33,092 nt of DNA. Origin: Candidatus Omnitrophota bacterium (GTDB lineage Bacteria > Omnitrophota > Gorgyraeia > Duberdicusellales > 4484-171). The notes beneath the pieces were generated by a model. The model saw nothing but the letters and a program-made list of their open reading frames with translations, searched no databases and was not told where the DNA came from. Where the stretch lies: positions 1 to 33,092 of the forward strand of contig JAHJHM010000127.1 in NCBI GenBank assembly GCA_018823915.1. Reading direction: 5' to 3'. Positions 1 to 33,092 of this stretch are shown here, piece by piece (the stretch's first letter is position 1; each line of letters begins with the position of its first letter). A program made the position numbers and the translations under genes.

Positions 1-52
1 ATGCAAAGGTAAGAGATATGAGTTTTGTGTGCAAGTGTTTAATTCTAACTTT

Positions 53-87
53 TACAATTTACAATTTGCAATTTGCATTTTGCACTG
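53..87. repeat. Heptamer tandem array, 5 units TACAATT/TGCAATT/TGCATTT/TGCACTG (TGCAAAA family, reverse orientation)
   Basis: Direct reading shows a strict 7-nt period from 53 to 87. It abuts a GAATATTCACTG box (87-98) whose inverted partner is at 126-136. Confidence 0.9.
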
Positions 88-162
88 AATATTCACTGGA
101 TATTCAAAAGAATTTGGACGGTGTTCAGTGAATATTTACCTGCAATATTATTAAATAATCGT

Positions 163-639
163 ATGGATATAAACATTATCGATTATTTGGATAAGGACAG
201 TGTCGTTCTGGGGATACCGCAGAAAAGCAAAAGGAATATTCTTTCCTTTTTTCTAGATCATCTTATTCAGAAGAAGAAGATAAATAAGAAAAATAAGAGT
301 GAGATTTTAAAAAGTATCTTCCAGAGAGAAGAAATGGGTTCTACCGCTATTGGAGGATGCGTTGCTTTCCCTCATGCTCGCTTGGGCTGTGTTAAAAAGA
401 TTGTGCTCTGCCTCGCGATTTCTCATCAAGGAGTCGACTTTGATTCGTTAGACGACGAAAAAGTAAATGTTATCATGCTTCTTATTTCTAATCAAAAAGA
501 GGCAGGTTTACATTTAAAGATGCTTGCTTTTTTAGCAAGGATCTTAAGAGATAAATCTTTTGTCCGGCAATTAAAAAATGTCAAGAGCCAAGAGGAAGCT
601 CTTGGCTTAATGAATAAACAGCAGCAGGCGGTTAGATGA
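163..639 (+). CDS. ptsN: PTS EIIA(Ntr)-type regulatory protein (EIIA-2 fold)
   Basis: ORF 73..639. The loop GGCVAFPHARL matches the EIIA-2 phosphorylatable-His motif. The family-like N-terminus starts at MDINIIDYL (ATG 163). The 30 upstream codons run through the repeat region and are probably untranslated. Confidence 0.85.
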   Translation: MDINIIDYLDKDSVVLGIPQKSKRNILSFFLDHLIQKKKINKKNKSEILKSIFQREEMGSTAIGGCVAFPHARLGCVKKIVLCLAISHQGVDFDSLDDEKVNVIMLLISNQKEAGLHLKMLAFLARILRDKSFVRQLKNVKSQEEALGLMNKQQQAVR

Positions 640-1892
640 AAAAGATTATAAAAATTATAAGGTGGTTTTATCCTGGCCTTAAGGTAAAAAGATGGATAAG
701 TCTTTTAGTAGCAGGAGTGCTTCTTATATTAGTATCGTCTTCTCATTTATCGCAAGATGGTCATCTTATATTAAGAACAGTTTATACAATTTTATTCGCT
801 GTCGGCATAGGGGCATTTATTGCCGGAACTACTTATCTTATAAAAAGTTTTTTTGAGGCTATTTATCCCCATAAAGGAAAAGGTCTAATAGATATAATTT
901 ACGAGAAAAGATTTTTAGCTAAGGGGCCTAAAATTGTCGCTATCGGGGGTGGAACCGGCCTTTCTACAATTTTAGAGGGATTGAAGGAGTATACTTCCAA
1001 CATTACCGCCATTGTTGCCGTTGCTGATGAAGGAGGTTCTTCTGGACGTTTGAGAGAAGAATTTGGTATTCTTCCCCCGGGAGATATAAGGAATTGTTTA
1101 GTTTCTTTAGCAGAGGCCCCGCAGCTTATGCGCGACTTATTTCAGTATCGATTTGTCGAAGGGGGAGGAATAAAGGGCCATAGCTTTGGAAATATTCTTA
1201 TTACCGCCTTAACCGCTGTTACCGGTAGTTTTAAAGACGCGGTAGAGGAATCCAGTAAAGTTTTAGCCATAAGAGGCAGGGTTGTTCCCTGTAGCCTGGA
1301 AAAGATACGTCTTAAGGCGCAATTTTGCGATGGTACGGTAAAAGAAGGAGAAGATAAAATTCCTGATGAAGGAAAGCCGATAGAGAAAGTATTTCTTATC
1401 CCTGGTAATGTCCATCCTAACCCTGAGGCAATAGAAGCAATAAAAGAGGCAGAAATGATAGTTTTTGGCCCGGGAAGTTTATTTACCAGCATTATCCCTA
1501 ATCTTTTAATTGCGCAGATAAGCGAAGAGATTGCCAAAAAAAACGTTATGAAGCTATATATTTGCAATGTTATGACACAATATGGAGAAACGGATGGATT
1601 TACTGCCGCTGATCATTTTGAGGCGCTTATTTCCAATGTTAAGAAAGACGTTATTAATTGCTGCTTAGTTAATTCCGGCCGTCTGGAGTATAAATTGCTC
1701 CCTAAATATGCTAAAGAAAATTCCTTTCCGGTAATTCTTGATCGCCAGAGATTGGAAAAAAGAAAAGTATTAGTTTTTGAAGCCGATGTAGTAAGTAAAA
1801 GTAATTATCTGCGCCATGATTTTAAGAAAGCAGCAAAAGAAATAATGAATATTTATAACTATGGCAAGAAAGTTTGTTTCGACAAACACTAA
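636..1892 (+). CDS. yvcK: YvcK/CofD-family protein (gluconeogenesis factor family) with about 95-aa N-terminal extension containing two hydrophobic helices
   Basis: IVAIGGGTGLSTILEGLK nucleotide-binding motif and PGDIRNCL motif typical of the UPF0052/YvcK family. ATGA overlap with the ptsN stop. Hydrophobic stretches WISLLVAGVLLILV and ILFAVGIGAFIAGTTYLI precede the domain. Confidence 0.85.
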   Translation: MKKIIKIIRWFYPGLKVKRWISLLVAGVLLILVSSSHLSQDGHLILRTVYTILFAVGIGAFIAGTTYLIKSFFEAIYPHKGKGLIDIIYEKRFLAKGPKIVAIGGGTGLSTILEGLKEYTSNITAIVAVADEGGSSGRLREEFGILPPGDIRNCLVSLAEAPQLMRDLFQYRFVEGGGIKGHSFGNILITALTAVTGSFKDAVEESSKVLAIRGRVVPCSLEKIRLKAQFCDGTVKEGEDKIPDEGKPIEKVFLIPGNVHPNPEAIEAIKEAEMIVFGPGSLFTSIIPNLLIAQISEEIAKKNVMKLYICNVMTQYGETDGFTAADHFEALISNVKKDVINCCLVNSGRLEYKLLPKYAKENSFPVILDRQRLEKRKVLVFEADVVSKSNYLRHDFKKAAKEIMNIYNYGKKVCFDKH

Positions 1893-1904
1893 TACCGCGG
1901 GAAG

Positions 1905-2171
1905 ATGACAAAGTATGCAGAAGAAGTTGTTGTAAATAATTCTTACGGCTTACATGCCCGGCCGGCAGCAATTTTTGTGCGGATGGCTAATAAGTTTAAT
2001 TCTCGGGTTATATTAGAAAAAGGTGGCGAGGCTGTTGACGGTAAATCAATAATTGCTATATTAAGTTTGGGAATAAATAAGGGAATGATGGTAAAAATAT
2101 CGGTAGAAGGTGTAGATGGGCATCAGGCTTTGGAGGAGTTAAAAAACTTTTTAGAGAGCGATAACGGTTGA
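1905..2171 (+). CDS. ptsH: Phosphocarrier protein HPr
   Basis: 88 aa. GLHARPAA active-site His motif and a DGKSI regulatory-Ser motif are both present. Confidence 0.93.
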   Translation: MTKYAEEVVVNNSYGLHARPAAIFVRMANKFNSRVILEKGGEAVDGKSIIAILSLGINKGMMVKISVEGVDGHQALEELKNFLESDNG

Positions 2172-2178
2172 GTAAAAG

Positions 2179-3936
2179 ATGATTAAATTAAAAGGTATTG
2201 CTGTTTCAGGGGGGATAGGAATAGGGAAAGCCTATTTATTGGGAAAAGAGGAACTCTCTATTCCCAAGAGAAAAATTTCTTACGCGGATATCTCCCGGGA
2301 AATCTATCGATTAGAAGAAGCCTTAATTGAGACACGTAGGGAAATATTAGCTTTGCAGAGGAAAATTCCTCAAGAGCCTGGTTTCGACCATGCTTTAGTT
2401 TTTGAAGCTCACCTTCTTGTCATAGAGGATAGAGTTTTAATTGAAGATGTTATTGGACAAATTAAAGAGAAAAAAATAAACGCGGAATACGCTTTCTCAC
2501 AAAGTGTAAAAAAATATATCGATGCCCTTCTTAAGTTAGATGATGAGTATCTGCGGGAAAGAGTGATAGATATTGAAGATGTTTCCCGCAGGGTATTAAA
2601 GAAGTTCCTCAAAGAAAAGACGGTAAGTTTAGGTGATTTAAAGGAAAAAGTAATTATTGTTGCCCACGACCTGTTTCCTTCCTGGACAGCAACCTTGCCT
2701 AAAGAAAAAGTTTTAGGCTTTATTACCGATATAGGAGGCAAGACCTCTCACACGGCGATTATCGCGCGCAATTTAGGAATTCCCGCTGTAGTTGGTATGC
2801 AAATAGCCACGGAAAATATAAAATCAGAAGATATGATTATTGTTGATGGTTCAGAGGGCTGCGTTTTAGTGCATCCCACAGAAAAAGTTTTAGAGGATTA
2901 TCAGAAAAAGCGCGCTAAATACACACAAGAAATAAAAGCTATCCCTGTTCCCAGGTTATTCAAGGCTTACACTAAAGATAAAAAAGAAGTAATTGTTTCT
3001 GCCAACATAGAACTCCCTGAAGAATTGCCTTTGGTTAAAGAATATAAGGCGGAAGGAGTGGGCCTTTATCGTACAGAATATATATTCTTGGGAAGAGGAG
3101 ATTTACCAAGCGAAGAAGAGCAATATAAAGCATATCTTAATGTGGCAAAGAAAGTAAAGCCTTATTCGGTAATTGTCAGAACAATTGATATCGGAGGAGA
3201 TAAGTTTCTCACTCAACCCCAAGTGCCTAAAGAAATAAGCCCTTTTTTAGGCTGGCGGGCAATTAGATTTTGTTTAGCTCATCCCGAGATATTTAAAATA
3301 CAACTGCGGGCAATTTTAAGAGCGTCTTCCTGGGGGAATGTAAAGATGATGTTCCCGATGATTTCGGGGATAGAGGAGTTGAGGCAGTCCAGGAAACTTT
3401 TAGAAGAATGCAAAAAAGAATTAAAAAAAGAGGGTAAACATTTTGATGAAAATATTTCTCTTGGGACAATGATAGAGGTTCCGTCCGCCGCCTTAACTGC
3501 TGACGTCCTCGCTCGAGAAAGCGATTTTTTTAGTATTGGGACAAATGATTTAATTCAGTATTCTTTAGCTGTAGATAGAGCCAACGAGAAGGTAGCGTAT
3601 CTTTATGAACCGGGACATCCGGCAGTTTTAAAACTAATAAAAAGCGTTATTGATATTGCTCATGAGAATAATATTTGGGTGGGGCTGTGCGGGGAGATGG
3701 CAGGAGAGCTTCTTTTTGCTTTTTTACTTTTAGGATTAGAACTTGATGAATTTAGTATGTCTCCTCCTCAGGTTCCCAAGGTAAAGGAATTGATGAGGAG
3801 TGTGAGTTTTAAGGAGGCTAAGGCGATAGCACAAAAGGCAATGAAGCTTAATACTGCCGGCGAAGTAGAAAGATGTTTGCAAGAAGAGTTAAAGAGAATT
3901 TTGGGGGATGATTTTGATCGACTTCTGCTAGCGTGA
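2179..3936 (+). CDS. ptsI: Phosphoenolpyruvate-protein phosphotransferase (PTS Enzyme I)
   Basis: 585 aa. GGKTSHTAIIARNLGIPAVVG phospho-His motif and a C-terminal PEP-utilising TIM-barrel motif (GTNDLIQY). Confidence 0.95.
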   Translation: MIKLKGIAVSGGIGIGKAYLLGKEELSIPKRKISYADISREIYRLEEALIETRREILALQRKIPQEPGFDHALVFEAHLLVIEDRVLIEDVIGQIKEKKINAEYAFSQSVKKYIDALLKLDDEYLRERVIDIEDVSRRVLKKFLKEKTVSLGDLKEKVIIVAHDLFPSWTATLPKEKVLGFITDIGGKTSHTAIIARNLGIPAVVGMQIATENIKSEDMIIVDGSEGCVLVHPTEKVLEDYQKKRAKYTQEIKAIPVPRLFKAYTKDKKEVIVSANIELPEELPLVKEYKAEGVGLYRTEYIFLGRGDLPSEEEQYKAYLNVAKKVKPYSVIVRTIDIGGDKFLTQPQVPKEISPFLGWRAIRFCLAHPEIFKIQLRAILRASSWGNVKMMFPMISGIEELRQSRKLLEECKKELKKEGKHFDENISLGTMIEVPSAALTADVLARESDFFSIGTNDLIQYSLAVDRANEKVAYLYEPGHPAVLKLIKSVIDIAHENNIWVGLCGEMAGELLFAFLLLGLELDEFSMSPPQVPKVKELMRSVSFKEAKAIAQKAMKLNTAGEVERCLQEELKRILGDDFDRLLLA

Positions 3937-3947
3937 AAAGCGAAGCC

Positions 3948-4679
3948 ATGAGAGTGATAATTCTCGCTGCTGGTTATGGAACAAGATTGTATCCCTTAAC
4001 TCATAGTCTGCCTAAGCCCCTCATTTCCATCAACAACAAACCAATAATAAACTTTTTAATAGAAAAAATAGATAAGTTAAGCAAACAATTTCGCATAAAA
4101 GAAGTGAGAATTGTTTCTAATAATAAGTTTTATAAGGATTTTTTAAATTGGAAAAGGAAATACAAAATGAAGGTAGATATCATTAATAATGGCTCAAATA
4201 CCCCCGCTGATAGACTGGGAGCAACGAGAGATGTTAAGTTTGCTATGGGCAATAAAAAGGGAGATTGGTTAGTGTTGGGTGGAGATAATTTATTTCAAGA
4301 TAATCTATCGAAGTTTATTGAATTTGCCAATAAAAAAAAACCTTATCCTTGTGTGGGGCTTTATGATGTTAGATACAAAAAAGCAGCCATGCAGTTTGGG
4401 GTAGCGAAAATAAACCGTATAAAGAGAGTGGTAGACTTAGAAGAGAAGCCTAAAAAACCATTTTCTTCTTTAACAGCAACCTGCATTTATTTTTTCCCCC
4501 AACGTTCGCTGAAGTTTTTAGATTCATTTCTTTGTGGAGAAATGAATACGGATCTTTTAGGAAAGTATATAGCGTGGTTAGCTAAGCAAACAAAAGTCTT
4601 TGGGTATATGCTGGGTGGGAAATGGATGGATATCGGCCATTACGATTCTTTAAAATTGGCAGAGGAGGAGTTTAAATGA
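3948..4679 (+). CDS. Sugar-phosphate nucleotidyltransferase (NTP_transferase family)
   Basis: N-terminal ILAAGYGTRLYPLT signature. ATG 3948 gives the canonical family N-terminus. The track start at 3933 is a GTG overlapping the ptsI stop. Confidence 0.8.
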   Translation: MRVIILAAGYGTRLYPLTHSLPKPLISINNKPIINFLIEKIDKLSKQFRIKEVRIVSNNKFYKDFLNWKRKYKMKVDIINNGSNTPADRLGATRDVKFAMGNKKGDWLVLGGDNLFQDNLSKFIEFANKKKPYPCVGLYDVRYKKAAMQFGVAKINRIKRVVDLEEKPKKPFSSLTATCIYFFPQRSLKFLDSFLCGEMNTDLLGKYIAWLAKQTKVFGYMLGGKWMDIGHYDSLKLAEEEFK

Positions 4680-5746
4680 AATTAAAAAGCTTAAGGGATA
4701 AAATAGATAGAATAGATGAAAAAATTCTCAAACTTCTTAACCAAAGAGCAGGGGAGGCCATAAAGGTTAGTGAGGTAAAAGAAAAAAGCAGCTCAAGAAT
4801 TTATTCTCCCGCAAGAGAGGCAAATATTTTAAATCAGCTTAAAAAAATGAATAAAGGCCCCTTGACTACCGAAGACACTGAAATGGTTTTTGGAGAAATA
4901 TTATCTGTATGCCGTTCTCAGAAGACAGTTTTAAGGGCAGCTTATTTAGGCCCGCAAGGGACGTTTACTCATTTAGCGGCAATAAAAAAGTTTGGAAAGA
5001 AATCAGAATATATCCCTAGCGAAAGCATTGGCGAGGTGTTTGAAAGAGTAGAAAAAGGAGAAGTTGATTACGGAGTGGTCCCTATAGAGAATTCTATTGA
5101 AGGGGTGGTTAATTATACCTTAGATATGTTTTTCGTATCAACGCTTAAGATATGCGCAGAGGTAACTTTAAACGTTTCTCATTCTCTCTTAGGCACTTCT
5201 CTTAAATTCGCGAAGTCTAAGATAAAAAAGATATACTCCAATCCTCAAGTCTTCGCTCAGTGCCGGAAGTGGATTTCCCGTAACATGCCTGATATAGAGT
5301 TAATTCCTGTTTCTTCTACTGCTTACGCGGCGCAAGCCGTAAAGAAAGATAGCGAAGCCGCTTGTATCGGAAATAAAATTCTCACCAACCTTTACGGGCT
5401 TAAAATTATTGCCACGCCATTGCAAGATTCCCCGCACAACTTTACCCGGTTTTTAATTATTGCTAAAAATGACAGCCTTCCTTCAGGGAGAGATAAAACT
5501 TCCATTCTATTCTCGATAAAGGATAAAGTAGGCGCTTTATGCAATGTGCTTACTTCGTTTGAAAAATATCGAATATCACTCACTAAGATAGAGTCGCGCC
5601 CTTCTAAGAGAAAACCCTGGGAATACTATTTTTTCGTGGATTTCACCGGACATAGAAATCTTACTCGAGTGCAAAAAGTGTTAAAAGAACTAAAAAAGGG
5701 GTGCCTTTTTGTGAAAATTCTTGGTTCTTACCCTACGGAAAGCTAA
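4676..5746 (+). CDS. pheA: Bifunctional chorismate mutase / prephenate dehydratase (P-protein)
   Basis: N-terminal CM_2 helix (LRDKIDRIDEKILKLLNQRA), a PDT domain (YLGPQGTFTH) and a C-terminal ACT domain (ESRPS motif). ATGA overlap with the upstream gene. Confidence 0.93.
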   Translation: MKLKSLRDKIDRIDEKILKLLNQRAGEAIKVSEVKEKSSSRIYSPAREANILNQLKKMNKGPLTTEDTEMVFGEILSVCRSQKTVLRAAYLGPQGTFTHLAAIKKFGKKSEYIPSESIGEVFERVEKGEVDYGVVPIENSIEGVVNYTLDMFFVSTLKICAEVTLNVSHSLLGTSLKFAKSKIKKIYSNPQVFAQCRKWISRNMPDIELIPVSSTAYAAQAVKKDSEAACIGNKILTNLYGLKIIATPLQDSPHNFTRFLIIAKNDSLPSGRDKTSILFSIKDKVGALCNVLTSFEKYRISLTKIESRPSKRKPWEYYFFVDFTGHRNLTRVQKVLKELKKGCLFVKILGSYPTES

Positions 5747-5750
5747 TAAA

Positions 5751-5841
5751 CACGAATATACACGAATTACGTACGAATGTACACGAATAAAAATTTGTGT
5801 TGATTTGTGTGAGTTTTAAGGTGGATTAGTGCTGATTCGTG
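5751..5841. repeat. Phased repeat block: 4 x (C)ACGAAT at 10-11 nt spacing followed by inverted ATTTGTG/ATTAGTG/ATTCGTG copies; folds as a long imperfect hairpin
   Basis: ACGAAT at 5752, 5762, 5773, 5783. ATTTGTG at 5793 and 5803. ATTAGTG at 5825. ATTCGTG at 5835. Pairing 5773-5788 with 5793-5810 uses G-U wobbles and is followed by GTTTT, so this may be the pheA terminator. Confidence 0.8.
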
Positions 5842-5849
5842 GAGCAAAA

Positions 5850-6989
5850 ATGAGATTTATAAAAGAACTAAAGAATCTAAAAGTTTATAAACCGGGTAAA
5901 CCAATTGAAGAAGTTAAGGGATCTTTAGGTTTGGAAACGGTATACAAGCTTGCCTCCAATGAAATTCCTTTCCCTCCTTTGTATATCCGTAAAAGTATCC
6001 AGGCAGAATTAGAGAATATTAATCGTTACCCCCAAGGAAGTTGTCATTATTTAAGAAAATTTTTAGCTAAAAAATTTAGAATCAATGAGAGCCAAATTGT
6101 TTTTGGTAATGGCTCGGATGAAATAATTGTGCTTACCTTGCGAGCCCTAATAGAAAAAGGCGATGAGGTTATAGTTGCTTATCCTACATTTTTAATTTAT
6201 GAAATTCAGGCAGCGATTTCCGGAGCGAAAGTGGTAAGGGTTCCTTTAAAAGAGTTTCATTATGATTTGCCAGAGCTGGCGAAAAAAGTAAACAGAAAGA
6301 CGAAAATCATTTTCATTGCTAATCCGGATAATCCCACAGGAACTTATTGTAACCATAAAGAAATAAGTAATTTTCTTAAATTAATACCCAAAAGCGTATT
6401 GGTTTATTTTGATGAGGCTTATTTTGAGTTTGCCCCTGGAGATTTCCCAAAAACAGAGCAATTTTTAAGGATGAGAGATAATGTTATTTTTACCCGAACA
6501 TTCTCTAAGGCTTATGCCTTGGCAGGCTTGCGAATTGGTTATGGAATCACAACACTTAAAATCGCTGCTGCCTTAAATAAAGTCAGAGAACCGTTTAATA
6601 TAAATAGATTTGCTCAAGTAGCTGGTGTTTGCGCTTTAGAAAATAAAGGTTTTTTAAAAAAGGTGATACCTTACATTGAGAGAGAAAAAAAGTATCTCTA
6701 TGGTGGTTTAAGTGGTTTAGGAGTTTTTTTTGTAGAAAGCGCCGCTAATTTTATCCTTATTGATCTTAAAAAAGATACAAAAAGTCTTTATAATTACCTT
6801 TTAAAGAAAGGGGTTATCGTACGGGAATTAAGAGGCTGGGGGTTGAAGAATTTTTTTCGAGTGACTATTGGATTGCATAAGGAAAATAAGAAATTCATAG
6901 GATGCCTTAGGGGCTATCTACAAAAAAGTAATAAGTGCGGTCGTAGTATAGTTGAATTTAAACATTGTCCCTCGCGCCTGAATATCTGA
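5850..6989 (+). CDS. hisC: Histidinol-phosphate/aromatic aminotransferase (class II PLP aminotransferase)
   Basis: YPDP-like region (NPDNPTG) and the SFSKAYALAGLRIGY PLP-lysine motif. ATG 5850 is preferred over GTG 5829. The last approx 20 codons (KSNKCGRSIVEFKHCPSRLNI) read into repeat sequence; see findings. Confidence 0.88.
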   Translation: MRFIKELKNLKVYKPGKPIEEVKGSLGLETVYKLASNEIPFPPLYIRKSIQAELENINRYPQGSCHYLRKFLAKKFRINESQIVFGNGSDEIIVLTLRALIEKGDEVIVAYPTFLIYEIQAAISGAKVVRVPLKEFHYDLPELAKKVNRKTKIIFIANPDNPTGTYCNHKEISNFLKLIPKSVLVYFDEAYFEFAPGDFPKTEQFLRMRDNVIFTRTFSKAYALAGLRIGYGITTLKIAAALNKVREPFNINRFAQVAGVCALENKGFLKKVIPYIEREKKYLYGGLSGLGVFFVESAANFILIDLKKDTKSLYNYLLKKGVIVRELRGWGLKNFFRVTIGLHKENKKFIGCLRGYLQKSNKCGRSIVEFKHCPSRLNI

Positions 6990-7033
6990 AAAATCTCTTG
7001 CGACATTTTTCAGAAGCGCTTCGGGATCAATTC
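6964..7033 (+). repeat. 70-nt structured dispersed repeat, copy A
   Basis: 67 of 70 positions are identical to 12212-12281. Internal perfect 9-bp stem CTGAAAAAT/ATTTTTCAG with a 10-nt loop, and an outer CCC..GCGC/GCGC..GGG stem. The hisC stop codon (6987-6989) lies inside it. Confidence 0.9.
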
Positions 7034-7078
7034 GCAGACGGGCTTCGCCCTACGATTTATGTCGCATAAATCGTCTGC
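7034..7078 (+). other. Compound hairpin in the DAHP synthase 5' leader
   Basis: GCAGACG (7034-7040) pairs with CGTCTGC (7072-7078). Inner stem ATTTATG (7055-7061) pairs with CATAAAT (7065-7071). A GGGC-TTC-GCCC mini-hairpin lies at 7040-7050. The SD follows 6 nt later. Confidence 0.6.
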
Positions 7079-7096
7079 TCATTGAGGAGGTACAAA

Positions 7097-8113
7097 ATGA
7101 TTATTGTATTTAAAAAAAGTGCCAGTCAGAATGAAATAGACCGCGTTATTAAAAGAGTAGAAAAGCTGGGTTTGAAAGCAATGATTTCTCAAGGGATCGA
7201 AAGAACTATTATTGGGGTTATTGGGCCTGAGGATATTATAAGGCTGCAGCCGTTAGAGGTTTTTCCTGGAGTAGAGAAGGTGATGACTGTCCTTGCTCCT
7301 TATAAGTTAGTATCCCGTGAGTTCAAAAAAGAAGATAGTGTTATAAAAATAAAGGATGAAGTAGCAATTGGTTCTAAAAAAATAATAGTTATAGCCGGGC
7401 CTTGTTCTGTGGAAACTAAAGAACAATTAAGGCAGACGGCAGCAAAAGTTAGAGAGGCGGGAGTATTAATTTTGAGAGGAGGAGCATTTAAACCGCGCAC
7501 TTCTCCTTATGCTTTTCAAGGATTGGGAGAAGAGGGATTAAAAATCTTAAAAGATGTATCTGATGAGTTTGGTGTTCAAACAGTTACTGAAGTTATGGAT
7601 ACAAGAGATGTGGAGCTAGTGGCAAAATATGCCGATATTTTGCAGATTGGGGCTAGGAATATGCAGAATTTTAATCTTCTAAAAGAAATAGGCCAAACGA
7701 GAAAACCGGTTATTTTAAAAAGGGGATTGAGCGCTACGATAAAAGAATTGTTGATGAGTGCGGAGTATATCCTCTCAGGAGGAAATTTCAATGTAATTTT
7801 ATGCGAGCGGGGGATAAGAACATTCGAAGACTTTACCCGCAATACGCTTGATTTAAGTGCTGTTCCTGCCATAAAGGGGCTTTCCCACTTGCCGGTTATT
7901 GTTGATCCTTCTCATGCCACCGGAATGCGGAGTTTGATTTCTCCTTTAAGCAGGGCAGCGGTTGCCTGTGGAGCAGACGGACTTTTAATTGAGGTTCACC
8001 CTAGTCCAGAGGAAGCGTTGAGCGACGGATCTCAACAGTTACTTCCTGAGCAATTTGCGGCTCTTATGGAAGAATTAAAAAAAGTCGCTCTGGCAGTAGA
8101 TAGGGAAATATGA
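7097..8113 (+). CDS. aroF: 3-deoxy-7-phosphoheptulonate (DAHP) synthase, type I-beta with N-terminal ferredoxin-like regulatory domain
   Basis: IAGPCSVE and [13 protein letters not shown] motifs. GAGGAGG SD at 7084-7090 precedes ATG 7097. The track start 7082 is a TTG inside the SD. Confidence 0.9.
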
Positions 8114-8117
8114 TAAG

Positions 8118-8152
8118 AAAATGCAAAATGCAAAATGCAAAATGCAAAATTG
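8118..8152. repeat. Heptamer tandem array, AAAATGC x4 + AAAATTG
   Basis: Four perfect units plus one variant, starting 5 nt after the DAHP synthase stop. Confidence 0.95.
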
Positions 8153-8180
8153 GAGAATCAGAGAAAGCTAAAAGAGAGAA

Positions 8181-9035
8181 ATGAAAAACGAAGAATTAAA
8201 AATAAGAAAGGTGGGAATAATCGGTGTGGGGTTTATGGGCGGTTCTTTAGCCTTAAGCTTAAAAGAAAAGTTTCCTCAAATTTTTGTTTGTGGTTATGCC
8301 AGGAGTAAGAAGTCTTACGATAAGCTGCAAAAATTAAATATTTTAGATAGAGTAGAGAGAGATTTAAAAAAAGTTGTGGAGGATGCTGATTTTGTGGCCA
8401 TAGCTTTGCCCATATACGCTATCATTGATTATTTTAAAAAAATATCTCCTTTTTTAAAAAAGGGAGCAATTGTTTTTGATTTAGGAAGCAGCAAGGAATC
8501 AATAGAGAAAAACGCGCGTAGTTTACCGAAAAATGTTAGCTTTGTGGGCTGTCATCCTTTGTGCGGGAGTGAAAAAACAGGGGCGGAATTTAGTCGCAGC
8601 CAGCTTTATAAGGAGGCGCTCTGCTTGATTACTTCTTCTTCTACTGCCCCGGCAGCTAAAATTGTAAAAAATTTATGGGAAAAACTGGGTTCTAAAGTAG
8701 TTTTTCTTCCCCCTTCTCTTCATGATAAGATTCTTTCTTCGGTTTCTCACCTTCCTCATATTATTTCTTTTTCTCTTGCTTTTTTGATCCCCAAAGATTA
8801 TGTAAAGTTTTCTTCTTCCAGTTTGAAGGATATAACCAGAGTAGCGAGTTCTCCTCCTTTTATTTGGGCAGAGATTTTCCTTTCCAATAAAAAGAATATT
8901 TTAAGCGATATAGCCGGATTTATAAAAGTTCTAAAGAGTTTTCAGAAAGTTATAAAAGAAGAAGATAAGAAAAAGATTGTCAGTCTAATTGAGAAAATAA
9001 ACATTAAACAGAAACTCTTGAATGGTAAAGGATGA
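8181..9035 (+). CDS. tyrA: Prephenate dehydrogenase
   Basis: Rossmann motif IGVGFMGGSLALSLK and a CHPLCGSE active-site region. Confidence 0.88.
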   Translation: MKNEELKIRKVGIIGVGFMGGSLALSLKEKFPQIFVCGYARSKKSYDKLQKLNILDRVERDLKKVVEDADFVAIALPIYAIIDYFKKISPFLKKGAIVFDLGSSKESIEKNARSLPKNVSFVGCHPLCGSEKTGAEFSRSQLYKEALCLITSSSTAPAAKIVKNLWEKLGSKVVFLPPSLHDKILSSVSHLPHIISFSLAFLIPKDYVKFSSSSLKDITRVASSPPFIWAEIFLSNKKNILSDIAGFIKVLKSFQKVIKEEDKKKIVSLIEKINIKQKLLNGKG

Positions 9036-9673
9036 TTATCGCTATAGATGGCCCTGCCGGTTCAGGAAAAACAAGTATAGCTAAGAGGTTGGCGAAAAAA
9101 TTGAATATGTTTTATTTGGATACAGGAGGAACTTACCGCGCACTGACCTTAAAAGCCTTAGAGGGCGATTTAGATTTGAAAGATGAAGTTGCCCTGCAAG
9201 CCATAGCAAAGAATTTAAATTTAAAAATAGAGCAAGATCGAATTTATCTTGACGGTAGAGATGTCAGCGAAAAAATAAGGGCTCCCTTTATAGATAAAAA
9301 TATTTCAAAGATTGTTTCTTACCCTAAGGTAAGAGAAGCGATGGTTTCTTTGCAAAGGAGGATGGCTGAGAGTGGAGATTTTGTCGTAGAAGGCAGAGAT
9401 ATAACTACGGTGGTTTTCCCGCAAAGTAAATTTAAGTTTTATCTTGATGCAGAGTTTGCAGTAAGAGTTCAAAGAAGGTTTAAGGAGTTAGAGAATAAAG
9501 GAGTACAAATTGATTTTGAAGAATTAACAGATGATTTAAAAAGAAGAGATGAGGCAGATATAAATAGAGAAGTTGGCGCTTTAAAACAAAGCCCTGATGC
9601 TGTATATATAGATAGTACCAATTTGAGTCTTGATGAAGCGGCGGAGAAAATTGTAGGGTATATAAGAAATTAG
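9032..9673 (+). CDS. cmk: Cytidylate kinase
   Basis: IAIDGPAGSGKTSIAKRLA P-loop, typical length, ATGA overlap with tyrA. Confidence 0.93.
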   Translation: MIIAIDGPAGSGKTSIAKRLAKKLNMFYLDTGGTYRALTLKALEGDLDLKDEVALQAIAKNLNLKIEQDRIYLDGRDVSEKIRAPFIDKNISKIVSYPKVREAMVSLQRRMAESGDFVVEGRDITTVVFPQSKFKFYLDAEFAVRVQRRFKELENKGVQIDFEELTDDLKRRDEADINREVGALKQSPDAVYIDSTNLSLDEAAEKIVGYIRN

Positions 9674-9680
9674 AGAAACA

Positions 9681-9715
9681 GTTTATGGTTTATGGTTGAT
9701 GGTTTATAGGTTGGA
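9681..9715. repeat. Heptamer tandem array GTTTATG x2, GTTGATG, GTTTATA, GGTTGGA
   Basis: Strict 7-nt period starting 8 nt after the cmk stop. Confidence 0.9.
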
Positions 9716-9745
9716 ATAATAGAATTAAAAATTACAGCGAAATAA

Positions 9746-11539
9746 ATGGAGAATAAGAAGAGGATAAGAAATTTTTGTATTATTGCACATATCGATCATG
9801 GGAAATCTACGCTGGCAGATAGATTTCTGGATTTAGCCGGACAGATAGATAAACGAAAATTTCGCGATCAAGTACTTGACAGTATGGAGTTAGAAAGAGA
9901 AAGAGGTATTACTATTAAGGCAAAGGCAGTGAGATTGAAATTTTTCCAGGGTGATGAAGAATATATTTTAAATCTTATTGATACTCCTGGGCATGTTGAT
10001 TTTACCTATGAGGTGGTTAAGTCTCTTAAAGCTTGTGAGGGGGCAATCCTTTTGGTTGATGCTTCTCAGGGAATAGAAGCGCAAACCGTAGCTAATTTTT
10101 ATTTAGCCTTAGAAAATAATTTAAAGATTATTCCTGTGATTAGTAAAATCGACCTTCCCAATGCTGACATTAAACGCTCACAAGACCAGCTTTGTGAAAT
10201 TTTCGGCTTTAGAAAAGAGGAAATTTCTTTAGTTTCCGCTAAAGAAGGTAAAGGAATAAGAGAAGTGCTGGAAAGAGTAATAACAGAGCTACCCGCCCCT
10301 TCAGGTGAAGCTGACGCTCCGCTTCGTGCGGTTCTGTTTGATTCTACATTTGATCCTTATCGGGGAATCCTATTATTTTTAAGAGTGTTTGATGGGAAAG
10401 TCAATGTGGGAAGTGATATTCTCCTTATGCATCAGAAAAAAACTTATACGGTAGAAGAGGTAGGGATTTTTTTGCCTCAACTGGAAAAAAAGGATTCCCT
10501 TGGTTGTGGAGAAGTAGGTTATCTTTGGTGCAACATAAAGAATCCTGCGGATATATACTTAGGGGATACGATTACTTCTTCTGTTTCTCCTACCCTCCTG
10601 CCCCTGCCAGACTACAAGAGGCTGTCTCCGATGGTTTTTTGCGGGATATTTACCTCTTCGCCTAAGGAATACCCTCTTTTGCGGGAAGCAATAGAGAAAT
10701 TGAGACTATCTGATTCTTCTTTTGTTTATGAACCGGATAATTTAGGCAGTTTAGGTTATGGGTTTAGGTGCGGGTTTTTAGGGCTTCTGCATATGGATAT
10801 TGTTCGGGAGAGATTAGAAAGAGAATATGCCCTCAACCTTCTCCTTACTTCTCCCAATGTGAGGTATAAAGTAAAAAAGAAAGATGGAGAGGTTATAAAT
10901 GTAGAAAGCCCTCATCAACTTCCCGAAAACTCTTATGTGGAAGAAGTAAGTGAGCCATTCGTTAAGGCGGCAATAGTTACCCCCTTAGAAGGAATGGAGC
11001 TTATATGCGATTTAGCAAAATCAAAGAGAGGCCGGTTTGTTAAGATGGATTATTTAGGGAAAGACAGGTTAAATATTATTTTTGAGCTACCTTTGGGAGA
11101 AATAGTTATAGATTTTTATGATAAGATACAGTCTTTGACCAAAGGCTATGCTTCTTTAGATTATGAGTTTATTGGTTATAGAAAAACAGAAATTGTGAAG
11201 CTGGATCTTTATCTTGATAAAAAGAAAATAGAAGCTTTTTCTCTTATCGTGCATAAAGAAAAGGCGGAAAGTAAGGCACGGGCAATAGCGGAGAAATTAA
11301 AAGAGTTAATTCCCCGCCAGATGTATCAAGTAAGCGTTCAAGTAGGAGTGGGGGGAAAAATTGTTGCTGCTGAACGTATCTCGGCGTTGAAAAAAAATGT
11401 TACGGCAAAGTGTTACGGAGGAGACGTTACCCGTAAAAGAAAATTATGGGAAAAGCAGAAAGAAGGAAAGAAAAAAATGAAGCAATTTGGAAAAGTTAAT
11501 GTTCCCCAGGAAGCATTTTTAGAAGTTCTTAAGATGTGA
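9746..11539 (+). CDS. lepA: Translation elongation factor 4 (LepA)
   Basis: IRNFCIIAHIDHGKSTLADR G1 motif, DTPGHVDF G3 motif, and a LepA-specific C-terminal domain. Confidence 0.96.
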   Translation: MENKKRIRNFCIIAHIDHGKSTLADRFLDLAGQIDKRKFRDQVLDSMELERERGITIKAKAVRLKFFQGDEEYILNLIDTPGHVDFTYEVVKSLKACEGAILLVDASQGIEAQTVANFYLALENNLKIIPVISKIDLPNADIKRSQDQLCEIFGFRKEEISLVSAKEGKGIREVLERVITELPAPSGEADAPLRAVLFDSTFDPYRGILLFLRVFDGKVNVGSDILLMHQKKTYTVEEVGIFLPQLEKKDSLGCGEVGYLWCNIKNPADIYLGDTITSSVSPTLLPLPDYKRLSPMVFCGIFTSSPKEYPLLREAIEKLRLSDSSFVYEPDNLGSLGYGFRCGFLGLLHMDIVRERLEREYALNLLLTSPNVRYKVKKKDGEVINVESPHQLPENSYVEEVSEPFVKAAIVTPLEGMELICDLAKSKRGRFVKMDYLGKDRLNIIFELPLGEIVIDFYDKIQSLTKGYASLDYEFIGYRKTEIVKLDLYLDKKKIEAFSLIVHKEKAESKARAIAEKLKELIPRQMYQVSVQVGVGGKIVAAERISALKKNVTAKCYGGDVTRKRKLWEKQKEGKKKMKQFGKVNVPQEAFLEVLKM

Positions 11540-11546
11540 GTGTGCG

Positions 11547-12152
11547 ATGAAAAAAGCGAGTAGAAAAAAGAGCGTATTAAGAGAGTGGATTGAGTCTATA
11601 ATCGTTGCCGCGGCTTTGGCTATCATCGCGAGGACATTCCTCTTTCAAATTTATAAAATTCCCACAACATCAATGGTTCCTACCTTAATGCCGGGGGATA
11701 AAATTTTTGTAAGCAAGATTGTTTATGGGCCTAAGGTGTGTTTTCCTTTTATTGATTTTCACTTACCTGGGTTACGAAAGCCTAAGAGGGGAGAGGTAAT
11801 TGTTTTTATTCCCCCTCATGAAAAGGAACAACCGTGGATAAAAAGAAAGGCTTACATAAAGAGATTGGTGGGCATAGGGGGAGACCATATCCTTATAAAG
11901 AATGGCAATATTTATATAAATAATAAAATGGTGGTTGATGAGGGGATCGCAAAGAATTATTATTACAATCAAGGAGATTATGGAGGAAAGAATCAGGAGA
12001 TAGCTGTACCTGTCAATAAGTATTTTTTCTTAGGAGACAATAGCATGTCTTCCTTAGACAGTCGATTTTGGGGGTTTGTTGACGAGAGAGATATCGTGGG
12101 AAAAGCTATTTTCATCTGGTGGCCGGCAAAAAGAATTGGGATGGTTGAATGA
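11547..12152 (+). CDS. lepB: Signal peptidase I
   Basis: SMVPTL catalytic-Ser box, KRLVG Lys box, GDNSMSSLDSRFWGFV box E. Conserved lepA-lepB pairing. Confidence 0.93.
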   Translation: MKKASRKKSVLREWIESIIVAAALAIIARTFLFQIYKIPTTSMVPTLMPGDKIFVSKIVYGPKVCFPFIDFHLPGLRKPKRGEVIVFIPPHEKEQPWIKRKAYIKRLVGIGGDHILIKNGNIYINNKMVVDEGIAKNYYYNQGDYGGKNQEIAVPVNKYFFLGDNSMSSLDSRFWGFVDERDIVGKAIFIWWPAKRIGMVE

Positions 12153-12163
12153 AAAATTCAAAA

Positions 12164-12205
12164 ATGATAGATGAAAGATATGAGATACTGGATTCTAGAT
12201 GCTAG
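12164..12205. repeat. Heptamer tandem array, 6 units ATNNNAG/ATNNNGG (ATGATAG, ATGAAAG, ATATGAG, ATACTGG, ATTCTAG, ATGCTAG)
   Basis: Strict 7-nt period after the lepB stop. Immediately followed by copy B of the 70-nt repeat. Confidence 0.85.
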
Positions 12206-12211
12206 TAAAAT

Positions 12212-12281
12212 ATTGCCCCTCGCGCCTAAATATCTGAAAAATCTCTTGCGACATTTTTCAGAAGCGCTTCGGGATTAATTC
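12212..12281 (+). repeat. 70-nt structured dispersed repeat, copy B
   Basis: See copy A. Three substitutions, none in the 9-bp inner stem. Confidence 0.9.
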
Positions 12282-12328
12282 TCCGCCTTAGTCCAGCAGG
12301 ACACCCTGTTGGGTAGGCGGAGAATTAA
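12275..12328 (+). promoter_or_regulatory. 54-nt two-tier hairpin in the leader of the glycine-zipper lipoprotein gene, 3' arm abutting the SD
   Basis: Outer 14-bp perfect stem TTAATTCTCCGCCT/AGGCGGAGAATTAA. Inner 8-bp stem CCAGCAGG/CCTGTTGG (one G-U) with loop ACAC. SD AAGGAGG at 12327-12333 overlaps the last 2 nt of the stem. Confidence 0.6.
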
Positions 12329-12339
12329 GGAGGTGTAAG

Positions 12340-12648
12340 ATGAGTAAGTGGTTAGTTTTAATTTGTTTGAGTTTAATTTTGATTGTTGGCTGTACTACTG
12401 TTCAGAGGGGAGCAGGAGTAGGGGCAGTTGCTGGCGGCACTTTAGGGGCAATTATTGGGCATCAGTCAGGCGAAACTGCGGCGGGAGCAGCTATAGGAGC
12501 GGGGGCAGGGGCAGTTACCGGAGCAATCATTGGAGAGCAAGTAGAAAAAAAGTTTTGCCCTAAGTGTGGAAGAAGATTTACTTCTTCTGTTGAATATTGC
12601 CCTTATGATGGAGAAGCGCTAACGCTTATCGAGAATAAAAGCAATTAA
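12340..12648 (+). CDS. Small lipoprotein with glycine-zipper segment and C-terminal CxxC...CPxDG zinc-ribbon-like motif
   Basis: Lipobox LILIVGC. Gly/Ala zipper GAGVGAVAGGTLGAIIGHQSGETAAGAAIGAGAGAVTGAIIG. C-terminal CPKCGRRFTSSVEYCPYDG. AAGGAGG SD at 12327-12333. Confidence 0.75.
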   Translation: MSKWLVLICLSLILIVGCTTVQRGAGVGAVAGGTLGAIIGHQSGETAAGAAIGAGAGAVTGAIIGEQVEKKFCPKCGRRFTSSVEYCPYDGEALTLIENKSN

Positions 12649-12660
12649 AGAGAAGGGACA

Positions 12661-12696
12661 AAGGCACAAAGAATTAAATAAACTCTGTGCTTTATT
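12661..12696 (+). terminator. Weak hairpin plus T-rich tail after the lipoprotein gene
   Basis: AAGGCACA (12661-12668) pairs with TGTGCTTT (12686-12693) with one G-U and a 17-nt loop, followed by ATT. The loop is long for a canonical terminator. Confidence 0.35.
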
Positions 12697-12719
12697 AATG
12701 GTTTTCACTGATAGTTACA

Positions 12720-13289
12720 ATGAATTTGGCAGATAAAATATCTACTCTAAGAATACTTCTTATACCGGTTTTTGTTTCCCTCCTTTGTTATTTTAATCAT
12801 CAGCATCTCCACCTAAGGTATGTAGTGATAGGAGTATTTGCTTTCGCGATTCTTACTGATTTTTTCGATGGATTGGTAGCAAGAATAAAAAAGGAGAAAT
12901 CGGAAATTGGCAAGATAATCGACCCGCTCGCGGACAAATTTCTTCTACTTACCGCTTTTATTTCTCTATATGCCTTAAGACTGCCTTTGCCTCTAAAATT
13001 TAAACTTCCCTTAGAAGTGGTTTTAGTGGTTGTAAGTAGAGACTTCATCATCCTTTTGGGAGTAATCATTTTGCATTTTCTTAAGATAGAAATTTTTATT
13101 TCTCCTTCTGTATGGGGAAAACTTACTACTTTTTTTCAGATGTTTACCATATTAGGTATTTTAGTAGATTTTTCTTTCGTTCCTTTAATTTGGACGATTG
13201 CCATTATTTTTACTTTGATTTCAGGAATTGATTATTTTGTAAGAGGGATTAAGGCAATAAATGGTAGAGTCAGCTCTCCTAATTTTTAG
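12720..13289 (+). CDS. pgsA: CDP-diacylglycerol--glycerol-3-phosphate 3-phosphatidyltransferase (CDP-alcohol phosphatidyltransferase family)
   Basis: DFFDGLVARIKKEKSEIGKIIDPLADK matches D-x2-DG-x2-AR-x8-G-x3-D-x3-D. Multi-pass membrane protein. Confidence 0.88.
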   Translation: MNLADKISTLRILLIPVFVSLLCYFNHQHLHLRYVVIGVFAFAILTDFFDGLVARIKKEKSEIGKIIDPLADKFLLLTAFISLYALRLPLPLKFKLPLEVVLVVVSRDFIILLGVIILHFLKIEIFISPSVWGKLTTFFQMFTILGILVDFSFVPLIWTIAIIFTLISGIDYFVRGIKAINGRVSSPNF

Positions 13290-13863
13290 TTACTTTTTAG
13301 GAAGTATTCCTTTCGGTTTTTTGGTTGCCTATTTGGTCGGGAAAATCGATATAAGAAATTTTGGCTCAGGCAATATTGGGGCAACGAATGTTTTTAGAGT
13401 AGTAGGAAAAAAATGGGGGATATTAGTATTTATTTTTGATTTTTTGAAAGGATTTTTTCCTTCTTGCTTAGTTAGATTGCTTTTACCTTTTTCACCTAAT
13501 TGTATTTTTCTTTTTGCCTCCTGTGCTGTTGTAGCCGGGCATAACTGGCCAATTTTTTTAAAATTTAAAGGGGGCAAAGGAGTCGCCACCAGTTTGGGGG
13601 CAGTAAGCGCATTAAGCTTAGTCTTTCCCGGCTTGAGGATCGTATTGACTTTATCTCTCAGTGTTTGGGCAGGAATTTTTCTTATTTTTCGATTAGTATC
13701 ACTAGCGTCGTTATCTGCCACTGCTGTTTTTTTTGTGCTTTCATTATTTTTTTCAGTACCATGGGAAATTAAAATTTTCTCTTTCATCCTTTTTATACTT
13801 ATTCTAATAAGGCACAAAAAAAATATAAAAAATCTCATTTCCAAAAAGGAGTTTCGATTTTGA
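13261..13863 (+). CDS. plsY: Glycerol-3-phosphate acyltransferase PlsY
   Basis: YFLGSIPFGF and GSGNIGATNVFR motifs. 29-nt overlap with pgsA. Confidence 0.92.
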   Translation: MVESALLIFSYFLGSIPFGFLVAYLVGKIDIRNFGSGNIGATNVFRVVGKKWGILVFIFDFLKGFFPSCLVRLLLPFSPNCIFLFASCAVVAGHNWPIFLKFKGGKGVATSLGAVSALSLVFPGLRIVLTLSLSVWAGIFLIFRLVSLASLSATAVFFVLSLFFSVPWEIKIFSFILFILILIRHKKNIKNLISKKEFRF

Positions 13864-13869
13864 TAGGGT

Positions 13870-13898
13870 TTGACAGTAAAATTGGCTAGAGGTATAAT
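13870..13898 (+). promoter_or_regulatory. Consensus sigma-70-type promoter of recA
   Basis: TTGACA (13870-13875), a 17-nt spacer, then TATAAT (13893-13898). Both hexamers are perfect. About 8 nt downstream come the AAGGAGG SD and ATG 13918. Confidence 0.8.
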
Positions 13899-13917
13899 TT
13901 AAATGAAGGAGGTAATT

Positions 13918-14943
13918 ATGGCTAAAGAGAAAAGTGTTTTAGAGAGTAAAAAGAAAGCTTTACAATTAGCTCTCTCTCAGATAGAGAAGCAATTTGGCAA
14001 GGGCGCGATAATGTACTTAGGAGGAGAGATAAGCCTTGATACCGAGGCACTTGCCACAGGGATTATTTCTTTGGATAAGGTTTTAGGGATTGGGGGATTG
14101 CCGCGGGGAAGAGTTATCGAAATATTTGGACCTGAGGCTTCAGGAAAGACAACTTTAACTTTAAGTATTATTGCACAGGCTCAAAGTGAAGCAGGAGTGG
14201 CTGCTTTTGTTGATGCTGAGCACGCTTTTGATCCTGCTTACGCTAGAATAATCGGAGTAAAATTAGAAGAACTGTTAATTTCTCAGCCCGATACAGGAGA
14301 GCAAGCTTTGGAAATTGTAGAGGCCCTGGTGCGTTCTGGAGCCGTAGATTTAATTGTTATTGATTCAGTCGCGGCGCTGGTGCCTCGGGCAGAGATAGAA
14401 GGGCAAATGGGAGATCCTCAAATGGCCCTACAAGCCCGCCTTATGAGCCAGGCATTAAGGAAGTTGACTGCCGCAATTAGTAAGTCCAAGACATGTGTGG
14501 TATTTATTAATCAGATAAGAATGAAGATTGGGGTGATGTTTGGCTCTCCGGAAGTTACGCCTGGAGGAAGAGCATTGAAATTTTATTCTTCTGTGAGAAT
14601 AGATTTAAGAAAAATTGCTACTATATCTACTGATGAAGGAATAGTGGGGACGAGGGTTAAGGCAAAGATAGTAAAGAATAAAGTTGCCCCTCCCTTTAAG
14701 GAGGCAATTTTTGAGATTATGCACAATGAAGGTGTCTCCAAAGTGGGAGCGTTGATTGATGCCGCCAGCGAATGTGAATTAATAAAAAAAGCAGGGAGTT
14801 GGTTTTCTTATAAGGATAAAAATTTAGCGCAAGGCAAAGAACAATTGAGAATTCTTTTGAGAGAAAATGAAACCTTGAAGAAAGAAATAGAGGAGGACTT
14901 AAAAAAGATAATTTATCCCCAAAAAGAAAAGGAGAAAGAATGA
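13918..14943 (+). CDS. recA: Recombinase RecA
   Basis: [12 protein letters not shown] Walker A and IVIDSVAAL Walker B. AAGGAGG SD at 13906-13912 precedes ATG 13918. The track start 13903 lies inside the SD region. Confidence 0.97.
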
Positions 14944-16361
14944 GAAAGTTTATTTTTTTAACTACAGTTTTTGTTTCGATTCCGTTGTTCCTTTATTCTC
15001 AAGATCACGGAGAATTGCAGAAGGCAACGATTAGTGTTGCCGCGGAAGTAGGAAAATCCGTGGTTTCTATAAGTAGCGTGATTAAAGAAAAAGTAAGCCA
15101 AAGACGTCAGTTTGGTTCTCCTTTTGGAGGGTCTCAGGGTGATCCCTTTGGAGGATTCTTTGAAGAATTTTTTGGAACACTTCCTCAGAGAGAATATAAA
15201 AGGGCAGGTTTAGGCAGCGGGGTTATTATTGATAAAGATGGATATATTCTCACCAATGACCATGTTATTTCGGGAGCAACTGAAATTAAGGTTAAGCTTT
15301 CTGATGGAAGAGAATTTGATGCCAAGGTTAAAGGAACAGACCAAAGGAGCGATTTAGCAATAATAAAAATAGATGCTCAAAGTTTACCAGCGGCAAAACT
15401 TGGTGATTCTGACAAGCTTTGTATTGGCGAATGGGTAGTAGCCATAGGAAATCCTTTTGGCTTTGCTATTGAAAATCCTGAACCCACTGTTACCGTAGGA
15501 GTAATTAGCGCTTTGCGGCGTTATATTCCTGCTTTAGGCGCGAGGGAAAAAGATTACGATGACCTTATTCAAACCGATGCGGCGATTAACCCGGGAAATA
15601 GCGGAGGGCCGTTAGTGAACCTTGACGGGGAGGTTGTGGGAGTGAATACGGCAATAATTACGACTTCCGGAGGTTATCAGGGATTAGGTTTTGCTATCCC
15701 CGCGAATAAGGCAAAGAGAATTTTGAATAAACTTATAAAAGGAGAAGAAATTCTTTATGGCTGGTTAGGGGCAAGTATCCAGGATTTAAATGAAGATTTA
15801 CGTAATTACTTCGGAGTTAAAGAAAAAGAAGGTGTAATAATTGTTAAAATTTTTAAGGGTTCTCCTGCCGATAAAGCTAAGCTTAAAGAAGGAGACTTAA
15901 TTTTAAAGTTCGATAATAAATCTGTAAAGACAACAAGAGATTTGGTAAGGATGGTTTCTTTTTCTGAGGCGGATAAGATTCTTCCTGTGGAAGCAATTCG
16001 TGATGGTAAAAAGATGATTGTCTCGGTAAAAATAGGTAAAAGGCCCAAGGATTTAGAAGGCTTGGAAGAGTTAGGGGTTGAAGGCGGAGTAACTTTTAGA
16101 GGTATGAAAGTCGAAGATTTAACTGCTATTCATAAGCAAAGGTTTAGATTGAGGGGGATTGAGGGGGTAGTAATTACTTATATTGAAGATGATTCTTCTG
16201 CCCAAAGGTGTGGTTTACAGGTAGGAGATGTAATTACTAAAATAGAGCAAAAAGAAGTGAAGAACAGTCAGGATTTTGTTTCTATTACTTCTGAAATAAA
16301 AGGGCCATGCCTTTTAAAGACAAATCGAGGGTACATCGTTCTTAAAGATGTAGATGGATAA
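14940..16361 (+). CDS. htrA: Periplasmic serine endoprotease HtrA/DegP family with two PDZ domains
   Basis: Signal peptide. Catalytic triad context [23 protein letters not shown]. Two PDZ-like segments. ATGA overlap with the recA stop. Confidence 0.92.
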
Positions 16362-16386
16362 AGTTCATAGTTCATAGTTGTGAACT
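16362..16386. repeat. Heptamer array AGTTCAT x2 + AGTTGTG with embedded AGTTCA/TGAACT hairpin
   Basis: Starts at the base after the htrA stop codon. Same unit family as 27432-27473. Confidence 0.8.
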
Positions 16387-16459
16387 AATTGAAACGCAAA
16401 TAATTACAGATGAAACCGTGACGGTAAACGGAGTTTAGGAAATCAGCGAAAGCCCGCGT

Positions 16460-16921
16460 ATGAAAAAAGTCAGTGAAGGCTCGCTTCTTGCGAAAGCGCT
16501 AAATTATTCTTTTCTTCTCCTAAGGTATAGGCCGCGAAGCAGAGAGGAAATTATCTCCCGTCTGAAGGAAAAAGGATATCCGTCATCCCTAATAGAGGGA
16601 ACATTAGATTATCTGGAGGAAAAGAATTATATTAATGATGAGGAGTTCGCGCGGACAGCTATTTTTTCTTCTTTGCAGAAGGGGTATGGAAGGAGAAGAA
16701 TTGAATTTATGCTTAAAAAGCTAGGGATTGAGCAGAGTTTAATTGAGGAAAGTTTAAAAAAATACGATTTTAAGGAAAAAATTAGAGAATTAGTAGAAAA
16801 AAAGATTGATTATTATAAAGGGCCGCAAAAATATCAGAAAATTTTAAACTATTTAATTTCAAGAGGCTTTGACCAGGACGAAATTCAAAAAGAGATGCAG
16901 AATTTGGGAGTTGTGGAATAA
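16460..16921 (+). CDS. recX: RecA regulator RecX
   Basis: 153 aa with a three-fold helical-repeat pattern (ALNYSFLLLRYRPRSREEIISRLKEKGY...). Conserved recX-alaS neighbourhood. Stop overlaps the alaS start (TAATG). Confidence 0.85.
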   Translation: MKKVSEGSLLAKALNYSFLLLRYRPRSREEIISRLKEKGYPSSLIEGTLDYLEEKNYINDEEFARTAIFSSLQKGYGRRRIEFMLKKLGIEQSLIEESLKKYDFKEKIRELVEKKIDYYKGPQKYQKILNYLISRGFDQDEIQKEMQNLGVVE

Positions 16922-19581
16922 TGAAGACAGATGATTTAAGAAAGACTTTTTTAGAGTTTTTTAAAAGCAAAGGCCACAAAATTTATCCTTCGGATAGTTT
17001 AGTCCCTGATGACCCCACCATTTTTTTTACTTGCGCAGGGATGAATCAGTTTAAACCTTATTTTTTGGGAGAAAGAAAGGATTGTCAACGCGCGGCCTCG
17101 GTTCAGAAGTGTTTGCGCACGGACGATCTCTTAAAAGTAGGCAAAACCGCTTATCACCATACTTTTTTTGAAGTGTTAGGCAATTTTTCTTTTGGTGACT
17201 ACTTTAAAAAAGAAGCAATAGAATTTGCATGGGGATTTCTCACTCAACATTTGAACATAAAACAAGAGGATTTGTGGATTTCTGTTTACAAGCTGGATGA
17301 GCAAGCTTACCGAATCTGGAAAGATTATATCGGTGTTTCCCAAGATAGAATAGTTAAGTTGGCAGAAGCAAGTAATTTTTGGCCGGCTAATGCTCCTGCC
17401 CTTGGACCTAACGGCCCTTGCGGCCCGTGTTCAGAAATTTTCTTTGATAAGGGAGAAATTAGCGGGTGCGGAAGAGGAGAATGTAATCCTGCTTGTGACT
17501 GCGGGAGGTTTGTGGAAGTTTGGAATTTAGTTTTTACTCAGTTTAATCGTGTAGGGGAAAACAAATTGGAACCTCTTCCTCAGAGGAATATTGATACTGG
17601 AATGGGGATAGAGAGGATGGCTTCTGTTTTGCAGGGCAAAAACACTAATTTTGAAATCGATATTTTATCTCCCGCGGTAGAGTTTGTAAAAGAATTACTA
17701 CGAACTACGAACTACCCTCCGATTGCGCTCAGGGCAGGCGAACTACGAACTACGAATTCAATAAATGCTATTACCGATCATACGCGGGCAGCAACTTTTG
17801 CCATTGCTGATGGAGTGTATCCAACAAATGAGGAAAGAGGTTATGTGGTAAGAAAAATTATCAGAAAAGCTGTATGGAAAGGGCATCTTCTGGGAAGGCG
17901 TAAGGCTTTTCTTTATGAATTAGTCAGTTGCTTTGCCGAGTTGATGAAGGAGCCTTACCCGGAAATTAATGAAAAGAAAGAAGTCATTAGCAGGGTAATT
18001 CGCGTGGAAGAAGAAAGATTTCTTCTCACTTTAGAAAACGTAAAACAGCAGTTCTCAGTAATTATTGACGGTTTAAAAAAAGAAAATAAGGATATAGTGG
18101 GAGCTCCTGAGTTATTCCAGTTCCATGATACTTATGGGTTTCCCTTAGAGTTAAGTAGAGAGATTGCATGGGCTCACAACATGAAAATAGACGCCCAGGG
18201 GTTTGAGGTATTATTAAAAGATCAGCAGGAGCGTTCCCGTAAGAGGAGCAGTTTTGTGGATAGTGTTTTTTTAAAAGATTCTCCAGGTATTAAAATTCTT
18301 AAAGAGAATAAAACAAAATTTGTGGGATACGATTGCACAATTCACCAAGCCCTCGTTCTATTAATCAGAAAGGGCGAAAAGGATGTTGAGGTTCTTGCCG
18401 AAGGCGAGGGAGGCTTAATTATTTTGAAGGAAACACCTTTTTATCCTGAAAGCGGCGGGCAATTATCTGATAGAGGGATCATTAAAACCCAAAGAGGAGA
18501 GTTTTTGGTTGATGAAGTGTTTAGGTTGGCAGATGCTATCATTCATAAAGGAAGAATGATAAATGGGAAAATCCAAAGTGGCGAAATTGTTAACGCAATG
18601 GTAGAGGTAAAAAGAAGAAGAGCGATATCTCGCGCGCACACTGCTGCTCATCTTCTCCAGGCGGCATTAAGGGTAACATTGGGCGCCCATGTTGCCCAAC
18701 AGGGTTCGTTGGTTGACGATGATAGGCTGCGTTTTGATTTTACGCATTTTGAAGGTATTAGAAAAATTAACTTAAAAGAAATCGAGCAGTTAGTAAATAA
18801 GTATATATTAAGAGGGAGTAAGGTTGAAAAATATATTATGTCCCAAGAGGAAGCAAGAAAGCAGGGGGCTTTAGCTTTTTTTAAAGATAAATATGCCGAA
18901 TATGTAAGAGTCGTTTCTATATCTAATCTCAGTAAGGAACTGTGCGCGGGAACGCATCTTGAGAATACTTCCGGGATTGGGCTTTTCTCCATTATTTCCG
19001 AATCTTCGATAAGCAGCGGGATAAGAAGGATAGAGGCAGTAGTGGGTGAGAAAGCATACAGTCATTTCCAAATTTTAGAAACAAACATAAAAGATGTTGC
19101 GGATGTGTTGAACTGCAATCCCCAGGATTTACCAAATTTTACAAAGAAACTTAAAGAAGAACTTAAAAAAGAAAAAGAGAAGGTGGAAGTATTAAATAAA
19201 GAGATTCTAACATTCTCGATAAAGGATATTGTTAAAAATAAAAAAACCGTAGAGGGAGTAAATGTGTTAGTGTATGAGTTACCAGGAGCTAGCAAAGAAA
19301 GCCTCCTGTGCCTTTATGATTTATCGCGCAAACAAATTAGCTCTTTGTTTGTTTTTTTCTATAGCTTGCTTTCCAAAAAGAGCATTTTTGTTTGCGCGAT
19401 GAGTGATGATATCGTGGATAAAGGTTTTAGCTGCAAGAAATTTATTTCTCTTTTCGAGAAAGAATTATTTTTAAAAGGCGGCGGCAGAGATAGCTTAGTT
19501 CAGGGTATTATAGAAAAAAAACAGGAAAATTTTAGAGAAAAGGTTGAAAAGAATCTTGTCGGATTCTTAAATAGGCAGTAG
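16921..19581 (+). CDS. alaS: Alanine--tRNA ligase
   Basis: 886 aa. FTCAGMNQFKP, GPCGPCSEIF, editing-domain HTAAHLL and CAGTH motifs, C-terminal DHHA1 domain (GGGR). Carries an in-frame repeat insertion at 17698-17756. Confidence 0.97.
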   Translation: MKTDDLRKTFLEFFKSKGHKIYPSDSLVPDDPTIFFTCAGMNQFKPYFLGERKDCQRAASVQKCLRTDDLLKVGKTAYHHTFFEVLGNFSFGDYFKKEAIEFAWGFLTQHLNIKQEDLWISVYKLDEQAYRIWKDYIGVSQDRIVKLAEASNFWPANAPALGPNGPCGPCSEIFFDKGEISGCGRGECNPACDCGRFVEVWNLVFTQFNRVGENKLEPLPQRNIDTGMGIERMASVLQGKNTNFEIDILSPAVEFVKELLRTTNYPPIALRAGELRTTNSINAITDHTRAATFAIADGVYPTNEERGYVVRKIIRKAVWKGHLLGRRKAFLYELVSCFAELMKEPYPEINEKKEVISRVIRVEEERFLLTLENVKQQFSVIIDGLKKENKDIVGAPELFQFHDTYGFPLELSREIAWAHNMKIDAQGFEVLLKDQQERSRKRSSFVDSVFLKDSPGIKILKENKTKFVGYDCTIHQALVLLIRKGEKDVEVLAEGEGGLIILKETPFYPESGGQLSDRGIIKTQRGEFLVDEVFRLADAIIHKGRMINGKIQSGEIVNAMVEVKRRRAISRAHTAAHLLQAALRVTLGAHVAQQGSLVDDDRLRFDFTHFEGIRKINLKEIEQLVNKYILRGSKVEKYIMSQEEARKQGALAFFKDKYAEYVRVVSISNLSKELCAGTHLENTSGIGLFSIISESSISSGIRRIEAVVGEKAYSHFQILETNIKDVADVLNCNPQDLPNFTKKLKEELKKEKEKVEVLNKEILTFSIKDIVKNKKTVEGVNVLVYELPGASKESLLCLYDLSRKQISSLFVFFYSLLSKKSIFVCAMSDDIVDKGFSCKKFISLFEKELFLKGGGRDSLVQGIIEKKQENFREKVEKNLVGFLNRQ
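17698..17756 (+). mobile_element. In-frame 45-nt insertion in alaS: GC-rich core flanked by a 14-nt direct repeat made of CTACGAA heptamers
   Basis: CTACGAACTACGAA occurs at 17698-17711 and 17743-17756, an offset of 45 nt (15 codons). The protein reads LRTTN-YPPIALRAGE-LRTTN. Core GATTGCGCTCAGGGCAG (17721-17737) matches 20930-20946 at 14 of 17 positions. Confidence 0.6.
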
Positions 19582-19601
19582 GGACAAGGCATGCCTTGTC
19601 C
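19582..19601 (+). terminator. Perfect 20-nt palindrome after alaS followed by a T-rich tract
   Basis: GGACAAGGCA/TGCCTTGTCC starts directly after the alaS stop, then CTCTAAATTTATT. Likely an intrinsic terminator or attenuating hairpin. Confidence 0.6.
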
Positions 19602-19628
19602 TCTAAATTTATTGAGGTATTTAATCTA

Positions 19629-20843
19629 ATGAGAGTAGTAAGAAATTTAGATAGTCTGGAAAAGCTAATTTTAAAAAAGAGAGCAAAGAAAAATAAGATA
19701 AATGAACGGGTAAATAAAATCATAAAAAATGTTAAAGAAAGAGGAGATGATGCTTTAGGAGAGTATACAAGAAAATTTGATAAAGTTAAAATTTCTCCCA
19801 ATGAGCTAAGGGTGAGTGAGGTAGAGATAAGCGCGGCCTTTAACGCGTTAGATTCTTCTTTAATTTCTTCTTTCAAGTTCGCTATAGATAATGTAACTAA
19901 GTTTTATAAAGAGCAATTGCCTAAGACGCAAAGGCTTAAAGAGGCAAATGGCAAGGTTCTCATTACCCGCTATATTCCTTTGGAAAGAATAGGGATATAT
20001 ATTCCCGCCGGTACTGCTCCCTTAATTTCTACAGTTTATATGTCTGTTATTCCCGCGCGGGTTGCAGGAGTAAAAGACATAGTTTTAACCTCACCCGCCG
20101 CTTTAGATAAAAGCATAAACCCTTTTATTCTTGCTGTTGCATCTTTGCTTAAGATAAAAGAGATTTATCGCGTAGGAGGAGCTCAGGCAATCGCCGCTTT
20201 AGCTTATGGAACGAAGACAATCAGAAAGGTAGATAAAATTATCGGCCCAGGAAATGAATTTGTTACAGAGGCAAAACGACAAGTTTTTGGAGAAGTGGGC
20301 ATTGATATGCTTGCCGGGCCATCAGAGGTAGTAATCCTTGCTTCTAAGGACGCGAATCTAGATTATCTTACTGCTGACTTAGACGCTCAAATGGAACATT
20401 CCGGCGGCGTAGGCATTGTGGTTACTAATTCCCGTAAGATAATAAGAGAGTTAAGAAAGAAGAGGATTGGAGGGTTTATTTTGCGAGTGAGAAATTTAGA
20501 TGGTGCTGCTGCGGCAGTGAATAGAATTTCTCCCGAGCACTTGGAAATTCTTACCAAGAAACCTTCTTTGGTTTTAAAAAAGATTAAGAACGCGGGGGCA
20601 ATCTTTTTAGGAGAGAATACCCCTGTAGCTTTAGGAGATTATACTGCCGGCCCCAGCCATATTTTGCCTACTTCCGGTACGGCTCGTTTTTTCTCTTCTC
20701 TTTCTGTGAGAGAGTTTCTTAAAGAGGTTCATATTATAAGTTATACTAAAAAGGCATTGCAGGAGGAAATAGGAGCTTTAGAGAAAATCGCCTCCTTAGA
20801 GGGAATGAATAAGCATATAGAGAGTGTTAGGAAGAGGCTATGA
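19629..20843 (+). CDS. hisD: Histidinol dehydrogenase
   Basis: Family-typical IYIPAGTAPLISTVYMSVIPARVAGV and QMEH motifs. ATG 19629 is preferred. The track start 19596 is a TTG inside the alaS terminator palindrome. Confidence 0.92.
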   Translation: MRVVRNLDSLEKLILKKRAKKNKINERVNKIIKNVKERGDDALGEYTRKFDKVKISPNELRVSEVEISAAFNALDSSLISSFKFAIDNVTKFYKEQLPKTQRLKEANGKVLITRYIPLERIGIYIPAGTAPLISTVYMSVIPARVAGVKDIVLTSPAALDKSINPFILAVASLLKIKEIYRVGGAQAIAALAYGTKTIRKVDKIIGPGNEFVTEAKRQVFGEVGIDMLAGPSEVVILASKDANLDYLTADLDAQMEHSGGVGIVVTNSRKIIRELRKKRIGGFILRVRNLDGAAAAVNRISPEHLEILTKKPSLVLKKIKNAGAIFLGENTPVALGDYTAGPSHILPTSGTARFFSSLSVREFLKEVHIISYTKKALQEEIGALEKIASLEGMNKHIESVRKRL

Positions 20844-20882
20844 CTGGAGTTTTCCTATTTTTTTCTGACCGGAAAACTCCAG
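20844..20882 (+). other. 12-bp perfect hairpin directly after the hisD stop
   Basis: CTGGAGTTTTCC (20844-20855) and GGAAAACTCCAG (20871-20882) with a 15-nt T-rich loop. No downstream U tract. Confidence 0.7.
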
Positions 20883-20886
20883 AGTT

Positions 20887-20982
20887 CAAAATGCAAAATG
20901 AAAAATGCAAAAGTTTAAATCAACCATTTGATTACACTCAGGGTAGATGGCGAGCGAAGTCGAACCATCAAAATTCAAAAGT
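20887..20982 (+). repeat. Composite element: CAAAATG-family heptamers (x4), a 54-nt GC-richer core, then CAAAATT CAAAAGT heptamers
   Basis: Heptamers at 20887-20914 and 20969-20982. The core contains GATTACACTCAGGGTAG (20930-20946) and a GATGG-CGA-GCGAAG-TCG-AA-CCATC hairpin (20946-20969). Confidence 0.75.
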
Positions 20983-21017
20983 CTTAATATTTTCAAAGGA
21001 TAAAAAAGAGGGGGGAT

Positions 21018-21608
21018 ATGAGAAAAGCAAGAATAAGACGAAAAACTAAAGAAGTGGATATAACTGTGGAATTGAATCTTGATGGTGAGGGGAAACACAG
21101 GATAGATACAGGGGTAGATTTCCTAAACCACATGCTTTCTTTATTTGGTAAGCATGGAATTTTTGATTTGAAAATAAAAGCTAGGGGTGATTTAGGCGTG
21201 GACATCCATCATGTCAACGAGGATTTAGGGATTGCTTTAGGATGTACTTTTTTAAAGTCTTTAGGCAATAAAGAAAAAATATCCCGTTTTGGATTTAGTT
21301 TTGTTTGTATGGACGAAGCCTTGATTAGGTGCGTTTTAGATATTAGCGGAAGGCCTTATCTTAAAGTAAGGCCTGATAAATTAAAAATTATTGATGATAG
21401 AAACTATACTTTTTCCCATTTCAAACAATTCCTAAGAGCATTTGTAGATCATTCCGGAATAAGTGTTCATTTGGATATTTCCGAAGGTGAGGATTACCAC
21501 CATATTATAGAGGCTTGCTTTAAGGCTTTAAGCATAGCCCTATGTGCGGCAGTGAGAATAGAAAAAAGGAAAAAAGGGGTACCTACAACTAAAGGAAAGA
21601 TTGATTAA
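21018..21608 (+). CDS. hisB: Imidazoleglycerol-phosphate dehydratase
   Basis: IDTGVDFLNHML and DYHHIIEACFKAL (D-x-HH-x2-E) motifs. G-rich SD GAGGGGGG lies upstream. Confidence 0.94.
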   Translation: MRKARIRRKTKEVDITVELNLDGEGKHRIDTGVDFLNHMLSLFGKHGIFDLKIKARGDLGVDIHHVNEDLGIALGCTFLKSLGNKEKISRFGFSFVCMDEALIRCVLDISGRPYLKVRPDKLKIIDDRNYTFSHFKQFLRAFVDHSGISVHLDISEGEDYHHIIEACFKALSIALCAAVRIEKRKKGVPTTKGKID

Positions 21609-21618
21609 AGACGAAAGG

Positions 21619-21656
21619 TAGTTTATAGCTATAAACCATACACCATAAACTATAAA
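21619..21656. repeat. Palindrome GTTTATAGCTATAAAC plus heptamer array CTATAAA CCATACA CCATAAA CTATAAA (reverse complement of the GTTTATG family)
   Basis: 7-nt period from 21629 to 21656. This is the reverse complement of the units seen at 9681-9715 and 25364-25398. Confidence 0.85.
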
Positions 21657-21673
21657 CTTTTAGAAATAACAGT

Positions 21674-22438
21674 ATGATAATTATTCCCGCTATTGATTTG
21701 TGGAAAGGAAATGTGGTTCGTTTTATGCGGGGAAGCCCGGATTTCTCTAAGGTTTATAGTGCGAACCCTATAGAAATAGCAAGAAAATGGGCCAAAGAAG
21801 GAGCGAGGCTTCTTCATCTTGTCGATCTTTCTGCGGCTTTAAGTGAAGGAGACAATGTAGAAATTATTAGAGAGATTTTAAAAGAAGTGAACATAGACGT
21901 AGAAATAGGAGGAGGGATAAGAGATTTAAGGCGCGCGGAAGAGTTAATTCAGATGGGAGCTAAACGTTTGATAATAGGGACAAAAGGATTAGATGAGAGA
22001 TTCCTTGAAGATTTGATGCTTTCTTTAGGCAGAGATAGAGTAGCGGTTAGTGCGGATGTCATTGACGCGTTTGTGGCCGTAGAAGGGTGGCAGAGAAAAA
22101 CAGAGCTTAGAGGGTTAGATTTTATAAAATACCTTCAGGATAAAGGGGTAAAGTGGGTAATTTATACTGACATTTCTCGCGATGGGACATTGCAGGGAGT
22201 AAATTTGGAAGCGATAAAGAAACTTGCCATATTTGAAAAAATAAACCCCGCCCTTTGTTCGAAAGAACGAAGCTTTACAAGGGGCGGGATAAATCTTATA
22301 GTTTCAGGAGGAGTGTCTTGCCTGGAGGATATTAAAAACATAAAAAAAGAAGCACCTTTTGTTTGGGGAATAATTGCCGGAAAAGCTTTGTATGAAGAAA
22401 GAGTCAATCTACCTCAGGCAATTTCCCTGCTTGATTAA
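21674..22438 (+). CDS. hisA: Phosphoribosylformimino-5-aminoimidazole carboxamide ribotide isomerase (HisA)
   Basis: IIPAIDLWKGNVVR start, IGGGIRD, DISRDGTLQG, SGGVS motifs. Contains a 16-codon in-frame insertion at 22241-22293. Confidence 0.92.
   Translation: MIIIPAIDLWKGNVVRFMRGSPDFSKVYSANPIEIARKWAKEGARLLHLVDLSAALSEGDNVEIIREILKEVNIDVEIGGGIRDLRRAEELIQMGAKRLIIGTKGLDERFLEDLMLSLGRDRVAVSADVIDAFVAVEGWQRKTELRGLDFIKYLQDKGVKWVIYTDISRDGTLQGVNLEAIKKLAIFEKINPALCSKERSFTRGGINLIVSGGVSCLEDIKNIKKEAPFVWGIIAGKALYEERVNLPQAISLLD
22241..22293 (+). mobile_element. In-frame 48-nt insertion in hisA: 43-nt GC-rich palindromic element bounded by 5-nt direct repeat ATAAA
   Basis: ATAAA at 22241-22245 and 22289-22293. 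Arms CCCGCCCTTTG (22247-22257) and CAAGGGGCGGG (22278-22288) form an 11-bp stem with one G-U. Removing 48 nt restores EKINLIVSGG, which matches the spacing I recall for Thermotoga HisA. Confidence 0.65.
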
Positions 22439-22519
22439 AGGGGACAGACGATTAAAGGGGACAGACACTTTTTTATTGAATAAAAAAGTGTCTGTCCCCT
22501 TTAATCCCCCCTTTAATCC
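22433..22519. repeat. Tandem 17-mer (GATTAAAGGGGACAGAC x2) forming a 26-bp perfect palindrome, extendable to 37 bp; possible bidirectional terminator between hisA and rnfC
   Basis: Arms 22450-22475 and 22481-22506 are perfectly complementary, with loop TTGAA. An outer 11-bp pairing joins 22433-22443 with 22508-22518. The first unit contains the hisA stop codon. Confidence 0.85.
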
Positions 22520-22525
22520 AAGATA

Positions 22526-23812
22526 ATGATCAAGATAGAAGAACATAAACAGCCTCAAGTTGGCTTGGCAACAGAGGGGTTTCTTAATCCTAAGAAACTA
22601 TATCTTCCTTTGTCTCAACACACAGGAAGGCCGTCTTTGCCTTGCGTAAACATAGCCGATATAGTAGAAGAAGCAGACCTGCTTGCCAAAGAAGATGGGT
22701 TCATTTCAGCAAGGCTTCATTCGCCTAAAAGAGGAAAGATTTTAAATATAACAGAAGGGTGTCATCCTAGTTTAAAAAGGGCAAAATGTATTATCCTGGA
22801 GTGCCAGGCGCAAGAAAAAGAATATTCTTATAGGAAGAATGTAGAAAGTTTGGACAAAGAAGAATTGCGGGAAATTATCAAAAATAGCGGCATCGTGGGT
22901 TTAGGAGGCGCGGCTTTCCCTACTCATGTAAAGTTAAACCCGCCTAAAAAAATTAATACTTTGATTATTAATGGCTGCGAGTGTGAACCTTATTTGGCTT
23001 GTGATTATCGCTTAATGATAGAGAATCTAAGAGAGATATTCAAGGGGATAGAGATAATTTGTAAAATCATCGAACCGGATGAAGTAATTTTTGCCCTAGA
23101 AGATAATAAAACCGAAGTAGTCAAAAAATTAAATCTTTTAATAAGCACTAAACGAGTTAATTTGCCTAAAACCAAATCAGCTATTTTAAAAACTGCTTAT
23201 CCGCAAGGCGCGGAAAAACAACTGATCTATTCTGTTACCAGGCGAAAAGTCCCTTCGGGGAGACTTCCTTTTGATGTTGGGTGTTTGGTTTGTAATGTCG
23301 CCACAGCTTTCGCAGTTTATGAGGCAGTTTATCTAAATAAGCCGTTAATCGAACGATTAGTAAGTTTTGCTGGAGACGCGATAGCAACTCCAAAAAACAT
23401 ACGGGTAAAGATAGGAACAACCTTGAAAGAACTTTTTGATGCGGGGTATCTAAAATTTAAGCATGAACCAAGAAAGATTATCTGTGGCGGTCCGATGATG
23501 GGAGTAGCTTTAGATGGTTTGGATTATCCTATTTTAAAAGGTACTGGTGGATTTTTGTTTTTAAGCAAGAATTTAGATATTGCAGAAGAAGACCCTTGTA
23601 TTAAATGCGCAAGATGCGTAGATTCTTGTCCGATGAATCTCCTGCCTTTGGAGCTAGCCAGGAGAATAAAAAAGGAAGAATTTGCTGCCTTAGATGATTT
23701 TAGCATTGCCGATTGTATTGAGTGCGGCTGCTGTAACTATGTTTGTCCGGCAAAGATACCTCTAGTGCATTATATAAAAGTAGGGAAGAAATATACTTCG
23801 AGGAAGGATTAA
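22526..23812 (+). CDS. rnfC: Rnf electron-transport complex subunit C
   Basis: GLGGAAFPTHVKL NADH/FMN-site motif. Two 4Fe-4S motifs, CIKCARCVDSCP and CIECGCCNYVCP. Confidence 0.93.
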   Translation: MIKIEEHKQPQVGLATEGFLNPKKLYLPLSQHTGRPSLPCVNIADIVEEADLLAKEDGFISARLHSPKRGKILNITEGCHPSLKRAKCIILECQAQEKEYSYRKNVESLDKEELREIIKNSGIVGLGGAAFPTHVKLNPPKKINTLIINGCECEPYLACDYRLMIENLREIFKGIEIICKIIEPDEVIFALEDNKTEVVKKLNLLISTKRVNLPKTKSAILKTAYPQGAEKQLIYSVTRRKVPSGRLPFDVGCLVCNVATAFAVYEAVYLNKPLIERLVSFAGDAIATPKNIRVKIGTTLKELFDAGYLKFKHEPRKIICGGPMMGVALDGLDYPILKGTGGFLFLSKNLDIAEEDPCIKCARCVDSCPMNLLPLELARRIKKEEFAALDDFSIADCIECGCCNYVCPAKIPLVHYIKVGKKYTSRKD

Positions 23813-23883
23813 GGATTCAGCATCCAGTATTCAGTGCTTAGCGCTGAGTAAAAAATCATAAGTCATAACGCATAACTGCTAGT
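23808..23883. repeat. Spacer built almost wholly of heptamers: 10 full consecutive units plus a terminal 6-nt unit GCTAGT (ATTAAGG ATTCAGC ATCCAGT ATTCAGT GCTTAGC GCTGAGT AAAAAAT CATAAGT CATAACG CATAACT GCTAGT)
   Basis: The 7-nt register is unbroken from the rnfC stop codon (23810-23812) to the rnfD ATG (23884). Confidence 0.8.
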
Positions 23884-24816
23884 ATGAAATTAATAATAAG
23901 CAACTCGCCTCATTTAAGATCAACGATAAATACTTCTTGGGTAATGCGTCAGGTTATTTTTGCGCTGCTTCCTGCTGTTATTGCATCGGTAATTCTTTTT
24001 AAGTATAGGGCGATATTCCTTATTCTAAATTGCGTATTAACCGCGGTAGCTACTGAAAGTATAATTTTAAGAATAAGAAAACGGCCCTCGGCAATTAAAG
24101 ATTTTAGTGCTGCCTTAACTGGTTTGCTTCTAGCTTTGATTTTGCCTCCTTCAACCGCTTGGTATGCTGCTAGTTTAGGTTCTATATTCGCTATTTTAGT
24201 AGGCAAGCAGATTTTTGGCGGTTTGGGCTCAAATATATTTAATCCTGCCTTAATAGCAAGAGCATTCCTTGCGGCAGCATATCCTAAGATGCTCACTACG
24301 TTTATTAAGCCCTATTCTTTAGATGCTGTGACTGCCGCTACTCCTCTTGCTTTAAGGAAATTTAGCGCCCATTTAAGCTCATCTCCCACGATAGATTTAT
24401 TCTGGGGTAATACAGCAGGAAGCTTAGGAGAAACATCAGCAATTTGTTTGATTGTAGGAGGGGTATATCTTCTGGCAAGAAAAATCGCTGATTGGCGCAT
24501 CCCTTTGAGCTTATTATGCGCCACATTAATCATTTCCTCAATTTTTTATTTCGCTAATCATTCAAATGGTTCATTTTTGTTTCATCTATTTAGCGGAGGG
24601 TTACTTTTAGGTGCTTTTTTTATGGCAACCGACCCTGTAACTACTCCGATGACTAAAAAAGGAAGATATGTCTTTGGAGTGGGTTGCGCAATTCTAATAA
24701 TGATTACAAGATATTTTAGCGGGCTTCCTGAGGGAGTTATGTATGCAATTCTTTTTATGAATGCGGCTACTCCCTTGATAAATAGGCTTACTAGGCCGAG
24801 GAGATTTGGAGAGTGA
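23884..24816 (+). CDS. rnfD: Rnf complex subunit D
   Basis: SNSPHL start region, multi-pass membrane protein, FFMATDPVT (FMN-attachment Thr region). Confidence 0.93.
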   Translation: MKLIISNSPHLRSTINTSWVMRQVIFALLPAVIASVILFKYRAIFLILNCVLTAVATESIILRIRKRPSAIKDFSAALTGLLLALILPPSTAWYAASLGSIFAILVGKQIFGGLGSNIFNPALIARAFLAAAYPKMLTTFIKPYSLDAVTAATPLALRKFSAHLSSSPTIDLFWGNTAGSLGETSAICLIVGGVYLLARKIADWRIPLSLLCATLIISSIFYFANHSNGSFLFHLFSGGLLLGAFFMATDPVTTPMTKKGRYVFGVGCAILIMITRYFSGLPEGVMYAILFMNAATPLINRLTRPRRFGE

Positions 24817-25364
24817 AAGAGGCATTTAAAATAATAGTAGTTTTAACCGTTATATGTTTAATTTGTGCTTTTTTTCTTTCTTTTGTTTTTAGTGTAGCCA
24901 AAGAAAAAATAGAGATGAATGCTAAAAGGGCAATTGAAGAGGGGATTTCTAAATTAGCCCCTTGCGCTAAAAGGGTAGAGGAGATCAAATTAAAAGACGA
25001 GGTTGTGTATAAACTTTTTGATGAGCAGGATAATTCGGTTGGCTATGCTTTTTTGGCCCAAGGCCAAGGCTATCAGGGAAAGATAAAAATTTTAGCCGTG
25101 GTTGACTCATCTTTAGAAAAATTAGAAGGTATAGAAGTAGTGGAATCAGTAGAAACCCCTGGATTAGGAGCAAGAATTACAGAGGCTCTTTTCATGGAGC
25201 AGTTTAAAAAGTTAACTGTAATTCCCAAAATAGAATATGTAAAGGAAGAAGTAGAGAAAGATAATCAGATAATGGCAATTACTGGAGCGACTGTCACATC
25301 CAAGGCAGTAGTGAATATTTTGAATAAGAGGATAGAGGAGCTAAGAGAAGAATTAAAGGGGTAG
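24813..25364 (+). CDS. rnfG: Rnf complex subunit G
   Basis: Single N-terminal TM helix, FMN_bind domain with ITGATVTSKAV motif. GTG start overlaps the rnfD stop. Confidence 0.9.
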   Translation: MKEAFKIIVVLTVICLICAFFLSFVFSVAKEKIEMNAKRAIEEGISKLAPCAKRVEEIKLKDEVVYKLFDEQDNSVGYAFLAQGQGYQGKIKILAVVDSSLEKLEGIEVVESVETPGLGARITEALFMEQFKKLTVIPKIEYVKEEVEKDNQIMAITGATVTSKAVVNILNKRIEELREELKG

Positions 25365-25398
25365 TTTATGGCTGATAGTTTATAGTTTATGGCTGAGA
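25364..25398. repeat. Heptamer array GTTTATG GCTGATA GTTTATA GTTTATG GCTGAGA spanning the rnfG stop and rnfE start
   Basis: 7-nt period. The rnfE ATG (25389) is the ATG of a GTTTATG unit. Confidence 0.85.
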
Positions 25399-26009
25399 TT
25401 ATAGAATCAAAAATTAAAATGAAAAAGGAATTTATTAAAGGTTTGTGGAAGGAACATCCAATTTTAAGGCAACTGTTGGGGATGTGTCCGGCCTTGGCGG
25501 TAACTACTTCGGCAATAAACGGAATCTCTATGGGCTTAGCAGTTATTTTTGTCCTTTTTTTCTCCTCCTTGGTTGTTTCTTTGATAAAGAAAGTTATTCC
25601 TCCTCAAGTGCGCATTGCTGTTTATACCGTAATTATCGCTACTTTTGTTACTGTTGTAGATATATTTTTTAAAGCAAATTTTCCTCAAATTAGCCGTGCC
25701 CTCGGCCCCTACCTTCCTTTAATTGTGGTTAATTGCATTATTCTTGGAAGATGTGAAGCCTTTGCTTCTAAAAATAGTGTATTGGTTTCATTGCTTGATG
25801 CTTTAGGGATGGGTTTAGGATTTATGTGGGGATTATTTCTTCTTGGTTCAATAAGGGAGATCCTTGGTTTCGGGAGTTTGTTAGGTGTAAAGATGATGCC
25901 TCCTGAATACAATCCTTTAATAATAATGATTCTGCCCGCGGGAGCATTTTTGGTGCTAGGGTTTTTAGTAGCGGTGATGAATAGATTAGAATTAAGAATT
26001 AAGGATTAA
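25389..26009 (+). CDS. rnfE: Rnf complex subunit E
   Basis: GLWKEHPILRQLLGMCPALAVT motif. The start is uncertain: ATG 25389 lies inside a heptamer repeat, and ATG 25419 is the alternative. The C-terminus and stop are encoded by the TTAAGGA array. Confidence 0.9.
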   Translation: MAEIIESKIKMKKEFIKGLWKEHPILRQLLGMCPALAVTTSAINGISMGLAVIFVLFFSSLVVSLIKKVIPPQVRIAVYTVIIATFVTVVDIFFKANFPQISRALGPYLPLIVVNCIILGRCEAFASKNSVLVSLLDALGMGLGFMWGLFLLGSIREILGFGSLLGVKMMPPEYNPLIIMILPAGAFLVLGFLVAVMNRLELRIKD

Positions 26010-26026
26010 GGATTAAGGATTAAGTA
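25985..26026. repeat. Heptamer array ATTAGAA TTAAGAA TTAAGGA x3 TTAAGTA
   Basis: 7-nt period. Encodes the last 8 codons and the TAA stop of rnfE, and provides the AAGGA SD for rnfA (ATG 26031). Confidence 0.9.
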
Positions 26027-26030
26027 AAAG

Positions 26031-26612
26031 ATGAAGAATTTAATTTTAATATTTATTTCTACGGTATTAGTAAATAATCTTGTTCTAACTTACTTTCTAG
26101 GGATTTGCCCTTTTTTGGGTGTTTCCGGAAAATTAGAATCTGCTTTTGGGATGGGCATGGCTGTTACCTTTGTAATGACTCTTGCTACCAGTATAAGTTG
26201 GTTAATCTATCATTTCCTTTTGGAGAGATTCGGTTTACTATTTTTAGAATACGTAATTTTTATTCTGGTAATTGCTTCTTTGGTTCAGATTGTCGAGATG
26301 TTCATAAGAAAATTTTCTCCGTCCCTATATCAATCATTAGGGATATATTTACCGTTAATTACTACTAACTGCGCTATTTTAGGTGCTGCTCTTTTTATGG
26401 TAACAAGGAATTATGATTTTCTAGAATCAGTAGTATTTGGTTTTTCTGGTGGGATAGGATTTTCTCTTGTTCTTTTAATTATGGCAGGAATAAGAGAAGA
26501 AGTGAATTACGCTGATATTCCCTATGCGTTTAGAGGCGCAGCGCTTACTTTAATCATCGCCGGTTTGCTTGCTCTTGTATTTATGGGTTTTTCGGGATTA
26601 ATTAGCTCCTGA
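26031..26612 (+). CDS. rnfA: Rnf complex subunit A
   Basis: VLVNNLVLTYFLGICPFLGVS and LPLITTNCAILG motifs. SD supplied by the upstream TTAAGGA array. Confidence 0.93.
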   Translation: MKNLILIFISTVLVNNLVLTYFLGICPFLGVSGKLESAFGMGMAVTFVMTLATSISWLIYHFLLERFGLLFLEYVIFILVIASLVQIVEMFIRKFSPSLYQSLGIYLPLITTNCAILGAALFMVTRNYDFLESVVFGFSGGIGFSLVLLIMAGIREEVNYADIPYAFRGAALTLIIAGLLALVFMGFSGLISS

Positions 26613-26625
26613 GGAATAGAGAAAA

Positions 26626-27447
26626 ATGAAGGAAGTACAGGCTTCATTGTTGGTTTTAGGATTAACAGGATTTAGCTTCTCTCTTCTTTTGGCTTTTTTG
26701 AGTAAAAAATTAAAAGTCAAGGAGGATGCCCGGATAGAGAAAATTTTAAGTATTTTACCGGGCCTAAATTGCGGTGCCTGTGGAGTTAGTGGATGTAGGG
26801 TATTTGCGCAGGCAGTAGTAAAAGAAGGGAAAATTTTTTCTGGGTGTCTTCCTGCGGGGGAAGGAATGAATAAAGAGATAGCTAAGGCTTTAGGAATAGA
26901 GACAAGCGTAGTCAAGAGGAAATCAGTAGCTGTATGCCGTTGTGGAGCGGATGATAAGGAGAAAAAAGTTTCTTGTCTTTATCAGGGGCCAAAGACTTGT
27001 AAGGCGGCAGATTTAATCGGAGGAGCGATCGATTGTTTATATGGCTGCTTTGGTTTTGGTGATTGCGAAGCAGTCTGTCCTCCGGGAGCAATTACTGTTG
27101 CCAAGGGAAAGGTTTATGTGGATATAGAAAAGTGTATTGGTTGTGGAAAGTGTCTACCTGCTTGCCCGAGCAATCTTTTTGAACTTTTGCCTTTGGCGGA
27201 GAATTTAGATACTTATTACTATATTGCCTGCAACAACAGGGAAAAGGGAGTTAATGTAAAGAAAGTATGCAGCCGCGGCTGTATTGCTTGCGGGATATGT
27301 ACTAAAGGTGAAAATTCACCATTTTATTTAAAAGATAACCTTGCTTTTATAGAGTATAAAAAGATAGTAGAGAATGAACCTTTAGAAGAGGCAAAGAATA
27401 AATGTCCTACTAAGTGTATAATGAAATTTACAGTTCATAGCTCATAG
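26626..27447 (+). CDS. rnfB: Rnf complex subunit B (polyferredoxin)
   Basis: N-terminal TM helix, CGACGVSGC cluster motif, further CxxCxxCxxxCP ferredoxin motifs. The last 5 codons and the stop lie in the AGTTCAT heptamer array. Confidence 0.92.
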   Translation: MKEVQASLLVLGLTGFSFSLLLAFLSKKLKVKEDARIEKILSILPGLNCGACGVSGCRVFAQAVVKEGKIFSGCLPAGEGMNKEIAKALGIETSVVKRKSVAVCRCGADDKEKKVSCLYQGPKTCKAADLIGGAIDCLYGCFGFGDCEAVCPPGAITVAKGKVYVDIEKCIGCGKCLPACPSNLFELLPLAENLDTYYYIACNNREKGVNVKKVCSRGCIACGICTKGENSPFYLKDNLAFIEYKKIVENEPLEEAKNKCPTKCIMKFTVHSS

Positions 27448-27473
27448 TTGATAGTTTATAGCCTACAGAATGT
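27432..27473. repeat. Heptamer array AGTTCAT AGCTCAT AGTTGAT AGTTTAT AGCCTAC AGAATGT
   Basis: 7-nt period. TAG occurs at 27438, 27445 (the rnfB stop), 27452 and 27459, so a stop falls in all three frames. Confidence 0.9.
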
Positions 27474-27542
27474 ATGTGGTTTAAGACTTAAGAATTGCGC
27501 AAAAGGCTGGGTAAATTTCTAGTCTGTGACTATCTGCGTTAT

Positions 27543-28142
27543 ATGAATATAGCAGTTTTAGCTTCAGGGAGAGGGACAAATTTTGAGGCGATAGCCAGAG
27601 CCATAAAAAAAAGATATGTAAAGGCAAATTTAAAGCTGTTGATTACAGATAAAGAAACTGCCGATGTAAGAGTAAGGGCAAAAAAGTTTGGCATAAGGGA
27701 TATATTTATTGACCCTAAGCAGTTTAAGTCGCGGTTAGAATTCGATAAAGGGATAGTGAAAATTTTAAGGAAAGAGAAGGTAAATCTAGTAGTTTTAGCC
27801 GGATTTATGCGTGTTTTCACTCCTTACTTCGTAAAGAGTTTTAAAAACAAAATTTTAAATATTCATCCGACAATTTTACCTGCCTTTAAGGGAATAGAAG
27901 GAGTAGGCCGAGCATTTAAATATGGCTGTCGAGTGACTGGAGTTACCGTTCATTTTGTGGATGAGAAAGTTGACCATGGCCCGATAATTTTGCAGGCAGC
28001 TGTAAGAATAACCGAAGGGATGAGTTTAGAAGAATTGGAATCTAAAGTTCATAAGTTAGAGCATAAACTATACCCCCAAGCAGTAAAATTATTTGTTGAG
28101 AATAAATTAAAAGTAGAGGGCAGGCATGTTAAGATTATTTAA
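27543..28142 (+). CDS. purN: Phosphoribosylglycinamide formyltransferase
   Basis: IAVLASGRGTNFEAI start, NIHPTILPAFKG, VHFVDEKVDHGPII motifs. ATG 27543 is preferred over TTG 27495. Confidence 0.92.
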   Translation: MNIAVLASGRGTNFEAIARAIKKRYVKANLKLLITDKETADVRVRAKKFGIRDIFIDPKQFKSRLEFDKGIVKILRKEKVNLVVLAGFMRVFTPYFVKSFKNKILNIHPTILPAFKGIEGVGRAFKYGCRVTGVTVHFVDEKVDHGPIILQAAVRITEGMSLEELESKVHKLEHKLYPQAVKLFVENKLKVEGRHVKII

Positions 28143-28563
28143 TTTGTCATTAATTATTTTTTTACTTTTTACTTTTTTGAGTTTCTCTCAAGATGAAGAA
28201 GTAATAGAGGTGAAGGTGAGCAAAGATAAGGTGGAAACAGGAGAGGTTTTTACTTACAGAATAAAGATTGAGGGGAGTTTTACTCAGCCGGAGTTAACCC
28301 TACCTGAATTTAAAGATTTTAAAGTTATTTCTCAAAGCCGATCAAAAAATTATGCTTTTAAACAAGGAAGAAAAAAAGTAATACATAATTTAGTCTACCA
28401 ACTTTTTGCTCCTAATCCCGGTGCGTTTACCATAAAAGAAGCGGTTTTGGAAGATAGGGGCAAAAAATTCAAAAGCGAATCTATCACTATTGAAGTTAAA
28501 GGGCGGCCCCTGGAAGAGAAGAGAAAAATCCTCCCCTATATTGAGAAAGGAACTGAAATTTAG
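28126..28563 (+). CDS. Small secreted protein, BatD-like N-terminal domain (tentative)
   Basis: Signal peptide LIIFLLFTFLSFSQ. The pattern V..GEVFTYRIKIEG...PELTLPEFKDFKV resembles the BatD/oxygen-tolerance family N-terminal domain. Recalled similarity only. Confidence 0.5.
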   Translation: MLRLFNLSLIIFLLFTFLSFSQDEEVIEVKVSKDKVETGEVFTYRIKIEGSFTQPELTLPEFKDFKVISQSRSKNYAFKQGRKKVIHNLVYQLFAPNPGAFTIKEAVLEDRGKKFKSESITIEVKGRPLEEKRKILPYIEKGTEI

Positions 28564-28603
28564 TTTTGATCCTAATTTTTATTCTGCCCCTTCTTTCTAA
28601 AGC

Positions 28604-29239
28604 ATGCAGATAGAATACTTTAATCAGATAACTATTTTTACTCCCAAAGATAAAATATATAGCCGTCTTGGTTATTCCAAGGGTATAACCAAACTTAACG
28701 GCAAGCAGCTTGATGAGGTTGAAGGCTATATCGAAAAAGCCTTAGAGATTGTTGAGCTAAGGGGTGTAGGAGCAATACTTCCTATAAATAAAATAGAAGC
28801 TTCTAAAATTATACTTGCAGAAGGGATCACTTTTGCAAGCGAGTCTTTAGCAAAATTTCTAGTTGATTCAAAAGAAGTTCTTTTGATGGCAGCTACCTCC
28901 GGTTTAAAAATAGTTGAGGCAGTTTCCAAAAACTCTACTGGTAAAAATGTAACTGCAGCTGTAGTTTTTGATGCTGTAGCTAGTGAGATGACTGATGGTG
29001 CACTTAGTTGGATTATTAATTACTTTAATCGGCAGCTTTCTAGAGAAAATAAACAGTTAACCCCAAGACGTTTTTCTGCCGGTTATGGTGATTTCTCATT
29101 GAAGAATCAGAAAATTATTTATGATATCCTAAAGTTAGGGCAACTGGGAATTAGCCTAAGTAATAAGTATGTGCTTATTCCTGAAAAATCAGTTACTGCA
29201 GTCGCCGGGATTGGATTTAAGCAAGAAAATAAGGAATAA
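28604..29239 (+). CDS. Stand-alone methionine synthase activation (reactivation, AdoMet-binding-like) domain protein
   Basis: About 211 aa. The C-terminal RRFSAGYGDFSLKNQ motif is typical of the Met_synt_B12 domain when encoded separately. Lies immediately upstream of metH, which lacks this domain. Confidence 0.7.
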   Translation: MQIEYFNQITIFTPKDKIYSRLGYSKGITKLNGKQLDEVEGYIEKALEIVELRGVGAILPINKIEASKIILAEGITFASESLAKFLVDSKEVLLMAATSGLKIVEAVSKNSTGKNVTAAVVFDAVASEMTDGALSWIINYFNRQLSRENKQLTPRRFSAGYGDFSLKNQKIIYDILKLGQLGISLSNKYVLIPEKSVTAVAGIGFKQENKE

Positions 29240-29248
29240 AAGGGGAAA

Positions 29249-31633
29249 ATGAAGAATAAAATTAAGCTTTTAAATAATAGAGTTTTAGTCCTTGATGGGG
29301 CTACTGGGACACAGTTACAGAAAAGAGGTATGCCCAGTGGAGTATCGCCTGAAGTTTGGTGCCTTAGGAACCCTAAAGTTATCTCGGCAATTCATGCTGA
29401 CTACCAAAAGGCCGGAGCAGAGATAGTTTATACTTCTACCTTTGGCGCTAATAGGATTAAACTCAAATTCTATGGTAATTATAATGTAGGCAAGGTCAAT
29501 AAGGATCTTGCTTTAATTGCTAAAAAAGCCGTTAAGAATAAAGCCTTAGTGGCTGGTGGTATTGGCCCTACGGGTAAATTTGTAGAACCTTTCGGGCCGC
29601 TTAAGTTTGAAGAGGCAGTTGAGATTTTCAAAGAGCAGGCAAAGGGTTTGCTTTTAGCCGGGGTGGATCTTTTTATCATTGAGACTATGATGGACATCCA
29701 AGAGGCCAGGGCCGCCCTCATAGCGGTAAAAGAACTTACTGATAAGTTTACGATGGTAACAATGACCTATGAGTTAGATGGCCGGACTCTCAATGGAACT
29801 GATCCCTTAACAGCTTTGAATACCTTACAGAGTTTAGGTGCTGATGCTGTTGGCTGCAATTGTTCTGCTGGTCCTGGGCAGATGGTTAAATTTATCAAAG
29901 CAATGAAGCCTTATGCCAAAGTTCCTCTTATAGCAAAACCTAATGCCGGTATGCCGAAATTAGTAAAGGGTAAGATTTCTTTTGATATGGGCCCCGAGAA
30001 GTTTGCTTCTTTTGCTAAAGAGTTGGTTTCAGCTGGAGCAAGCTTATTGGGAGGATGCTGCGGTACTACACCAGAACATATAAGGAAGGTAAAAAGAGAG
30101 GTCTCTGGCTTAAAGCCGGTTGCATTATCAAAGAAGAGTGTTGGCTTGTTAAGCTCTGCTAGAAGGAGCGTTATTCTTAAAGGCAGGAAATCTCTCACTA
30201 TTATAGGAGAAGCAATTAATCCTACCGGCAAGAAGATTTTGCAAAAAGAATTACGCCAGGGAAAAACTTCTTTTATTCGTTATTTAGCAAAAGAGCAGGA
30301 GAAAGCCGGAGCCTCTTTGTTAGATGTTAATGTTGGAATTGCCGGCATAGATGAGGTTAAGACTCTTAAGAGGATTATTAACATGTTAGCAGTTAACTCT
30401 AGTCTTCCTTTGGTTATTGATTCTTCAAGAGGTGAAGCGATAGAAACAGCTTTACGAGTTTATCCGGGAAGAGCTTTAATTAATTCTATAAGCGGCCAGA
30501 AGAATAAATTAAAAAAGCTGCTTTCGTTAGCTGCTAAATACGGAGCGATGTTTATTCTTCTTCCTCTTGAGGGCAAGAGTCTACCTAAGAGTTTTCAGGA
30601 GAGGAAAAAGATTATCCTAGATATCCTTAAAGAGGCAAAAAAGATAGGATTCTCTAAGGATGATATTATTGTCGATGCAATGACTTTAGCTGTATCTTCA
30701 CATCCAAAGGCAGCCCTGGAGACCTTAAAAACAATAGACTGGGTTTCCAATAATGTTAAGTGCAATAGTGTTGTCGGTCTTTCTAATATTTCTTTTGGTC
30801 TGCCCAAAAGAAATATAATTAATGCGGCCTTTTTGGCTTTAGCCAAAAAGAAGGGCTTGAGCCTAGCTATCGCTAATCCGTCAAAACTAAAGGTTAGATA
30901 TTCAAAGTTGGCTGAGAGTCTTCTACTAGGCAAGGATAAGGATGCTAAGGCTTTCTTGGCTTATTTTAGTAAAGCTCCGAAAGAGAAAAAGGAAGTTAAG
31001 ATTTCCCTTTCAGCAGAAGAGAAGGTTTTTCAGGCTATCATCGAAGGCAACAGAGAAGATGTTAAAGAGTTTACAAGAGAGGCTGTATCTTTTGATTGTA
31101 AGGCTAGTGAATTTGTACGTAAAGTAATGATTCCGGCCATTAATAAGGTAGGAGATTTATTTGATAAGAAAGAATACTTTTTGCCTCAGCTTATTGCTAG
31201 TGCTGAAACTATGAAGTTGGCTCTTTTAGAGCTCCAACCCTACCTTAAAGAGGATGATTTAAAAAGAGGGAAGAAGACTGTTGTTTTTCTGGCTACAGTG
31301 AAAGGTGACATCCACGATATCGGCAAGAACATCGTAGCTCTTATGTTAAAGAATTACGGCTTTGATGTTGTTGATTTAGGTAAAGATGTTTCAGCGGAAA
31401 GAATTATTAAAGAGATTAAACGTCAAAAGTTTTCGATAGTAGGCCTTTCTTCTTTGATGACTACTACAATGGTTAATATGAAGGAAGTTATTGATGAAGC
31501 CAAGAGACAAGGGTTAAATTGTAGATTCATAGTAGGTGGAGCTGTGGTAACCAGGAGTTTTGCTCGGTCAATAGGCGCTGAATATGCTAACGACAGCATC
31601 GAAGCTGTTCGAGTAGCTAAGAAGTTAAATTAA
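29249..31633 (+). CDS. metH: Cobalamin-dependent methionine synthase lacking the activation domain (Hcy-binding + pterin-binding + B12 cap/binding)
   Basis: GCNCSAGP and GGCCGTTPEHI zinc/Hcy motifs, pterin-binding barrel, DIHDIGKNIV (DxHxxG) and SSLMTTT B12-binding motifs. 794 aa, so no fifth module. Confidence 0.93.
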   Translation: MKNKIKLLNNRVLVLDGATGTQLQKRGMPSGVSPEVWCLRNPKVISAIHADYQKAGAEIVYTSTFGANRIKLKFYGNYNVGKVNKDLALIAKKAVKNKALVAGGIGPTGKFVEPFGPLKFEEAVEIFKEQAKGLLLAGVDLFIIETMMDIQEARAALIAVKELTDKFTMVTMTYELDGRTLNGTDPLTALNTLQSLGADAVGCNCSAGPGQMVKFIKAMKPYAKVPLIAKPNAGMPKLVKGKISFDMGPEKFASFAKELVSAGASLLGGCCGTTPEHIRKVKREVSGLKPVALSKKSVGLLSSARRSVILKGRKSLTIIGEAINPTGKKILQKELRQGKTSFIRYLAKEQEKAGASLLDVNVGIAGIDEVKTLKRIINMLAVNSSLPLVIDSSRGEAIETALRVYPGRALINSISGQKNKLKKLLSLAAKYGAMFILLPLEGKSLPKSFQERKKIILDILKEAKKIGFSKDDIIVDAMTLAVSSHPKAALETLKTIDWVSNNVKCNSVVGLSNISFGLPKRNIINAAFLALAKKKGLSLAIANPSKLKVRYSKLAESLLLGKDKDAKAFLAYFSKAPKEKKEVKISLSAEEKVFQAIIEGNREDVKEFTREAVSFDCKASEFVRKVMIPAINKVGDLFDKKEYFLPQLIASAETMKLALLELQPYLKEDDLKRGKKTVVFLATVKGDIHDIGKNIVALMLKNYGFDVVDLGKDVSAERIIKEIKRQKFSIVGLSSLMTTTMVNMKEVIDEAKRQGLNCRFIVGGAVVTRSFARSIGAEYANDSIEAVRVAKKLN

Positions 31634-31636
31634 TGT

Positions 31637-31715
31637 AAATATTCAGTGAACCACGTCTAAATTTTTCTGAATATTCAGTGCAAAATGCAAACTGCAAACT
31701 GCAAATTGCATACCC
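31637..31715. repeat. Two AATATTCAGTG boxes followed by heptamer array CAAAATG CAAACTG x2 CAAATTG CATACCC
   Basis: Boxes at 31638-31648 and 31670-31680. Heptamers at 31681-31715. Positions 31668-31691 are the exact reverse complement of 72-95. Confidence 0.9.
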
Positions 31716-31814
31716 TAACGGGCACAAGCAAGTTAAAATTACTTATTTTTCTTTGTCGTAATTACTGACTTTGCAATAATCTCCATTAGTTTTGCTATTT
31801 CTTTTAAGTTTATT

Positions 31815-31870
31815 TTGCATTTTTCACTTTGCATTTTGCAATTTGCAATAGAATGTACTTCACTTACTAC
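31815..31870. repeat. Heptamer array TTGCATT TTTCACT TTGCATT TTGCAAT x2 (+3 degenerate units), inverted relative to 31681-31715
   Basis: 7-nt period. Reverse-complement family of the array about 105 nt upstream. Confidence 0.85.
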
Positions 31871-31920
31871 CCAGCAGGGTGTCCTGTTGGACTACTCAAT
31901 AGAGTGTCCTGTTGGACTAT
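31871..31920 (+). other. 8-bp hairpin CCAGCAGG-GTGT-CCTGTTGG plus a direct repeat of its 3' half
   Basis: The stem sequence is the same as the inner stem at 12293-12312 but the loop is complemented (GTGT vs ACAC). GTGTCCTGTTGGACTA is repeated at 31879-31894 and 31904-31919. Confidence 0.7.
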
Positions 31921-31933
31921 TTATCGGGGAGTT

Positions 31934-32797
31934 TCATTCGAAAAGGGCTCCTCTGGAATAAAACCGCCTTTTCTTGTTGAAGGTATCAAATATTTCTATT
32001 TCTACAATATCTCCAGAGGAATCATAAATCTTTAAAAATTTCTTTACTGCTTTTTTTGCTTCTTCAAAAGGTTCCGGCAAACCTTCCTTATATTCTTTAA
32101 TCATAATATCAAAAATTATTCCTAATTTACCATTAAGATAGTAAGCGCGTAAGTCGTTTACTTGAAAATTATCTTTAACCTCAGGGGCAGTAAATTTTCT
32201 TTCCATGCTTTGTTTTACTAGATAAGAGATAAATTCTCCCATAGTAATATCGTATTTTTGAATATGTTCACCAACTTTATCGCCCAGAGCTTGGGGATTT
32301 TCAGATGGCGAAGAAAAAGTTCTTTCATTCATTTTTTCTGTAGAAACGTGCCCTGTCGTATAGCTTTCTATTGTATATCTTACTATATCAGGGATGAATA
32401 CTATAGTGTACCAATCTATACCGATTTTTTCTATATCTGACATAACAAAACAGTAGAATTTGGGAGGCTTATCTATATTTAAGAAAATTCTGTTTAAAGA
32501 AGAATGGATTATTCTTGTATTTTTTGAAATATCTTCATTCCACCGGCCGTCTTTAGTTATGTTCCACTGGCCATCTTCATTGATAATTTTTAAAGGGGCG
32601 TAAATCCATACCGTATCTCCCACATCCCAGACATTTACATCTATGTTAAACTCATCTTCGCACATATTTTTTATCACTTTTTCAATTTCTTTGCGGGGAT
32701 ATGTAGGAGAAATAGAGCAGGAAACAAGAAAAGTGATTGAAATGCTAAAGAGAAGAACTCGTCGGATGTGCTTTGCCATGTTTTTTGTAGAATTCAT
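31934..32797 (-). CDS. Lipoprotein of unknown function
   Basis: Lipobox ITFLVSCS after a basic N-terminus. No family recognised. Alternative start MAKHIRR at 32779. The 5' end overlaps the ftsH 3' end. Confidence 0.6.
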   Translation of the reverse strand: MNSTKNMAKHIRRVLLFSISITFLVSCSISPTYPRKEIEKVIKNMCEDEFNIDVNVWDVGDTVWIYAPLKIINEDGQWNITKDGRWNEDISKNTRIIHSSLNRIFLNIDKPPKFYCFVMSDIEKIGIDWYTIVFIPDIVRYTIESYTTGHVSTEKMNERTFSSPSENPQALGDKVGEHIQKYDITMGEFISYLVKQSMERKFTAPEVKDNFQVNDLRAYYLNGKLGIIFDIMIKEYKEGLPEPFEEAKKAVKKFLKIYDSSGDIVEIEIFDTFNKKRRFYSRGALFE

Positions 32798-33092
32798 CTA
32801 ATTCTAAATAGTTCAATTCTTCTTTTTCAAGAAGTTCTTTAGCGAGAGCATCAAGAAGGATTAATTCGCGGTTGAGAAGTTTTTCAGTTTCTTTGAGGCA
32901 TTTTTGAAGAATCTCTTGAGTTTCTATATCTAATTTTGATTTCATTTCCTCAGACATTAAAGGCATTTGTTGATAATCGTTGAAGTATAATTCATGAAAA
33001 TTTCCTATATATCCAGATTCGCCCATTCCCCACTTCCATACCATTTTATGCGCTATTTTAATAGAGGAAGTAAAGTCTCCTTCTGCTCCGGG
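32745..33092 (-). CDS. ftsH: ATP-dependent zinc metalloprotease FtsH, C-terminal fragment (5' end outside window)
   Basis: The reading frame is open to the window edge. PGAEGDFTSSIKIAHKMVWKWGMGESG matches the M41 peptidase region (GA.nD...AT.iAr.MV..wGMS), followed by the helical C-terminal tail. Confidence 0.85.
   Translation of the reverse strand, partial: PGAEGDFTSSIKIAHKMVWKWGMGESGYIGNFHELYFNDYQQMPLMSEEMKSKLDIETQEILQKCLKETEKLLNRELILLDALAKELLEKEELNYLELDEFYKKHGKAHPTSSSL

Follow-up and report, generated by a model that had tools for sequence, protein, structure and literature searches.

Heptanucleotide arrays in an Omnitrophota contig

The window, that is, the whole stretch of DNA that was analyzed, is 33,092 nucleotides of a Candidatus Omnitrophota metagenome-assembled genome. 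A preliminary description, made from the window's sequence alone, had found that the gene content did not look cyanobacterial, and the neighbors of LepA and the names attached to RnfA bear this out. The genome is A/T-rich (37% G+C). The DNA covered came to ~33 kb of this genome and ~20 kb per relative. Tandem 7-nt arrays lie at the ends of genes along the window, including those for DAHP synthase and metH and genes of the his and rnf operons. The arrays and associated features are as follows.

51..87, minus strand: TGCAAAT-family array in reverse orientation (period 7, 4.9 copies, lag-7 identity 0.86)
94-139: hairpin "head" of an 85-nt module, next to the 51..87 array; the module copy at 55-139 is inverted relative to 31635-31708 (85-93%)
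8118..8152, plus strand: perfect (AAAATGC)x4.7 array (100% matches), from 4 nt past the DAHP synthase stop
9681..9715, plus strand: GTTTATG array between cmk and lepA, polymorphic in copy number (Tandem Repeats Finder, lag-7 identity)
12164..12205, plus strand: degenerate ATGATAG array after lepB (lag-7 identity 0.71, P 0.003)
16362..16387, plus strand: (AGTTCAT)x2.6 array immediately past the htrA stop, then a short inverted segment, GTGAACTA, able to pair with the array
17697..17756, plus strand: two ACTACGA arrays (17697-17715 and 17739-17756) around a 23-nt core, in frame inside alaS
20844-20882, plus strand: hairpin after hisD with a 12-bp stem
20887-20982, plus strand, same locus (20844..20982): CAAAATG array (20887-20914), 54-nt core, then two further units (20969-20982)
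21620..21657, no strand assigned: GTAGTTTATAG, then its inverted array CTATAAAC/CATAAAC, between hisB and hisA; GTTTATG family in reverse orientation
23803..23883, plus strand: degenerate arrays (GGATTAA/GGATTCA, then units in CATAA) taking up the whole 71-nt rnfC-rnfD spacer (lag-7 identity)
25362..25398, plus strand: TAGTTTA/TGGCTGA array with a 14-nt super-period, from the rnfG stop codon
25985..26026, plus strand: ATTAAGG/GGATTAA array filling the rnfE-rnfA spacer, polymorphic in copy number (96% matches)
27432..27473, plus strand: AGTTCAT/AGTTGAT/AGTTTAT array over the rnfB stop codon
28159..28177, plus strand: (TTTTTAC)x2.7 within a BatD-like ORF, in its signal-peptide region; absent from the earlier list
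31635..31715, plus strand: hairpin head (31637-31680) and TGCAAAN array (31679-31715) after metH; second copy of the 85-nt module
31812..31849, minus strand: TGCAAAT-family array in reverse orientation, forming an inverted pair with 31679-31710

A lag-p self-match scan of the window found 10 segments at period 7 and none in 30 dinucleotide shuffles. The other periods from 2 to 15 gave 0 or 1 segments each, except for the harmonic at 14. Tandem Repeats Finder called period 7 at 51-84, 8118-8150, 9681-9712, 16362-16379, 17697-17715, 17739-17756, 20887-20912, 21631-21657, 25362-25390, 25991-26024, 28159-28177, 31679-31710, and 31812-31847. Lag-7 identity was 0.55 to 1.0 in each of the 14 intervals listed previously and in the alaS pair (empirical P ≤ 0.012 against random windows of equal length). 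All 14 intervals are thus periodic as described, but the term "strict" is too strong for four degenerate arrays, namely 23808-23883 (0.62), 25364-25398 (0.64), 27432-27473 (0.69), and the tail of 31815-31870 (0.55). Of the window's 18 spacers with a length of 20 nt or more, 12 contain an array, in keeping with the earlier statement that arrays occupy most intergenic spacers; arrays make up 24% of intergenic DNA and 1.6% of the window. Eight of 10 arrays in the window lie outside ORFs, although ORFs cover 95% of it; in relatives, 22 of 33 arrays do so, although ORFs cover 91%.

Across 80 related species, we counted 33 period-7 arrays, with a patchy distribution, and no more than 5 arrays for any other period (3 at period 6 and 2 at period 8). 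A motif scan of a large collection gave 81 matches for period 7 and 8 for period 8. The period-6 control of that scan gave at least 120 matches, which may reflect in-frame coding repeats, and period 7 had no excess over period 6 there. The idea of a specific repeat family had been staked on period 7 being commoner than periods 6 and 8; this is the case in the window and in the 80 related species, and for period 8 only in the motif scan.

The genome is A/T-rich and short-read assemblers can mis-size repeats, so that chance patterns or assembly artefacts in low-complexity sequence might be suspected; however, the shuffles already refute this reading, as do identical arrays in ~20 contigs assembled independently from different samples and by different assemblers (NCBI, ENA, Logan, and JGI). 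The arrays are also shorter than a read, and we give this reading virtually no weight. The ~20 contigs also rule out the artefact that the preliminary description had allowed for.

Position at gene ends and differences among relatives and strains

The preliminary description had the arrays beginning at or near stop codons, and this proved correct. The arrays at 8118, 9681, and 16362 start 4, 7, and 0 nt from the stop, and those at 23808, 25985, and 27432 overlap it. Abutment of stop codons exceeded that of start codons at 8/19 versus 5/19, 20/49 versus 8/49, and 30/72 versus 10/72. Some arrays reach a start codon (rnfD and rnfA), but the majority are anchored at the upstream stop; start calls are uncertain. 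Stops in all three frames had been offered as a functional rationale. Such stops occur on the sense and antisense strands at 11/24 versus 7/24, 14/49 versus 8/49, and 11/72 versus 10/72. These raw counts give no clear sense-strand excess, and we rejected all-frame stops as a general rationale since the rates are similar on both array strands. The stop content of units may, however, determine at which arrays an overlap with a stop codon is possible.

In the rnf operon, arrays encode parts of the proteins. The last codons and stop of rnfC are encoded by the 23803..23883 arrays, and the last 8 codons and stop of rnfE by the 25985..26026 array. RnfC and RnfE share an array-encoded C-terminus, ...KD* (AAGGATTAAGGATT), from which all relatives differ. 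RnfE has gained ~5 array-encoded residues, and the profile matches of RnfC and RnfE end normally. In five relatives with 84-88% RnfA identity, there is a 17- to 20-nt overlap of rnfC with rnfD, and the rnfG/E and rnfE/A junctions are overlaps (4 nt for rnfG/rnfE) or 3-nt gaps, with the exception of a 48-nt rnfE-rnfA spacer in L704. Four of the five are free of arrays; the fifth, L710, carries a single array, which lies outside the rnf operon. In two other relatives, L706 and L708, different junctions have arrays, built of different units, and the cmk-lepA spacer has no array in the relatives L002, L003, L005, L007, and L008. Since rnf genes that overlap in array-free relatives are separated by arrays here, the arrays are derived insertions. 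These comparisons show them to be recent and lineage specific, not conserved signals. Their patchy distribution among close relatives suggests a lineage-specific factor.

Strain contigs differ at two of the arrays, in each case by one unit. The 9681 array is longer by 7 nt, one extra GTTTATG unit, in strains L095 and L101. At 25998, strain L091 lacks 7 nt, which leaves an rnfE-rnfA spacer of 14 nt rather than 21 nt and an unchanged protein. No indels of other than whole units were found inside arrays among the compared strains. Over the remaining ~31 kb, the strain differences were one homopolymer indel, one divergent patch, and two large insertions (~143 nt at 13861 and a tandem copy of a 74-nt element at 7035), neither of which lies in an array. 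The alaS arrays, which lie in a variable loop ~7 amino acids longer than in Aquifex AlaS, are found in all strains. Differences of exactly one unit between near-identical strains point to slippage. Copy number shifts by unit steps between strains at contingency-locus simple sequence repeats (SSRs) as well; in contrast to those loci, there is no change of reading frame or of surface-gene promoter spacing here. The array variants leave flanking ORFs intact and switch no frame or promoter, as a phase-variation switch would.

Unit families and known heptanucleotide repeats

The units fall into a few families. TGCAAAN is found at 5 loci, with reverse orientation at two; the TRGYTNA family, of which GTTTATG and AGTTCAT are variants, also occurs at 5; and GGATTAA is found at 23803 and 25985. 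Unit pairs no more than one mismatch apart number 19, versus 3.5 expected (P about 5e-4), which agrees with the earlier account of few dispersed families in both orientations. That account had set dispersal against local slippage. Dispersal is indeed nonrandom, but slippage operates as well, as the one-unit strain differences indicate. The 85-nt hairpin-plus-array module is present in two inverted copies (55-139 and 31635-31708, 85-93% identity); some array copies, at least, appear from this to have spread as larger modules. Arrays often form inverted pairs with the purine-rich arm first and with strand-symmetric polarity. The 21620..21657 array is 88% complementary to 9677-9709. The recurrence of few unit families at distant loci and the frequency of purine-first inverted pairs are not what slippage on its own would give.

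TGCAAAN had at least 120 matches in metagenomes and 81 in a viral collection, and permuted controls had 92, at least 120, and 63. Since permuted motifs match as often, TGCAAAN is not special, and its sharing between lineages can be due to chance; we rejected it as a cross-phylum family. We also rejected a strong sense-strand bias, as only 32 copies were sense versus 22 antisense over many loci (with crude ORF calls, worst at high G+C). Distances to the stop tended weakly to be shorter for sense copies (Fisher P = 0.08, with the same crude calls).

Reports of bacterial heptanucleotide arrays go back to 1990 (the STRR heptamers). The STRR arrays of heterocystous cyanobacteria are likewise tandem 7-nt units with several families per genome and many dispersed intergenic copies. 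They differ in host, and the arrays here have 3 to 6 units, are A/T-rich, and mostly lie directly at stops within operons. None of the STRR units CCCCAGT, TTGGTCA, and CAACAGT is in tandem in the window. The comparison with STRR made in the preliminary description was apt, but these are not the sole precedent, since TAACTGA and GGGAATC arrays have been described (PMC4679880, PMC4692102). TAACTGA direct repeats occur in marine Beggiatoaceae, Cyanobacteria, and Bacteroidetes (PMC4679880). They too are arrays of 2 to 6 heptamers, abundant intergenically and often at weak Shine-Dalgarno sequences, with a suspected post-transcriptional role. However, they consist of one unit just upstream of starts, whereas here several families lie mostly at the upstream stop, and TAACTGA itself occurs in the window as one single copy and not in tandem. 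The GGGAATC/GGGGAYT repeats of Xanthomonas and Nostoc (PMC4692102) are also intergenic, sometimes in inverted pairs, and differ in length among close relatives. They are G-rich and quadruplex forming, in contrast to the A/T-rich arrays here, most of which are unable to form G4. REP/BIME and MITE sequences resemble the arrays as small noncoding gene-end repeats in both orientations, and the 85-nt module behaves similarly; the arrays, however, are nonpalindromic and without terminal inverted repeats or target duplications.

The closest class is that of long SSRs (Mrazek, Guo & Shah 2007). According to the account in PMC4679880, most bacterial genomes have heptanucleotides as their most abundant long simple repeat, and polymerase slippage has been proposed for them (PMC4679880, PMC4692102). 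As far as these accounts go, long SSRs share with our arrays the dominance of period 7, the noncoding location, the phylogenetic scatter, and the ascription to slippage. We found the defining features of the class here: 7-nt tandem arrays, mainly noncoding, with length changes of whole units and a period-7 excess in the window and in the 80 related species. Relative to the survey as summarized there, unit-step strain polymorphism, derivation from overlapping junctions, and stop-codon abutment are additions. The same summaries (PMC4679880, PMC4692102) indicate that Omnitrophota and Nitrospirota were not included in it. Heptamers go unmentioned in a 2025 survey of short tandem repeats, and our literature search on Omnitrophota repeats found nothing relevant. 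We conclude that the arrays are a further case of an already known class of bacterial heptanucleotide repeat, which they extend to Omnitrophota (the contig) and Nitrospirota (the comparison set).

Origin of the arrays

We think it probable that the arrays belong to the STRR or long-SSR kind of heptanucleotide simple sequence, inserted at gene ends in this lineage and resized by slippage. Slipped-strand mispairing during replication would produce the whole-unit length changes, and, following the proposal of Mrazek et al., the replication machinery may favor period 7. Arrays sit where a compact genome tolerates extra DNA, between a stop codon and the region in which the following gene starts, sometimes overwriting the last few, unconstrained codons and, in this lineage, separating genes that overlap in relatives. 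New arrays might arise from the gene-end sequence at the site itself, or an existing array might be copied ectopically or serve as donor in gene conversion; this second route would account for the sharing of few unit families, for the module being present twice, and for RnfC and RnfE ending in the same array-encoded residues. Given their place inside operons, transcription of the arrays would yield A/U-rich spacer RNA with little structure. If this RNA affects how translation is initiated or coupled, or how mRNA is processed, the effect would be secondary and modest and not the reason for the arrays.

It is possible, although we hold this only tentatively, that such an effect is their function, with single-stranded intercistronic RNA repeats acting in cis to tune the translation or decay of cistrons. 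The repeats could be contacted periodically by a protein (S1, a cold-shock protein, CsrA, or a HutP-like protein for UAG-N4) or could keep start regions unstructured. The TAG-N4 units resemble the UAG-N4 spacing bound by HutP. Arrays inside the his and rnf operons must be transcribed, and several extend as far as a start codon without a Shine-Dalgarno sequence, or across it. All 4 of the window's TGCAAAN arrays that could be assessed for orientation are sense to the upstream gene; the 31812..31849 array is sense relative to the convergent minus-strand gene. The arrays are weakly structured: their folding was no better than that of shuffles (z about 0), with strong folding (z = -3.4) in the hairpin region of the 31635..31715 locus. 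Rfam had no match at arrays and only sub-threshold hairpin matches, at 22430-22525; tRNA and promoter scans found nothing at arrays; and no terminator-like site coincided with an array, intrinsic terminator counts being those of shuffles. The same idea has been put forward for TAACTGA repeats (PMC4679880) and for Nostoc heptamers, where related arrays affect recF and recO expression (bioRxiv 10.1101/2022.06.06.494920). However, orthologous junctions of close relatives lack arrays in intact operons, unit sequence varies among loci and lineages, the sense-to-antisense count of TGCAAAN over many loci is only 32:22, and no candidate binding protein was identified.

We consider it unlikely that the arrays are a self-propagating, cross-phylum "mobile microsatellite," or the binding platform of a periodic nucleic-acid-binding factor, rather than passive products of slippage. 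A trans-acting factor that is present or absent would explain the patchiness among close relatives. On such a reading, the arrays would colonize stop-proximal sites, split overlapping genes, overwrite 3′ ends, and form the purine-first inverted pairs.

An origin as scars of mobile elements, through iterated 7-bp target-site duplications, excision footprints, or MITE-like terminal repeats, is quite improbable. Array-core-array structures do exist at two loci of the window (alaS 17697-17756 and 20887-20982, the latter with CAAAAGT on both sides of a 61-nt segment), inverted array pairs surround repeated 160- to 370-nt cores in unrelated metagenome and viral contigs, and other dispersed small elements are present in the window. 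Most arrays, however, are coreless, units are gained and lost without any element, and no RAYT or transposase gene was seen in the window. The preliminary description had suggested target duplications or footprints; this is unsupported, as the two strain insertions lie outside arrays and lack a 7-bp duplication. The motif CTCAGGGYAG, common to the alaS and hisD-hisB cores, was rejected, since it has two exact matches only, was chosen post hoc, and with one mismatch allowed is not above chance.

The omega ribbon-helix-helix repressor uses 7-bp heptads in direct and inverted orientation as operators. Heptads here also occur in both orientations, and the polarity of inverted pairs is strand symmetric, but it is very improbable that the arrays are DNA-level operators or centromere-like sites for a repeat-binding protein, or modulators of local DNA structure. 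The A/T-rich TTTTGCA does resemble the TTTTGAT heptads of the ctxAB promoter (bioRxiv 10.1101/2021.05.14.444153) and Nostoc TTTTGAA. However, the majority of arrays lie inside operons directly past stops and not at promoters, the one clear promoter found in a promoter scan (13870-13898) is without an array, and many unrelated units occur in one genome. Tandem WATCACW heptads of the omega type are absent from the window, as is a candidate gene for the binding protein.

For the slippage-resized gene-end insertions that we favor, the rnf operon provides a natural experiment, with sister species whose rnf genes overlap and are array-free, the same operon separated by arrays here, and co-occurring strains one unit apart. 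Because this experiment is clean, questions of origin, tolerance, and operon expression can be put to the test in metagenomes that already exist and in simple reporter constructs. Even if neutral, the arrays have a bearing on annotation, as they contain the coding ends of genes and can look like start codons; they are also usable as strain markers.

Period-7 arrays in the window and in other genomes

In the 33,092-nt window, Tandem Repeats Finder identified thirteen arrays of period 7. In a self-match scan covering periods 2 to 15, with mismatches allowed, period 7 gave 10 segments, whereas 30 dinucleotide-preserving shuffles gave none; every other period gave 0 or 1 segment, except for the harmonic, 14. 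The preliminary description had listed 14 intervals of "strict" 7-nt period and a heptamer pair in alaS. Lag-7 identity was 0.55 to 1.0 in each of these (empirical P ≤ 0.012 relative to equal-length random windows), confirming the arrays, although the period is degenerate in four of the intervals. An array is present in 12 of the 18 intergenic spacers that are 20 nt or longer; altogether, arrays account for 1.6% of the window and 24% of its intergenic sequence. About twenty further contigs, 98.9 to 100% identical to the window, carry the same arrays. Since their sources are further NCBI MAGs, assemblies from ENA and Logan, and one JGI metagenome, we conclude that the arrays are due neither to chance nor to an assembly artefact. 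The window corresponds to the entire contig JAHIZL010000125.1 of MAG GCA_018814545.1; the database copy of that contig (L082/L093) differs from the window at about 15 single bases, at several of which its base is shared with other strains. A period-10 repeat at positions 5747 to 5790 (ACACGAAT plus 2 nt, about 4 copies) is not heptameric, yet it begins directly after the pheA stop codon, a position of the kind that heptamer arrays take.

The nearest LepA proteins among species representatives are from Candidatus Omnitrophota MAGs (72 to 73% identity), and the RnfA homologues bear the name Omnitrophica or Omnitrophota in their source records. We compared 1.34 Mb of sequence, made up of 80 LepA-centred loci, each from a different species of Omnitrophota or Nitrospirota. 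These contained 33 period-7 arrays, spread over 18 loci, and at most 5 arrays of any other period, apart from the harmonic (24 of period 14). The distribution was patchy, with no arrays in the four closest relatives and five each in loci L024 and L047. In a viral-contig collection, a three-unit pattern of one motif gave 81 matches at period 7 and 8 for an equally specified period-8 control; the period-6 control gave at least 120, taken to reflect putative in-frame coding repeats. Except for this period-6 control, the counts speak against the possibility that period 7 is no commoner than 6 or 8. Unrelated metagenome and viral contigs, some of high G+C content, contained many TGCAAAN arrays, but permuted control heptamers were equally common. 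Hence, unit sharing across phyla is no evidence of a universal family, and we rejected that idea for TGCAAAN.

STRR heptamers are found in heterocystous cyanobacteria. The preliminary description named them as the only well-known precedent, but others include the GGGAATC repeats of Xanthomonas and the GGGGAYT repeats of Nostoc (PMC4692102); TAACTGA, which occurs in Beggiatoaceae, Cyanobacteria, and Bacteroidetes and is suspected of acting in translation (PMC4679880); TTCAAAA and GACYAAT, which affect the expression of recF and recO in Nostoc (bioRxiv 10.1101/2022.06.06.494920); and TTTTGAT heptads in the ctxAB promoter (bioRxiv 10.1101/2021.05.14.444153). As summarised in PMC4679880 and PMC4692102, Mrazek and co-workers reported that, in most prokaryotic genomes, no long simple repeat is commoner than the heptanucleotide kind, and suggested that polymerase contacts about 7 nt, which would favour slippage. 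The arrays belong among these known repeats. The published units of STRR1-3, and likewise TAACTGA, GGGAATC, TTTTGAT, TTCAAAA, and WATCACW, do not occur in tandem in the window. Our literature search found nothing on such repeats in Omnitrophota. What we add is descriptive: arrays are anchored at stop codons, set apart genes that otherwise overlap, overwrite the ends of genes, and differ between strains in unit steps. In metagenome contig L190 (7005 to 7118), probably from a cyanobacterium or Beggiatoa-like organism, long GTTATCA arrays, given as the reverse complement of the TAACTGA repeat, adjoin (AACTGCR)x14.

Gain of arrays in the rnf operon

The cmk-lepA spacer contains a GTTTATG array in the window. 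In L002, L003, L005, L007, and L008 this spacer is short and has no array; in L004 it has a different array, degenerate and inverted. We compared the rnf operon in seven species with 84 to 88% identical RnfA; junctions were comparable in six, the L708 contig beginning at rnfA. In L704, L705, L707, L709, and L710, the rnfC-rnfD overlap is 17 to 20 nt and the rnfG-rnfE overlap 4 nt; rnfE and rnfA either overlap or are separated by 3 nt, except for a 48-nt spacer in L704. Four of these five lack arrays, and L710 has one outside the operon. In contrast, the rnfC-rnfD, rnfG-rnfE, and rnfE-rnfA junctions of the window measure 71, 54, and 21 nt and are made of arrays. The last eight codons of rnfE are internal to an array, and RnfE ends in MNRLELRIKD* rather than the MNRIE[QREK]* of relatives. 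The KD ending, encoded by AAGGATTAAGGATT in both RnfC and RnfE, occurs in no relative. L706 and L708 carry arrays of their own that differ in unit and in junction: TAGTCTG before rnfD in L706, and (CAGACAA)x7 five nt past the rnfA stop in L708. Given the array-free, overlapping junctions of relatives, the arrays are derived; some lineages acquired them more than once, and the operon has no need of them. Between hisA and rnfC (22430 to 22525) are a pair of 17-nt direct repeats (GATTAAAGGGGACAGAC) and a palindrome, perfect over 28+28 nt, with only sub-threshold hairpin matches in Rfam.

Probable copying between loci and slippage within arrays

Units of 19 array pairs agree within one mismatch, in any phase and either orientation (3.5 expected; P about 5e-4), and a single family, TRGYTNA, takes in both GTTTATG and AGTTCAT as variants. 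Local slippage alone gives no shared families. Positions 55 to 139 are an inverted copy (85 to 93%) of 31635 to 31708, a module in which a TGCAAAN array follows a 46-nt hairpin, and the arrays at 9677 to 9709 and 21629 to 21661 have their variant units in the same order but run in opposite orientations. Together with the identical RnfC and RnfE ends, these similarities argue for some copying between loci; gene conversion, ectopic recombination, and an unnamed mobility mechanism are candidate routes. An element containing CCAGCAGGACACCCTGTTGG is present at 12289 to 12327 and, as an inverted copy (82%), at 31856 to 31894, where it stands twice in tandem. CTCAGGGYAG, a likeness found post hoc and with no third exact match in the window, is common to two array-interrupting cores, in alaS (17728 to 17737) and after hisD (20937 to 20946).

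The only small indels among near-identical strains over 33 kb are a homopolymer change, a divergent patch in rnfB, and three whole-unit changes. GTTTATG is gained at 9681 in two strains; ATTAAGG is lost at 25998 in one, which leaves 14 of the 21 nt of the rnfE-rnfA spacer and does not alter RnfE. Both sites are within the most perfect unit run of their array, and such unit steps are the signature of slipped-strand mispairing. Hence, the proposal of dispersed families holds, but not its exclusion of slippage. Arrays had also been proposed to be footprints or 7-bp target duplications of insertions. However, neither strain-specific insertion lies in an array or left a 7-bp duplication. One, MITE-like and about 143 nt long, lies exactly at the plsY stop codon (~13861) in some strains (L001 1533 to 1675, L092), upstream of a perfect TTGACA-17-TATAAT promoter (13870 to 13898) preceding recA. 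The other, at about 7035 in L092 and L094, is a second, tandem copy of a 74-nt element dispersed in two spacers (6960 to 7033 and 12208 to 12281, 95% identical). The rnfB patch (27363 to 27396, 3' part) has many substitutions and small indels in L083 and L091, in an otherwise >99% identical background, which suggests recombination import. L083 (from 15691) is wholly unlike the window from 31720, a few nt past the TGCAAAC array. The break marks a rearrangement or insertion that is specific to this strain and borders the array.

Placement, polarity, and possible function

Between co-directional genes, arrays started near the upstream stop (-15 to +10 nt) more often than they ended equally near the downstream start: 8/19 versus 5/19 in Omnitrophota loci, and 20/49 versus 8/49 and 30/72 versus 10/72 in two other sets. 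In many arrays, the first unit includes the stop codon itself. The placement bears out the stop-codon association noted previously. We read it as a tolerance filter, since a duplication including or following the stop spares the upstream protein, whereas the start-adjacent region is constrained. Most likely, slippage would drive heptanucleotide arrays that have spread over such tolerated sites and are largely neutral or selfish; the preliminary interpretation is supported in part. A serious if rather unlikely rival is a post-transcriptional cis-function.

Arrays often occur as inverted pairs:

Inverted array pairs with the purine-rich arm first, examples
L122, 1797 to 1878
L153, 4291 to 4356
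L277, 11189 to 11522
Window, 31679 to 31849

After de-duplication, the purine-rich (A-rich) arm came first, on either strand, in 49:6 pairs from TGCAAAN-selected loci, 50:31 from control-selected loci, and 5:1 from unselected loci. Because this arrangement is identical when read on either strand, the bias reflects a genuine polarity, which may recall the A-tract/U-tract flanks of bidirectional terminators. Scans of the window arrays matched no Rfam family, tRNA, or terminator pattern, and array RNA folded no better than shuffles; good hairpins only adjoined arrays or formed with short inverted partners. Stops in all frames, a suggested rationale, were not clearly more abundant on the sense than the antisense strand.

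In L277, an unrelated high-G+C IMG/VR contig, each spacer between co-directional genes follows one plan: stop, array, 160- to 370-nt repeated core (two families), inverted array, Shine-Dalgarno sequence, and start.

Array-core spacers of L277
2819 to 3061
4572 to 4826
7005 to 7427
9081 to 9301
11189 to 11522

Follow-up and report, generated by a model that had tools for sequence, protein, structure and literature searches.

What does a GC-rich segment, enclosed by two exact copies of a 14-nt repeat, represent inside an essential gene for alanine-tRNA ligase? The question is raised by alaS of a Candidatus Omnitrophota bacterium, which lies in the stretch of 33,092 nucleotides analysed here in its entirety (hereafter the window; contig JAHJHM010000127.1). 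The 59-nt feature in this gene very probably consists of two nested things: a tract of tandem heptamers and, inserted in the tract, one copy of a small dispersed repeat. The following features of the window are referred to below.

16921..19581, plus strand: alaS (alanine-tRNA ligase, 886 aa), the host gene; from the ORF list, homologues, AlaRS structures and synteny
17698..17715, plus strand: left half of the split heptamer tract, CTACGAA CTACGAA CTAC; TRF period 7, 2.7 copies, 100% matches
17716..17739, plus strand: 24-nt inserted element CCTCCGATTGCGCTCAGGGCAGGC, encoding residues 266-273 PPIALRAG; from consensus match, excision, linker length and AF2 loop
17740..17756, plus strand: right half of the split heptamer tract, GAA CTACGAA CTACGAA; TRF period 7, 2.6 copies, 100% matches
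20887..20912, plus strand: heptamer tract (CAAAATG)x3.7, to the left of the copy in the hisD-hisB spacer; from TRF and sequence reading
20924..20948, plus strand: decayed second copy CCATTTGATTACACTCAGGGTAGAT in the hisD-hisB spacer; 18/25 to the consensus
20952..20964, minus strand: possible truncated inverted copy (tentative); its reverse complement, TTCGACTTCGCTC, is a frequent variant of the 5' half of the family

The host gene and the split heptamer tract

The host gene is an intact ORF for a class II alanyl-tRNA synthetase (AlaRS) with a tRNA-synt_2c catalytic domain and a tRNA_SAD editing domain. Its homologues (50-97% identity, ~100% coverage; PF01411 and PF07973) are named alanine--tRNA ligase, and the gene order recA-htrA-recX-alaS-hisD-hisB is common to relatives. 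Across the 59-nt feature the protein reads KELLRTTNYPPIALRAGELRTTNSINAITDH. The 14-nt sequence CTACGAACTACGAA occurs at 17698-17711 and at 17743-17756, both times on the plus strand and in frame, 45 nt apart, with a GC-rich core (17716-17739) in between; all sequence-level statements of the initial annotation on this repeat hold. When the window is searched for CTACGAACTACGAA with at most two mismatches, three matches are obtained against 0.10 expected, a number reached in 0 of 100 shuffles. The third match, CTATGAACTATGAA, is on the minus strand in the htrA-recX spacer (16364-16377).

The initial annotation regarded the two 14-nt repeats as the bounds of an inserted unit of 45 nt, or 15 codons. 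Linker length and tract phase indicate instead a unit of 24 nt, or 8 codons, and the repeats are the two halves of one split (CTACGAA)x5 tract, neither ends of an element nor target duplications. Once 17716-17739 is removed, the left and right halves join in phase, restoring the perfect (CTACGAA)x5 and leaving a protein of 878 aa. Heptamer tracts are abundant in this DNA: the window contains 13 period-7 arrays, compared with 0.73 in shuffles, and 10 of the 13 fall in its 1.9 kb of intergenic DNA. The (CTACGAA)x5 tract of alaS belongs to this genome-wide period-7 population, which is otherwise almost only intergenic.

The linker of AlaRS in which the insert resides has 35 residues here, whereas it ranges from 22 to 38 residues among 118 Omnitrophota homologues with a mode of 27 (70/118). 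The segment PPIALRAG is absent from all 118, so that the proposed insertion relative to orthologues is borne out by alignment. Without the 24 nt the linker has 27 residues, i.e. the modal length, and its sequence, KELLRTTNYELRTTNSINAITDH, aligns without a gap to that of the homologue P0011, KELLRATSKDLQTTSLINAIVDH, at 15 identical residues out of 23. Insertion of a 45-nt element, made up of the 24-nt core and 21 nt of heptamers, with the 14-nt repeats as its termini or as a target duplication, would fit the exactness of the repeats, their distance of 45 nt and the divisibility of this number by three, and if whole heptamers had been duplicated in a target that is itself a tandem repeat, they would look just like pre-existing units. 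On the other hand, the linker would then have read KELLRTTNSINAITDH, 15 residues shorter than now, and its 20 residues would fall below the minimum of 22 in the 118 homologues. Such a 45-nt insertion is very improbable.

The nearest relative with an insert-free alaS has 59% identity. A query of 149 aa surrounding the insert recovered no close fragment without it, and an exact-sequence lookup of the AlaS protein of the window gave no match. Since insert-free relatives are at most 59% identical, the empty alaS site is a reconstruction and not an observation. The same 59 nt are present in Logan SRR13662870 (98.45% identity) and in JGI Ga0180008_1010614 (99.9%), so that the insert is identical in three assemblies including the window; as the other two are independent of the window, the 59-nt feature is no assembly artefact.

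The heptamer tract itself might have been brought in together with the core. A cassette of heptamers, core and heptamers could have been imported whole, perhaps through gene conversion with an element-bearing intergenic tract as donor, so that the native linker was exchanged for a segment 24 nt longer. Heptamer tracts bearing the element are indeed known in spacers (20887-20982 of the window; loci L013, L047 and L008), and a related heptamer, CTATGAA, is located 1.3 kb upstream (16364-16377), but no second CTACGAA tract is present within the window. Moreover, the heptamer-encoded peptide LLRTTNYELRTTN aligns residue by residue with native linkers (LLRATSKDLQTTS in P0011 and ..KELRTAS in P0007) that have no perfect heptamers, and therefore the tract looks homologous to ancestral coding sequence. 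Import of a whole cassette is thus unlikely. In the preferred reading, the heptamer tract would already have been resident when the repeat entered it between CTA(C) and (C)GAA, lengthening the gene by 24 nt on balance.

Structural consequences for AlaRS

The AF2 model of AlaRS is confident overall (mean pLDDT 87.5). It has coil at 260-271, with pLDDT below 50 at 264-270, and six of the eight extra residues (266-273) fall in this loop, which joins helices 250-259 and 272-296, is unstructured and is modelled in part with low confidence; in the model, the last two residues already begin helix 272-296. Solved AlaRS structures, when aligned, show a gap exactly at the insert, of 7 residues in A. aeolicus (1RIQ) and 11 residues in E. 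coli (3HXU). This placement, mainly in a surface loop, agrees with the earlier suggestion that the insert is tolerated in frame in an essential gene. The 24-nt insert is probably neutral for AlaRS. Translation of its eight residues is assumed from the intact reading frame, and the copy would now be a fixed, translated passenger, its identity in the three assemblies speaking for fixation. Insertion of the unit into an ORF usually adds just eight residues, because 24 is a multiple of 3 and five of the six combinations of phase and orientation are stop-free. The stop-free frames were considered as a sign of selection, an idea that was dropped as GC-rich 24-mers are often stop-free by chance.

Copies in the hisD-hisB spacer

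Together with the preceding C (17715-17739), the alaS copy matches the 25-nt consensus CCCTTCGATTGCGCTCAGGGCAGGC of the repeat family described below at 24 of 25 positions. Within it, GATTGCGCTCAGGGCAG (17721-17737) agrees at 14/17 positions with GATTACACTCAGGGTAG (20930-20946) in the hisD-hisB spacer, all three differences being transitions. This similarity had been noticed before; the spacer sequence turns out to be a decayed second copy, and six of its seven differences from the consensus are GC->AT transitions. Only 2 of 200 shuffles of the window contain a site with seven or fewer mismatches to the consensus. The spacer copy probably goes back to an earlier insertion, which the AT-biased mutation of this genome (37% GC) has worn down. 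Heptamers lie beside this copy as well, as had also been pointed out: (CAAAATG)x3.7 adjoins it on the left, and two more units, CAAAATT CAAAAGT, follow at 20969-20982. The possible truncated copy at 20952-20964 has a chance estimate of ~0.06 and is supported mainly by lying next to the full copy; the variant TTCGACTTCGCTCAGG was counted five times in other loci of the repeat family. The window, which is only the part of the genome viewed, thus has two or three copies.

A repeat family in many bacterial phyla

Species-representative genomes were scanned with a pattern built from the two window copies, which gave 81 loci against an estimated ~17 expected by chance. Conservation extends to positions left unconstrained by the pattern, with CCC preceding the match in 65-70 of 83 copies and C following it in 68/83, and over the 83 copies the information content drops to ~0 bits just outside the 25-nt consensus. 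That conservation stops exactly at this unit argues further against an inserted element of 45 nt. The many copies of the core elsewhere agree with the initial proposal of a small, non-autonomous dispersed element. According to record titles, the 24-25-nt repeat is found in at least 10 bacterial phyla, none of them cyanobacterial; its hosts belong to Acidobacteriota, Chloroflexota, Planctomycetota, Bacteroidota (including the isolate Sediminibacterium goheungense DSM 28323), WOR-3, Omnitrophota, Gemmatimonadota, Peribacteria, Fibrobacterota, Eremiobacterota and Proteobacteria. The sole cyanobacterial match, L040, lacks the flanking signature, and no copies were found in the genomes of Nostoc or the other cyanobacterial species scanned.

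The GC content of the host loci ranges from 31 to 72%. Their flanks are unrelated to one another, except for pairs from the same genome, closely related genomes and homologous loci (L020/L056). Copies are found in either orientation, are at times arranged in tandem, and can occupy nearby positions within one target. They vary in sequence, some being decayed and some in frame in conserved genes; besides alaS, in-frame copies are found in the protein genes queA, an RHS protein gene and a TPR protein gene. The 25-nt unit is not palindromic and has neither a TIR nor a stem, and folding of either strand gives no significant structure (MFE -2.1 kcal/mol, z = +0.5 vs shuffles). No Rfam family is found in the window, nor does one overlap the element in any of 18 carrier loci. 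What is shown is a discrete unit, with sharp bounds and no palindrome, that is present in many bacterial phyla. No match to the unit was obtained in 5,426 E. coli genomes and 50,697 phage records, and a scan of viral contigs gave 11 loci only. A BLAST search with a dimer of the unit yielded one dubious plasmid match in an integron region, which was judged to be due to chance.

The carriers are mostly MAGs, as would be the case if the copies stemmed from chimeric assembly or from an oligonucleotide contaminating metagenome bins. However, the copies include some from an isolate and some from contigs 0.9-3.6 Mb long, they are variable, partly decayed and in frame in conserved genes, and the alaS insert is identical in three assemblies from different projects; an artefact is therefore vanishingly improbable.

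Filled and empty sites in queA

Direct comparison of sites with and without the unit is provided by acidobacterial queA. One copy is present in queA of a Sulfotelmatobacter MAG (L022; Pfam E = 8.5e-127), and this filled gene differs from the empty, 92% identical genes of L099 and L100 by exactly 24 nt, without duplication. Among 116 queA orthologues, 40 have a copy (22 forward in phase 1, 8 forward in phase 3, 8 reversed and 2 double), and the insertion points vary by a few nucleotides inside one hairpin. Related genomes differ by the exact presence or absence of the unit, with no target duplication. The filled and empty sites, together with the neighbouring, reversed and doubled variants, are therefore direct evidence of repeated insertion.

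Near-identity of the 25-mer across phyla and across host GC contents implies a constraint on its sequence, and could also be explained by an immobile motif with a function of its own, for instance in binding or processing, that arose or was kept by selection, the alaS copy then being coincidental or an ancestral loop. Against such a motif stand the exact 24-nt presence/absence in queA genes of 92% identity, the occurrence of both orientations, doublings and neighbouring sites, and the 24/25 match in a coding loop that none of the 118 other AlaRS homologues has. The unit also has no Rfam family, no significant fold and no orientation preference relative to genes. The chance that a functional motif of this kind accounts for the family is very slim, and repeated insertion of a mobile unit is the preferred explanation.

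Insertion context and possible mechanism

No target duplication is found at 42 other copies, where flanking direct repeats follow the control distribution; its absence from these copies and from the paired queA sites is a further point against a 45-nt element in alaS. A duplication of 1 nt was considered and rejected: wherever one flank letter differs from C, the letter on the other side is invariably C, and the two never match. Under a strict criterion, heptamer runs in the flanks are ~50-fold enriched (2/43 copies vs 0.1% of controls), and overall the strict tests for stems and heptamers point to a modest enrichment. In other phyla the association with heptamer tracts concerns a minority of copies and is seen at L013, L047, L008 and L004. 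Folds of the flanks are more stable than those of control flanks (mean -10.1 vs -7.8 kcal/mol, p = 0.01), while flank pairs that bridge the element (>=7) are not significantly enriched (66% vs 56% of controls, p = 0.19), and the hairpin result is weak. Orientation has a weak bias with respect to GC skew (44:26, p = 0.04) and no bias with respect to the nearest ORF. Removal of the unit at the RNA level, suggested by locus L042, was rejected; some copies there shift the frame.

From this anatomy, a single-strand, structure-targeted mode of insertion may be envisaged. The repeat would be a non-autonomous unit placed by a putative sequence-specific, trans-acting activity, presumably as a single-stranded copy of defined length that is either ssDNA or RNA-derived. 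Its target would be DNA that transiently leaves the B-form beside a C, such as slipped heptamer tracts and the loops or stems of hairpins.

In a broader reading, which is put forward tentatively, CCCTTCGATTGCGCTCAGGGCAGGC may be a pan-bacterial mobile element not described before and one of the smallest known. A putative conserved trans-acting insertion machinery or templating nucleic acid would keep it near-identical across more than 10 phyla and 31-72% GC and would insert it without target duplication into heptamer tracts and hairpins, routinely adding 8-residue loops to housekeeping proteins (AlaRS, QueA).

Significance

To our knowledge, the phenomenon of very small mobile repeats has been described once, for a cyanobacterial subgroup only. 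A literature search by motif, reverse complement, peptide translations and papers citing Elhai 2008 found no description of the CCCTTCGATTGCGCTCAGGGCAGGC repeat. If the broader reading is true, very small mobile repeats would be a general feature of bacterial genomes rather than a phenomenon of that subgroup, and a single sequence family common to many phyla would point to a conserved insertion activity. Dozens of queA orthologues with filled, empty, reversed and doubled sites would then constitute a testable system for duplication-free insertion of 24 nt. Such units would also make small indels in essential proteins, and the recurrent peptides PSIALRAG, PFDCAQGR, LRLRSGQA and PALSAIEG in predicted proteins or spurious ORFs of environmental genomes would be their translations.

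Comparison with known small repeats

The heptamer tracts and the 24-nt repeat have different counterparts. STRR are short tandem heptamers of heterocystous cyanobacteria, which also occur inside a functional gene (RNase P RNA). They are mentioned in PMC2858038. In the window, the tract of alaS and the 10 intergenic ones are likewise tandem heptamers of few units at gene boundaries, although the host belongs to Omnitrophota, the unit sequences are other ones, and one tract is in a protein-coding gene.

As for the 24-nt repeat, REP/REPIN sequences are short (20-40 nt), GC-rich and highly repeated, make no target duplication, and are thought to move as single strands via RAYT (Y1 HUH) transposases (PMC3116915, PMC3733652). 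REPs, which are extragenic, form imperfect palindromes and bear a GTAG or CGTC tag (PMC3116915, PMC3733652). The 24-nt repeat is similarly short, GC-rich and without target duplication, but it has neither a palindrome nor a GTAG/CGTC tag and occurs inside ORFs. It is also unlike MITEs, which have TIRs, a target-site duplication and a length of 50-500 bp; the repeat is 24 nt long and has no TIR and no TSD.

Rickettsia palindromic elements (RPEs) are reportedly palindromic, ~100-150 bp long and restricted to Rickettsia; they are said to be non-autonomous and to reside in frame in coding genes, including essential ones, where they are translated as surface segments. The initial annotation had drawn this analogy, which stands for tolerance in frame and is limited to it, because the unit is not palindromic. 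The 24-nt repeat, too, appears to be in frame in conserved protein genes (alaS, queA, RHS and TPR), but it is 24 nt long and spread across phyla.

The closest known elements to the 24-nt repeat, compared by description only, are the small dispersed repeats (SDRs) of Nostoc. SDR1-8 of Nostoc punctiforme and relatives are reported to be 21-27 nt in length, often located in tandem heptamers, dispersed, sharply bounded and too small to encode anything, with nested and tandem copies. Their precise insertion has reportedly been inferred from filled and empty sites in relatives; they are said to be essentially confined to one cyanobacterial subgroup, and SDR4-6 to form a hairpin with compensatory changes. 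SDR5 has been found inserted precisely inside HIP1 (PMC4390886). The 24-nt repeat differs from SDRs in its presence in at least 10 non-cyanobacterial phyla, with no bona fide cyanobacterial copy in the scan, and from SDR4-6 in having no significant fold. It resembles SDRs in its unit of 24-25 nt with sharp bounds, in its dispersal in many unrelated contexts, in its precise filled and empty sites (observed at queA, not at alaS), and in its residence in heptamer tracts, namely those of alaS, the hisD-hisB spacer, L013, L047, L008 and L004.

The unit inserted in alaS

The window, from a Candidatus Omnitrophota bacterium, has a GC content of 37% and a gene array in a single orientation, in which alaS is preceded by recA, a gene for an htrA-like protease and recX and followed by hisD and hisB, a gene order common to relatives.

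16921-19581, alaS, alanyl-tRNA synthetase (AlaRS), 886 aa

CTACGAACTACGAA occurs at 17698-17711 and at 17743-17756, and the AlaRS peptide across this feature is KELLRTTNYPPIALRAGELRTTNSINAITDH. A search for CTACGAACTACGAA with up to two mismatches gives three matches versus 0.10 expected. The pair pointed out in the initial annotation is real. The feature is not an artefact: the same 59 nt occur unchanged in another two assemblies of this species, Logan SRR13662870 (98.45% identity) and JGI Ga0180008_1010614 (99.9% identity).

This feature had been described as an in-frame insertion of 45 nt (15 codons) bounded by the two 14-nt repeats. According to TRF, these direct repeats are tracts with a period of 7, the first with 2.7 units and the second with 2.6. 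Excision of exactly 17716-17739 (CCTCCGATTGCGCTCAGGGCAGGC, 24 nt) joins the halves in phase as perfect (CTACGAA)x5 and leaves an 878-aa protein, in which the linker, a variable segment of AlaRS, is KELLRTTNYELRTTNSINAITDH. Linker length was measured from one conserved anchor to another. Of 118 Omnitrophota AlaRS, 70 have a linker of 27 residues, with an overall range of 22-38; the window protein has 35. Removal of 8 residues gives the modal length; removal of 15 gives 20, shorter than in any of the 118 homologues. The reconstructed linker can be aligned without a gap to that of the homologue P0011 (15/23 identical), whose DNA has an imperfect 21-nt quasi-repeat and neither perfect heptamers nor the core. 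Judged from the in-phase excision, the modal linker length and the gapless P0011 alignment, the unit inserted in alaS has a length of 24 nt; the 14-nt repeats are not its bounds but the two halves of one split heptamer tract. The initial annotation was broadly right about the nature of the feature but not about its size.

The frame of alaS is intact, and the catalytic and editing motifs are all conserved. In an AlphaFold model of AlaRS (mean pLDDT 87.5), helices 250-259 and 272-296 are joined by a coil (260-271), and pLDDT falls below 50 at 264-270. Of the eight inserted residues (266-273), six belong to this coil and the final two to the modelled start of the second helix. In alignments with the solved AlaRS structures 1RIQ and 3HXU, the insert coincides exactly with gaps, of 7 and 11 residues respectively. 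On the parsimonious reading, the 24-nt unit would be translated into a neutral loop at the surface; for the alaS copy, neutrality is probable.

A family of units across phyla

One genome per bacterial or archaeal species was scanned with a degenerate 21-mer query derived from both window copies. The scan gives 81 loci versus about 17 by chance (our own estimate), which bears out the earlier view of the core as a dispersed repeat with copies elsewhere. In 83 aligned matches, positions not fixed by the pattern are also conserved, CCC before (65-70/83) and C after (68/83), and information content is about zero directly outside the unit. The family unit is CCCTTCGATTGCGCTCAGGGCAGGC, matched by the alaS copy (17715-17739) at 24/25 positions; TTCGACTGCGCTCAGG and TTCGACTTCGCTCAGG are examples of variants, and units of 24 or 25 nt are also found in tandem arrays. 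In all-against-all BLAST of 600-nt flanks, similarity is confined to the unit; the exceptions are pairs whose two members share a genome, come from closely related genomes or are homologous loci. The carriers belong to Acidobacteriota, Chloroflexota, Planctomycetota, Bacteroidota (including an isolate, Sediminibacterium goheungense), WOR-3, Omnitrophota, Gemmatimonadota, Peribacteria, Fibrobacterota, Eremiobacterota and Proteobacteria. Host locus GC is 31-72%, and the contigs that hold some of the copies are 0.9-3.6 Mb long. Folding gives no significant secondary structure for the unit, which matches no Rfam family and was not found in E. coli genomes or deposited phages; a plasmid search gave a single dubious match. 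No description of the sequence was found in the literature searched, the coverage of which is incomplete. Both the conservation and the breadth of the family are surprising. In-frame reverse-oriented copies (peptide ACPECNRRV) occur in an RHS-repeat protein and a TPR protein (loci L065 and L055).

Within the window, the 17-nt core recurs with three transitions at 20930-20946 in the hisD-hisB spacer, as the initial annotation had observed.

20924-20948, second copy, CCATTTGATTACACTCAGGGTAGAT, 18/25 consensus match
20952-20964, possible truncated inverted copy, abutting the second copy

Six of the seven consensus differences of the second copy are GC->AT transitions, and a match as good is found in 2/200 shuffles. 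It is flanked by CAAAATG-type heptamers. The spacer measures 174 nt here and just 47 and 18 nt in syntenic relatives, which are without a copy. The second copy is most plausibly an older insertion that has since eroded; the assignment of 20952-20964 is tentative.

Insertion sites

In a Sulfotelmatobacter MAG (locus L022), the unit lies in frame inside queA (Pfam E = 8.5e-127), and two queA orthologues, 92% identical, are without it. The filled site (...CCGGACGGC[CCCTTCGATTGCGCTCAGGGCAGG]CTTGGG...) and the empty site (...CCGGACGGCCTAGGG...) differ by exactly 24 nt, with no target duplication at these paired sites and with a one-base (C) ambiguity of the insertion point, as in alaS. Among other orthologues, one has a unit that is a sequence variant and stands 4 nt to the 5' side, another has a reversed copy in the hairpin loop, and a third has two tandem units.

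L022 4250-4400, acidobacterial queA, nested insertion history at one site (orthologues P0144-P0263)

Many queA orthologues have a hairpin-like in-frame insert (PGVARPD..SRGRLSPHE). Of 116, 76 are without a copy and 40 have one inside this insert (22 forward phase 1, 8 forward phase 3, 8 reversed, 2 double). Eleven of the 116 seem to have no insert at the site, because their between-anchor segment is the shortest.

Flanking direct repeats at 42 other copies are not commoner than at control positions. C is present on both sides in 39/49 copies and missing from both sides in 0/49. The flanks are modestly enriched for heptamer runs, and their folds are more stable than those of control flanks (mean -10.1 vs -7.8 kcal/mol, p = 0.01), without significant enrichment of base pairs bridging the element (p = 0.19). 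Several copies are visibly located in loops of other hairpin repeats. Orientation is weakly biased relative to GC skew (44:26, p = 0.04) and unbiased relative to genes.

At more than one examined locus (L039, L046, L017), copies of the 25-mer occupy loops formed by other hairpin repeats (GTCATTGCGAGGAGCG...CGCGACGCGGCAATC, GTCATTCCGAGC...CGAGGAATC), which suggests a layered community of small repeats targeting one another. In Candidatus Amarolinea aalborgensis (L042, about 1300-2600 and 5100-6300), two paralogous ABC-ATPase genes hold more than six family copies, one of which splits the Walker A motif (GEVVGV|IGRNGAGKST) and some of which shift the frame; these genes are either pseudogenes serving as insertion sinks or something stranger.

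Other repeats in the window

The window has 13 period-7 arrays versus 0.73 in shuffles, 10 of them within its 1.9 kb of intergenic DNA.

51-84, 8118-8150, 9681-9712, 16362-16379, 20887-20912, tandem heptamer tracts, several different units
21631-21657, 25362-25390, 25991-26024, 31679-31710, 31812-31847, tandem heptamer tracts, several different units
12290-12314 (+), 31869-31893 (-), 31899-31914 (partial), second small dispersed repeat TAGTCCARCAGGACACCCTGYTGGG, about 25 nt, hairpin-forming
6960-7033, 12208-12281, 74-nt direct repeat, 95% identical, with hairpin TCTGAAAAATCTCTTGCGACATTTTTCAGA
55-139, 31635-31708, inverted pair, about 85 nt, heptamers and CACTGAATATTCA-type palindromes
22450-22506, perfect 28-nt inverted repeat, GATTAAAGGGGACAGACACTTTTTTATT and complement 1 nt apart
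31934-32797 (-), sole minus-strand ORF, 287 aa

Almost every intergenic spacer holds a heptamer tract, and in syntenic relatives tracts are fewer and spacers much shorter; the tracts are an STRR-like phenomenon in Omnitrophota. The TAGTCCARCAGGACACCCTGYTGGG copy at 12290-12314 is in the loop of an inverted repeat, TTAATTCTCCGCCT/AGGCGGAGAATTAA (12276-12289 / 12316-12329). Both copies of the 74-nt repeat, which has no match in Rfam, are upstream of ORFs (7082, 12340). The inverted pair of about 85 nt is 85-93% complementary and lies near both window ends. The GATTAAAGGGGACAGACACTTTTTTATT repeat, between a His_biosynth gene and an RnfC-like gene, is probably a terminator or another repeat. The minus-strand ORF has no Pfam or NCBIfam match and borders on 31635-31930, where heptamers and small repeats are most densely clustered.

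Possible mechanism and known systems

The unit is discrete, exactly present or absent at a site, free of target duplication, found in both orientations and in tandem, and repeatedly inserted into one hairpin and into heptamer tracts. It would be non-autonomous, with a sequence-specific trans-acting activity that places it as a single-stranded copy of defined length, and its target may be transiently non-B DNA. That the unit is nearly identical in different phyla and at different GC contents speaks for a sequence constraint imposed by this activity or by a template. The family is a tractable route to an unsolved mechanism.

RPE are palindromic and 100-150 bp long, REP/REPIN are palindromic with a GTAG or CGTC tag, and MITEs have terminal inverted repeats and a target-site duplication; on these features, identity with each is rejected. 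The small dispersed repeats (SDRs) of Nostoc (Elhai et al. 2008) are reportedly 21-27 nt long, often embedded in tandem heptamers, sometimes nested, recently mobile and confined to a cyanobacterial subgroup. These 21-27-nt repeats are the closest precedent. Unlike them, the 24-nt unit has neither taxonomic restriction nor hairpin; it resembles them in size, heptamer context, nesting and precise insertion, the last of which is confirmed for SDR5 in HIP1 (PMC4390886).

What the first reader, a model, noticed from the sequence alone, without database searches (positions are those of the whole stretch)
20844..20982. The hisD-hisB spacer is a mosaic of hairpin, heptamer array and core element, the intergenic counterpart of the alaS insert
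Directly after the hisD stop lies a perfect 12-bp hairpin (20844-20882). Four CAAAATG-type heptamers follow, then a core with GATTACACTCAGGGTAG and a GATGG...CCATC hairpin, then two more heptamers of the same family. CAAAAGT occurs on both sides, at 20908 and 20976. The architecture of heptamers, core, then the same heptamers matches the alaS insertion even though the heptamer sequence differs (CAAAATG versus CTACGAA). That suggests the core inserts into, or duplicates, pre-existing heptamer tracts. The alaS core looks like a deletion derivative: GGCGAAC versus GGCGAGCGAAGTCGAAC.
Basis: seen in the sequence. Interest (0 to 1): 0.6.

Follow-up and report, generated by a model that had tools for sequence, protein, structure and literature searches.

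The report
Tiny mobile hairpin in repeat cassette
The gap between two histidine genes of an uncultured groundwater bacterium is a copy of a dispersed repeat cassette, and a 48-base mobile hairpin element has landed in it. The element appears to choose its landing site by base pairing with four of its own central bases.

Summary

- **Cassette.** The hairpin (20844-20882), the CAAAATG heptamers and the tail CTTAATATTTTCAA form one dispersed cassette, which I call module M. It has 7-8 copies in this Omnitrophota genome.
- **Insertion.** Five copies have an empty slot (..CAAATCAA|AATTC..). The hisD-hisB copy holds a 48-nt insert (20924-20971). Another copy holds an unrelated 28-nt hairpin repeat at about the same place.
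- **Wider family.** The insert has the form [3][TTCGACTTCGCTCA][3'][X'][TGG][TGAGCGAAGTCGAA][CCA][X] and follows a flanking X. Among 83 distinct copies (81 metagenomic plus two from this genome), left X equals right X in 63. X' is the complement in 60, with at least 10 different X.
- **Behaviour elsewhere.** Tandem arrays have a period of exactly 48. Removing 48 nt restores heptamer register.
- **Mechanism.** This pattern fits guide-directed insertion 3' of a tetranucleotide, as in IS200/IS605 (HUH/Y1) transposons. No transposase partner was found.
- **alaS.** The alaS insert is the common 24-nt solo half-form, not a deletion derivative.
- **Effect on the operon.** A sister strain has a wholly different spacer. 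A metatranscriptome contig spans the spacer, so it probably does not terminate transcription. It is most likely selfish DNA.

The parts
19596..20843 (+). hisD (histidinol dehydrogenase), stop TGA at 20841-43
   Evidence: ORF. PF00815 is recorded on the same gene in near-identical contigs.
20844..20882 (+). Hairpin of dispersed cassette 'module M' (12-bp stem, 15-nt loop)
   Evidence: Sequence. nhmmer finds copies on C121, C32, C203, C158, C53 and C33, with a weaker one on C85. In 7 aligned copies 90.5% of cells are paired and 2 pairs change on both sides. Among 41 relatives it occurs only in this genome.
20883..20923 (+). A-rich heptamer tract of module M (CAAAATG family), ending in the target tetranucleotide TCAA at 20920-23
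   Evidence: TRF. It aligns with the same tract in the other module M copies.
20924..20971 (+). 48-nt composite mobile element. Sub-parts: CCA 20924-26; loop 1 TTTGATTACACTCA 20927-40; GGG 20941-43; central tetranucleotide X' TAGA 20944-47; TGG 20948-50; loop 2 CGAGCGAAGTCGAA 20951-64; CCA 20965-67; terminal X TCAA 20968-71
   Evidence: It is absent from 5 paralogous module M copies, and C32 carries a different repeat at about the same position. The same unit occurs on C47 and in 5 related genomes. 83 distinct copies were analysed, 81 of them from metagenomes.
20972..20997 (+). Tail of module M (AATTCAAAAGTCTTAATATTTTCAAA)
   Evidence: It aligns with the tails of the C121, C203, C85 and C53 copies.
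21008..21020 (+). Shine-Dalgarno-like GAGGGGGG and the hisB start ATG (21018)
   Evidence: Sequence. ORF 21018-21608. PF00475 (IGPD).
17697..17756 (+). alaS in-frame segment. ACTACGA heptamers (17697-17714 and 17739-17756) flank the 24-nt solo core CCCTCCGATTGCGCTCAGGGCAGG (17715-17738)
   Evidence: The loop is 20 aa here, against about 12 aa in 15 Omnitrophota AlaRS proteins.

Best explanation
The 174-nt hisD-hisB spacer is layered selfish DNA, not a dedicated regulatory region.

**Layer 1.** The spacer is one copy of a genus-specific dispersed cassette, module M. The cassette consists of a hairpin, a TGCAAAA/CAAAATG-type heptamer tract and an AT-rich tail.

**Layer 2.** A 48-nt non-autonomous mobile element inserted into that tract immediately 3' of a TCAA. 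The element consists of two small hairpins whose 14-nt loops are conserved: TTCGACTTCGCTCA and its complement. The two hairpins share a central tetranucleotide X'. X' is complementary both to the tetranucleotide X just left of the element and to the X that ends the element.

**Inferred mechanism.** X' acts as a guide. It pairs with X to define both cleavage sites and the target. The 48-nt unit is then cut out and pasted 3' of any exposed X without a true target duplication. This is the logic of IS200/IS605-type HUH (Y1) transposition. A-rich heptamer tracts are favoured landing sites because they repeat TCAA-like targets.

**Relation to alaS.** The 24-nt alaS insert is the solo half-form of the same family.

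**Shown versus inferred.** The insertion, the family, the three-way covariation, and the exact 48-nt and 24-nt increments are shown. The enzyme and the single-strand mechanism are inferred.

My confidence is about 0.85 that the element is an insertion from a mobile family. It is about 0.4 for guide-directed HUH chemistry. The overall figure of 0.6 combines the two.
For: **Evidence that the element is an insertion**
- Eight module M copies align. Five are uninterrupted at ..CAAATCAA|AATTCAAAA... The hisD-hisB copy carries exactly 48 extra nt there. C32 carries an unrelated 28-nt repeat at about the same place.

**Evidence for a family**
- The same 48-nt unit lies on C47 and in 5 related genomes.

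**Evidence for base-pair-directed targeting**
- In 83 distinct copies, left X equals right X in 63, X' is the complement of right X in 60, and all three agree in 51. At least 10 different X occur.
- In 57 ungapped copies the left helix is 93% paired, with double changes at 5 of 7 pairs. The right helix is 96% paired, with double changes at 3 of 7 pairs. None of 500 shuffles reaches the observed covariation score, share of paired cells or number of cells changed on both sides.
- Tandem arrays have a period of exactly 48 and share X between units (L151, L163, L175, L178, L185).
- Removing 48 nt restores heptamer register (L167, L145, L216).

**Evidence on the solo form**
- Solo 24-nt cores show no flanking duplication.
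- 12 of 35 solos continue the array in register, against 1.8 expected.

**Evidence on a possible enzyme**
- This genome has 16 PF01797 (Y1_Tnp, RAYT-like) matches, the most among 41 relatives.
- Y1 counts correlate with core counts across those genomes (Spearman 0.42, p = 0.007).

**Evidence on effect**
- One metatranscriptome contig spans hisD, the spacer and hisB.
- A sister strain has an unrelated 139-nt spacer.
- No promoter-like, terminator-like or Rfam match was found.
Against: - No Y1 gene lies next to any core copy in this genome, in 4 Y1 loci of relatives, or within 478 kb around 80 composite loci.
- No autonomous element with these ends was found.
- The geometry differs from IS608. 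There the guides lie 5' of each hairpin, and the left and right cleavage sites differ.
- Solo 24-nt cores do not show the X/X' rule, so they may move differently.
- The hisD-hisB copy itself is degraded. Its X' is TAGA rather than TTGA, its first stem is CCA against GGG, and loop 1 carries changes towards A and T.
- The scan pattern fixed two positions of X', so the apparent 'TY' start of X is partly imposed by the search.
- RNA contigs may contain DNA carry-over.
Confidence: 0.6

Rival explanations
1. The element is a miniature inverted-repeat element moved by a DDE transposase. The 14-nt loops act as terminal inverted repeats, and the flanking tetranucleotide is a 4-bp target-site duplication.
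For: Identical 4-mers flank the 44-nt body in 63 of 83 copies. The two loop sequences are inverted repeats that are 89% complementary.
Against: A target duplication cannot explain why the internal tetranucleotide X' is complementary to the flank in 60 of 83 copies across at least 10 different X. It also cannot explain why the outermost 3 nt of the left end vary and covary with internal bases while the right end is fixed as CCA. No DDE partner was seen.
Confidence: 0.1
2. The element spreads without a dedicated transposase. Copying would occur by template switching or short-patch gene conversion between tandem-repeat tracts, as proposed for the small dispersed repeats of cyanobacteria. The hairpins would only stall replication.
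For: Solo 24-nt cores insert cleanly, in register, in period-7 and period-8 arrays without flanking repeats. One solo lies nested inside another in G008. In G014, pieces of the core are themselves amplified in tandem (L122). No enzyme is linked to any copy.
Against: The three-way X/X'/X covariation and the exact 48-nt tandem units point to sequence-directed cutting and joining. Many composite copies lie in unique sequence and inside genes, not in arrays.
Confidence: 0.2
3. The element is a host-selected structured RNA or DNA signal. It might be an mRNA-stabilising or processing hairpin between hisD and hisB, or a switch between two alternative hairpins. On this view it is not a mobile element.
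For: Two mutually exclusive helices share X', with strong covariation. The spacer is present in a transcript contig.
Against: - Cassette orientation relative to flanking genes is mixed.
- 48 of 80 composite copies lie inside long open frames, on either strand.
- Five paralogous cassettes lack the element.
- A sister strain with 93-98% identical flanking genes has a different spacer.
- The fold of the whole spacer is no better than shuffles (z = -0.43).
- There is no Rfam match.
Confidence: 0.07

Closest known systems
IS200/IS605-family transposons and their short derivatives (PATEs), moved by HUH/Y1 TnpA with transposon-directed target choice (Barabas 2008 and Guynet 2009, cited from my own knowledge)
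   Same: - Hairpins at both ends.
- Insertion immediately 3' of a specific tetranucleotide.
- No true target duplication.
- The cleavage tetranucleotides are matched by base pairing to an internal 'guide' tetranucleotide.
- Many Y1 genes are present in the host genome.
   Different: - The element is only 48 nt.
- One central guide serves both ends.
- The left and right cleavage tetranucleotides are identical.
- The guide lies 3' of the left hairpin.
- The loops are conserved and the stems vary.
- No autonomous element or linked tnpA was found.
Small dispersed repeats (SDR1-8, 21-27 nt) of Nostoc punctiforme and relatives (Elhai et al. 2008, Genome Res 18:1484). The paper is not held in the library. 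PMC4390886 cites it for precise SDR5 insertion within HIP1.
   Same: - Very small size: the solo form is 24 nt.
- Precise insertion without flanking duplication.
- Copies nest inside other repeats. As I recall it, this includes tandem heptamer arrays, but I could not check that detail.
- Spread to many loci.
   Different: - Different phylum (Omnitrophota, with the loop motif also in FCPU426 genomes).
- Any sequence relationship is untested.
- The 48-nt composite with three-way tetranucleotide covariation is not, to my knowledge, described for SDRs.
REP/REPIN elements with RAYT transposases (Bertels and Rainey 2011, PMC3116915)
   Same: - Short hairpin repeats.
- Inverted doublets as the apparent mobile unit, with singlets as a second form.
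- RAYT-like Y1 genes are abundant in the genome.
   Different: - No GTAG head.
- Not flanking any Y1 gene.
- Often inside coding sequence.
- Much shorter than REPINs.
Rickettsia palindromic elements (RPEs)
   Same: Palindromic repeats that persist in frame inside protein-coding genes. Here the added lengths are 24 nt and 48 nt, which equal 8 and 16 codons.
   Different: RPEs are about 100-150 nt, are restricted to Rickettsia, and have no known guide-like covariation.
Intergenic heptamer arrays: the STRR repeats of heterocystous cyanobacteria (from my own knowledge), and the TAACTGA repeats of Beggiatoaceae, some Cyanobacteria and Bacteroidetes (MacGregor 2015, PMC4679880)
   Same: Hundreds of short period-7 arrays lie mostly between genes. 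They fall into a few sequence families and are mixed with other repeats.
   Different: The units differ (TGCAAAT/TGCAAAA, AAACTAT and others), and the phylum differs. Here the arrays are shown to act as landing sites for small elements.

Membership tests
IS200/IS605-type non-autonomous element (PATE) | Insertion immediately 3' of a specific tetra- or pentanucleotide, without target duplication | tested here: met
   Empty module M copies read ..ATCAA|AATTC.., and the filled copy adds 48 nt ending in TCAA. Tandem units share X at a period of 48, and removing 48 nt restores array register.
IS200/IS605-type non-autonomous element (PATE) | Cleavage and target tetranucleotides recognised by pairing with an internal guide | tested here: inconclusive
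   X' is the complement of X in 60 of 83 copies, with at least 10 different X, and covariation is strong. However, the geometry differs from IS608 and no biochemistry is available.
IS200/IS605-type non-autonomous element (PATE) | Hairpins at both ends and no terminal inverted repeats | tested here: inconclusive
   Two 7-bp helices are supported. The two loops are nevertheless inverted repeats of each other (89% complementary).
IS200/IS605-type non-autonomous element (PATE) | A cognate autonomous element or Y1 transposase with the same ends | tested here: not met
   There are 16 Y1_Tnp matches in this genome, but none is near a core. None lies within 478 kb around 80 composite loci, and none of 4 Y1 loci in relatives carries the motif.
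REP/REPIN-RAYT | RAYT gene flanked by its own REP or REPIN copies | tested here: not met
REP/REPIN-RAYT | Extragenic location with a conserved GTAG-type head | tested here: not met
   48 of 80 composites lie inside open frames of at least 120 aa. The consensus has no GTAG head.
Small dispersed repeats (Elhai 2008) | 21-27 nt unit, dispersed, precise insertion without flanking duplication, often within tandem heptamers or other repeats | tested here: met
   This applies to the solo form. It is 24 nt with no excess microhomology. 12 of 35 solos lie in register in arrays. One solo is nested inside another in G008.
Small dispersed repeats (Elhai 2008) | Sequence or structural identity with SDR1-8 of the Nostocaceae | not testable with these tools
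   The paper and its sequences are not held.
DDE-type MITE | Terminal inverted repeats plus a target-site duplication of fixed length that is unrelated to internal sequence | tested here: not met
   The flanking 4-mers covary with the internal X'.
Intrinsic terminator or known cis-regulatory RNA | GC-rich stem followed by a T-run, or a match to an Rfam model | tested here: not met
   A transcript contig reads through the spacer.

The most novel reading that the evidence does not exclude
The 48-nt unit could be the smallest known self-guided transposon. A two-hairpin single strand would use one central tetranucleotide to programme both its own excision sites and its target. An unlinked HUH enzyme would move it. 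Changing the guide would change the target: TCAA, TCGA, TTGG, TTAA and other subfamilies exist. Because it adds exactly 16 codons with four of six frames open, it would spread through genes as well as spacers of Omnitrophota and neighbouring phyla. Heptamer tracts would serve as harmless landing pads.
Probability: 0.3. Interest if true: 0.85.

Novelty: new variant of a known kind. Interest (0 to 1): 0.7.

Why it matters
Mobile DNA below 50 nt is almost undescribed, and how such pieces move is an open question. This family offers a clear, testable rule. The flank, the element's end and the element's centre carry matching tetranucleotides in dozens of independent copies. That points to base-pair-directed targeting by a very small substrate.

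The result also explains why heptamer-rich spacers in this lineage are mosaics, and why the same short sequence appears in frame inside essential genes such as alaS. It warns annotators that many conserved-looking hairpins and odd peptide segments in metagenome-assembled genomes are parasitic inserts.

If the guide rule holds biochemically, the element would be a minimal model for programmable single-strand DNA insertion.

Tried and rejected
- **Known RNA families.** Rfam gave nothing, either at gathering threshold on the whole window or at relaxed E-values on the spacer.
- **Promoter and terminator scan.** Nothing was found.
- **Fold of the whole spacer.** It is no better than shuffles.
- **First hairpin as locus-specific.** My first short-word BLAST suggested this. 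It was wrong. Reads and nhmmer showed the hairpin is part of a dispersed cassette.
- **Long hairpin between the core and its inverted half as the selected structure.** It is only 81-89% paired, with almost no covariation. I rejected it in favour of the two 7-bp helices.
- **Target duplication or microhomology at solo cores.** There is none.
- **Linkage to Y1 transposase genes.** None was found.
- **Phage carriage.** None was found in the 2.9 million viral contigs.
- **Literature by exact sequence.** No held paper contains it.
- **Elhai 2008.** The paper could not be read.
- **Hammerhead-like reading of CTGATGG.** I considered this and dropped it, because that tetranucleotide varies between copies.
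- **Crude periodicity score for array association.** It was too insensitive. I replaced it with TRF-based tests.

Full report
**Observation**

- hisD (19596-20843; PF00815 on near-identical contigs) ends with TGA at 20841-43.
- A perfect 12-bp stem with a 15-nt loop occupies 20844-20882.
- Four CAAAATG-type heptamers lie at 20887-20914.
- They are followed by GATTACACTCAGGGTAG and a GATGG..CCATC stem, then by CAAAATT CAAAAGT.
- hisB (PF00475) starts at 21018 behind GAGGGGGG.
- The only other window match to the 17-mer is inside alaS at 17721. Shuffles expect 0.04 matches.

**Host genome**

The window is contig C115 of a 2.09-Mb metagenome-assembled genome with 261 contigs and 38% GC. Its AlaRS places it in Candidatus Omnitrophota, with a best relative at 58% identity. 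Runs holding the sequence are groundwater metagenomes.

TRF finds 789 period-7 arrays, against at most 255 for any other period. Of these, 652 have three or more copies. TGCAAAT and TGCAAAA units dominate. About two thirds of the arrays are intergenic by crude ORF calls, and many contig ends are such arrays. This resembles the STRR repeats of cyanobacteria and the TAACTGA arrays of Beggiatoaceae (MacGregor 2015, PMC4679880).

**The core family and tandem arrays**

The core is a 24-nt unit, CCCTTCGAYTNCRCTCAGGRCARG.
- nhmmer finds 15 copies at E < 0.02 in this genome.
- 19 of 41 related genomes carry it, with zero control hits.
- The loop motif also occurs in two FCPU426 genomes. It is absent from a small sample of Actinomycetota and Chloroflexota.

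Removing exactly 24 nt restores array register in several copies:
- alaS: 7 of 7 positions across the junction
- C70: 6 of 7
- C17: 5 of 7
- C156 and C157: two period-8 arrays

In this genome, 5 of 15 copies interrupt an array, against 4.8% of random intergenic points (p = 5e-4). Seven of 15 lie within 12 nt of an array, against 10% (p = 3.5e-4). In 35 solo copies (9 from this genome and 26 from relatives), 12 continue the period in register, against 1.8 expected and a maximum of 7 in 2000 permutations. They show no excess flanking microhomology (1.29 nt against 1.20 nt, p = 0.34).

In alaS the segment is 60 nt, or 20 aa, in a loop that is about 12 aa in 15 Omnitrophota AlaRS proteins. That is 36 nt of heptamers plus the 24-nt core. 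The deletion-derivative idea fails.

**The spacer is a cassette with an insert**

Laying public contigs on the spacer revealed a second locus with the same hairpin, heptamers and tail but without the central 53 nt. It lies on contig C121 of the same genome, and a third copy lies on C32.

nhmmer and alignment give eight copies of this cassette, module M: C115, C121, C32, C203, C158, C85, C53 and C33.
- Five copies are uninterrupted at ..CAAATCAA|AATTCAAAA.. .
- The hisD-hisB copy has 48 extra nt at that point (20924-20971).
- C32 holds an unrelated 28-nt hairpin repeat, P (CTACCCAGCAGGGTGTCCTGTTGGACTA, 47 matches), at about the same place.

The module M hairpin is 90.5% paired, with two pairs changed on both sides. 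Among 41 relatives it occurs only in this genome. Cassette orientation relative to flanking genes is mixed.

**The 48-nt composite**

The same unit occurs on C47, inside a giant open frame. It also occurs in five related genomes.

Its anatomy is: X | 3 nt, TTCGACTTCGCTCA, 3 nt', X', TGG, TGAGCGAAGTCGAA, CCA, X.

Among 83 distinct copies (81 from metagenomes and the two from this genome):

| Relationship | Copies |
|---|---|
| Left X equals right X | 63 |
| X' is the reverse complement of right X | 60 |
| All three agree | 51 |

At least ten different X occur, including TCAA, TCGA, TTAA, TTGG, TTGA, TCAG, TCGG and TTAG. The first three bases covary with the three bases before X' (TCC/GGA, CAC/GTG, CCC/GGG, TAC/GTA, CGC/GCG).

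On 57 ungapped copies:

| Helix | Cells paired | Pairs with double changes |
|---|---|---|
| Left | 93.2% | 5 of 7 (14-26 sequences each) |
| Right | 96.2% | 3 of 7 |
| Long loop-to-loop | 89% | 2 of 14 (few sequences each) |

For the left and right helices, none of 500 shuffles reaches the observed covariation score, share of paired cells or number of cells changed on both sides. The counts of pairs or pair types do not exceed the shuffles.

One caveat applies. The scan pattern fixed the last base of X' as A and the third as a purine, so the 'TY' start of X is partly imposed. Left X, right X and the first three bases were unconstrained.

Further observations:
- Tandem arrays have a period of exactly 48, with X shared between units (L151, L163, L175, L178, L185).
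- Where composites sit in heptamer arrays, deleting 48 nt restores register (L167, L145, L216).
- 48 of 80 copies lie inside stop-free frames of at least 120 aa, on either strand. Four of the six frames of the element are open, and 48 nt equals 16 codons.

**Mechanism**

A flanking tetranucleotide equals the element's last four bases and is complementary to its centre. A target-site duplication by a DDE enzyme would not produce this pattern. It is what IS200/IS605-type HUH/Y1 transposition predicts. In that system, cleavage 3' of tetranucleotides is specified by pairing with internal guide bases. The element is excised seamlessly and inserted 3' of the target (Barabas 2008 and Guynet 2009, from my own knowledge).

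I infer that X' is a single shared guide. A-rich heptamers such as (AAAATCA)n are favoured targets because they repeat TCAA.

In support, this genome has 16 Y1_Tnp (RAYT-like, HUH plus Tyr) matches, the most among 41 relatives. Y1 counts correlate with core counts (rho = 0.42, p = 0.007). The presence/absence test gives p = 0.075.

Against the inference:
- No Y1 gene is near any copy.
- No autonomous element was found.
- The geometry differs from IS608.
- The solo 24-mers do not obey the X rule.

I therefore hold that the element is an insertion from a mobile family at about 0.85, and guide-directed HUH chemistry at about 0.4.

**Consequence for the his operon**

- One metatranscriptome contig (1417 nt) spans hisD, the spacer and hisB with three differences. 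This suggests read-through, although DNA carry-over cannot be excluded.
- Four other assemblies have the identical spacer.
- A sister strain whose flanking genes are about 93-98% identical has an unrelated 139-nt spacer. It is built from TAGTTTA/TGGTTTA heptamers and a CCTGCC..GGCAGG hairpin.
- The hisD-hisB composite is itself decayed. X' is TAGA rather than TTGA, the first stem is CCA against GGG, and loop 1 carries changes towards A and T.

The spacer is therefore fast-turnover selfish DNA rather than a conserved regulator.

**Comparison and novelty**

The solo form meets the operational definition of Elhai's small dispersed repeats, but in a different phylum. That paper could not be read. 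PMC4390886 confirms the precise insertion of SDR5.

The composite is closest in logic to IS200/IS605 derivatives. It fails the REP/REPIN tests: no GTAG head, not extragenic, and not next to a RAYT gene. It resembles RPEs only in its tolerance inside genes.

An earlier agent of this scan reached the 24-nt mobile-repeat reading for alaS. My census agrees with it. New in this report are the cassette with empty slots, the 48-nt composite with three-way covariation, and the strain-level replacement of the spacer. I rate the finding a new variant of a known kind.

Noticed in passing
whole genome G000; window arrays at 51-84, 8118-8150, 9681-9712, 21631-21657, 25362-25390, 25991-26024, 31679-31710 and 31812-31847: There are 789 period-7 tandem arrays in 2.09 Mb, about one per 2.6 kb. 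TGCAAAT and TGCAAAA units dominate, and many contigs end in such arrays.
   Followed up: partly
window 31700-31730, compared with G000 C239 (about 13795) and C106: There is a second filled/empty pair for a different small repeat. The window reads CATACC-CTA-ACGGGCACAAGC. Paralogous sites on C239 and C106 carry the 28-nt hairpin repeat P (CTACCCAACAGGGTGTCCTGCTGGACTA) there, which adds 25 nt next to CTA. P gives 47 matches in the genome, some in tandem.
   Followed up: partly
L263 1255-1393 (Logan contig of SRR13662870): A sister strain with near-identical hisD and hisB has an unrelated 139-nt spacer. It is built from TAGTTTA/TGGTTTA heptamers plus a CCTGCCTGTCGGCAGG hairpin, so the whole intergenic cassette has been replaced between strains.
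   Followed up: yes
G000 C47 (1-6066) and C139 (1-8445): Each whole contig is a single open frame (more than 2000 aa and more than 2800 aa). These giant frames contain core copies, the 48-nt composite and heptamer arrays in frame, for example ..GPSITLRTSSPTE.. .
   Followed up: no
L127-L131 (G008): Five copies share a different 48-nt arrangement. One 24-nt solo core is inserted in inverse orientation into another solo core, between TTCGACTACG and CTCAGG.
   Followed up: no
L122 (G014:C311, about 14955): Pieces of the core are themselves tandemly amplified: (CCTTCGACTT)n on the left and (TCGCTCAGGACAAG)n on the right.
   Followed up: no
G000 contigs C2, C30, C69, C82, C86, C122, C129, C141, C149, C236, C244 and others: There are 16 matches to PF01797 (Y1_Tnp), the most among 41 relatives. 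The eleven full-length ORFs I extracted are RAYT-like proteins of 219-336 aa. None is adjacent to the core repeats. Only one (on C235) lies within about 300 nt of P copies, and another (on C202) has a P copy about 2 kb away.
   Followed up: partly
window 55-139 and 31635-31708: The two ends of the contig carry the same repeat in inverted orientation: GTAAATATTCAGTGAAC...CTGAATATTCAGTG followed by TGCAAAN heptamers. This is probably another dispersed cassette that breaks the assembly.
   Followed up: no
window 6960-7033 and 12208-12281: A 74-nt direct repeat is 95% identical between the two sites. Each copy contains a TCTGAAAAAT..ATTTTTCAGA hairpin.
   Followed up: no
L151, L163, L175, L178, L185, L199 (metagenome contigs): The 48-nt composite forms head-to-tail arrays of 2-4 units with a period of exactly 48.
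   Followed up: partly

Follow-up and report, generated by a model that had tools for sequence, protein, structure and literature searches.

Yeast mitochondrial GC clusters, including an optional one in var1, are GC-rich palindromes of 30–60 nt that lie in an AT-rich genome, are bordered by short AT-rich repeats and are sometimes intragenic. They are organellar, eukaryotic and present in many copies, and the ribosome skips the byp elements that descend from them. Prokaryotic MITEs have inverted ends and, in young copies, flanking direct repeats, can be as short as 39 bp, are single-copy in some genomes and can form in-frame fusions with host ORFs (PMC10969869). RPEs, described in Rickettsia only, are multi-copy units of about 100–150 bp with a conserved peptide (PMC10969869), and REPs, which are mobilised by RAYT, are extragenic, high-copy palindromes of 20–40 nt tagged at one end with GTAG or CGTC (PMC3733652). 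Here we describe a 43-nt palindrome within hisA of an Omnitrophota bacterium that has the basic anatomy of a MITE: its 12-bp arms fall within the size range of terminal inverted repeats (about 4–30 bp), the ATAAA repeat around it has the form of the target-site duplication seen in young copies, although a microhomology origin is possible, and at 43 nt it lies below 500 bp and has no transposase of its own.

The window, that is, the whole stretch of DNA analysed (33,092 nt of contig JAHJHM010000127.1), contains a hisA gene whose 254-aa product matched HisA/PriA chains in the PDB with a best E value of 4e-37. This gene carries 48 additional nucleotides, or 16 codons, in frame, which encode NPALCSKERSFTRGGI (Table 1). 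The original prediction had described the segment as a 43-nt palindrome plus one copy of ATAAA, and the coordinates, the ORF and the alignment all confirmed it. Codon 190 starts at position 22241, and the two ATAAA repeats are in phase with each other, being read as ATA AAC (I190 N191) and ATA AAT (I206 N207). The repeat is exactly 5 nt long and extends neither way, and a 5-nt repeat with this geometry is expected by chance at 0.15–0.31% of window positions. The 43-nt element is open in five of its six reading frames. Its GC content is 52%, compared with a background of 37%, and its codon adaptation falls in the lowest 2.4% of 16-codon windows; judged by the sequence, this composition and codon usage are atypical for the genome and fit a non-native origin.

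Table 1. Positions of hisA, its insert and overlapping sequence signals in the window
Feature	Position	Strand	Basis
hisA CDS, 254 aa, host gene of the insertion	21674..22438	+	ORF; TIGR00007 HisA, 221.9 bits, E 8e-66
Left ATAAA direct-repeat copy (codons ATA AA-, Ile190-Asn191); candidate target-site duplication or microhomology	22241..22245	+	
43-nt GC-rich palindrome, CCCCGCCCTTTGTTCGAAAGAACGAAGCTTTACAAGGGGCGGG	22246..22288	+	Sequence, folding
Right ATAAA direct-repeat copy (codons ATA AA-, Ile206-Asn207)	22289..22293	+	
16 extra codons (NPALCSKERSFTRGGI), predicted loop between helix alpha6 (residues 178-187) and strand beta7 (207-211)	22244..22291	+	AF2 model, PDB gap, spacing
Promoter-like TTTACA-17-TATAGT, 10/12 match; −35 box in the right half of the element, −10 box in beta7 codons	22274..22302	+	
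Terminator-like site for antisense transcripts: hairpin, then TTTATTTTTTC	22230..22288	−	Minus-strand terminator-like match overlapping the element

In the window HisA, the D of DGTx and the S of SGG lie 41 residues apart, 16 more than the canonical 25, a value shared by 91 of 135 representatives of the family and by 86 of 119 near relatives. The original prediction had given the spacing as 23 versus 39 residues, the same difference of 16. In the PDB alignment, the solved HisA/PriA chains were gapped by 12–17 residues exactly at the insert. With the insert removed, KLAIFEKINLIVSGG matched residue for residue KLSVFEDLNIIISGG of the nearest insert-free relative, and without the 48 nt the gene would read ...GAAAAAATAAATCTTATAGTT..., the predicted empty site. 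Because of the PDB gap, the extra 16 residues of spacing and the clean alignment once they are removed, we consider the 48-nt segment a true insertion. The nearest non-identical HisA was 60% identical, and no close relative with an empty site was available to date or confirm the event.

At the protein level, the AlphaFold2 (AF2) model of HisA was a confident TIM barrel (pLDDT 91.6; TM 0.85–0.92 against HisA/PriA structures) in which disorder was confined to residues 190–202 (pLDDT < 50), between helix 6 and strand 7. The 16 residues are thus predicted to form a disordered surface loop on an otherwise normal barrel, an excursion at one of its loops. According to the model, the insert lies in the alpha6-beta7 loop, an alpha-to-beta loop on the side of the barrel opposite its catalytic end, where extra residues are tolerated. 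Alleles of hisA differ by 20 synonymous and 6 non-synonymous changes, and this synonymous excess, together with the intact ORF, indicates at the sequence level that hisA is under purifying selection and functional; a pseudogene reading was rejected because the allele substitutions are mostly synonymous. More than 12 independent assemblies, among them NCBI MAGs, Logan assemblies and a JGI contig, carried exactly the same insert, and so did one allele that is 3.4% diverged (L132). This agreement eliminates an assembly artefact and, as far as sequences can tell, means that the insert is fixed in the species.

Folding of the element gave an outer stem of 12 bp with one G-U pair (22247–22258 with 22277–22288), one base pair longer than the 11-bp stem first described, and an inner stem of 3 bp (22259–22261 with 22268–22270). 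The RNA fold reached −23.5 kcal/mol (z −4.44), a value equalled by none of 200 dinucleotide shuffles, and the DNA fold had a z of −3.65. Among about 6,600 sliding 60-nt windows, the hisA hairpin ranked as the sixth most stable.

We tentatively favour, as the reading that may well be correct, a single insertion of a minimal non-autonomous, MITE/REP-like palindrome that duplicated ATAAA and persists as a tolerated passenger. On a single occasion, a 43-nt hairpin-forming GC-rich DNA would have entered ATA AAT, the Ile-Asn codons that end the alpha6-to-beta7 loop, and duplicated 5 bp of target, ATAAA; we infer that the element was mobile and that a staggered cut produced the repeat. The donor would most likely have consisted of two inverted ends and little more, in the manner of a MITE or a REP. 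Survival of the insert would be explained by its length of exactly 16 codons, the lack of stops and a loop remote from the catalytic end. We also infer that the ribosome reads through the insert, which would place a disordered 16-residue loop on the surface of a normal HisA and yield the peptides INPALCSK, ERSFTR and GGINLIVSGGVSCLEDIK, and that the insert is neutral, a passenger and no functional module. Its near-perfect symmetry could reflect youth or, alternatively, re-homogenisation by template switching, to which imperfect inverted repeats are known to be prone. Set against a mobile element are the size, which at 43 nt is at the extreme low end for MITEs, the high GC content, since MITEs are typically AT-rich, and the flanking repeat of 5 nt, which microhomology-mediated repair could also generate.

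Searches for further copies bear directly on this reading. The 43-mer was unique in the window, even when 3 mismatches were allowed, and neither the window nor about 130 kb of loci, from the same species or related, yielded a second or partial copy. JGI metagenomes returned only the same hisA copy and one unrelated GC-rich hairpin, IMG/VR gave no match to the element, and the window contained no transposase or IS with ends matching those of the element. A scan of GTDB with the arms only retrieved 108 generic GC-rich hairpins, mostly from GC-rich unrelated genomes, and is uninformative on copy number in the host, whose own contigs were absent from it. Two Omnitrophota sequences with identical arms (L023 and L070) were rejected as family members, being intergenic, terminator-like hairpins with unrelated loops. 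Other short palindromic repeats do occur in the genome, CCAGCAGG-NNNN-CCTGTTGG being present at 12293 and 31871. Without a second copy, the mobility of the element is putative. The MITE- or RPE-like signature that had been claimed is therefore retained for the anatomy, namely the inverted arms, the 5-bp repeat and the atypical codons, whereas membership of a multi-copy family finds no support in the sequences searched. The original prediction had also conceded that it would fail if no other copy existed and the ATAAA repeat were due to chance; a second copy was indeed not found, but a chance origin of the repeat is not easy to sustain. Nor could alaS be upheld as another such event: its region 17680–17765 folded no better than shuffles (z −0.74), so that it forms no significant hairpin. 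It consists of a GC core between direct repeats, each about 14 nt long, and does not resemble the hisA element in sequence.

Inserts at the same loop were also observed elsewhere. A separate monophyletic clade of HisA sequences carried variable inserts of +8 to +33 codons there. The window HisA lay outside this clade, with 62–64% identity to insert-free sequences versus 54–58% to clade members, in a neighbour-joining tree that was star-like and had no support values. Local DNA alignments between the window insert and those of the clade scored no better than shuffles (p 0.25–0.9), and homology between them was rejected for this reason. It had been argued that an equivalent conserved segment in relatives, free of the palindrome or direct repeat, would speak against an insertion. 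This argument applies in part: moderately close relatives, at 54–58% identity, do have extra segments at this loop, but their sequence and length differ and they are themselves hairpin-coding. Since inserts recur at the same position in a separate clade, the loop can be regarded as a recurrent landing site for hairpin-coding DNA. Judging from the sequences, the alpha6-beta7 loop of HisA is permissive, and such DNA has landed or grown there at least two times.

The strongest alternative, which we consider somewhat unlikely, is a non-mobile, one-off error of local replication or repair (fold-back, template switch, or capture of a short piece of hairpin, for instance the stem of a terminator, when a break is repaired through microhomology), in which ATAAA would be the microhomology. 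It agrees with an element that is seemingly single-copy in everything searched and with the established role of template switching between short inverted repeats in reshaping coding sequence (PMC7202029, PMC8604942). Two Omnitrophota genomes contain stems with the same arms (CCCGCCCTTTG...CAAAGGGCGGG) between genes, as terminator-like hairpins that could be of the donor type, and in the clade member L014 one hairpin arm includes ancestral flanking codons, TTTTCCGCC pairing with GGCAGAAAA, the expected product of fold-back copying. In the window hisA, however, both arms lie wholly within the inserted 43 nt and neither pairs with or copies the adjacent gene; therefore, simple fold-back copying of the flank fails as an explanation. 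In addition, no donor sequence was found, and a symmetric unit framed by a clean 5-bp duplication points more to transposition.

Another alternative, which we judge to be improbable, is that selection maintains the hairpin for a function of its own, as an RNA or DNA structure within the coding region. It could be a site of RNase processing or of stability, make ribosomes pause ahead of the last two beta-alpha units, terminate antisense transcripts, or act as an internal promoter for the rnf genes downstream. The central helix of the clade inserts was paired in 84% of cells, with 5 of 6 pairs changed on both sides, and the covariation score of 0.312 exceeded all 500 shuffles and all slid controls, although it derives from 8 related sequences and a structure taken from one of them, both of which inflate it. 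Significant hairpins persisted in the divergent members L014 (z −3.2) and L127 (z −4.5), but most of the pairing was lost in L012, L125 and L126 (z −0.2 to −1.0), the RNAalifold consensus of the clade was weak (−2.5 kcal/mol), and quasi-palindrome correction would give paired double changes without selection. In the window itself, positions 22181–22311 showed zero substitutions in the 3.4%-diverged allele; zero changes in 53 nt at this divergence, where about 1.8 are expected, are not significant alone. The promoter-like match, for which the element supplies the −35 box, was the best of 8 such sites in the 2 kb scanned (21000–23000), where 4.6 were expected, and is probably incidental by sequence criteria. 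No equivalent motif was present at the inserts of the other clade, whose rplM promoter-like motif is located at the very end of hisA, and an internal promoter in the element was set aside on account of this lack of recurrence. The minus-strand terminator-like site is probably likewise incidental, its T-run being the complement of the pre-existing codons GAA AAA ATA AA. Rfam 15 gave no match at the gathering threshold anywhere in the window, and the only matches overlapping the element were at chance level (E up to 10). The compensatory changes in the clade nevertheless leave room for selection on structure, which would count against neutrality of the passenger.

An old, lineage-wide expansion of the loop, shared by descent with the insert-bearing clade and precisely deleted elsewhere, is very unlikely. 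The inserts do fall in the same loop, at most one or two residues apart, with similar lengths (+16 and +14) and a common P-A...R-G-G pattern, the star-like topology and missing support values of the tree leave latitude for it, and hairpins flanked by direct repeats favour precise deletion. Nevertheless, the window HisA groups with the insert-free sequences, the similarity between the insert DNAs stays within shuffled expectation, and many independent precise losses would be required.

A programmed translational bypass, in which the ribosome would take off at ATA 22241–22243, skip 48 nt and land at the matched ATA 22289–22291 to give HisA of canonical length and a peptide spanning FEK-INLIVSGG, much as in T4 gene 60 or the yeast mitochondrial byp elements, is barely credible: the two codons flank the gap in phase, a stable stem-loop begins 3 nt past the take-off codon, G-rich triplets (AGG/GGG) lie 5–9 nt upstream of the landing codon and the insert is GC-rich in an AT-rich gene, as in byps (10.1101/2022.08.31.505936), but the gap is in frame and stop-free and ordinary read-through gives a full-length protein, whereas the non-bypassed product of known bypass cassettes is truncated (10.1101/2022.08.31.505936), take-off is followed by AAC (7.0 per 1000 codons), neither a stop nor the rarest codon of the insert, and the take-off codon is outside the stem. 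Inteins, introns and CRISPR-type sequences were dismissed because there are only 16 codons and no motif.

If the insertion of a mobile palindrome is placed alongside the inserts of the other clade, a broader and distinctly improbable proposal is that all of them are traces of undescribed, ultra-short (about 40 nt), GC-rich palindromic mobile elements in coding regions of AT-rich uncultivated bacteria, probably Omnitrophota, as a counterpart of the mitochondrial GC clusters, with a hairpin that would be maintained by selection or self-correction and might affect expression or decoding of the host gene. At the loop inserts of the other clade, paired base changes keep the hairpin. Were the hisA insert a member of such a family, selfish DNA inside protein-coding genes would extend from Rickettsia-type elements of 100–150 bp to a smaller, GC-rich form in a poorly known phylum, and it would be seen how tiny palindromes can give conserved enzymes new surface loops. 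Even if the insertion stands alone, it is a clean natural experiment, in which the alpha6-beta7 loop of HisA accepts 8–33 extra residues, and it is useful for TIM-barrel engineering; as a one-off repair scar, it would be a curiosity with no wider consequence.

Compared with described systems, the element resembles MITEs (Coxiella QMITE1, Correia, and ERIC when intragenic) in its inverted repeats and flanking direct repeats, and stable stem-loop transcripts, in-frame host fusions and promoter or terminator side-effects, all known for MITEs, can be counted as common features (PMC10969869). MITEs, however, are as a rule rich in AT, exceed 100 bp and lie between genes in many copies, with a parent IS, whereas the hisA element, at 43 nt, is a GC-rich unit inside a gene of an AT-rich genome, with no further family member found in the sequences searched and no parent IS in the window. 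Like REPs (PMC3733652), it is a short, imperfect palindrome that is GC-richer than its surroundings, but it is intragenic, free of the tag at both ends and seemingly single-copy.

Coding inverted repeats homogenised by template switching offer a different parallel, in that repeats persist in coding sequence, paired changes arise by mutation alone, and protein function and hairpin coexist (PMC8604942, PMC7202029, PMC6649704). Those cases remodel existing sequence or long organellar repeats, and they leave unexplained the arrival of a new 43-nt unit with its duplication. With RPEs, the element shares palindromic DNA in frame in a housekeeping gene, read as an extra peptide at a fold-compatible site in an AT-rich, reduced genome (PMC10969869), given that the hisA ORF is intact and the insert is the only low-confidence segment of the barrel. 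It departs from them in its length (43 nt, or 16 codons), its 5-bp repeat, its phylum and its copy number, no second copy having been found. With respect to the yeast GC clusters and byp elements, the hisA element is bacterial, has one known copy and is expected by default to be read through; it has in common with the GC clusters a GC-rich palindrome in AT-rich surroundings, bordered by short AT-rich repeats and placed inside a coding sequence.

The element lay within the hisA reading frame of an AT-rich window (~37% GC) in which nearly all genes were on the + strand, and the coordinates originally predicted for the two ATAAA repeats and the palindrome were exact to the single base. Since position 22241 is the first base of codon 190, both repeats are in phase, and their codons, ATA AAC and ATA AAT, specify Ile-Asn in both cases, while the 48 added nucleotides code for NPALCSKERSFTRGGI. 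Folding returned the predicted hairpin with one G-U pair, although its outer stem comprised 12 bp rather than 11, with an additional inner stem of 3 bp. The RNA fold reached −23.5 kcal/mol (z −4.44, 0 of 200 shuffles equal; z −3.65 when folded as DNA), ranking sixth in stability among ~6,600 sliding 60-nt windows, and a 5-nt direct repeat in such geometry is expected by chance at 0.15–0.31% of window positions. The insert was 52% GC against the 37% background, and its codon adaptation fell in the lowest 2.4% of 16-codon windows in the window's genes, with rare choices including TCG, CGA and AAC; this atypical composition and codon usage are signs of a foreign origin. Five of the six frames through the element were open.

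Features of the hisA locus, the alaS segment and the loci compared
Feature	Position	Strand	Description
hisA	21674-22438	+	254-aa ORF containing the whole feature
Left ATAAA	22241-22245	+	direct repeat, inside hisA
Palindrome	22246-22288	+	43 nt, inside hisA
Right ATAAA	22289-22293	+	direct repeat, inside hisA
alaS segment	~17690-17760		inside alaS (16921-19581); GC-rich core CCCTCCGATTGCGCTCAGGGCAGGC between direct repeats CTACGAACTACGAA
Gene order			alaS, hisD, hisB, hisA, then rnfCDGEAB operon
Insert-bearing HisA clade			loci L011, L012, L014, L125-L130 (alignment A2)

In this lineage hisA has the rnf operon after it, and hisH and hisF do not adjoin it. Between hisD and hisB (20840-21049) lay a 175-nt gap with a 69-aa mechanical ORF and a hairpin of 12 perfectly paired bp (20844-20882). 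Just past the hisA stop (22433-22506) we observed a tandem pair of GATTAAAGGGGACAGAC and then a perfect 28-bp inverted repeat, the most stable hairpin of the window (−37.8 kcal/mol); TAAAGGGGACAG is likewise found after the hisA stop codon at locus L127 (2238-2252), which is only distantly related.

Sequences of solved HisA and PriA structures aligned over the entire protein, with a 12–17-residue gap precisely at the insert. The DGTx-to-SGG spacing, taken from the D of the first motif to the S of the phosphate loop, was 41 residues in the window HisA. Among cluster representatives at 50% identity, 91 of 135 had a spacing of 25, as did 86 of 119 near relatives, which bears out the predicted excess of 16. 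When the 48 nt were removed, hisA read KLAIFEKINLIVSGG, a position-for-position match to KLSVFEDLNIIISGG of an insert-free relative. We conclude that the observation is genuine, a precise insertion with clear boundaries. The protein scored 221.9 bits against TIGR00007 (HisA equivalog), slightly below the cut-off of 228.95. An AlphaFold2 model built from 27 sequences was confident (mean pLDDT 91.6, pTM 0.89) and superposed on HisA/PriA crystal structures with TM 0.85–0.92; its sole segment with pLDDT below 50 was residues 190–202, between helix 178–187 (alpha6) and strand 207–211 (beta7), so that the insert appears as a low-confidence excursion from a confident barrel. The alpha-to-beta loops of (beta-alpha)8 barrels are found on the side away from the active site, and added residues in the modelled alpha6-beta7 loop should therefore do little harm. 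Just one further large internal indel was seen in the 27 relatives aligned: the HisA relative P0066 carries a tandemly duplicated 17-residue segment (DIARKWQDAGAKVLHVE) close to its N-terminus (alignment A1, columns 34–50).

An identical HisA protein was encoded on 14 contigs, and the 10 that we read showed ~99% identity over hisA with zero differences in the element; all members of the 90% cluster carried the insert. Allele L132 (Logan, SRR13662870) was the most divergent, with 20 synonymous and 6 non-synonymous differences over 765 positions (26 in all). The 53-nt feature was unchanged in it, which proves nothing alone because only ~1.8 changes are expected. These data show that purifying selection acts on hisA and that the sampled 97–99%-identical population is fixed for the insert. 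A longer stretch of 131 nt (22181-22311) was also free of substitutions in L132, where ~4 are expected from the 3.4% difference over hisA, and this could reflect chance, constraint or a recombination tract. The next nearest HisA among 5.8 billion proteins was only 60% identical, and these data included no close relative in which the site is empty.

The search for further copies suggested in the original prediction was negative in the sequences that it covered. The 43-mer occurred once in the window with 3 mismatches allowed, and neither the window nor any fetched locus held a second or partial copy. Scanning the JGI metagenomes with the arms plus four inner bases gave two matches, an unrelated hairpin in 61%-GC DNA and a 1,138-bp contig with the same hisA copy; the latter indicates that the organism is present in that collection, although no copy beyond the hisA one was detected there. 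IMG/VR yielded nothing, and Rfam gave no family match. When the arms alone were scanned against GTDB species representatives, the 108 matches were generic GC hairpins and none lay on a contig of this species; two Omnitrophota matches with the same arms were rejected as family members, being intergenic and terminator-like with unrelated loops.

The alaS segment, originally taken as a second event of this kind, proved to be of different architecture. Its direct repeats are ~14 nt long and duplicate the peptide LRTTN, it adds ~6–7 residues relative to Aquifex AlaRS, it folds no better than shuffles (z −0.74), and it has nothing in common with the hisA element. A short intergenic palindromic repeat, CCAGCAGG-ACAC/GTGT-CCTGTTGG, occurred at 12293-12312 and 31871-31890 with its centre inverted between copies (0 expected by chance), and part of it recurred near 31905-31920. 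These copies resemble a REP-type family, and the one at 12293 is nested in a larger perfect 14-bp hairpin (12275-12328). A ~60-nt intergenic motif (…CCCTCGCGCCT[GA]AATATCTGAAAAATCTCTTGCGACATTTTTCAGAAGCGCTTCGGGAT…), near-identical at 6967-7030 and 12214-12275, lay upstream of two different genes and had no Rfam match. Related AT-rich repeats (GAATATTCAGTG, TGCAAA/TTGCA runs) at both contig ends (72-109, 31640-31720, 31810-31850) suggest that repeated intergenic sequence may lie at the contig breaks.

The original prediction had set its reading against an equivalent segment in other HisA proteins. Extra residues do occur at the same loop, but without DNA similarity to the window insert beyond shuffles. 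Eleven of the nearest relatives had residues added exactly there, amounting to +8, +10, +14 or +33 codons, and a wider list held further inserts. In a neighbour-joining tree without support values they formed one clade, sister to an insert-free sequence, while the window HisA fell outside it among insert-free sequences. Insert length in the clade changes fast, even between sister sequences. Its insert DNA was hairpin-prone (z −3.2 in L014, −4.5 in L127), with pairing largely lost in L012, L125 and L126. Covariation was evaluated in an 8-sequence alignment for a named hairpin with a fixed symmetry axis: 84% of central-helix cells were paired, both sides had changed in five of six pairs, and the score (0.312) was higher than in any of 500 shuffles or any slid control, whereas the unguided RNAalifold consensus was weak. 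That paired changes keep this hairpin is suggestive only, the sample being small and related and the structure taken from one member. On the simplest reading, one permissive loop gained inserts twice, independently, and hairpins have long been kept there either by selection or by template switching, through which imperfect inverted repeats self-correct (PMC7202029, PMC8604942).

For the window insert we tentatively favour, at somewhat short of an even chance, one insertion event involving a minimal palindromic unit that was probably mobile. Such a unit would have entered hisA once, duplicating 5 bp of target (ATAAA), and translation would run through its codons to give a disordered loop that the protein tolerates by virtue of its position. 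An origin in a single repair or template-switching event is less likely but a live alternative, and so, at lower probability again, is a functional hairpin maintained as such. Of the promoter-like sites in the 2-kb region scanned, the best (TTTACA-17-TATAGT, 10/12) takes its −35 box from the element's right half and its −10 box from beta7 codons, and the minus strand carries TTTATTTTTTC after the hairpin, resembling a terminator; neither recurred in the other clade's inserts, and we regard both predicted sites as probably incidental. Programmed bypass, in which the ribosome would skip 48 nt between the in-phase ATA codons as in T4 gene 60 or mitochondrial byps, is hardly credible despite the intervening stem-loop and the G-rich triplets ahead of the second ATA, because the defining take-off aids are absent (neither a stop nor a starved codon follows the first ATA, and the take-off codon lies outside the stem), and ordinary read-through yields an intact protein.

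As the searches revealed no family of copies, and size and peptide depart from those defining RPEs, we do not class the inserted unit as a MITE or an RPE. The likeness originally proposed holds in part: the element resembles a very small MITE in anatomy and an RPE in consequence.
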